Below, piece by piece: positions 1-34,792 of a DNA stretch of 34,792 nt. The stretch's first letter is position 1; the number at the start of each line of letters is the position of its first letter. Source of the stretch: a virus (Duplodnaviria > Caudoviricetes); the IMG/VR virus record IMGVR_UViG_3300025676_000811, positions 1 to 34,792 of that record. One strand, given 5' to 3'. The translations under genes and the position numbers were made by a program. The notes under the pieces are model-generated. The model did no database searches. It was not told the origin of the DNA and saw only the letters and a list, made by a program, of their open reading frames with translations.

Positions 1-1
1 T

Positions 2-1450
2 TATGGTAGTGTATCAAGACAACCCGCAGTTGAAGGAAGTGCTTGGTATGCAAGTTCTCCTTGGACTTGGGATTGGAATGCTGAGATAGCACAGAACTCT
101 GCTAATGTAGATTCTTCTTTCTCTGATACTGAAAACCGTTCAACAGGTATTCTTCGTAACTCAATCAATCGTCAAAACACTTATGGTTTGATTTCTAAAT
201 TAAACTATGATGTATCAGATGAACTTGAAGTTCAAGTTGGTATTGATTGGAGAACTGCTGGAATAGAACACGCACGTGAAGTTCGTGATTTACTTGGTGG
301 TGATTACTATGTTGATTACGCCGATAAAAATGCTACTGATGGGAAGAAAGTTATGTTAGGTGATATTATCGCTTATCATAATGAAACAACCGTAGATTGG
401 ATTGGTGGATTTTTACAAGGTAAATATTCTACTGACAAATTCAACCTTTATGGAATGGGTGGAGTATCCGCAATAGGATATTCTTATCTTGACCATTTTG
501 CTGTTGATGCTTCTAAAGTTTCGGCTGATGCTATTACAACTTTCCAAGTGAAAGGTGGTGGTGTTTATAACCTTGATGATAGAATGTCTGCATTTATTAA
601 TGGTGGGTATGTTGAGAAGCCACCTATCTTAGACAATGTAATCAAATTTGATGGTACAGTTGCTACCAACCCAATCAATGAGAAATTTACAAGTTTCGAA
701 ATTGGTGGAAAGTATGCAAGTGGTAATGTTGATCTTAAATTGAGTTCATATAATACTCAATGGAAAGATAGAAACCTTACCAAATCTGTTGAAACAGGTG
801 CTGGAGATTCAGGTGATACAGATGTCATTTATCTAACTGGTGTAAATCAAAGTCATACTGGTTTTGAAGTAGAGTCTAAAATTGCTCTTCACGAAATGGT
901 TGACTTGAATTTAGTATTCAGTAAAGGTACTTGGCAGTTCGATGGTGATGCCAAAGGTGATTATCAAGAGATGGAGTATAATGACGACAACCAAGTTGTC
1001 GGTCAAACTACAACTCAGTATGAGTATGCTCTTGATGGTCTAATGGTCGGTGACCAACCACAAACAGCTTATGTTGGTGGTTTAACACTTAAACCATTGG
1101 AAGGACTTAGCATACAGGGTTTGTATAAAATGTATGATGATAATTACGCTGATTGGTCTCCCGATTCTCGTGAAGTCGATGAAGATGGTGCCGATGAAAC
1201 TCAAGTTTGGAAAGCTCCTGGCTATTCAAAACTTGACTTACATATAGCATACAAACTACCAGAAATTGGTGGTTATGATATGACGCTTAGTGCTCATATC
1301 TTTAATGCTCTTGATGGTGTTTATGTTCAAGACGCAGTTGACAATAGTCAGTACAATGGGTATGGTGATAAACTTCACTTAGCTCATAACGCTGAAGTAT
1401 TCTTGGGAACACCAAGATACTACAATGTAGGACTATCTGTTAATTTTTAA
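2..1450 (+). CDS. TonB-dependent outer-membrane receptor, C-terminal beta-barrel part (5'-partial)
   Basis: The frame is open from base 2 (YGSVSRQPAVEG...), so the ORF-track start at 188 is not the real start. Amphipathic beta-strand pattern, TBDR-like C-terminus (LSAHIFNALD...GTPRYYNVGLSVNF) and a terminal Phe typical of BamA substrates. Confidence 0.85.
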   Translation, partial: YGSVSRQPAVEGSAWYASSPWTWDWNAEIAQNSANVDSSFSDTENRSTGILRNSINRQNTYGLISKLNYDVSDELEVQVGIDWRTAGIEHAREVRDLLGGDYYVDYADKNATDGKKVMLGDIIAYHNETTVDWIGGFLQGKYSTDKFNLYGMGGVSAIGYSYLDHFAVDASKVSADAITTFQVKGGGVYNLDDRMSAFINGGYVEKPPILDNVIKFDGTVATNPINEKFTSFEIGGKYASGNVDLKLSSYNTQWKDRNLTKSVETGAGDSGDTDVIYLTGVNQSHTGFEVESKIALHEMVDLNLVFSKGTWQFDGDAKGDYQEMEYNDDNQVVGQTTTQYEYALDGLMVGDQPQTAYVGGLTLKPLEGLSIQGLYKMYDDNYADWSPDSREVDEDGADETQVWKAPGYSKLDLHIAYKLPEIGGYDMTLSAHIFNALDGVYVQDAVDNSQYNGYGDKLHLAHNAEVFLGTPRYYNVGLSVNF

Positions 1451-1451
1451 A

Positions 1452-1493
1452 TAGTAAAGTGCGGGGGCTTGAAATATAGCCCCCGTTTTACTA
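1452..1493 (+). terminator. Rho-independent terminator after the TBDR gene
   Basis: Stem CGGGGGCT (1462-1469) / AGCCCCCG (1478-1485) followed by TTTT; extended pairing TAGTAAA/TTTACTA; immediately after the stop codon. Confidence 0.85.
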
Positions 1494-1501
1494 AAAAAAC
1501 C

Positions 1502-1532
1502 CTTGACTTGTATAGGGTTTTTGTTGTATATT
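1502..1532 (+). promoter_or_regulatory. sigma70-like promoter for the DNA polymerase gene
   Basis: TTGACT (1503-1508), 18-nt spacer, TATATT (1527-1532), with an upstream A-tract. The same CTTGACTT...GTATATT motif recurs at 4089-4118. Confidence 0.7.
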
Positions 1533-1559
1533 GAGGTATCGGAAATAAGGGAGTTAGTT

Positions 1560-4088
1560 ATTTATCAAAATTTGTGGTGTGAAAAGAGAGGTGGTAATCA
1601 AGTAGAAGTTCATCTATGGGATGATGTTGCTGGTTATCAAAATTTTATATTTAAGAATTACGCTTACGTAAAAGACGGAAGTGGTCAATATCGTTCTATT
1701 TACGGAGATAAGTTAAAGAAAGTAACGTATTGGACAGAAGAAGATTTTAAAACAGGCAAAGTATTCGAATCGGATATACCATTAGATACGAGAGTACTTT
1801 TAGATAGATATTCAGATTCAGACGAACCATCTAAAAATCACAGAGAACTATTCTTTGACATTGAAGTAGAAGTCACGGATGGTTTCCCTGAACCAGCAAA
1901 AGCTAGTAATAAAATCACATCAGTAGCATTTTATACTAAACATAATGGAGAGTATTCAGTTTATGTTTTAGGTGAAGGTAAAGGTAATATTAAGGATGGG
2001 GTTGATATTCAATTCTTCAAGACCGAGATAGAGTTATTAAAAGCTATTTTACAATATTGGATGAATGTTAAACCGACTATAATTACTGGTTGGAACATAA
2101 ATGGGTTTGATGTACCTTATTTATATAATAGAATATCTAAAGTCTTGGGTGAGGAGTTTGCCAATGCCCTTTCACCGATTCAAATCGTAAAGTATAACCC
2201 AAACAAAAAGATGTATCGAATTGCTGGTGTTAGTGCTTTGGATTATATGGATTTATATAAAAAGTTCACCTTTACTCAACAATCAAGTTATAGATTAGAT
2301 CATATTGGAACTATTGAGGTTGGAATTGGTAAGGTTGAGTATGAAGGCACATTAGATGATTTATACAGAGATGATATTGATAAGTTTATTGAGTATAACT
2401 TGAATGATGTTAAGATTGTCAAGGCTCTTGATGATAAACTAAAATTGATTGATTTGGCAAAGGGTGTATGTCATTTAGGTAGGATACCTTATGAAGAGGT
2501 TTATTTCAGTTCTCGTTATATTGAAGGTGCGATGTTAGTTTATTTAAAAAGTTTAAATTTAGTCGCTCCGAGTAAAGCCTACGATGTTAGTTATGATGGT
2601 TCGGATGGTAGGTTTAGTGGTGCTTATGTGAAGAGTCCTGAACCTGGTTGTTATGATTGGGTGTTTGATTTGGATTTGACTTCTATGTATCCATCAATCA
2701 TTATGAGTTTGAATATGTCACCTGAAACTAAAATAGGTAAGATTAATGGTTGGGATGCGGAAGAGTTTATTAAAGGAGTCACAAAGACATATTCTGTAGA
2801 AAAGAATGGTAAGATAATTAGACGATTCAGTAATGGGGAATTAAAAGATTTCTTTAATAAAAATAATGTTTCAATATCTTCCAATGGTGTGATTTATGAT
2901 TTATCCAAGAAAGGTGTTATACCAGCTATCTTGGAGAAGTGGTTTAATGAAAGAGTTGAATATAGAGCATTGTCTAAAAAGTATGGTAAAGCGGGTGATG
3001 AAGAATTAAGTAGTCATTTCAACAGACGACAACACGTTCAGAAGATTTTGCTTAATAGTTTATATGGTGTCTTGGGTTTAACTGTCTTTAGGTTTTATGA
3101 TATAGATAATGCCGAGGGTACAACGACTACTGGTGTGAAGTTAATTCAGTTCACGGAGAAAGTTACCAATAACTACTATAATAAGATATTGAAAACCGAT
3201 AAAGACTATTGTATCTACACGGATACGGATTCAGTATTCTATAGTGCTTTACCATTAGTTAAGGATAGATTCCCAAATGCTGATGTTAAAGATGAGAAGT
3301 TTATGACAGAACAAATTCTTGATATTGCTTCAGAGGTTCAAATATATATTAACAAATCATATGATTACTTTGCTAAAAACTTCTTAAACATACATGAAGG
3401 ACATAGGTTTGAGATTAAACAAGAAATGATTGCTAAGGCTGCTTTTTGGGTTACTAAAAAACGATATGGTCAATGGATTATTAATGATGGTGGTACTCCA
3501 TGTGAGAAGCTAGATGTTAAGGGATTAGATATTGTCCGTAGTTCATTCCCACCAGCATTTCGTGATTTCATGACTAAGGTATTGAAAGCTATTCTTTTTA
3601 AAGTTCCAAAAGAAAGAATTGATGAATTCATTTTAGAATTTAAAAAGGGTCTAAACGACCATGATATTACAAACATATCTTTACCGAGTGGTGTCAAGGG
3701 TATAAAGAAATACACGAAGAAAAAGACAAAACATGGTTTTGGTAGTAAGACTATGTTTACCGAGATGGAAAAGGGTGCACCAGTCCACGTTAAGGCATCA
3801 GTTATCTATAATGACTTGTTAAAACATTTTAAAGTCAATAATCACGAGCAGATTAGAAATAGTAGTAAAATTAGATGGGTTTATCTGAAAGACAATCCAT
3901 TTAATATCGATGCTATCGCTTACAAGGGTTATGATGATCCTAAAGAGATTATGGATTTCGTAGCTCAATATATAGATAGGGATAAGTTATTTGATAAAGC
4001 CCTAAAGAAGAAAATAGAGTTGTTCTATGAGAGTATGAAATGGGATATGCCCATTGATAAAAAAACTTCAATTGAAAGGTTTTTTTAA
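1560..4088 (+). CDS. polB: Family B DNA polymerase (T4 gp43-like) with 3'-5' exonuclease domain
   Basis: ExoI FFDIEV, ExoII GWNINGFD, ExoIII YNLND; polymerase motifs DLTSMYPS, KILLNSLYG, YTDTDS, KKRY; C-terminal clamp-binding-like tail KKTSIERFF. Start placed at ATT 1560 behind SD AAGGGAG; the ORF-track TTG at 1503 lies in the -35 box. Confidence 0.95.
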   Translation: MYQNLWCEKRGGNQVEVHLWDDVAGYQNFIFKNYAYVKDGSGQYRSIYGDKLKKVTYWTEEDFKTGKVFESDIPLDTRVLLDRYSDSDEPSKNHRELFFDIEVEVTDGFPEPAKASNKITSVAFYTKHNGEYSVYVLGEGKGNIKDGVDIQFFKTEIELLKAILQYWMNVKPTIITGWNINGFDVPYLYNRISKVLGEEFANALSPIQIVKYNPNKKMYRIAGVSALDYMDLYKKFTFTQQSSYRLDHIGTIEVGIGKVEYEGTLDDLYRDDIDKFIEYNLNDVKIVKALDDKLKLIDLAKGVCHLGRIPYEEVYFSSRYIEGAMLVYLKSLNLVAPSKAYDVSYDGSDGRFSGAYVKSPEPGCYDWVFDLDLTSMYPSIIMSLNMSPETKIGKINGWDAEEFIKGVTKTYSVEKNGKIIRRFSNGELKDFFNKNNVSISSNGVIYDLSKKGVIPAILEKWFNERVEYRALSKKYGKAGDEELSSHFNRRQHVQKILLNSLYGVLGLTVFRFYDIDNAEGTTTTGVKLIQFTEKVTNNYYNKILKTDKDYCIYTDTDSVFYSALPLVKDRFPNADVKDEKFMTEQILDIASEVQIYINKSYDYFAKNFLNIHEGHRFEIKQEMIAKAAFWVTKKRYGQWIINDGGTPCEKLDVKGLDIVRSSFPPAFRDFMTKVLKAILFKVPKERIDEFILEFKKGLNDHDITNISLPSGVKGIKKYTKKKTKHGFGSKTMFTEMEKGAPVHVKASVIYNDLLKHFKVNNHEQIRNSSKIRWVYLKDNPFNIDAIAYKGYDDPKEIMDFVAQYIDRDKLFDKALKKKIELFYESMKWDMPIDKKTSIERFF

Positions 4089-4118
4089 CTTGACTTTAAT
4101 GAAAAAAATTCGTATATT
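4089..4118 (+). promoter_or_regulatory. sigma70-like promoter for the clamp/clamp-loader operon
   Basis: TTGACT (4090-4095), 17-nt spacer, TATATT (4113-4118); SD AGGAG at 4129-4133 before ATG 4142. Confidence 0.75.
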
Positions 4119-4141
4119 AACACACAATAGGAGTCGTAATA

Positions 4142-4855
4142 ATGAATAAAATAACATTGGATACATTTATCCAAAAATACAATCTTGGTGGAAGTATAAA
4201 TTCCGTCAAGTGGGAATCAACTGGAGATACATTATCCACTCGATTCATTTCACCAGACAAAAGTCTATTAGGTGAATTAACTTTGTCAAAACAAACTTTA
4301 CCTGAGTTTGAAGTTGGTGTTTATGATACACCATTATTGTCAAAAATGATAGGTACTTTAGCCGACAAGGTTGATTTCAGTTTAACTGAAGTTGATAATA
4401 TGCCAGTTGCCTTTAAGTTATCGGATTCGATAATGAAAGCTGATTATGTATTGGCGGCCATTGGTGTTATACCCGATGTACCTGCATTAAAGAACACACC
4501 TGAGTTTAATACGATTGTGAATATTGATAGTCAGTTTATCAATTCATTCATTCGAGGTAAAGGTGCTTTAGGTGATGTTGATACATTTGCTATTAATCCA
4601 GTAGATGGTGGAGTTGAGTTTGTAATTGGATATAGCGATATTAATTCAAATCGTATTAGTATTAAGGCAAAAAGTGATGCTGTTAATATGACGGATTCGA
4701 TTGTCTTTAATGCTAATCTTTTTAAAGAACTTTTAAATGCTAATAAAGAGTGTTCCAAAGCAACACTTCAGATTAGTGATAAAGGTTTGGCTCACATCGA
4801 GTTTAATGTTGATGACTTCAATGTTAAATATTGGTTAGTTTCACAGCAGGTTTAA
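4142..4855 (+). CDS. Sliding clamp (T4 gp45/PCNA-like)
   Basis: 237 aa, alternating alpha/beta two-domain pattern, C-terminus GLAHIEF...VKYWLV resembling clamp termini; lies between polB and the clamp loader. Confidence 0.75.
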   Translation: MNKITLDTFIQKYNLGGSINSVKWESTGDTLSTRFISPDKSLLGELTLSKQTLPEFEVGVYDTPLLSKMIGTLADKVDFSLTEVDNMPVAFKLSDSIMKADYVLAAIGVIPDVPALKNTPEFNTIVNIDSQFINSFIRGKGALGDVDTFAINPVDGGVEFVIGYSDINSNRISIKAKSDAVNMTDSIVFNANLFKELLNANKECSKATLQISDKGLAHIEFNVDDFNVKYWLVSQQV

Positions 4856-4856
4856 T

Positions 4857-5768
4857 ATGGAATCACATGGATTATTTGTAGAAAAATACCGGCCGAAAGA
4901 TTTATCAACATATGTTGGTAATGACCATCTTAAATCAAAAGTAGAGAGGTTTATAACTGATGGAAATGTCCCACATTTACTTTTATATGGTAGAGCTGGC
5001 GGTGGAAAAACCACACTTGCTAAGATTATTGTTAATCACGTTGAGTGTGATTATTTATATATTAATGCGTCGGATGAAAGAAACATAGATTTGGTTCGAG
5101 ACAAATTGAAGACATTTGCTTCTTCAATTGGTTTCAAGCCAATGAAAATAGTTATTCTTGATGAAGCCGATTACTTAAATGTAAATTCTGCTCAACCTGC
5201 TCTACGTAATCTAATGGAAACCTTTTCTGCTCATTGTAGGTTTATCTTAACCTGTAATTACGTTGAGAAGATTATTGACCCGATACAGAGTCGTTGTCAA
5301 AGCTACAAAATAGTACCACCAAGTAAAAAAGATGTTGCTCTACATGCTAAGACTATCTTGGAGAAAGAGAACATATCTTTTGACTTGGATGATTTGGCAC
5401 TCGTTGTAACTGCTGGTTATCCTGATTTACGAAGGGTAATCAATGAATTACAACGAATGTCAATAGATGGTAAGTTGAAGATTGACAAAGATGGAATGTT
5501 ACATAATGAGTTTAAACTTCAGTTTTTGGAGATGATTCAAAATAATTCTGATATTCGGTCAATTCGTAAATTGATTGCTGATAGTGGTTTTAGTGACTAC
5601 ACGGAATTGTTTAGGTTTCTTTATGATGAAGTTGAAAACATAACAAGTGATAAGATACCCGATGTTATTGTTGAAATATCAAAGGGAGCTTATCAAGATG
5701 TGATGTGTGTGGATAAAGAGATTAACTTTATTGCAACCATGTCAAGCATATTAGGAAAATTACAATGA
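4857..5768 (+). CDS. Clamp loader AAA+ subunit (T4 gp44/RFC small subunit-like)
   Basis: VEKYRP, Walker A GRAGGGKTT, INASDE, Walker B ILDEAD, and SRC motif (IQSRC). Confidence 0.93.
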   Translation: MESHGLFVEKYRPKDLSTYVGNDHLKSKVERFITDGNVPHLLLYGRAGGGKTTLAKIIVNHVECDYLYINASDERNIDLVRDKLKTFASSIGFKPMKIVILDEADYLNVNSAQPALRNLMETFSAHCRFILTCNYVEKIIDPIQSRCQSYKIVPPSKKDVALHAKTILEKENISFDLDDLALVVTAGYPDLRRVINELQRMSIDGKLKIDKDGMLHNEFKLQFLEMIQNNSDIRSIRKLIADSGFSDYTELFRFLYDEVENITSDKIPDVIVEISKGAYQDVMCVDKEINFIATMSSILGKLQ

Positions 5769-6004
5769 GTACAAAACCAATGAAACCACTACCAAAACAA
5801 GAAGTCCAGGTAGACTTACAGGATGCAGAAACAATGACTTGTCTAGAATGCAATAATAAGATTTTCATTCAAGGGTATGTCATAAAGAAAATATCAGCTA
5901 TTATGTCACCAACGGGTAAAGAAGTCATAGCTCCAATTCAAGTGTTTAATTGTGGAAACTGTGGTGAGATATTACCGTTAAATGAGATAAATGAACTTAT
6001 TTAG
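5765..6004 (+). CDS. Small zinc-ribbon protein
   Basis: Two CxxC pairs (CLEC, CGNC); overlaps both neighbouring genes. Confidence 0.7.
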   Translation: MSTKPMKPLPKQEVQVDLQDAETMTCLECNNKIFIQGYVIKKISAIMSPTGKEVIAPIQVFNCGNCGEILPLNEINELI

Positions 6005-6410
6005 TTGGATTAATGAACTATTTGTCGGTAAACGAGATTGGGATTCTTTTTCGGATGCCGACAAAAAGAAGTTTAGTCCATTTATGGTAAATCGTTATTT
6101 GAGCATGGGTGATGAGTTTTTACCTTTCGTAAATCACTTTCAAACATATACGATAGAAGTTATGCCACATAAAGCCGTGTATCAATTCTATTGTAATTTA
6201 CTACCAAAGAAAAAGACTTACTTAAAGTATTTGAGTGGTAAGAAAGAAAAGACAAATGATTTAGTTGTTCCTTTCATTATGACTTACTTTGAAGTAAGTA
6301 AACATCAGGCTGCTGAATACTATGATTTGATGTCAAAAGAAGAATTGATATTGTTAGTAAAAAAATATGGAAAATCCGATAAAGAAATAAAGAAGATGAA
6401 AATTAGATGA
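5991..6410 (+). CDS. Clamp loader small subunit (T4 gp62-like)
   Basis: KKFSPFMVNRYLSM resembles the gp62 family motif; size and position after the gp44-like gene fit. Confidence 0.7.
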   Translation: MNLFSWINELFVGKRDWDSFSDADKKKFSPFMVNRYLSMGDEFLPFVNHFQTYTIEVMPHKAVYQFYCNLLPKKKTYLKYLSGKKEKTNDLVVPFIMTYFEVSKHQAAEYYDLMSKEELILLVKKYGKSDKEIKKMKIR

Positions 6411-6751
6411 GTAAGCTATGGATGGCATTAGGAATATCATTGATAGGTCATATATGGGCTTGGTTTCATATGCAAGGTCAATTTAAATATGAATGGGCTA
6501 AGTCTTTATGGTGGGTTGTATTTGGTGGTATACCGATTAGTATTGCTTTTTGGTATGGGACAAAATGGTATTATGAATATTTTCAAAATTATTGGTATGT
6601 TAGGCCCATTGGATTTGGAATGGCTACAATAGTATTTACCGTATTGACTTATTTGATTTTACACGAAGTACCTGACACGAGAACAATAATAAGTTTGGTT
6701 TTATCAGTTGTTATTATTGTTATACAATTATCACATTTAATAATAAAATAG
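6407..6751 (+). CDS. Small 4-TM membrane protein, SMR/DMT-like
   Basis: 114 aa with four hydrophobic segments; LTYLILHE-(loop)-TM4 layout as in SMR/EamA proteins. Confidence 0.55.
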   Translation: MSKLWMALGISLIGHIWAWFHMQGQFKYEWAKSLWWVVFGGIPISIAFWYGTKWYYEYFQNYWYVRPIGFGMATIVFTVLTYLILHEVPDTRTIISLVLSVVIIVIQLSHLIIK

Positions 6752-6759
6752 AGGAAGTT

Positions 6760-7146
6760 ATGGTTATTACAGAAAAAGAAGCAAATTCTAGTTCAATGAG
6801 TAACAGTAGTGATATTGTAACAATGATGGAACAAGAATGGCCAGAGATGACCGAAGAATTTAAAAGATTACAACGAGAACAATATGAATTGTTCTGTCAC
6901 AAGCAACATGATTACGGCCCAGGGAATATTTCAGTTGGGACACAATTACAAACAGAAGAAGATATAAAACTATCTCTTACAGGATTGTTCTTCAGAATTA
7001 ATGACAAAATCCAAAGAGTAAAGACCTTGTTGATTGGTGGAAGAGTTAATGCCGTAGAGGGTGAACCATTAGAAGATGCCTTTTTGGATATGTCCAACTA
7101 TGGTATAATGGCAACAATAGTAAAAAACGGAAAATGGGGTAAATAA
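6760..7146 (+). CDS. Nucleotide modification-associated domain 1 (Nmad1/DUF1599), all-alpha NTP pyrophosphatase-like
   Basis: KQHDYG...RINDKIQR...EDAFLDMSNYGIM matches the family pattern KxxDYG/RxxDKxxR/EDxxxDxxNY. Confidence 0.75.
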   Translation: MVITEKEANSSSMSNSSDIVTMMEQEWPEMTEEFKRLQREQYELFCHKQHDYGPGNISVGTQLQTEEDIKLSLTGLFFRINDKIQRVKTLLIGGRVNAVEGEPLEDAFLDMSNYGIMATIVKNGKWGK

Positions 7147-7328
7147 TGACAAGAAGAGAAAAGTTATATTCACAAAATGAATTTTCAATTTATGGTGTAT
7201 TTAGATTCACAGCGTACTTTTTGGCTTCAATAGCCATGTATGTTGGTGATTTGCAAATAGCCGGAGTAGCCTTTGGATTTGGAGCTATTTTGGGTTTCAT
7301 TCGCAGATTAGCAAGGATTTGGGAATAG
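7146..7328 (+). CDS. Small 2-TM membrane protein
   Basis: 60 aa, two hydrophobic stretches, basic C-terminus; TAATG coupling to the upstream gene. Confidence 0.6.
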   Translation: MTRREKLYSQNEFSIYGVFRFTAYFLASIAMYVGDLQIAGVAFGFGAILGFIRRLARIWE

Positions 7329-7329
7329 T

Positions 7330-7926
7330 ATGGAAAGATATTGGGGTGAAAAAAAACAACCAGTTAAAAGGACGAATGGTGACGACAACGATAAACACAT
7401 ATCAGTACAGGATAATAAGATTTATTTTTATTCTGGTGTTAATCGTAATAGTTGTGTCGAATTAAATAAAAAAATTGGGGAGATGGAAAGTAAAAGCTTG
7501 ACTTTATCAAAAACTCTTGGTATATTACCACCGTCAATAAAGTTGTTTATTAATTCAGGTGGGGGTTCTATCGTAAGTGGTATTGCTTCTATGGATACGA
7601 TAATAAGAACAGAAGTTCCAGTTCATACTTACGTGGATGGATTTTCAGCAAGTGCTGCCACTTTTTTAACTGTAGTTGGTGAGAAAAGATTTATGAGTAG
7701 AAATTCTTATATGTTGATTCATCAGTTAAGTAGTAACTTTTGGGGAACATATTCTAATTTTGAGGATGAGAAAAAAAACTTAGATTTAATGATGAAAACA
7801 ATAAAAGACGTTTATAAACAATACACTAAACTACCAATGAAAAAACTTGATGAAATATTAAAACGTGATTTATTGTGGGATGCTCAGACTTGTTTGGATT
7901 ATGGTATGATTGACGAGATAGTATAA
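7330..7926 (+). CDS. clpP: ClpP-like serine protease (peptidase S14)
   Basis: LFINSGGGS, catalytic Ser in GFSASAAT, His in MLIHQ, C-terminus RDLLWDAQTCLDYGMIDEIV. Confidence 0.88.
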   Translation: MERYWGEKKQPVKRTNGDDNDKHISVQDNKIYFYSGVNRNSCVELNKKIGEMESKSLTLSKTLGILPPSIKLFINSGGGSIVSGIASMDTIIRTEVPVHTYVDGFSASAATFLTVVGEKRFMSRNSYMLIHQLSSNFWGTYSNFEDEKKNLDLMMKTIKDVYKQYTKLPMKKLDEILKRDLLWDAQTCLDYGMIDEIV

Positions 7927-8789
7927 TGGGACACGTATCACATAGTCAGTTTGTAAGTTATAACGAATGTAACCTTAAATGGAAACTTCGTTATATAGAT
8001 AAGTTAGGAACATTTACAGGTAATATTCATACATTGTTCGGATCAGCTTGCCACACCGTCATACAAGAATATCTCACGGTTATGTATGGCACTTCTATTA
8101 TAGCTGCTGATAAACTTAATATGGAGTCTCGATTAAAAGAAGAGATGATGAGTGAGTTTACAAAGATAAAAGAAAACCAAGAAACCTTACCTTGTAGTCA
8201 AGATGATATGATTGAGTTTTACCAAGATGGTTTGGCTATACTTGATCACTTTAGAAAACATCGTGGTAAGTATTTTATGAAAAAGAACTACGAGTTAGTT
8301 GGTATTGAGTTGCCTATAACTATGGAACTACAAGAGAACGTAGAGTTAAAAAGTTTTCTTGATGTAGTGATACGAAATAAGATATCAGGTAGAATAACCA
8401 TCATTGATTTAAAAACATCAACTAGAAGTTGGACAAATTATCATAAGAAGAACTTTTACAAGAAAGCTCAATTATTAATATATAAACAATTCTATTCAGA
8501 GAAATTCAATGTACCGTTGGATAAGATAACAGTAGAGTTCTTGATATTAAAAAGAAAGATAGCAAAACAAAGTGATTTTCCAATCAGTAGGTTACAGAGG
8601 TTTGAACCGTCTAATGGTAAAGTTAGTGTCAATAAGACCATGAAAGCATTCACAGAATTTCGTGAAGCTATCTATGATGAAGAAGGAAACCACAAAATAG
8701 ACAGAGATTATAATGCTTCTCCTGGTAGTGCTTGTAAGTTCTGTGAGTTTGTAAAAACGGAGCATTGTAAATGGGGAAAGATACTTTAA
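7926..8789 (+). CDS. PD-(D/E)XK nuclease (RecB/Cas4-like exonuclease)
   Basis: SHSQ...C N-terminus, FGSACH, E...LDVV...IIDLKT, QLLIY, and C-terminal CKFC...C (Fe-S staple-type cysteines). Confidence 0.85.
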   Translation: MGHVSHSQFVSYNECNLKWKLRYIDKLGTFTGNIHTLFGSACHTVIQEYLTVMYGTSIIAADKLNMESRLKEEMMSEFTKIKENQETLPCSQDDMIEFYQDGLAILDHFRKHRGKYFMKKNYELVGIELPITMELQENVELKSFLDVVIRNKISGRITIIDLKTSTRSWTNYHKKNFYKKAQLLIYKQFYSEKFNVPLDKITVEFLILKRKIAKQSDFPISRLQRFEPSNGKVSVNKTMKAFTEFREAIYDEEGNHKIDRDYNASPGSACKFCEFVKTEHCKWGKIL

Positions 8790-9187
8790 GAGTAGGGATA
8801 GTCGGTAGTAGAAAATATGAAAACCGAAGAAAGATTAAGGAATTTATATTTAAATTAAAAACCGAGAAAGGACCAGATACTATTATAGTTAGTGGTGGGT
8901 GTAAAACAGGCGCTGATTATTACGCTAAAAAATATGCTTTAGAATTGGGAATGCAGTATCAAGAGTTTCCACCACAACATGAAAATTGGAATTTATATTG
9001 CCCAAAGAATCAAAAGGATTATGGTAGACCATATAGTGTGAAAAACTTTTTTGCTCGTAATAAAATAATTGCTATCTATTCAGAATATGTCGTGGCATTC
9101 ATACCAAGAGGAGTTGAATCAAAGGGTTCTATGTCCACGATAAATTATGCTAAGAAATTTGGAAAAAAAACACTCGTTATCGATTGA
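8771..9187 (+). CDS. SLOG superfamily protein (DprA/YspA/DUF2493-like)
   Basis: GIVGSR, IVSGGCxTGAD, FFARNKIIA, and SKGSMSTINYA. Confidence 0.8.
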   Translation: MGKDTLRVGIVGSRKYENRRKIKEFIFKLKTEKGPDTIIVSGGCKTGADYYAKKYALELGMQYQEFPPQHENWNLYCPKNQKDYGRPYSVKNFFARNKIIAIYSEYVVAFIPRGVESKGSMSTINYAKKFGKKTLVID

Positions 9188-9192
9188 AGTTT

Positions 9193-9213
9193 TATATTTA
9201 TGTATATACAAAA
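9193..9213. promoter_or_regulatory. 21-bp element, copy 1 (TATATTTATGTATATACAAAA) with palindrome TGTATATACA; candidate promoter/operator
   Basis: Intergenic; identical to 24763-24783; palindrome ends 14 nt before ATG 9225. Confidence 0.65.
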
Positions 9214-9224
9214 GTGGTAAGGTT

Positions 9225-9422
9225 ATGAAGCATGAAACAAAATTAACATCCGTTAAAATAATAAAAACACTATACGAGCAATTTAAATTCAAAACTGTTA
9301 ATTCTTCAATGAATTTACAGAAATTAGTCAATAGATCAGTTCATCAATATTTAAATAATGTTGTAGTTAAAGAACAAATAGAAAACTATGATAAACTATA
9401 TGCAAGTGGGAGTCGATTTTAA
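9225..9422 (+). CDS. Small ribbon-helix-helix-like DNA-binding protein
   Basis: 65 aa from ATG 9225 (the ORF-track start at 9147 overlaps the upstream gene). LTSVKI strand, then helix LYEQFK, then helix MNLQKLVNRSVHQYL, as in CopG/Arc-type proteins. Confidence 0.6.
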   Translation: MKHETKLTSVKIIKTLYEQFKFKTVNSSMNLQKLVNRSVHQYLNNVVVKEQIENYDKLYASGSRF

Positions 9423-9661
9423 TGAATTATCGAGAAGATTTAATTAAAGTTAGTGAGTTGTATTTTAATGCTCAAATTGAAAAACATAAAATCAATGTGG
9501 AAAATTTACTTGAAAACCAAGTAGGGGTAGCAGAACATCCAGATATAGTAGAGACTATTGAAAAGGAATTACAAGTTATTGCTAACTATGATGAAAAATT
9601 AAATGTATTACAAAAATACTTTAAAGGTAATACAGGATCTAAAGAGGTTTTAAATGGCTAA
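9422..9661 (+). CDS. Hypothetical helical protein
   Basis: 79 aa ORF coupled to both neighbours; helix-VGVAEHPD-helix pattern. Confidence 0.7.
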   Translation: MNYREDLIKVSELYFNAQIEKHKINVENLLENQVGVAEHPDIVETIEKELQVIANYDEKLNVLQKYFKGNTGSKEVLNG

Positions 9662-11012
9662 AAAGAAAATTCTATTAATGTCCGATGATTTACGGATGCA
9701 TAGTGGTGTCGCTACCGTGTCTAAAGATATAGTTATGGAAACACTAAATGAATATGATTGGGTTCAAATGGGTGGAGCAATCAAACATCCTGAGTCAGGT
9801 AAGGTTGTTGATATGTCCGAAGGTCTTGACGAGTTTGGGATTAAAGATGGGTATTTGAAAATTTATCCCGTTGATGGTTATGGAAATGAAGATTTATTAC
9901 GAGAAGTACTTGCAGTAGAGAAACCCGATGCTATTCTTCACTATACGGATCCACGTTTTTGGATTTGGTTCTATAATATGGAAGCTGAAATAAGACGTAA
10001 TATTCCAATTTTCTATTATAACATTTGGGATGATTTACCAGATCCACAATACAATACGAATTATTATAAAAGTAGTGATTTATTAATGGGAATATCTAAA
10101 CAAACTTATGGAATCAATAATCGTCTGTTGCCTGAATATGAGGATTGGCAAACTACATTTGTACCACATGGCATATCACCTCGTAGATTTAATAAGGTTC
10201 AAGATGATGATATAAAATTAATAGAATTTGATGAAAAGTTTGGAATATCGGATAAAAAGTATAAAATACTCTACAGCAATAGAAATATTCGTAGAAAACA
10301 ACCGAATGATGTATTATTGGCTTATAAATACTTTATGGATGGATTAACACAAGAACAACGAGATGAATGTGTATTGATATTTCATTGCCAACCCGTAGAT
10401 GATAACGGAACAGATTTACCAAGAGTTCATAAACATTTATGTCCTGATTATGATATTTGTTTCACTTATGATAAAGGTGGACCGATGGGTGATATGGGAA
10501 TGAATTTGCTTTTCAATACAAGTGATGTATATATTAATTTAGCATCCAATGAGGGGTTTGGGTTAGGTAGTGCTGAAGCCCTTACGGTAGGAACACCAAT
10601 TATCGTTAATGTAACGGGTGGACTACAAGACCAATGTGGATTCCGAGATGATGATGGGGAGTTATTAACTGCTGAAGATTATATTGAGCTCGGTACTAAC
10701 CATAGAGGTAAATACAAGACTCATGGTGAGTGGGTAAAGCCAGTTTATCCAGCTTCAATATCACTACAGGGTTCACCGATGACACCTTATATTTGGGATG
10801 ATAGATGTAATCCTGAAGATGCTGCTGTAAGTCTACGTGAATTTTATGATTTAGATAGGAAAGAAAGAAAACGACTTGGTAACCTGGGTGCTGAGTTCTG
10901 TAAAGAAAATCAAATGACAAGTCAAGAGATGGGTAAGAACTTTATCAATTCAATGAACGGTGCTTTTGATAATTGGAAACCTAAAAAACGTTACACGATG
11001 GGGAAAGTATGA
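9654..11012 (+). CDS. Glycosyltransferase, GT-B fold (GT4-like)
   Basis: KILLMSDD...SGVA N-terminus, NRNIRRKQ, and NEGFGLGSAEA (EX7E motif). Confidence 0.9.
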   Translation: MAKKKILLMSDDLRMHSGVATVSKDIVMETLNEYDWVQMGGAIKHPESGKVVDMSEGLDEFGIKDGYLKIYPVDGYGNEDLLREVLAVEKPDAILHYTDPRFWIWFYNMEAEIRRNIPIFYYNIWDDLPDPQYNTNYYKSSDLLMGISKQTYGINNRLLPEYEDWQTTFVPHGISPRRFNKVQDDDIKLIEFDEKFGISDKKYKILYSNRNIRRKQPNDVLLAYKYFMDGLTQEQRDECVLIFHCQPVDDNGTDLPRVHKHLCPDYDICFTYDKGGPMGDMGMNLLFNTSDVYINLASNEGFGLGSAEALTVGTPIIVNVTGGLQDQCGFRDDDGELLTAEDYIELGTNHRGKYKTHGEWVKPVYPASISLQGSPMTPYIWDDRCNPEDAAVSLREFYDLDRKERKRLGNLGAEFCKENQMTSQEMGKNFINSMNGAFDNWKPKKRYTMGKV

Positions 11013-12370
11013 AGAAATTTGTTTTAATGATTGCACCATTCAATACTCGTAGTGGTTATGGAGATCACGCAAGGTCAATATTTTATTCCATAATGGATAG
11101 AGATGATTTAGATATTAAATGTATTGATGTCAAATGGGGTAGTACTCCAAGAAATCATTTAAATCCTGAAGTTCCACGGCATAAAAAACTCTTGGGTACG
11201 TTCATTGATGGGAATAACATTAAAGAACAACCTGACGTATTGATTGATATTAGAATACCAAATGAATTCTCAAATGGGGCAAAATTCAATATTGGAATTA
11301 CGGCTGGAGTTGAAACTGATATAGTTTCTCCTGAGTTTTTGGCTGGTATGAATAAAATGGACTTGAATATAGTACCATCTAATTTTACAGCACAAACATT
11401 TCAAAAATGTAATTACGATAAGATGGAAGAGAAACCTGATGGTTCAAAACAAAAAGTAGCTCAAATTAAGTTAGAGAAACCAATTGAAGTATTGTTTGAG
11501 GGCGTTGATACATCCGTATATTATCCAATGGATAGGCATGAACTAAAATCAGAATTTACAGACGAATTAAATGACTTAATTAAAGAAGATATGGCTTATC
11601 TTCATGTAGGTCAATGGGGTAAAGGTAAGTATGGAGAAGATAGGAAAAATATACCATTGATGATTAAATGTTTCTTACAGGCATTTGCAAATAAACCCAA
11701 ATCACCTGCATTAGTATTGAAAACAAGTGGTGCTAATTTTTCTGTTTTGGATAAAGCTGAACTTGTTAAAAATATTAATCAAATTAAAGATGAATTTTCA
11801 CAAATAGATAACGTACCAAATATTTATTTAATACATGGTGATTTGACTATTGAAGAGATGTCTTTATTATATAATAACCCTAAGATAAAAGCCTTTTTAA
11901 CTTGTACACATGGAGAGGGTTATGGTAGACCAATGGCTGAGGCTACGTGTTGTGACTTACCGGTCATCGCTTCTAATTGGAGTGGTCATTTGGATTTCCT
12001 AAGTGATTCAGAATCATTACTGATTAATGGTAGTTTAACTGAAGTTCCAGACTCTATGATATGGGAGCCAATTATTGTTAAACCATCAAAGTGGTTTAGT
12101 GTCAATGAAGCTGATGTAGTTAGAAAATTGAGAATGTTTTATAAAAAACAAGGATTAATAACCAAGAAGGCAAAACGATTAGGTAAGAAAAATAGACGAG
12201 AATTTTCATTAAAGGCTATGGCAAATAAATTTAATAAAACACTTGATAATGTTTTAACTCACATACCACAACCAGTTAGTTTGAAATTACCTAAGTTGAA
12301 AAAGATAGGTAATGACACACCAAGTCAACCAGCAAAGATAAAACTACCTAAATTAAAGAAGATAACGTGA
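11009..12370 (+). CDS. Glycosyltransferase, GT-B fold (GT4-like), with duplicated basic C-terminal motif
   Basis: TRSGYG, DRKN, GEGYGRPMAEA (EX7E motif); tail QPxxxKLPKLKKI present twice. Confidence 0.9.
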   Translation: MKKFVLMIAPFNTRSGYGDHARSIFYSIMDRDDLDIKCIDVKWGSTPRNHLNPEVPRHKKLLGTFIDGNNIKEQPDVLIDIRIPNEFSNGAKFNIGITAGVETDIVSPEFLAGMNKMDLNIVPSNFTAQTFQKCNYDKMEEKPDGSKQKVAQIKLEKPIEVLFEGVDTSVYYPMDRHELKSEFTDELNDLIKEDMAYLHVGQWGKGKYGEDRKNIPLMIKCFLQAFANKPKSPALVLKTSGANFSVLDKAELVKNINQIKDEFSQIDNVPNIYLIHGDLTIEEMSLLYNNPKIKAFLTCTHGEGYGRPMAEATCCDLPVIASNWSGHLDFLSDSESLLINGSLTEVPDSMIWEPIIVKPSKWFSVNEADVVRKLRMFYKKQGLITKKAKRLGKKNRREFSLKAMANKFNKTLDNVLTHIPQPVSLKLPKLKKIGNDTPSQPAKIKLPKLKKIT

Positions 12371-12771
12371 TGAATCCCATGACTTTGCGGGTAACTTGCC
12401 CCTGTTGTTTGTTAGATGATATTGATATTGATGATTCGTTAGTATTGCTTGGTGATGATGAACAGAATATGCAATGTTTACATTGTGGTTTTGCTTCAAA
12501 TAGAGCAATGAAATCGCATATTGATGATAATCCATTTCCACAAGAGTTTAAAGACGTGTGTAGGAATTTAAGTGATAGGTGGTGGGCACCATCAGTTTTT
12601 ACTACTGAAAATTACATGGTAGTTCCGTTGGTGGAAAAGAAAGTATTGAAGTGGAGATTATTTGCTCAAACTGATCCAGAAACCGAAGTCTTAGTTCCGC
12701 ATTTTAGTGATGCGTACAAAATGGTAGAAAAATTGGAGAAAACACTTGGCGACCAGATACAACAATCGTAA
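12367..12771 (+). CDS. Hypothetical protein with N-terminal zinc ribbon
   Basis: CPCC...CLHCGF. Confidence 0.6.
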   Translation: MMNPMTLRVTCPCCLLDDIDIDDSLVLLGDDEQNMQCLHCGFASNRAMKSHIDDNPFPQEFKDVCRNLSDRWWAPSVFTTENYMVVPLVEKKVLKWRLFAQTDPETEVLVPHFSDAYKMVEKLEKTLGDQIQQS

Positions 12772-13216
12772 GATAATTCTATCAGAACAAACATTACCTA
12801 TTGGTAAGATATTACCTGGTATGATTGTGACGTTTAATTATTCGGAATCAGGTGTTAAGGATCCAAGACCTGTTTTATTATTCTTACATCGTGATAAAGA
12901 AACTAACTTACTAGAGGGTTTGAATATTAATTATATTAATGCAAGTAAGGTGAAAAAACTATTTAAAGTTATTGATATGAAAAAAACTGAAGTGGATGAA
13001 AGGGAAAATCTAATATCATTAAAGGAAGAGTATTTTAGGATACAAATAGCTAACCCAAAGAAACGTTCTGCTATGACTACCAAAAGATTTTATTCAGATA
13101 TCGTTAGTGCTGATAATGTATTTAAACAAGCATATCGTAGTTACAAAACAACTAAGTTGACAGCACTAAAGGTTACGAATATTAAATTAAACATGGTTGG
13201 CATTAGTGAAGATTAG
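12746..13216 (+). CDS. Possible T4 gp2-like DNA end-protector family protein
   Basis: ILPGMIVTFNY...DPRPVLLFL...LEGLNINYI...YRSYK resembles the gp2 pattern PG..Y.F.Y/D..PL/GLNLHY/..Y as recalled; remote similarity only. Confidence 0.45.
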   Translation: MATRYNNRKIILSEQTLPIGKILPGMIVTFNYSESGVKDPRPVLLFLHRDKETNLLEGLNINYINASKVKKLFKVIDMKKTEVDERENLISLKEEYFRIQIANPKKRSAMTTKRFYSDIVSADNVFKQAYRSYKTTKLTALKVTNIKLNMVGISED

Positions 13217-13829
13217 TTATTCCATATTAACTCATAACGAAACGAATTCATTAGAGAAGTTACTAAAGTTCTTAATCAAGTGGAAACAACCTGAAGATGA
13301 GATTGTAATACTTGATGATTATTCTGATGATAAAAAAACAAAACAATTATTAGATTTCTATGTATCTGCACACGATATAGTATTTGAACAACGAAATCTA
13401 TTGGGTGATTTTGCTTCACAGAAGAATCATTTAAAAAGTATGTGTAGTGGAGATTATAGTTTTAACCTTGATGCTGATGAGATGATAAGTCTTTGGTTGA
13501 TAAAAAACATACATAGTATTGTTGAAGAGAACGAAATTGATTTAATTTACTTACCAAGAATAAATACAGTAGAGGGTTTAACTGAACAACATGCTAAATA
13601 TTGGCATTGGAATGTTAATGATGATGGTTGGGTTAATTTTCCTGATTGGCAAGGTCGAGTATTTCGCAATAGACCAAATATAAAATGGGAAAAACCAGTT
13701 CATGAGATGTTGATTGGGTTTCAAACATATTCACATTTACCTACGGAAAAACCTTTTTGTATATTACATCATAAGACGATTGAAAAACAAGAACAACAAA
13801 ATGAAAAATATGCTGGGATTATGAGATGA
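13206..13829 (+). CDS. Glycosyltransferase family 2
   Basis: KISYSILTHNE, ILDDYSDD, FASQKN, LDADE (DxD motif), VHE; GTG start at 13206 preferred. Confidence 0.88.
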   Translation: MKISYSILTHNETNSLEKLLKFLIKWKQPEDEIVILDDYSDDKKTKQLLDFYVSAHDIVFEQRNLLGDFASQKNHLKSMCSGDYSFNLDADEMISLWLIKNIHSIVEENEIDLIYLPRINTVEGLTEQHAKYWHWNVNDDGWVNFPDWQGRVFRNRPNIKWEKPVHEMLIGFQTYSHLPTEKPFCILHHKTIEKQEQQNEKYAGIMR

Positions 13830-14020
13830 AATATAAAAATAAAGATGGTATAGAGTTATCGTATGAAGGTCACGAAAATGATTCTAGTGTTCAATTAATA
13901 AAAGAAGTATTGCAAGAAGTTATTGTGTTGGGGGATAAAGAAATTTACACAAAATATCCAAGACAAGGTTGGATTAAGGTAAAAGAATTTATAAATGAGA
14001 ATTTTTCTTTAGATGATTAA
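13826..14020 (+). CDS. Small hypothetical protein
   Basis: 64 aa; ATGA overlap upstream and overlap with the downstream gene. Confidence 0.55.
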   Translation: MKYKNKDGIELSYEGHENDSSVQLIKEVLQEVIVLGDKEIYTKYPRQGWIKVKEFINENFSLDD

Positions 14021-15041
14021 AATAAAAATACAAAATCCAACGGTTGGTCGAAATGAACCTACGTTTAGGCCATTTGGTATTATACAAGATATTTTAAGAG
14101 ATTATAGTATTGAATTAACGGATTCTGATGATTTTGATTATCTATTTATTGGAATGCATGACTTTATTGATAAGAAAAAATCTCTTCAAGAAAGTATTGA
14201 TTATGGATTAGATAATTTATCTAAAATTACTGGTGATTATTTTCTATTCGAGGGTTCAGATTCGACTTCATTGATGGGGGGGTTTGAAGTATTTGAACAA
14301 AGTGATGCTACTTATCTATTCAAAAATCAAATGTTACCATCTCAAGATGCTTATAAAGTTCCCTATGCTCATAATAAATGGTTTTGGGGTAGCGGTAGTG
14401 ATTTAGATTTATCATATGATATTTCCGATGATATGTGGAAAAGAATAAAATTTACAGGTTGGAATGTCGGGCAACTTGTTCCAAATTATAGAAATTTTCA
14501 ACCAATAAAACAAGACAAAAGTATTGATGTCTGTGCTATATTCAGAGGTAATCATGATTATAATGAAGATCATAAATCACAGAATAGTCACCTTTATACT
14601 GAACATAGAGGGGGGTTATGGAAAGTTTTAGAACCCTTAAAATCTAAATATAATATGATATATGATAGATTACCATTTGAAGAATATATTAAAAATCTAA
14701 TGGATTCTAAAATATCATTTTCGCCATTTGGTATGGGCGAGATATGTTTCAGAGATTTTGAATGTATGCAGTATGGAACTATAATGATAAAACCTAATCA
14801 AGATTTAGTTAAAACTATACCAGATATATATGAACCAGGTAAAACATATATTGATGTAAAGTATGATTGGTCGGACTTAGAAGAAAAAATTGATTATATA
14901 TTATCAAATTTTGATGAATTAAATGTTGAGATAAATGAAAATATTAGAAAAAAGTTTATGGGCGGGTATGATTATCGTAAGCTTTGTTTGTATTGGTATG
15001 ATATTTTTAAAAATTTAAGTGGAGTAGAGCAGATATCATGA
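14013..15041 (+). CDS. Putative glycosyltransferase (GT-B-like C-terminal domain)
   Basis: YIKNLMDSKISFSPFGMGEICFRDFE...MIKP...DWSDLEEKI pattern seen in GT-B/exostosin-like domains. Confidence 0.65.
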   Translation: MIKIKIQNPTVGRNEPTFRPFGIIQDILRDYSIELTDSDDFDYLFIGMHDFIDKKKSLQESIDYGLDNLSKITGDYFLFEGSDSTSLMGGFEVFEQSDATYLFKNQMLPSQDAYKVPYAHNKWFWGSGSDLDLSYDISDDMWKRIKFTGWNVGQLVPNYRNFQPIKQDKSIDVCAIFRGNHDYNEDHKSQNSHLYTEHRGGLWKVLEPLKSKYNMIYDRLPFEEYIKNLMDSKISFSPFGMGEICFRDFECMQYGTIMIKPNQDLVKTIPDIYEPGKTYIDVKYDWSDLEEKIDYILSNFDELNVEINENIRKKFMGGYDYRKLCLYWYDIFKNLSGVEQIS

Positions 15042-15961
15042 AAATATTAGTTACAGGCGGAGCGGGTTTTGTTGGTTCACATTTAGTTAATAGATTTTAT
15101 AATAAAAATTACGAAGTAGTAGTATTTGATTCTTTGGGACATACATCTTGTATTGATAGATTGTGTTCTGTAAATATTCCTATAATTATAGAACGCTTAC
15201 AGACTAAAGAAGTGTGGGATAAATTAGATACTGATTTTGATTTGATTATAAATTCAGCTGCTGAAACACATGTTGATGAATCATTTGAAAGACCAGTTGA
15301 TTTTATAGATACAAACATATTAGGTTTACATTATCTTAGTAAATACTGCTCTGATACTAATACACCTTTAATACATTTAAGTACAGATGAGGTTATTGGA
15401 AATGGAGAGCCGTTATATGAAGATTCAATGACTTTACCTACTAATCCATACTCTGCAACTAAAGCTGGTGGTGAATCTATTTTACATGCTTATGGTTATT
15501 GTTATGGGTTAGATTGGAAAGTTGTTAGATTAAATAATACATATGGGACAATGCAATTTCCTGATAAATTAATACCTTATTTTATTAGTAAGTTACAAGA
15601 TAATAAAAAATTACCAATACATGGTTCTGGTAAACAAGTTAGATTTTTTTTAAACGTAGATGATTTTGTAGATGCCGTTGAAGTCGTTATGGATAAAGGT
15701 GTGAATAAAAATATTTACAATGTATCTACGGATGAATCCTATAATGTATTGGAAGTTACAAAAATGATTTGTGATAATATGGGAAAGGATTTTAATGATT
15801 GTGTTGAGTATGTGGATGATAGGTTATTTCAAGATCCAATTTATCTATCAAATAGTGATAAGTTACGTGATATTGGATGGATGCCAAAACGTTTTCTAAA
15901 AGAAACTATGCCAGAGTTAATAGATTGGTATACGACCAATGGGGATTTTTTTAATAAATGA
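15038..15961 (+). CDS. rmlB: dTDP-glucose 4,6-dehydratase (RmlB/RfbB-like)
   Basis: GGAGFVG, AAETHVD, STDEV, PYSATKA, NNTYG...QFPDKLIP. Confidence 0.85.
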   Translation: MKILVTGGAGFVGSHLVNRFYNKNYEVVVFDSLGHTSCIDRLCSVNIPIIIERLQTKEVWDKLDTDFDLIINSAAETHVDESFERPVDFIDTNILGLHYLSKYCSDTNTPLIHLSTDEVIGNGEPLYEDSMTLPTNPYSATKAGGESILHAYGYCYGLDWKVVRLNNTYGTMQFPDKLIPYFISKLQDNKKLPIHGSGKQVRFFLNVDDFVDAVEVVMDKGVNKNIYNVSTDESYNVLEVTKMICDNMGKDFNDCVEYVDDRLFQDPIYLSNSDKLRDIGWMPKRFLKETMPELIDWYTTNGDFFNK

Positions 15962-17814
15962 AAACATATATAATAGCCGAAATAGGAATTAACCATAATG
16001 GTAAACTATCAACCGCTTTGCAACTAATAGAAAAAGCAAAGGAATGTAAAGTTGATGCGGTAAAGTTTCAGAAGAGGGATTTAAATGAGATTTATTCGGA
16101 TAAAATATTGAATGATCCTAATAGCGCGGAGTGGAACTTTGAATATTTAATACCGCTGTTAAAAGAGATAGAGTTAAATAATGATGACTATTTGGTCATA
16201 AAAGATAAGTGTGATGAGTTATCGTTAGATTTGATTATAACTCCATTTGATAAGATATCAGCTGATTTCGTTGGAAACCTTGGGGTGTCTAAATTTAAGA
16301 TATCGTCTGCTGATATGACTAATTTTGAATTGATAGATAAGTGTAATTCGTATGGATTACCATTAATAATTTCTACTGGTATGTGGGAGTATAAGGATAT
16401 AAAAAAGTGTGTTTCATATTATAAAAAGAATAATGTAGATTTCTCTTTATTGTTAGCTAACTCTACTTATCCAACACCATATGAAGAAATATCTTTGAAG
16501 TTTATTGATAAGTTAAAGAAGTTAACTAAAAGAGTAGGTTATTCTGGACATGAACGTGGAACTTTTATTCCCATAGCTGCTGTATCTTTAGGTGCGTCAA
16601 TAATTGAAAAACATATTACGTTAGATAGGAATCAAACTGGTCCAGACCATGTAGCATCTTTATTACCATCGGAGTTCAAAACTATGGTTTCTGATATAAG
16701 AAATTTGGAAAATTCTCTTGGTAGTGAAAAGAGAGTTAACCAAGCAGAAACTTTAAATAAAGAAGTGTTTGCGAAATCAACAGTATCTACTATTGACTTA
16801 CATATAAATCATAAACTATCCAAGAGAGATGTGGAGTTTAAGTCCCCGGGAAAGGGTATTTTTCCACACGAAATAGATAAATTTTATGGTAAGAAATTAA
16901 AGAGAGAAGTTAAGAAAGGTGATTATATTTCTATAACTGATTTCAAAAAATTGTTAGAATTAAAAGATTGGCGTCAATTTAACTTTTCAAAAAGATGGGG
17001 AGTCAAGTGTAGATTTCATGACTATGAAGATTATAAAACTTTAAATGCTCCAGTTATGGAGTTTCATTTATCTGAGTCTGATTTAGACATCGATTTTAGT
17101 GAAAGAAATGACAACTCTGAATTAATAATACACGCTCCTGAGATAATAGGTAGAAGAATTTTTGATTTATGTTCAATTGACCCTGATATTTTAAATCCAA
17201 GTTTTGATATTTTAAGAAAAACAATCGACAAGACACTTGAAATCTCTAAGAATTGGAAAAAAGCTAAACCAAAATTAGTAGTCCATTTGGGAGGTATGTC
17301 TTTATATAAAGTAGAACCATATCATATGGTTTTGCAAAATAAAATGGAAAGAGTGATAGATAACTTTAAGAAGATAGATTACTCACCAGATGATATAGAA
17401 ATTATACCTGAAAACTTACCTTCAAGGCCGTGGTACTTGGGTGGTGAATGGCATCAATATAGTTTTGCTCCAGTAGATGATATGATAACATTTTGTGAAT
17501 ATTTTAATCTTAAAATGACATATGATATTTGTCATGCTAAATTATATTGTAATGATTATGGTGTTGATTTATTGGATTATACTAAATCTATTAAAAATTA
17601 TATTTCTCATTTACATATATCAGATGCACTTGGAGTAAATGCAGAAGGTTTACAAATAGGAACTGGTGAAATAGATTTTAAGTCCGTGTTTAATATTATA
17701 TCAGATATAGATTATTCTTGGGTTACTGAAGTTTGGAGTGGTCATTTACATAATGGTCAAGGTACGTATGATGGTATATGTTGTTTAGAAGATAAGTTTG
17801 CAAAGTATCTATAG
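15958..17814 (+). CDS. neuB: Nonulosonic acid (sialic acid) synthase, NeuB + SAF domains, fused to a C-terminal xylose-isomerase/AP-endonuclease-2-like TIM barrel
   Basis: IIAEIGINHNG, VKFQKR, GYSGHE, IEKHITLDR, GPDH, KSPGKG (SAF); C-terminal ~280 aa with PENLP, YDICHA, HLHISDA, GEIDF, TEVW. Confidence 0.9.
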   Translation: MKTYIIAEIGINHNGKLSTALQLIEKAKECKVDAVKFQKRDLNEIYSDKILNDPNSAEWNFEYLIPLLKEIELNNDDYLVIKDKCDELSLDLIITPFDKISADFVGNLGVSKFKISSADMTNFELIDKCNSYGLPLIISTGMWEYKDIKKCVSYYKKNNVDFSLLLANSTYPTPYEEISLKFIDKLKKLTKRVGYSGHERGTFIPIAAVSLGASIIEKHITLDRNQTGPDHVASLLPSEFKTMVSDIRNLENSLGSEKRVNQAETLNKEVFAKSTVSTIDLHINHKLSKRDVEFKSPGKGIFPHEIDKFYGKKLKREVKKGDYISITDFKKLLELKDWRQFNFSKRWGVKCRFHDYEDYKTLNAPVMEFHLSESDLDIDFSERNDNSELIIHAPEIIGRRIFDLCSIDPDILNPSFDILRKTIDKTLEISKNWKKAKPKLVVHLGGMSLYKVEPYHMVLQNKMERVIDNFKKIDYSPDDIEIIPENLPSRPWYLGGEWHQYSFAPVDDMITFCEYFNLKMTYDICHAKLYCNDYGVDLLDYTKSIKNYISHLHISDALGVNAEGLQIGTGEIDFKSVFNIISDIDYSWVTEVWSGHLHNGQGTYDGICCLEDKFAKYL

Positions 17815-17825
17815 GAGAATATATT

Positions 17826-18497
17826 ATGGAATCAAATAATTTTTATAAGAAAGTATACAATGACCTTTATGATAGGGGGTATCATAGTAGTGGATTTGCT
17901 GGTAATAACTTATTAGATTTCCTAGTAGATAACTATACTCTTAATGAAAATAATAGAGTGTTGGATATAGGATGTTCTAATGGAAGTGGTGTTTCAAAAA
18001 TAAATAGTTTAGTAAATTCAAATATATGTTATGGTATTGATCCCGCTGATAAAGCAATTCAAATGTGTATTAAAAAAAATCCAAATGATGATGATAGGTT
18101 TAAAGTAGGTGCGTTACCTAACATTCCATTTGATGATGGTTATTTTAATGTTATTTTTAGTTCAGATGTAATAGAACATGTCTTACCAGAAGATATTGAA
18201 GAATCATTACAAGATATATACAGAGTAACTACTAAAGATTGTAATATATTTTTAGATATAGCTCTTGTACCAGAATCACATAGACCTGATAATTGGAAAC
18301 CAGTTTACGAAGCTAGTAATTTAGAAAATCTACATACTGGTTTGATTTCTAGTGATGAGTGGTTTATTAAAATTAAAGATAGTAATTTTAAAGTTAAAAA
18401 TCATGTTATAGAATATGAGGAAGATGGCCAACAGATAAACGGAAAGGATTATTCTGATCAAGAAGGCTGTTTAACTTTACATTTAACTAAAATATGA
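17826..18497 (+). CDS. Class I SAM-dependent methyltransferase
   Basis: VLDIGCSNG, YGIDPA, IPFDDGYFNVIFSSDVIEH. Confidence 0.88.
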   Translation: MESNNFYKKVYNDLYDRGYHSSGFAGNNLLDFLVDNYTLNENNRVLDIGCSNGSGVSKINSLVNSNICYGIDPADKAIQMCIKKNPNDDDRFKVGALPNIPFDDGYFNVIFSSDVIEHVLPEDIEESLQDIYRVTTKDCNIFLDIALVPESHRPDNWKPVYEASNLENLHTGLISSDEWFIKIKDSNFKVKNHVIEYEEDGQQINGKDYSDQEGCLTLHLTKI

Positions 18498-19129
18498 AAA
18501 TTATATCAGTTATACCAGCAAGGGGTGGAAGTAAGGGTATACCTTTAAAAAATTTAGTAGATATTAAGGGTAAACCTTTAATTTATTATTCAATACAATC
18601 ATCTTTAAAATCAAATGTAGATGAGACATGGGTATCTACCGATTCGGTTAGGATATCTAATATAGCAGGTGGTTTGGGTGCAAGAGTTCAAATGAGACCA
18701 GATGAGATAGCAACCGATACGTCACCGAGTGAAGAAACATTATTACATTTTACTGAGAATAATGATTTTGATATAATGGTTTTTATTCAAGCGACATCAC
18801 CACTAATAAAATCTACGGATATAAATAAAGGTTTAGAAATGATGGATGAGTATGATTCGGTTTTTAGTGTATATAGAGAACATTGGATACCGAGATGGTC
18901 TTTGAAGGTTGAATCGGAGTGGGATATCTATAATAGACCAATGAGACAACAAGTTGAAGAACATTATGTTGAAAATGGAGCGTTTTATATTACAACTCGG
19001 AAGAGATTATTAGATTCTAAATTGAGATATAGTGGGAGAATTGGTGCTGTTGAGATGCCACTTGAAAGAAGTTTCCAGGTAGACACTTATGATGATTTGT
19101 CATTGATAAAAAAATTAATTTCGGATTAA
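18494..19129 (+). CDS. neuA: CMP-nonulosonate synthetase (acylneuraminate cytidylyltransferase)
   Basis: IPARGGSKGIPLKN, VSTDS, QATSP, RPMRQ, ENGAFYI, VDTYDD. Confidence 0.93.
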   Translation: MKIISVIPARGGSKGIPLKNLVDIKGKPLIYYSIQSSLKSNVDETWVSTDSVRISNIAGGLGARVQMRPDEIATDTSPSEETLLHFTENNDFDIMVFIQATSPLIKSTDINKGLEMMDEYDSVFSVYREHWIPRWSLKVESEWDIYNRPMRQQVEEHYVENGAFYITTRKRLLDSKLRYSGRIGAVEMPLERSFQVDTYDDLSLIKKLISD

Positions 19130-19132
19130 AAA

Positions 19133-19807
19133 ATGAAAACAGTTTCATTATTATGTCGAGGAACTTCTTTGGGTTATATTAGTAATGTACCCAAAGTAGA
19201 TCATAGTGTTATAGTTAACTCATTTCATTATGAAGTAGAGAATATTCAAGTACATGAATATCTATCTGCATGTTCTACCGTAACTCATGTATTAAGTTTA
19301 GCTGCATATTTTCCAAATGCTGGTGCTAATGATATTTATAAAAAATATAATTTTGACAAAATCGTCTTACCTTATGTGAAAGAAGTATCGCCACCAATTC
19401 CAAATCATATTTTACAAATAGAAGGTCGTGGTGGTATATTACCGGTTAAAAATTTAGATGATATAAATAAAGAAGATATGATATCTCACCCCAGATATGC
19501 CTTTACTTCACCTACTAGTGGTTTAGATGCGTTGTTGTATATTGTTAATGAACTTGAACCTGATGAGGTTAACATTGTAGGATTAGATTTTTATGATGAT
19601 ACTGGATATTTGACAAATTCTAATGGAAGAGCAAGAAATGAAGCACCAACAAAAGTAGCAATTCGTAGCGGTGAACCTACTGACAAGATGCAAGAGTTTT
19701 TTTTAAATTTTGTAAAGAAAAAATCAAGTATAAAATTTAATTTATATACAACATCAAAAATTAAGTCTGGTATTGATAATTTGAAAGTCAAAAAGGTAAT
19801 GCCATGA
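19133..19807 (+). CDS. Putative sialyltransferase (GT42/GT29-like)
   Basis: LLCRGTSL...IVNSFHYE and PTSGLDALL...DEVNIVGLDFY resemble Cst-II GNGPSL/CNQFYFE/TSG...IYLSGIDFY; directly follows neuA. Confidence 0.55.
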   Translation: MKTVSLLCRGTSLGYISNVPKVDHSVIVNSFHYEVENIQVHEYLSACSTVTHVLSLAAYFPNAGANDIYKKYNFDKIVLPYVKEVSPPIPNHILQIEGRGGILPVKNLDDINKEDMISHPRYAFTSPTSGLDALLYIVNELEPDEVNIVGLDFYDDTGYLTNSNGRARNEAPTKVAIRSGEPTDKMQEFFLNFVKKKSSIKFNLYTTSKIKSGIDNLKVKKVMP

Positions 19808-20028
19808 AAACACCAGAGATAAATTTACAATCATCTGTGAATGTTCAAGGTAAATATGTCACTCAGATAATACATTTTGTTGGTGGGGTAAAAAGAACAT
19901 ATCATGGTATTGATACGGATTCAATTAAACAAGGTCAATTTACAAAAATGAAACTTAAAGATGGATCTATGTTAGTAGTTAATGATGTTAATGTTTTAGT
20001 GATAGAGGTATTTCCTGAAAATGATTAA
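19804..20028 (+). CDS. Small beta-rich hypothetical protein
   Basis: 74 aa; ATGA coupling upstream and overlap downstream. Confidence 0.65.
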   Translation: MKTPEINLQSSVNVQGKYVTQIIHFVGGVKRTYHGIDTDSIKQGQFTKMKLKDGSMLVVNDVNVLVIEVFPEND

Positions 20029-21136
20029 TATTTATCAACCTTCACTTGGTCAAGAAGAACTTGACGCAATACAAAAGGTATTTGAAAGTAATTGGCTGGG
20101 AAAGGGAAAACTAACAGAAAAATTTGTTGAAAAGTTTTCATTAAAGTTAAAATCACATCCCAATAATTTTAAAACTATCTGTAGTTGTACCGAGGGTTTA
20201 TTTCAGTCAATGAATATTTTAGATATAACTGATGGTGATGAGGTAATTTTACCATCAGTTAGTTTTATAGGTGCTGCAAATGCTATCGTGAATTGTGGTG
20301 CAAAACCAGTATTCTGTGATGTTGATACTAGAACTTTAAATGTAAGTGCTGATGACATAGAAAAAAATATAACTAAAAAAACAAAAGCGGTAATAATATT
20401 ACATTATGCTGGTGTTCCATGTGATATGGATGAAATAGTGGATTTGTGTGATAAACACAATATTAAGTTAATAGAAGATAATGCTAATAGTCCCATATCA
20501 AAATACAACAATCAGTTTACAGGAACTATCGGTGATATAGGTCTTTGGTCATTTGATGCTATGAAAATACTAGTTATGGGTGATGGTGGTTTAGTTTATT
20601 GTAAAGACCTTGAGTTAGCTAAAAGACTTGATTATGAAGCATACTTGGGTTTAAAAAGTGCTAGTGGATTTTCAAATTCTATAGATACCAAATGGTGGGA
20701 ATTTGATATAGAGTTGCCTGGTAGAAGAGTAATAATAAATGATGTTACTGCTGCTATAGGTTTAGAACAACTTAAAAAGTTAGATGGTTTTATATCAAGG
20801 CGAAAAGAAATACATACAATGTATAACAATACATTGAAACATGTGGATTGGATTGATGTTCCACGAGAGATACCAATCAATAAAGAAAGTTCATACTATA
20901 TGTATCATATTCAAACAGATAAAAGAGATGAGTTGGCTAGACATTTAAAAGACAATGGAGTATATACTTCATTTAGATATTACCCTTTACATAAGGTCAA
21001 GTACTATGAAGATGGGCTTTCATTAAAAAATACAGAAAAAATAATGGATAGAACATTATGCCTACCTTTACACCAATCTTTAACTGATGATGAAGTTAAT
21101 CATGTGTGTGATGTAATTTATAATTTTAATTTATAG
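20021..21136 (+). CDS. DegT/DnrJ/EryC1/StrS PLP-dependent sugar aminotransferase
   Basis: GDEVILPS, PVFCDVD, LIEDNAN, WSFDAMK (PLP lysine) followed by GDGG, TLCLPLH. Confidence 0.93.
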   Translation: MINIYQPSLGQEELDAIQKVFESNWLGKGKLTEKFVEKFSLKLKSHPNNFKTICSCTEGLFQSMNILDITDGDEVILPSVSFIGAANAIVNCGAKPVFCDVDTRTLNVSADDIEKNITKKTKAVIILHYAGVPCDMDEIVDLCDKHNIKLIEDNANSPISKYNNQFTGTIGDIGLWSFDAMKILVMGDGGLVYCKDLELAKRLDYEAYLGLKSASGFSNSIDTKWWEFDIELPGRRVIINDVTAAIGLEQLKKLDGFISRRKEIHTMYNNTLKHVDWIDVPREIPINKESSYYMYHIQTDKRDELARHLKDNGVYTSFRYYPLHKVKYYEDGLSLKNTEKIMDRTLCLPLHQSLTDDEVNHVCDVIYNFNL

Positions 21137-21145
21137 GAGTTTAAT

Positions 21146-21199
21146 ATGAGACATTTACATTTGGAAAAAATAATTATTTTAATAAAGGGGTTTAAATAA
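21146..21199 (+). CDS. 17-aa mini-ORF (possible gene remnant or coupling peptide)
   Basis: SD AGGAG at 21135-21139; MRHLHLEKIIILIKGFK*; its stop directly abuts the in-frame ATG at 21200. Confidence 0.35.
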   Translation: MRHLHLEKIIILIKGFK

Positions 21200-21820
21200 A
21201 TGAATAATTTATATTTAAATGCTTGGGGTGGAGTTGGTTCTAAAACTTTAACAAAAAATTTTGGTACAAGTTATTATGTATGGCATACACATTGGCCAAA
21301 ATTACCTATTTTACAGCCTAGCTACAACGGTGAGCAAAATGAATTTGAACCTATAATAAATGAAGATACTAAAGTATTATACATATATGGAAATCCATAT
21401 AATGCATTACTATCTTATTATAGAAGGTCACAAGTTGATAAAACTTGGATTCAGAGACATTGTGAGGATTTGAATGGGAGATATTCTGAAATTAATCCAA
21501 ATTGGTCTGTTGAAGATTATTTAAATAATGGTGAAGATTTGTTAGGTTTAGAACCTCATTTAGATACATGGTTGGATGCGAAAGTGAACTATGATATATT
21601 ATTTGTTGAGTTTGAAAACATGTGGAATAATCTAGAACTTATATTTAATTATTTGGAAATAGATAAATCATATATAAATACATTTCCACCAATGAAAGTT
21701 CGTGCATCAGATTGGACAAACCAATCAGAAAATATTCAAAATAAATTACAAACGTTGTATGGTGAATTGTACGATAAAGTTAAACAGAACGGAACTATAG
21801 TTAAGGGGGCAAGTAAATGA
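21200..21820 (+). CDS. Sulfotransferase-like P-loop protein (tentative)
   Basis: N-terminal AWGGVGSKTL, WHTH, VLYIYGNPYNALLSYY (3'-PB-like), ILFVEFENM...IFNYL; the canonical Arg/Lys residues are not evident. Confidence 0.45.
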   Translation: MNNLYLNAWGGVGSKTLTKNFGTSYYVWHTHWPKLPILQPSYNGEQNEFEPIINEDTKVLYIYGNPYNALLSYYRRSQVDKTWIQRHCEDLNGRYSEINPNWSVEDYLNNGEDLLGLEPHLDTWLDAKVNYDILFVEFENMWNNLELIFNYLEIDKSYINTFPPMKVRASDWTNQSENIQNKLQTLYGELYDKVKQNGTIVKGASK

Positions 21821-22692
21821 AAACATATGAAGATAGTATAGATTTCATAACAGTAGTTTTCAAACGAATAGATTATGTAAAATTAATACATGAAAGTATT
21901 AAAAAGTATGTAGACTATCCATATAAATATTACATAGTTAATAATGGAGACAATTCTGAAAATAGTCTTGAATTAAAAAAACTTAACGAAATGTTTGGAG
22001 AAGACGATAATGTTGTTATTGTTGAAGGCATACACCAAGTTAACCAAGATGATGGGGTAGTTGTACCCACCAATGCTAATCAAAAATATCCACAAGAATA
22101 TTTTATTGATAATTATGGTTGGGATGGGTATAGTAAATATGATAAAAGACCATTGGGATTTGCTAGTTGGTTACAATCTGAAGCTATGACTATAGGCACT
22201 AAAATTGGAAATGGAAAATATATTTGTCAAGTGGAACATGATGTTGTTTTTTTAAATAAGTGGGTAGAGCACGTACTACCGATGTTAGAAGAAAATTCTT
22301 ATGTTTCATATGGTTGGAGAAATGACATTGACATTCCATGTATACCACAATGGTCTATTTTAAAACGAGAAACAATAGAAAATAATTTTTATAAAGAACC
22401 CGGAGACTTGTATCCAAATTGTCATTACAAAGATACATATGGATTGTTATCATTATGGGCGAAAGAGAACAATCAACCATATATTATTCTGAAAAATAGT
22501 TGGAATAATAGAGAATTAAAATCAGAACACTTGTTAAATTTAAGTTTTGGAGAAGAAGCTTGGGTAAATGAAGTTCCATTTCTACATCATGGTGGTAGAG
22601 GTGCAACTAGGTCTATAGATTACTATAATGAATTTAGAGACGAGGTTATTAAATATTTAGAACTAAACGTGAGGAAAGATGATGAAAATTAG
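21817..22692 (+). CDS. Glycosyltransferase, GT-A fold (GT2-like)
   Basis: IDFITVVF, YIVNNGD, VEHDVVFL (DxD-like), FLHHGGRG; paralogue of 23832-24740. Confidence 0.7.
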   Translation: MKTYEDSIDFITVVFKRIDYVKLIHESIKKYVDYPYKYYIVNNGDNSENSLELKKLNEMFGEDDNVVIVEGIHQVNQDDGVVVPTNANQKYPQEYFIDNYGWDGYSKYDKRPLGFASWLQSEAMTIGTKIGNGKYICQVEHDVVFLNKWVEHVLPMLEENSYVSYGWRNDIDIPCIPQWSILKRETIENNFYKEPGDLYPNCHYKDTYGLLSLWAKENNQPYIILKNSWNNRELKSEHLLNLSFGEEAWVNEVPFLHHGGRGATRSIDYYNEFRDEVIKYLELNVRKDDEN

Positions 22693-23824
22693 AGAGAAAA
22701 TGTTACCAGTTTTAGGACCTAAAGGCGGCAAGGAAGAAATTCAAGCTCTTCAAGAGGTTATTGAAAGTGGATGGTGGGGTAAAGGTCCTAAAGTTGCTGA
22801 ATTTGAAGAAAAATTTGCTAAAATGGTTGGGCATAAATATGCTGTAGCCGTAACTAGTGCTTCACACGGTCAAGATTTGATTATGAAGGCTTTGGGTTTA
22901 AAGGGTATAGATGTAATTAATCCAACTATATCATTTATAGCAACTGCTATGATTCCACTATGGAATGATTATACTTCAAATATAGTTGATGTATTACCGG
23001 ATACCATGTGTATTGATCCTAAAGATGTAGAACGATATAAGAAATCAAATAGTGAAGTTTTAATTTCTGTTAATCAAGCTGGTGTTCCTGCTGATTACGA
23101 AGGTCTACGAAAAGTATTTGATGGGTTTATACTTGAAGATACTGCTCATAGTTGCTATACACCAGGCGCAGGTTTGGGAGGAGATGCTGCAGTTTGGTCA
23201 TTTCAGGCAGTAAAAACTATGCCATGCGGCGATGGTGGGATGATAACAACCAATGATAAACAACTCGCGGATAAATGTAGAGAGATGACTTGGTTTGGCG
23301 TATCTTCAACTTGGAGTAGAGCTAGTGGTGCGACGCCGGGATATGCTTGGGATTATCAAGTGGATTTGATTGGTTATAAATATTATATGATTGATATTAT
23401 GGCGGCTATTTGTTTGGAACAGATGAAGAAGTTACCAGCTAATTTAGAATTTCGTAGACATATACAGAAACGATATAATGAGGAATTACATCCAATTATA
23501 GAAAGACCATATCACACAGAAACCGTTCAGTATTATTGTGCTAAAGTACCACAGAAGATTTGGAATGTGGCTCCTGATGGTAGTGGTCATTCCTTAACAA
23601 CACGCGATGATTTAATAGATTATTTGGCTAGTAAAAAGATACATACATCGGTTCATTTTAAACCACTTCATAAATATGCTCCATTATTACAGGATAGAGA
23701 TTATCCTGTTGCTGATGTAGAGTGGTTAAAATTAATATCTTTGCCAGTTCATAGTGGAATGCTTGAAGAGGATATTGACTATGTAATCTATTGGGTTAAT
23801 AAATACTTTGACGAGAGGGTTTAG
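22679..23824 (+). CDS. DegT/DnrJ/EryC1/StrS PLP-dependent sugar aminotransferase
   Basis: SGWWGKGPKVAEFE, LEDTAHS, WSFQAVK followed by GDGG, LISLPVH. Confidence 0.93.
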   Translation: MMKIREKMLPVLGPKGGKEEIQALQEVIESGWWGKGPKVAEFEEKFAKMVGHKYAVAVTSASHGQDLIMKALGLKGIDVINPTISFIATAMIPLWNDYTSNIVDVLPDTMCIDPKDVERYKKSNSEVLISVNQAGVPADYEGLRKVFDGFILEDTAHSCYTPGAGLGGDAAVWSFQAVKTMPCGDGGMITTNDKQLADKCREMTWFGVSSTWSRASGATPGYAWDYQVDLIGYKYYMIDIMAAICLEQMKKLPANLEFRRHIQKRYNEELHPIIERPYHTETVQYYCAKVPQKIWNVAPDGSGHSLTTRDDLIDYLASKKIHTSVHFKPLHKYAPLLQDRDYPVADVEWLKLISLPVHSGMLEEDIDYVIYWVNKYFDERV

Positions 23825-23831
23825 TAATATT

Positions 23832-24740
23832 ATGAGTAATTATAAAGATGGTATAGATTTTGTTGTAGTTAGTTATTGTAAACAAGATTATGTTAGGTTA
23901 ATGGTTCTAAGTATTATGAAATTTTTTAAAGAAGTTCCATTCACGATTCATGTAGTTGTAAACTATTTGAATGAAAATGAGATAGCTCTTCATAAAGAAA
24001 TGTTTAAAGATAACGATAAAGTAGTTGTCTTGAAAGGTGTTGATCAATCAACCACAACATTACATGGTAGTCAAGGTGAATTTACGCAAAGTGTACCAGA
24101 TACGATTGGTTTAATTGATTCATGTAGTGTAGCTGCTGGTAGTCACTATGGTGCTACTGGAAATAACATTGGTATTTTGAGTGGAACTCGTAAATATGTT
24201 TGTGTTGTAGACCAAGATGCAATCTTTCTAGATAAATGTGCAGATGAATTAATGAAACTAGCAGATAAATATTTTTTTATATCTAATAGATGGGATCCTG
24301 GTAATATTTTCAGAGGTTTGATTGAAAAGGGAACTTGTGATGGTACATGGGAAGATGGTATAGCGAGAGTTATGTTATTCTTTTCAAAGAGAGATATATA
24401 CGATGAGATACAATCAGAGAATTATGTGGAACGTGGTATATGGAGAGATAGTCCTTGGAATTGTGACTATAGGGATAATGCAGGTAATATGACATGGCAC
24501 GCTAAACAAAAAGGATACGAATGGTTGATATTAAAAAACTCTTACAGAGATAGTTTCAGAAAAGATAATAATTTATGGAGAGAACATGTTCTTGACATAA
24601 AACATCCATATTCAGAACAATGTTGGGTAGGCAGTAAACCTATATTTTTTCATCATGGTCGAGGTGGTTATAGAAGGTTGGAAGATTTAAAAAACGAATG
24701 GATACTAAAAGTTGAAGACTATTTTAAAATTAAAAAATAA
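23832..24740 (+). CDS. Glycosyltransferase, GT-A fold (GT2-like)
   Basis: IDFVVVSY, VVDQDAIFL (DxD motif), FFHHGRGG; ATG 23832 preferred because it aligns with the paralogue start. Confidence 0.7.
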   Translation: MSNYKDGIDFVVVSYCKQDYVRLMVLSIMKFFKEVPFTIHVVVNYLNENEIALHKEMFKDNDKVVVLKGVDQSTTTLHGSQGEFTQSVPDTIGLIDSCSVAAGSHYGATGNNIGILSGTRKYVCVVDQDAIFLDKCADELMKLADKYFFISNRWDPGNIFRGLIEKGTCDGTWEDGIARVMLFFSKRDIYDEIQSENYVERGIWRDSPWNCDYRDNAGNMTWHAKQKGYEWLILKNSYRDSFRKDNNLWREHVLDIKHPYSEQCWVGSKPIFFHHGRGGYRRLEDLKNEWILKVEDYFKIKK

Positions 24741-24762
24741 ATTGTTTTTTGAAAAATTAATA

Positions 24763-24783
24763 TATATTTATGTATATACAAAA
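24763..24783. promoter_or_regulatory. 21-bp element, copy 2
   Basis: Identical to 9193-9213; lies in a 56-nt intergenic gap; palindrome ends 16 nt before ATG 24797. Confidence 0.65.
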
Positions 24784-24796
24784 TAGGTTTTATTAA

Positions 24797-25597
24797 ATGA
24801 AAAATGTTTTATTTTTAATTGCAGTTCCAAGTCAACACGAGTATTTAAATAAAAAACACGGTGGATTTAAGTATTTTCAGTATTCTATACCATCTTGGAA
24901 ATATTGGTGTGAAAAGAATAACGTAGAGCTTTTCATATATGACAAACCATCAGACTCAGAACATATAAAGCATAAACCTACTTGGCAACGATGGTTCGAT
25001 GTATTCGACCAATTGGATAATACTGGTATAGACTACGATAAAGTTGGTGTTATAGACGCCTCTACAATAGTAAGATGGGACACTCCAAACTTTTTTGATT
25101 TAGTTGGTGAGAATGAAGTTAACTGTTTTAGGTCTTTTGAAAATTTGAGATGGTTACATGAAGGAGTAAGTGGGTATAGTAATCTATTTAATAATTATAA
25201 TTTTGACTTGACAAAATATGTTAGTTGTGGGTGGCAGATATTTGATAAGAATCATAGAAAATTTTTAGATACTGTTAAAGAATATTATTATACTAATTAT
25301 GATAGCATTATGGAGTTACAAAACAACAAAGTTTCTCGTGGAACAGACCAACCGGTATATAACTATTTATTACAAATTCATAATATTAATGTGGTTCGTA
25401 AATTACCACCACCATTTATGTTAAATCATTTAAGTAGATTTGATTGGTTTTCTCATAATTGGCAACTAAATGAAGATAAAACACCATTTTTTATAAAGTA
25501 TGGATATGTATGGTTTTTTAGTGGATTTCCACAACGAGGTGATAGAGAAGATATGATGAAACAAACTTGGGATGCTGTAAAGGGGCAATATAAATGA
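24797..25597 (+). CDS. Glycosyltransferase, GT-A fold (GT8/GT34-like)
   Basis: SWKYWCEKN, IDASTIV, GTDQPVYNY. Confidence 0.7.
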   Translation: MKNVLFLIAVPSQHEYLNKKHGGFKYFQYSIPSWKYWCEKNNVELFIYDKPSDSEHIKHKPTWQRWFDVFDQLDNTGIDYDKVGVIDASTIVRWDTPNFFDLVGENEVNCFRSFENLRWLHEGVSGYSNLFNNYNFDLTKYVSCGWQIFDKNHRKFLDTVKEYYYTNYDSIMELQNNKVSRGTDQPVYNYLLQIHNINVVRKLPPPFMLNHLSRFDWFSHNWQLNEDKTPFFIKYGYVWFFSGFPQRGDREDMMKQTWDAVKGQYK

Positions 25598-26340
25598 AAA
25601 ATATAGTATTTATTCCAAATGTAAAAGGAACAGATGAGAAACGCTTACGCGAAGTTGCATATGATTTATCAGTAAAAAGTTGGAAGTATTGGTGTGAGAA
25701 AAATGGTTGTGAATTAGTTGTTATGAATGAACTTATTCATGACTATGATGAGATGAAAATAACTTGGCAAAGATATTATGTACTTGAAATATTAGAAAAT
25801 TCTAATATTGAATATGACCAAGTGTTGATGGTAGATGCTGATACATTAGTACACCCAAATTGTCCTAATTTTTTTGAGATGACAGAACATAAGTATGTTG
25901 GGGTGCATAACTATGGTAGTTACGATTGGATACTCAGAAGTATAGAAAATTATAGTCATTACTTTTTTAATGGGAAGATGTTTCCATATTATGAATATAT
26001 AAATGGTGGATTTCAGATTTTTAATAGAAAACATAAAGAGTTTTTAAAATCAGTTGTTCAGTTTTATTGGGATAATAAAGATAATTTACTTGAAGTACAA
26101 AACAAATTATTTAATGGTACTGACCAGACACCAATGAATTTTTTATTAAGAGAACATAATATTGATTTAAAAATATTACCTTATGAATTTAACATGCAAG
26201 ACATGATGAGAGTTGAAGTTTTGGGGGCTGATATGTTACATACTAAATATGGATGGATATATCATTTTAACTGTGGCGTAAGACCACATCCTAGAGCTTG
26301 GATGGAAGCTACATATAAACATTTATTTGAAGGGAAGTGA
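25594..26340 (+). CDS. Glycosyltransferase, GT-A fold (GT8/GT34-like)
   Basis: SWKYWCEKN, VDADTLV (DxD motif), YINGGF, GTDQTPMN, LPYEFN, IYHF. Confidence 0.8.
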   Translation: MKNIVFIPNVKGTDEKRLREVAYDLSVKSWKYWCEKNGCELVVMNELIHDYDEMKITWQRYYVLEILENSNIEYDQVLMVDADTLVHPNCPNFFEMTEHKYVGVHNYGSYDWILRSIENYSHYFFNGKMFPYYEYINGGFQIFNRKHKEFLKSVVQFYWDNKDNLLEVQNKLFNGTDQTPMNFLLREHNIDLKILPYEFNMQDMMRVEVLGADMLHTKYGWIYHFNCGVRPHPRAWMEATYKHLFEGK

Positions 26341-26342
26341 GA

Positions 26343-26957
26343 ATGGAAAAACAAGAAATATTAAAGGGAGCGATTGGGAAGTTAGATCCTGGTGGTAGAT
26401 CAACGACTTCAGTTAAATTTAAATCAGATTTAATTGATTACTTTATGGATAAAAATTTAAATTCAGTACTAGAATTGGGAACATGGGGAGGCCATACTAC
26501 AAGAATATTAAGTTATTTATTTAAAAAAGTTATAACAGTAGATATGCCCAATGAATTTGAACGTAGAATATTAGGATCAGGACAGGCAGCTGATATTAAT
26601 AAGGATAGAGATAATATAACGTATACACCATTAGATTTATATAGAGATAATTGGAATTTTGAAGAACAAGATGTAGTATTCATTGATGCAGATCATTGTA
26701 TGAACTCATGTATATCGGATATTGATAATTCATTAAAATTGGTATCTAATGGTGGTTACTTAGTTTTTGATGATTTTAGTAATCCTTCAGACGAATATGG
26801 TGTACGAAAATCGGTTAATCAATATATTGAAAGTGGAATTTTAGTCGCTGATAAGTTTATCGGAGAGGAAGATACTACAAGTTTTTTTACTCACACCGTG
26901 TCAGTTGATAAATTGAATGGGACTCCTGAGGGAGTTATTTGTAGGGTAGTTATATGA
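26343..26957 (+). CDS. SAM-dependent methyltransferase (Methyltransf_24-like)
   Basis: VLELGTWGG, VFIDADH, GGYLVFDDF...GV; start at GTG 26337 or ATG 26343. Confidence 0.85.
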   Translation: MEKQEILKGAIGKLDPGGRSTTSVKFKSDLIDYFMDKNLNSVLELGTWGGHTTRILSYLFKKVITVDMPNEFERRILGSGQAADINKDRDNITYTPLDLYRDNWNFEEQDVVFIDADHCMNSCISDIDNSLKLVSNGGYLVFDDFSNPSDEYGVRKSVNQYIESGILVADKFIGEEDTTSFFTHTVSVDKLNGTPEGVICRVVI

Positions 26958-27706
26958 AAAAACAGTTTATTATTTGTGGTTGGCATATGAATCAAGATAG
27001 TTTAATTGATGGCCTTAATGATATACAACAAAGAGATGATGTAGATGTATTTTGGTCATGTCACCGAGAACCAACAGATAAAATAAAAGAAAATTTTGAA
27101 CACAAAGAGTTTTTTAATGGTGCAGAAGAAATGGGTGCATATCAACAAGCTATATCTTATTTGAATTTAGAAGATGATACCATATTATTTTGTATGCATG
27201 ATGATATGATAATACATGATTGGGAATTTGTTGAAGAGTGTATTAAAAAATTAGATGAAGGATATGTTGTGGTGGGTAATGGATACAATCCAGGTCATTC
27301 ATCCAATCCATCAGAACCTGCATTTCCTGGTTGGGACCCATCACATATTATACCAGTAGGTATTACAGAAGAATTTGATAACAAACGAAGATTGGATTAT
27401 GTATATCCAAAAAATCAGCATTATTTTGAAGGGGAATTACCAATGCAACATGTGAGAGTAAGTTTTATGTGTGTTAGATATAGTGATATGTTAACTATAG
27501 GTGGATTTGAACCTAGAGATGAAGCATATGTGTCACCACTCGATGGTAATTATAGGGATAACGTTGGATTAGGATCTTTTGGTAATCTGTTTCCGATGTT
27601 AACTATGTACAAAATAAATAAGGTGTTTGGTTGGAAATCTATTACCTGGTTATCTAATTCTTTTAAGGGTTCAAAGTATATTACTGAATTGTTTAGAGGG
27701 GGTTAA
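26954..27706 (+). CDS. Putative glycosyltransferase (GT-A-like)
   Basis: GAYQQA...LFCMHDDMII, IGGFE; cluster context. Confidence 0.55.
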   Translation: MKKQFIICGWHMNQDSLIDGLNDIQQRDDVDVFWSCHREPTDKIKENFEHKEFFNGAEEMGAYQQAISYLNLEDDTILFCMHDDMIIHDWEFVEECIKKLDEGYVVVGNGYNPGHSSNPSEPAFPGWDPSHIIPVGITEEFDNKRRLDYVYPKNQHYFEGELPMQHVRVSFMCVRYSDMLTIGGFEPRDEAYVSPLDGNYRDNVGLGSFGNLFPMLTMYKINKVFGWKSITWLSNSFKGSKYITELFRGG

Positions 27707-27707
27707 G

Positions 27708-28754
27708 ATGAAATTAGAAAATAAATATATAATTGGAACACATATAATGTTCTATGAAATTGATATGGTTAAAGAACACGTGCAGAGTATTATTAATGCT
27801 ATTGAAACGGTGGATAATAAGAAAAATATTACAGTAGATTTATTCTATAATATTTCAGAATATTTTGAAAAGATAAACACAGAGGAAGTATCTAAAGATA
27901 AACTGATAGATAAGTTTAAGTCTTTAGTCACATCACTTGAAAATACTGGATGTAATGTTACATATAAAATATATGAAGATAATGATAAACCAATAACAAT
28001 GGTTGATTATAGACGAGATTTAAATTACTTTGGTTGTGTCGATAACGATTATGTAATATGGGGAGAGTCAGACGCTTTATTACCTAAAGAGGCTTTTAGT
28101 ACATTAGAAGTAGTTAAAGGTTATGGTAATGAGAATAATATACACAGATATGTAGTAACTTTTGCTCTAAGAAAAATGTGGGATGATTCTTGGAAATCAT
28201 TAGAACATAATGATTTTACAGATAAACAATATTATGAAACTGAGTTACCAGACGGTTCAAGAAATGAAAAGGCATTTACAGAACCACATAGTATTAGATA
28301 TACAATGTCAGTTGACGAGATGAATGATATAAATAGTAGAGCTGAAGAATTAGATTTAAGAATATTGAGACAACCACAATTTGATGGTTCTATTCTTGTA
28401 TTAAGTTCAGATTTGATAAAGAATGGTGTAAATGTACCTAGATGTATATTAGGGCATGCGGTTGATGATACTAGTGTGATGTGGAGTTGTTCTCAGATAA
28501 TGGGTGATGCTTATGTACAGTTTGTAGTGAAGAACATTTTAAAAGTACATAATAGAAATCATCCAATAAAAAGAAAGTATTGTTTACAGATGGAAGGTGA
28601 TAGGGTTTGTACTCAAGAAAAAGGTCCTAATCAGAGGGGTGATTGGTATACCAATTTAAAACAACTTGCTAATCAAAACTTATCTGTATTTGGTAAGTCT
28701 CAAAATAGATTTAATACATATAAAGATTTTACAAAAATAATGGAGAGTGAATAA
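27708..28754 (+). CDS. Hypothetical protein, probably GT-A glycosyltransferase-like
   Basis: DYVIWGESDALLP (ExD), DGSILVLS, VDD, KVHN; ATG 27708 follows a GAGGGG SD (the track start at 27627 overlaps the upstream gene). Confidence 0.5.
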   Translation: MKLENKYIIGTHIMFYEIDMVKEHVQSIINAIETVDNKKNITVDLFYNISEYFEKINTEEVSKDKLIDKFKSLVTSLENTGCNVTYKIYEDNDKPITMVDYRRDLNYFGCVDNDYVIWGESDALLPKEAFSTLEVVKGYGNENNIHRYVVTFALRKMWDDSWKSLEHNDFTDKQYYETELPDGSRNEKAFTEPHSIRYTMSVDEMNDINSRAEELDLRILRQPQFDGSILVLSSDLIKNGVNVPRCILGHAVDDTSVMWSCSQIMGDAYVQFVVKNILKVHNRNHPIKRKYCLQMEGDRVCTQEKGPNQRGDWYTNLKQLANQNLSVFGKSQNRFNTYKDFTKIMESE

Positions 28755-29714
28755 ATGAAAAGAGCATTAATAACAGGTATTAACGGAATGGATGGTAGTC
28801 ATCTTGCTGATTTCTTATTAGAAAAGGGATACGAAGTGTATGGTATGGAAAGAAGAACCTCATATCCAAACAGATTAAATACAAAACATTTAGAGGGTAA
28901 AATAACTTTTATTAATGGTGATTTATCAGACCAAAATTCAATAAGTAGATGTATAAAAGAATGTGATCCTGATGAAATATATCATTTGGCTGCTCAATCA
29001 TTTGTTGGAGAAAGTTGGAATACACCTGAACAAACAGGTGATGTAACAGGTCTTGGTGCCCTAAGAATGTTGGAAGCTATCAGAGAGTATGGTAAAGAGA
29101 TTAAATTTTATCAAGCATCAACATCTGAAATGTTTGGTAGAATGGTAGAGAATCCAGCAAAAGAATCAACACCTTTCTATCCACGCTCACCTTATGGTGT
29201 TGCTAAACTTTATGGTCATTGGATAACAAAGAACTACAGAGAATCATATGATATGTTTAATGTTAGTGGTATTCTTTTTAATCATGAATCTGAACGTAGA
29301 GGTATTGAATTTGTAACTCGTAAGATTACTGATGGTGTTGCTAAAATAAAACTTGGTTTATCGGATTACATAACACTAGGTAATTTAGATTCAAAAAGAG
29401 ATTGGGGTTACGCTCCTGATTATGTAGAATGTATGTGGTTGATGATGCAACAAGATAGTCCTGATGATTATGTTATTGCTACCGGCAAAGCTTATAGTAT
29501 AAGGGAATTTTTAGATGTTGCTTTTAGTTGTATTGACATTCAAGATTGGAGTAAGTATGTTAAACATGATTTGAGATATATGAGACCTGCTGAAGTGGAT
29601 GTCTTATGTGGTGATTCTAGTAAAGCAAGAGAAAAATTAGGATGGACACCGAGAACATCATTTGACCAAATGGTTTCAAAAATGGTTGCAAACGATATAA
29701 AATTATTATCATAA
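28755..29714 (+). CDS. gmd: GDP-mannose 4,6-dehydratase
   Basis: ITGINGMDGSHLA, LAAQSFV, YQASTSEMFG, FYPRSPYGVAK, LFNHES, FVTRKIT, RDWG, RPAEVD. Confidence 0.95.
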   Translation: MKRALITGINGMDGSHLADFLLEKGYEVYGMERRTSYPNRLNTKHLEGKITFINGDLSDQNSISRCIKECDPDEIYHLAAQSFVGESWNTPEQTGDVTGLGALRMLEAIREYGKEIKFYQASTSEMFGRMVENPAKESTPFYPRSPYGVAKLYGHWITKNYRESYDMFNVSGILFNHESERRGIEFVTRKITDGVAKIKLGLSDYITLGNLDSKRDWGYAPDYVECMWLMMQQDSPDDYVIATGKAYSIREFLDVAFSCIDIQDWSKYVKHDLRYMRPAEVDVLCGDSSKAREKLGWTPRTSFDQMVSKMVANDIKLLS

Positions 29715-30382
29715 TGGGATATATATTACCAGAAATATACCAATCAATTTGTCAGGAACATGATGTAACTTTACCTAAAGTATTTGTTGAAACGGGTACT
29801 TTTATGGGAGGAGTTCCACATAGAATGTTAGAGACAAATGGTAACTTCAATCCTTTTGATAAGTTATATACAATAGAACTTGGTGAAGAAATATGCAAGG
29901 TAGCATCTAAAAGATATAAGTTGTTTATGGAACACACCGGTGATTTATCAGAGTTTGATTTTCATACGAATAAAAAGGATGAATCCTTTAGTGGTAGTGA
30001 ATACTACTTTGATAATAAGTTAAAGTTAATATGTGGAGACTCCCCAGAGATGTTAAAGAGTCTGTTATCGGAATTAGATGAACCTGTTTGTTTTTGGTTA
30101 GATGCGCATGCTGGGGCATCAAAGTATAGCAGAGGTGATGATGACGTTCCATTGATAAAAGAATTAAGTACAATAGCTAAACATCATGTTAAAAATCATA
30201 TTATAGGAATAGATGATGCCCATTTGTTTGGACAAAAACAGTATGATTCTAATGGTAATATGGTATGTGATTATAGTGAAATTACATTAGACAAGGTAAA
30301 GAGCTTGCTATTAGATATAAATCCAAATTATGACATAGGTATATATAAACCATATAACATGGAAATGGTACTGGCAATATGA
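29714..30382 (+). CDS. Methyltransferase-fold protein
   Basis: FVETGT, YTIEL, CGDS, FWLDAH, IGIDD. Confidence 0.65.
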   Translation: MGYILPEIYQSICQEHDVTLPKVFVETGTFMGGVPHRMLETNGNFNPFDKLYTIELGEEICKVASKRYKLFMEHTGDLSEFDFHTNKKDESFSGSEYYFDNKLKLICGDSPEMLKSLLSELDEPVCFWLDAHAGASKYSRGDDDVPLIKELSTIAKHHVKNHIIGIDDAHLFGQKQYDSNGNMVCDYSEITLDKVKSLLLDINPNYDIGIYKPYNMEMVLAI

Positions 30383-31308
30383 GAATATTAGTATTTCATC
30401 AACCCTGGCCAATGGGTAACTATAAACTAAATGTAGCAGTTGCAGATAAACTCCAATCCGAAGGGCATGATGTATATGCATTAGAACAATTAAATGGTAA
30501 TCTTGCTACACGAGAATATGTACAGCAAATTCTTGATATGGATTTTGATTTAGTGTATTATGAGATGTTAGATAAAGAAACATTTAAGATAATAGAACAA
30601 CTAAAATGTCAACGAATACTACTACACGCCTCTGGTGGAGTGTTGATAGATTATGATGCAATTCTTGATTATAAAGGAAAATGGTATGATAAAATATTCA
30701 CAGGTTCGAAAATCATGTTTGAAAAATTTAAAAAAAATGGAATAGTTTCGGAACATTATCAATATTATCATTCTGCTATCAAAGAAGAAGAAAAACAATT
30801 TGATGAAAAATATGATCATAACTGTGTATTTTTAGGAATGGGATTTAATCGATTAACAGATTCTCAATATAATTTGGAACGAGAAATATTCTTTAAGGAA
30901 CAACCATTTGAATTTGATGTGTATGGTAATGGGTGGGGGGAATTTACCCATTGGCGAGGATTATTACCACCATTGGATATTGGGAGATTATATTCATCTG
31001 CAAAATGTGCTATTGGAATTATAGCAAAAGGACAACGAGAACATGGTATGATAAATAATCGATATACGGAAATGTCGGTTTGTGAATGCCCTATCATAAC
31101 TTATAATTATGACACGATTGATTGGTATGGTGCAGAAAAATATTTGAATTTCGTTTCATCAGCTGATGAGTTAAATGATATGGTAATTGCTATAAATAAT
31201 AACCACGAAGAATACAAAGTTAAATCAAAAGAACTAAATAAATTTATGATTCAGAAAGATAAAGAGTTTTTTGGAAAATTAAATATATTGATAAATAAGG
31301 AGTATTAA
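30379..31308 (+). CDS. Glycosyltransferase, CgeB/Glyco_trans_1_2-like
   Basis: CVFLG, DVYGNGW, LYSSAK, INNRYTE...PIIT. Confidence 0.7.
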   Translation: MRILVFHQPWPMGNYKLNVAVADKLQSEGHDVYALEQLNGNLATREYVQQILDMDFDLVYYEMLDKETFKIIEQLKCQRILLHASGGVLIDYDAILDYKGKWYDKIFTGSKIMFEKFKKNGIVSEHYQYYHSAIKEEEKQFDEKYDHNCVFLGMGFNRLTDSQYNLEREIFFKEQPFEFDVYGNGWGEFTHWRGLLPPLDIGRLYSSAKCAIGIIAKGQREHGMINNRYTEMSVCECPIITYNYDTIDWYGAEKYLNFVSSADELNDMVIAINNNHEEYKVKSKELNKFMIQKDKEFFGKLNILINKEY

Positions 31309-32222
31309 TGAAAATATTAATAACAGGTGGTACAGGAACAGTTGGTAAAGCTCTTATCAAATTAAATGACAATGAGTACATCAATGTCAGTAGAAACGAA
31401 GAGAAGATAGCTGAACTAAAACGAGAACATCCAGAGGTAAAGTCTTATGTGGGTAATATAGAGGACAAAGGACTATTGTTACGAGTATTTAAGGACGTTA
31501 AACCCGATGTAGTAGTTCATGCAGCTGCTATGAAACATATTGATTTGATGGAGACTAATCCTATTGCTGGCTGTAACATAAATGTGATGGGTAGTTTGAA
31601 TGTGGTTGAGGCTAGTATAATAAATGACGTTCCAATCACAGTTGGTATCAGTACAGATAAAGCTTGTTTGGCTGAGAGTGTTTATGGGGCTTCAAAGTAT
31701 CTGATGGAACGAGTGTTTATGAATAGTAATAATGACAATGCTAATAGATTTGCATTAACTAGATTTGCTAACGTAGCTCACAGTAATGGTTCAGTATTAC
31801 CATTTTGGTTAAAGTTAAAATCAGAGGGTAAACCACTAAAGCTTACGGATCCTGATATGAACAGATTGATATTCACACAAGAAGATGCGGCACACTTAAT
31901 CAACAGAACTATCAAATGGACACGGGATCATGGTGGTGGGTTTGTTAACTCATATAAGATGAAATGTATTAATATGTTAGATTTAGCTATGTTTATAGCT
32001 AATGAAGAAGTACCTATTGATATAGTAGGAAAAAGACCAGGCGAAAAGACTAATGAAGATTTGATTAGTGAAAGGGAAATAAATAGAACCTATATACATG
32101 GTGATGATATTCATATTCGTATGGAAGAGAATGAAGGCGCTGATAGATTAACAGAACCATACAATTCAAAGTCGGCTGAGATGATGACAGAAGAAGAAAT
32201 AAAGGAATTGGTGTGGGGTTAA
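31308..32222 (+). CDS. UDP-GlcNAc 4,6-dehydratase-like (Polysacc_synt_2; PseB/FnlA/CapD family)
   Basis: GGTGTVG, HAAAMKH, ISTDKA, YGASK, RFANVAHSNGSVLP, RPGEK. Confidence 0.88.
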   Translation: MKILITGGTGTVGKALIKLNDNEYINVSRNEEKIAELKREHPEVKSYVGNIEDKGLLLRVFKDVKPDVVVHAAAMKHIDLMETNPIAGCNINVMGSLNVVEASIINDVPITVGISTDKACLAESVYGASKYLMERVFMNSNNDNANRFALTRFANVAHSNGSVLPFWLKLKSEGKPLKLTDPDMNRLIFTQEDAAHLINRTIKWTRDHGGGFVNSYKMKCINMLDLAMFIANEEVPIDIVGKRPGEKTNEDLISEREINRTYIHGDDIHIRMEENEGADRLTEPYNSKSAEMMTEEEIKELVWG

Positions 32223-33193
32223 AAGATTATAAGATAGTCTGGTTCACCGAAGGTGGTTGGCAAGGCAAGGTTGGATTAGATAATCCTAATATGAGGAATG
32301 ATGTATCTACGATGTATACAGTAGGAGCTGAACATTACCCTATCTTTCAGATACCACAAGTACTACAGCACTTTGGTGAGAATCACTTTGATTTTGGTAT
32401 TGTAACTCTACCCAAAACAAATACAGAAGAACTAATGAAGTTTGATATGATGGGCGACTTAAAGAAGTTATGTAAGAAAACTATTTCAATGCAAGAAGGA
32501 CCACATTGGTTATTTCAAGACTATACTATGGAACAACAGATTTGGTGGTATAATGCTCTTACAGAGTTTGATATGTTATTTGCTCATAATAATAAGGATG
32601 TGAAATACTATAAAGGTTTGACGAATAAACCTGTTCATAAGATGCCAACACTAATGTTAGCTGAAAGGTTGGGTATTGAATCGAATAGAGGAAAAAATGA
32701 CTCAGTTATAATCGGTGGTAATATGGTTAGATGGTATGGTGGATTTGATTCTTATATAGTAGCTCAAGAGTTTGGAGTACCAATATCAGCCCCATCAATG
32801 GGTAGAAAGATTGACAGAGAAGATGAGATGGATATAAATCACTTTCCTTATATGACTTGGGTTGAGTGGATAAATAACTTAGGTAAATTTAAGTATGGGG
32901 TTCATCTGATGCCAACACATGCGGCTGGTACATTTACATTAAATTGTGCTTTTCACGGCATACCTTGTATTGGGTATAAGGGATTGGATACACAAGAAGA
33001 GTTACATCCGTTGTTATCAGTAGATGATGGGGATATGGAAACGGCTATGAAATTGGCTCGTAGGTTAAAGGATGGTCAATTTTATGAAGAGTGTAGTATA
33101 ATGTGTAGAGAGAATTATGAGAGTTCATTATATATAGAAGAAAGGTGTACTGAATATTTAAGTTTAATATTTGAGGATTTAATAAATGAGTAA
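32213..33193 (+). CDS. Putative GT-B glycosyltransferase
   Basis: C-terminal GVHLMPTHAAGTFTLNCAFHGIPCIG resembles a GT-B donor-binding segment; cluster context. Confidence 0.5.
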   Translation: MGLKDYKIVWFTEGGWQGKVGLDNPNMRNDVSTMYTVGAEHYPIFQIPQVLQHFGENHFDFGIVTLPKTNTEELMKFDMMGDLKKLCKKTISMQEGPHWLFQDYTMEQQIWWYNALTEFDMLFAHNNKDVKYYKGLTNKPVHKMPTLMLAERLGIESNRGKNDSVIIGGNMVRWYGGFDSYIVAQEFGVPISAPSMGRKIDREDEMDINHFPYMTWVEWINNLGKFKYGVHLMPTHAAGTFTLNCAFHGIPCIGYKGLDTQEELHPLLSVDDGDMETAMKLARRLKDGQFYEECSIMCRENYESSLYIEERCTEYLSLIFEDLINE

Positions 33194-33977
33194 AATTGCA
33201 ATAATAGGTTATGGTTATGTTGGAAAGGCTATGAAAAAGTTCTTTGAAAACCATTACGAATTAGTTATCTACGATCCACCAGCAGGATATAAAACAACTA
33301 AAGCTGAAGTTAATGAATGCGATGTTACATTTGTTTGTGTACCAACACCGAAAAGTGAAGATGGTAGTTGTGATATTTCTATAGTAGAAGAATCTGTTAG
33401 ATGGGTTGATACAGAATTGATTATTATAAAATCTACGGTTGAGGTTGGAACTACTAAAAGATTAAGCAAAAAGTTTAATAAAGATTTAGTTTTTTCACCG
33501 GAGTATATAGGTGAATCTACATATTGGACTCCATATAAATTTCATCAAAATATGAAAGAAACACCGTTTTATACTTTTGGCGGTAATAAAGAAACTTGTA
33601 GTAAAGTTATTGATTTATTTTTACCAGTTACAGGACCCTGTAAAAGATATATTACAACAGATAGTACGTCTGCGGAAATGGCAAAATATATGGAGAACGC
33701 TTTTTATGCTACAAAAATAGCTTTTTGTAATGAGTTATATGATATATGTAAAGCGTCTGGTGTTGATTGGAATGAAGTTAGAGAACTGTGGCTGGCCGAC
33801 CCAAGAATACATCCAATGCATACAGCTGTATTTAAAGAGAAAAGGGGATTTGGTGGTAAGTGTTTACCTAAAGATACGTTAGCGTTAAGTAAGATAGCAG
33901 AAAAGGGAGGGACACAATCAGATTTACTGAAAGGTGTTCTGAGTTCTAATAATAAAGTTAGGGAAGATAATGGATAA
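33186..33977 (+). CDS. ugd: UDP-glucose/GDP-mannose dehydrogenase family protein, short form lacking the C-terminal domain
   Basis: IIGYGYVG, FVCVPTP, IIKSTV, FSPE, AEMAKYMEN, DPRI, GFGGKCLPKD (catalytic Cys); only 263 aa. Confidence 0.85.
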   Translation: MSKIAIIGYGYVGKAMKKFFENHYELVIYDPPAGYKTTKAEVNECDVTFVCVPTPKSEDGSCDISIVEESVRWVDTELIIIKSTVEVGTTKRLSKKFNKDLVFSPEYIGESTYWTPYKFHQNMKETPFYTFGGNKETCSKVIDLFLPVTGPCKRYITTDSTSAEMAKYMENAFYATKIAFCNELYDICKASGVDWNEVRELWLADPRIHPMHTAVFKEKRGFGGKCLPKDTLALSKIAEKGGTQSDLLKGVLSSNNKVREDNG

Positions 33978-34792
33978 AGTTATAAGTTTCATCCAACCCA
34001 GTAGGAACAACCTACGTTATTTAAAGTGGTCTTACAATAGCATCAGAAAGAACTTAGGTTACAGGCACGAGATATGTTGGGCTGACGATTTCTCTGATGA
34101 CGGAACTTGGGAATGGATGCAAGAGATTGCTGAAAAAGATAAAAATGTACGGATAATAAGAAATAGTGGACCAGATAGGTTAGGGCACACTATACTGTAT
34201 GATAGGTTAGTGGAGTTAGCTACAAGTGATATCATAATGATTTATCACGCTGATATGTACGCCTGCCCTAATTTAGATACAGAGATACTTAAACATTTAG
34301 AACGAGGTAAAGTAGTTAGTGCAACCCGCATTGAACCACCACTACATCCGGATGGACCTGAGAAGATATTAAAAGATTTTGGGATTGAACCAGAAGAGTT
34401 TGATGAACACGGATTATTGAATTTTATATCAGACTTCGTTGGAACAAGAGAAGATGAAACAACTGAGGGTATATTTGCTCCGTGGGCTATGTATAAGGAT
34501 GACTTCTTAGCCATCGGTGGACATGATCCTTTATATGCTCCACAATCAAAGGAAGATTCGGATATATTCAACAGGTTTGTATTGGCTGGATATGATTTGA
34601 TTCAGACTTGGAAAGGATTAGTCTATCATATGACTTGTAGAGGCAGTAGATTTAAGGATGGTGCTCTTCGAAATCCAGCGGGACAAGTCTTTATGAAAGG
34701 TAGGGAGAGTAGTGAGTGGTTAGCACAAAACCTCCGTAGCACCCGTAATTTCATCCGTAAATGGGGACATATGGTTAAACATGATGAACTGA
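33970..34792 (+). CDS. Glycosyltransferase family 2 (3'-partial; missing from the ORF track)
   Basis: ATG 33970: MDKVISFIQPSRNN...WADDFSDDGT...IYHADM...IGGHD...EDSDIFNR...VYH; the frame stays open to the window end. Confidence 0.88.
   Translation, partial: MDKVISFIQPSRNNLRYLKWSYNSIRKNLGYRHEICWADDFSDDGTWEWMQEIAEKDKNVRIIRNSGPDRLGHTILYDRLVELATSDIIMIYHADMYACPNLDTEILKHLERGKVVSATRIEPPLHPDGPEKILKDFGIEPEEFDEHGLLNFISDFVGTREDETTEGIFAPWAMYKDDFLAIGGHDPLYAPQSKEDSDIFNRFVLAGYDLIQTWKGLVYHMTCRGSRFKDGALRNPAGQVFMKGRESSEWLAQNLRSTRNFIRKWGHMVKHDEL

Follow-up and report, generated by a model that had tools for sequence, protein, structure and literature searches.

Mycobacteriophages with decorated particles are reportedly siphoviruses that carry a few glycosyltransferases (GTs) and use host sugars. 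Phage GTs glycosylate their virion proteins, with glycans on capsid and tail tube C-termini, according to PMC12619734 and PMC12582341, which relay Freeman et al. 2023. The locus described here, known from genes alone, differs in encoding 11–14 GTs and its own rare-sugar pathways, in having a swappable interior, and in its internal candidate acceptor motif. In giant viruses, clade-specific glycogene clusters of Megavirinae, a 38-kb cluster in CroV, and chlorovirus GTs including B736L/A546L have been described, and these viruses likewise cluster nucleotide-sugar pathways and GTs for bacterial-type sugars in a lineage-variable manner; their hosts are eukaryotes and their glycans have been shown chemically (PMC9614988), whereas our locus forms an operon of overlapping genes and belongs to a tailed phage. 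Pelagimyophages and the cyanomyophages S-SCSM2R, S-SCSM1, and P-SSM2, likewise T4-like and marine, also have a variable region that encodes numerous GTs and nucleotide-sugar enzymes, but this GT8-rich region lies between vrlC and gp14 within the structural genes and is interpreted as modifying host surface or DNA (PMC7029224, PMC12801897), while the island presented here follows the replisome, sits between fixed GT anchors, and belongs to another lineage. Four core GT groups described for moraphages (PMC12619734) appear comparable by description.

Among cultured phages, Flavobacterium phage immuto (Immutovirus) displays the same order of PD-(D/E)XK nuclease, GT4a, GT4b, GT2a, variable genes, and GT2z, within 10.8 kb, and homologues of GT4a, GT4b, and GT2a are kept in Microcystis phage Mel-JY01 and Rhodothermus phage RM378; compared to Immutovirus, the present island is more than twice as long, includes a nonulosonic-acid cassette, and likely comes from a phage of Marinimicrobia. 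Literature on these cultured relatives yielded no functional study of the frame GTs. Flagellin glycosylation islands and the GtfA/GtfB enzymes of serine-rich repeat proteins are cytoplasmic, export-free, and carrier-free, and between them involve nonulosonic acids and a GT-B heterodimer acting on Ser/Thr. By description, our island may resemble them in all four respects (no export, no carrier, nonulosonic acids, and a predicted GT-B heterodimer), although GtfB is non-catalytic whereas GT4a and GT4b both keep the EX7E signature. Separate publications already describe GT-rich islands of marine phages and the glycosylation of phage virions, and a search mostly without subscription papers found no literature on this island, motif, or sequon.

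Here, we describe a complete phage glycan island in which six conserved GTs frame swappable rare-sugar pathways. We consider it fairly probable that this island makes a strain-specific, cytoplasmic O-linked glycan, late, on exterior virion proteins (neck, sheath, baseplate, and fibres), probably at Ser/Thr-Gly-Ser.

Origin and gene content of the island

The window, i.e., the 34,792-nucleotide stretch analysed (IMG/VR record IMGVR_UViG_3300025676_000811), is tiled at 99–100% by many independent viral contigs, and genes for gp23, gp20, sheath, and baseplate are present in its syntenic relatives, which rules out the bacterial chromosome or chimera that an earlier sequence-only reading had raised as a danger. 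It belongs to a large marine T4-type myovirus, kin to RM378 and Immutovirus. The T4-type replisome includes a PolB (phrog_262, E 7e-196) and matches to phrog_168 and phrog_225, with Mel-JY01 providing the closest cultured PolB (45%). The gp23 capsid, gp20 portal, and contractile tail genes lie in syntenic relatives and are absent from the contig itself; the PolB values of these relatives are 54% (G006) and 81% (G001, which has a sheath), and the G006 capsid matches those of Mel-JY01 (51%), immuto (49%), and RM378 (35%). We take a TonB-dependent receptor as a clue to the likely host, Marinimicrobia. The features are as follows, single numbers denoting the individual genes of a block:

2..1450, + strand: TonB-dependent receptor, C-terminal half of 912 aa (context)
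1503..6410, + strand: T4-type PolB, clamp-position ORF, and clamp-loader subunits (context of the island)
9654..11012, + strand: GT4a, core GT-B glycosyltransferase, left anchor (Pfam PF00534; EX7E E300/E308)
11009..12370, + strand: GT4b, core GT-B, predicted partner of GT4a (EX7E E303/E311)
12367..13216, + strand: two short ORFs with no annotation related to glycans, encoding a Cys-pair protein and a weakly T4 gp2-like protein
13197..13829, + strand: GT2a, core GT-A (PF00535; homologue in 47/47 other islands)
14013..15041, + strand: candidate GT, semi-conserved (17/47 other islands; weak RXYLT1_C match, E 5.5e-4, below cut-off)
15038..15961, + strand: RmlB-like NDP-sugar 4,6-dehydratase/epimerase (Pfam/NCBIfam)
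15958..19807, + strand: four-gene nonulosonic-acid cassette (Pfam/NCBIfam, except 19133), with a NeuB-SAF-TIM-barrel fusion (15958), a SAM methyltransferase (17826), a NeuA/PseF-like CMP-transferase (18494), and a candidate nonulosonate transferase (19133, from context only)
20021..24740, + strand: two DegT aminotransferases (20021 and 22679; Pfam/NCBIfam), a sulfotransferase-like ORF (21200; weak match), and two GT2-like ORFs (21817 and 23808; paralogues of each other, E 1e-22)
24797..26340, + strand: tandem core GT-A genes, cluster 0, GT8-like lead (46/48 islands)
26337..31308, + strand: methyltransferase (26337), two GT-A-like candidates (26954 and 27708, motif only), GDP-mannose 4,6-dehydratase (28755; TIGR01472, 420 bits against a cut-off of 415), methyltransferase-like ORF (29714, motif only), and CgeB-type GT (30379)
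31308..33977, + strand: PseB/FnlA-like UDP-GlcNAc 4,6-dehydratase (31308), core GT-B of cluster 5 (32213; 38/48 islands), and UDP-sugar dehydrogenase-like ORF without C-terminal domain (33186)
33970..34792 in the window, + strand: GT2z, right anchor (in the identical contig L161 it is 407 aa long and ends at window-equivalent 35193)

All 30 ORFs between 9654 and 34792 are on the + strand, and 26 of the 29 junctions overlap or are at most 11 nt apart. The identical contig L161 places the end of the island 401 bases beyond the window (9654 to about 35193); hence the island announced earlier as "at least 25 kb" exists but is not open-ended, being complete at ~25.5 kb and 30 genes, most of which encode predicted soluble enzymes that make or attach sugars. 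All eight nucleotide-sugar enzymes named in the sequence-only reading were recovered by Pfam/NCBIfam (RmlB-like, NeuB, NeuA, two DegT, Gmd, PseB/FnlA-like, and UGDH-like). Its count of about 14 GT candidates also stands, with uneven backing: seven have a Pfam match (two of them weak), four are linked indirectly through paralogy or ESM Atlas, and three (19133, 26954, and 27708), for which family and PDB searches returned nothing, are proposed from motif and context. Two of its three methyltransferases are assigned by family and the third (29714) by motif, and its sulfotransferase-like gene does have a match, albeit a weak one (E 0.0012, below cut-off). Homologues of 19133 in islands G013 and G040 come after NeuB and CMP-transferase genes. 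For cluster 0, ESM Atlas look-alikes are NDP-sugar transferases and PF01501 is found on 16–58% of members (two clusters); PDB-sequence profile searches were uninformative for cluster 0, cluster 5, 19133, 27708, and 14013. Four small ORFs within the island have no glycan annotation, among them the gp2-like one (pairwise E 6e-4 over 26 residues). Judging from this gene content, the putative glycan would be methylated and acidic.

A fixed frame, an exchanged interior, and the question of export

We compared 48 homologous islands (7.4–35.5 kb), which are related and were chosen for having both anchors; G057 and Mel-JY01, in which one anchor is missing, as well as G053 (without GT4a) and G002, were left out. 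Six GTs form a fixed frame: GT4b occurs in 48 islands, GT4a, GT2z, and cluster 0 in 46 each, GT2a in 44, and cluster 5 in 38. The rare-sugar pathway set inside this frame is swapped, with 45 distinct non-core gene repertoires and a median Jaccard index of 0.05. In G010, for instance, the left flank is 97–99% identical to the window, yet window positions 14.0–27.7 kb are replaced. A Pfam scan covered 139 representative proteins of 328 island clusters, and genes of other islands include GT9, Kdo-type, phosphonate, GT11, and GT29 genes. All three cultured relatives have recognizable GT4a, GT4b, and GT2a; GT2z is well conserved only in Immutovirus. Across 50,697 phage records, GT4a was found in seven, with recorded hosts spanning three phyla, and these are the same seven that top a search with the G006 capsid type.

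Such a repertoire resembles that of O-antigen and capsule loci, and the island could instead serve during infection to alter O-antigen, capsule, or LPS core on the host surface through host lipid carriers and exporters, blocking superinfection or grazing, as proposed for GT-rich islands of SAR11 and cyanobacterial myophages (PMC7029224, PMC12801897). The outer-membrane receptor encoded by the phage fits this explanation, and many GTs of O-antigen synthesis are soluble as well, the E. coli GTs WbbK and WbbI having no transmembrane (TM) segment in our test. That test detected 9, 6, and 2 segments in E. coli Wzx, Wzy, and Wzz, respectively, and no protein with at least two segments among 1416 ORFs of the 48 islands, the window island included; for the latter, the sequence-only reading had noticed the same. 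Its observation that no Wzx/Wzy/Wzz, ABC exporter, or initiating phosphoglycosyltransferase is encoded was also borne out: the initiating phosphoglycosyltransferase family PF02397 was found in 0/50 partial records (control 9/14) and the flippase family PF01943 in 0/50 (control 13/14), so that neither a cognate priming enzyme nor a flippase was found in these 50 records. An exporter just beyond the window is ruled out by the L161 continuation, which holds no flippase, polymerase, or ABC gene, and by two complete relatives, G061 and G062, without any Wzx/Wzy-like protein; their ORFs with at least four TM segments (one and two, respectively; GRAVY at most 0.23) all lie outside the island. Serotype conversion of the Gtr/Oac type would involve polytopic GtrA/GtrC or Oac, and no polytopic ORF occurs in the 48 islands, the likeness to GtrB being limited to weak PHROG matches of GT2 domains. 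Wzx and Wzy are specific for their repeat unit. With an interior swapped between near-identical phages, a single host exporter would need to take unrelated repeat units, and the core GT4 is kept across hosts of different phyla. Host-surface remodelling hence appears unlikely.

Possible timing of expression and candidate acceptors

Three further features concern transcription:

1503 and 4090: sigma70-like sites in the replisome region
9194..9213, + strand: candidate late promoter with ATATTTAT core, 460 nt upstream of GT4a
24764..24783, + strand: second candidate late promoter, same 20-mer, in a 56-nt intergenic gap

Of 24 valid genomes (G023, whose GT4a starts at the contig end, was left out), 21 have the late-type motif within 700 nt of GT4a and none has a sigma70-like site there. 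The motif also occurs within 90 nt upstream of neck (4/4), sheath (5/5), and tube (5/5) genes, compared to 1/5 for PolB and 0/5 for each of clamp, loader, helicase, UvsX, and RNase H. Counting against a late role, the motif is also found upstream of gp32 (3/5) and RNR (2/4), and the portal, gp21, MCP, and hub genes lack it within 90 nt. No sigma factor was identified for it: a phmmer search of the relatives at hand with the RM378 sigma factor retrieved no homologue. None of the 13 RM378 ORFs checked has TATTTAT upstream. RNA-library contigs cover pieces of the island, as contigs that carry no level, strand, or timing. The tight coupling to the replisome claimed initially thus holds for position and strand but, given the motif distribution, probably not for transcription, and the link looks positional only. 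Late-type expression would moreover be a poor fit with superinfection exclusion as a host-surface function.

The adjoining replisome would also suit a phage DNA hypermodified with a complex glycan against nucleases, comparable to T-even glucosylation or TET/JBP-linked systems, as would a weak match of GT4a to GT4-conflict (E 9e-6, below cut-off) and a separate TAGT and GT locus among DNA methylases in the close relative G001. However, this DNA-type locus sits 13 kb outside the G001 island, and at the corresponding position of G005, the contig of the window virus, a scan of 12 ORFs gave no TAGT match. The ThyA/dCMP-hydroxymethylase family PF00303 was found in 0/26 partial records (7–79% complete; control 10/14), and the TET/JBP dioxygenase PF12851 in 0/26, where the controls were silent too. 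Published LC-UV-MS/MS of DNA from Immutovirus, which has the same frame, recovered dA, dC, dT, and fdPreQ1, although a digestion-resistant or rare adduct could escape such an analysis. Glycosylated DNA therefore seems very unlikely.

Structural comparisons were used to characterize the core GTs. The GT4a model (pLDDT 87) has chlorovirus B736L as its best PDB match, both by profile and by fold, while GT4b matches B736L weakly; the sugar that B736L prefers is missing from the capsid glycans of NY-2A. GT4a and GT4b are predicted to form a heterodimer, with a complex score of 0.84 against 0.00 for the best of three controls, at a mark reached by 116/157 solved pairs and 2/215 mismatched pairs; at least 95% of contacts are shared between runs, and partner pLDDT is at least 89. 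A basic C-terminal motif of GT4b (LKLPKLKK-type, in one or two copies), seen in no other protein of the scanned contigs, was trimmed off for this prediction. For GT2z, ppGalNAc-T1 (Z 19.3, rmsd 4.4, 251 aligned) is about as close a fold match as heparosan synthase (Z 19.0, rmsd 3.3, 225 aligned); Foldseek placed the polysaccharide synthases first. These modelled folds do not name the acceptor.

The structural genes of the window virus being outside its contig, acceptor motifs were sought in relatives. Ser/Thr-Gly-Ser had an observed/expected ratio of 2.0–5.9 in structural sets of 6/6 island-bearing phages, with the G006 count inflated by fibre repeats and several G006, G061, and G007 proteins called structural by synteny alone, and of 0.3–0.5 in enzyme sets of 3/3 phages; the two control phages gave 0.17 (T4) and 1.1 (P-SSM7). 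The tripeptide is present in 42 of 47 neck proteins (mean 3.2 vs 0.40 expected), at shifting positions. Enrichment is weak in G062 (6 vs 3.0), and RM378 has the GT4 pair, yet its sheath contains one tripeptide against 0.59 expected. Ser-Gly-Ser enrichment could also reflect a turn preference of the lineage. Two other candidates were rejected: N-x-S/T was not enriched (0.83–1.18 vs 1.13–1.20 in controls), and G-x-T-G was inconsistent (0–1.8; P-SSM7 1.9). Capsid Ser/Thr content (0.163 vs 0.129 for the proteome, higher in variable columns) had no outgroup control and was not used as evidence.

An acceptor outside the virion, such as host or phage proteins in the cell (e.g., for the silencing of defence or receptors), or a glycan, free or lipid-linked, that leaves the cell at lysis, would agree with the close structural neighbours of GT4a (MshA, PimB', and BshA), which act on small molecules or lipids, and with GT2z being as similar to polysaccharide synthases as to protein GTs. 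It would nonetheless leave unexplained why the tripeptide is enriched in exterior structural proteins and depleted in enzymes, and a pathway of 10–14 transferases with serotype-like swapping would better suit an exposed surface, making this possibility quite unlikely.

Proposed virion glycosylation and its implications

We thus favour virion proteins as the acceptor, based on the upstream motif, the tripeptide enrichment, the co-occurrence of GT4a with one capsid type, and the nucleosides published for Immutovirus DNA, among which no sugar-bearing one is reported. Virus-encoded soluble GTs and dedicated nucleotide-sugar pathways, both present here, are features expected of viral virion glycosylation. 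The self-contained cytoplasmic system of a large phage postulated in the sequence-only reading is supported, none of three refutation tests having counted against it, with the same four lines of evidence indirectly backing its virion target. In the proposed mechanism, ATATTTAT would act as a late promoter driving the island apart from the replisome, and variable genes would draw on host pools of UDP-GlcNAc, GDP-Man, and UDP-hexose to make amino-deoxy sugars, a uronic acid, and a CMP-nonulosonic acid. Core GTs, including the predicted GT4a-GT4b heterodimer, would then start the chain on the protein and assemble a conserved inner core without lipid carrier, which variable GTs, methyltransferases, and the putative sulfotransferase would extend and cap. 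The resulting coat may influence how the phage adsorbs, how stable it is, or how grazers and hosts recognize it, and this would explain the serotype-like swapping.

More tentatively, and short of our being persuaded, a very widespread aquatic T4-type lineage may possess its own protein O-glycosylation code, in which a GT4 heterodimer, expressed late and working without carrier, and its partner GTs recognize a Ser/Thr-Gly-Ser sequon in neck, sheath, baseplate, and fibre proteins, and attach an O-antigen-like complex, fast-swapped glycan including a sialic-acid-like sugar, resulting in glycan serotypes. The cultured Immutovirus has the same frame, upstream motif, and tripeptide enrichment and therefore allows a direct test. 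In marine phages, clusters of GTs are usually annotated, without test, as auxiliary genes modifying host surface or DNA. If the virion is indeed glycosylated, an abundant phage lineage would combine giant-virus-like autonomous glycosylation with serotype-like turnover, which would bear on adsorption, particle decay, grazing, and the annotation of such genes, and would provide soluble protein-O-glycosylating enzymes with a three-residue tag along with many rare-sugar pathways.

Extent and variability of the glycan island

The window is the entire virus record (34.8 kb), with every long ORF on the + strand. From 9654 to the window end, 30 ORFs follow one another with 26 of 29 junctions overlapping or at most 11 nt apart, at a GC content of 0.315 (0.329 and 0.336 on the left and right sides). 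One other contig, L161, is 100% identical to window 23970–34792 and runs on past the window end. Its last glycosyltransferase (GT; 407 aa) stops at window-equivalent 35193, and is followed by small ORFs and then ordinary phage genes, instead of the export genes against which the sequence-only reading had cautioned. The island is a real feature and, given where L161 places its last GT, complete at ~25.5 kb, so that the earlier "at least 25 kb" holds for size but not for open-endedness. Family scans bore out all 8 nucleotide-sugar enzymes previously proposed, 2 of the 3 methyltransferases (the third has motif or context only) and, among ~14 GT candidates, 7 directly (2 weakly) and 4 more indirectly, the other 3 having motif or context only; the sulfotransferase-like gene gave a weak match. 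The island was also said to encode no polytopic protein, and indeed none has two predicted transmembrane (TM) segments, the same procedure finding 9, 6, and 2 in Wzx, Wzy, and Wzz of E. coli.

We rebuilt 48 islands between two anchor GTs, namely the window's own, 46 from IMG/VR contigs, and that of Flavobacterium phage immuto (Immutovirus), three of them cut within an anchor. The IMG/VR contigs were chosen by presence of an anchor (GT4a in 45/46 tested), and the core GTs occurred as follows.

Core GTs in the window and number of the 48 islands that contain them
9654..11012, + strand, GT4a (left anchor), 46
11009..12370, + strand, GT4b, 48
13197..13829, + strand, GT2a, 44
24797..26340, + strand, cluster 0, 46
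32213, + strand, cluster 5, 38
from 33970, + strand, GT2z (right anchor), 46

Island size ranged from 7.4 to 35.5 kb (median 26.5 kb), the shortest islands being this frame plus little else. The 1416 island ORFs formed 328 clusters (156 singletons), and non-core content amounted to 45 distinct repertoires with a median Jaccard of 0.05. In one relative (G010), the left flank is 97–99% identical and window 14.0–27.7 kb is replaced by ~6.5 kb of different genes. Scanning 139 representative proteins against Pfam revealed amino-, C-methyl-, and branched-sugar, heptose, phosphonate, Kdo-type, and nonulosonate pathways, along with formyl, carbamoyl, acyl, methyl, and sulfo tailoring. Phosphonate pathway parts (PEP mutase fused to cytidylyltransferase, TPP enzyme, Fe-ADH) and B12 radical-SAM enzymes were seen in relatives' islands (L293:12117-13418, L309:1068-1523, L221:201-956).

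None of the 1416 ORFs had two or more TM segments, PF02397 and PF01943 were each found in 0/50 records (positive controls 9/14 and 13/14, respectively), and two complete relatives (G061, G062) carry both anchors and no Wzx/Wzy-like protein. Alongside these results, we consider it unlikely that the island serves to remodel the host surface.

Phage relatives, likely host and neighboring genes

Window 1–21009 is tiled by other viral contigs at 99–100%. Syntenic relatives encode gp23, gp20, gp21, baseplate, and tube (G006, PolB 54%) or sheath (G001, PolB 81%), and CheckV estimates for relatives imply a genome of about 180–210 kb. Among 50,697 phage records, GT4a matched 7 (Microcystis phage Mel-JY01, four Immutovirus records, LR756508.1, and Rhodothermus phage RM378), and the same 7 topped the capsid search.

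The phage TonB-dependent receptor matched 80 genome loci, including 53 titled Marinimicrobia or Neomarinimicrobiota, 3 Fidelibacterota (which we take to be a synonym), 17 without taxon name, and 7 from other taxa, 2 of which have phage replication neighbors. The host is thus likely Marinimicrobia. Two MAG contigs labeled Methanobacteriota and Flavobacteriales (L315, L317), with the receptor beside phage replication genes, look like misbinned phage DNA. This full-length, 912 aa receptor lies between ribonucleotide reductase (RNR) and PolB (window 2-1450; L018:7210-9948), is kept in G001, G003, and G006–G008, and has its closest copies in Marinimicrobia; contigs covering it were deepest in 4/4 RNA runs compared there, although depth cannot rank genes.

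The probable PolB start codon is a non-canonical ATT (window 1560-1562) after a Shine-Dalgarno-like stretch. The aligned codon at 52 loci is ATG (21), TTG (18), ATT (12), or ATA (1), and the upstream TTG at 1503 sits within a sigma70-like site. Between replisome and island are a DUF1599 (nucleotide-modification-associated) gene (6760-7146) and a ClpP-like protease (7330-7926), and a gene inside the GT frame (12821-13216) weakly resembles the T4 gp2 DNA end protector (pairwise E 6e-4). Outside its glycan island, G001 encodes a DNA methylase, PLP enzyme, GT-B, and TAGT-family GT (L153:13325-17847), a candidate DNA modification system.

Core enzymes and upstream motif

The GT4a model has a GT-B fold (pLDDT 87), with chlorovirus B736L as best PDB match by profile (E 1e-14) and fold (E 9e-15, TM 0.65), and MshA and PimB' close behind. 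PMC9614988 gives the B736L acceptor as not known, and the likeness provides none for GT4a. Modeling predicts a GT4a–GT4b complex in which GT4a C-terminal residues 446–452 contact GT4b 271–280 (complex score 0.84 vs 0.00 for the best control; contact agreement ≥95%, partner pLDDT ≥89), the score mark being reached by 116/157 solved and 2/215 mismatched pairs. The GT4b C-terminus (window 12275-12370) carries one or two copies of a basic LKLPKLKK-type motif in 48/48 islands, found in none of the other proteins scanned, as a possible docking signal. The GT2z model (pLDDT 84) tied between ppGalNAc-T1 and heparosan synthase.

The nonulosonate route, with NeuB and NeuA, is incomplete as annotated: family scans detected no NeuC, acetyltransferase, or PseG-type hydrolase, hence PseB-like and DegT enzymes, or else the host, may supply the precursor. 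NeuB (15958-17814) carries a fused xylose-isomerase-like TIM barrel, without full-length homologue in the 47 other islands. A UDP-sugar dehydrogenase-like protein (33186-33977) lacks the C-terminal domain, a conserved short form since 19/19 cluster members have 261–304 aa.

In an unbiased scan of intergenic DNA from five relatives, ATATTTAT was the commonest among enriched 8-mers (43/122 sites intergenic). It occurred within 90 nt of neck (4/4), sheath (5/5), and tube (5/5) genes, vs 1/5 for PolB and 0/5 for clamp, loader, helicase, UvsX, and RNase H. Exceptions to this pattern were gp32 (3/5), RNR (2/4), and portal, gp21, MCP, and hub (0). We infer that ATATTTAT is a late promoter; its core reads as the T4 late consensus TATAAATA in reverse complement. 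A phmmer search of the relatives analyzed, with the RM378 sigma factor as query, found no cognate factor. The window has five sense-strand copies, those upstream of GT4a (9194) and of the cluster-0 pair (24764) having a 20-mer in common, and sigma70-like sites at PolB and clamp. The motif lies within 700 nt of GT4a in 21/24 valid genomes, including Immutovirus and Mel-JY01, vs 0/24 for the sigma70-like pattern. Within islands, 36/144 sites fall in upstream windows vs 12.0 expected, with a p-value (2e-9) overstated because the genomes compared are related. Island pieces, NeuB included, are matched at 95–100% (mostly at least 99%) by contigs of five marine RNA runs, which places them in RNA libraries but says nothing about timing. 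A second enriched motif, around CGTAGCTT, had 19/29 sites intergenic (G001, G006–G009).

Candidate acceptor and interpretation

SGS was among the six most enriched tripeptides of structural sets in 5/6 island-bearing phages. Observed/expected ratios of Ser/Thr-Gly-Ser ([ST]GS) in the six structural sets were 3.2, 3.3, 2.0, 2.6, 5.9, and 3.5, compared with 0.3–0.5 for enzyme sets, 0.17 for T4, and 1.1 for P-SSM7. The tripeptide occurred in 42/47 neck proteins (mean 3.2 vs 0.40 expected), scattered over ~10 positions, on contigs whose island status is known for few (2/2 complete ones have it), and 0 times in gp13 of T4 and P-SSM7. Sheaths had 3–6 in 5/5, vs 0 and 1 in T4 and P-SSM7, and capsids a mean of 1.9 vs 0.62. 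Mel-JY01 had 7 vs 2.0, and the RM378 signal was weak. Next to this enrichment in structural proteins, an acceptor outside the virion appears quite unlikely. Modification of DNA is more improbable still: a preprint reports that Immutovirus DNA yielded dA, dC, dT, and fdPreQ1 (bioRxiv 10.1101/2023.04.13.536721), and PF00303 was found in 0/26 partial records.

Earlier work describes GT-rich variable regions in pelagimyophages (PMC7029224) and cyanophage S-SCSM2R (PMC12801897), moraphages with four core groups of GTs (PMC12619734), and, as cited in PMC12619734 and PMC12582341, mycobacteriophage virion glycosylation. The string "glycos" has 0 occurrences in a Far-T4 paper (PMC4360716) and in a 2026 giant-virus/jumbo-phage review (PMC13359090), and literature searches of main texts found no published account of this anchored island, upstream motif, or sequon. 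Taken together, we propose that the island probably serves to O-glycosylate exterior virion proteins late in infection, in the cytoplasm and without a lipid carrier, where a conserved core would be capped by a swappable outer glycan.
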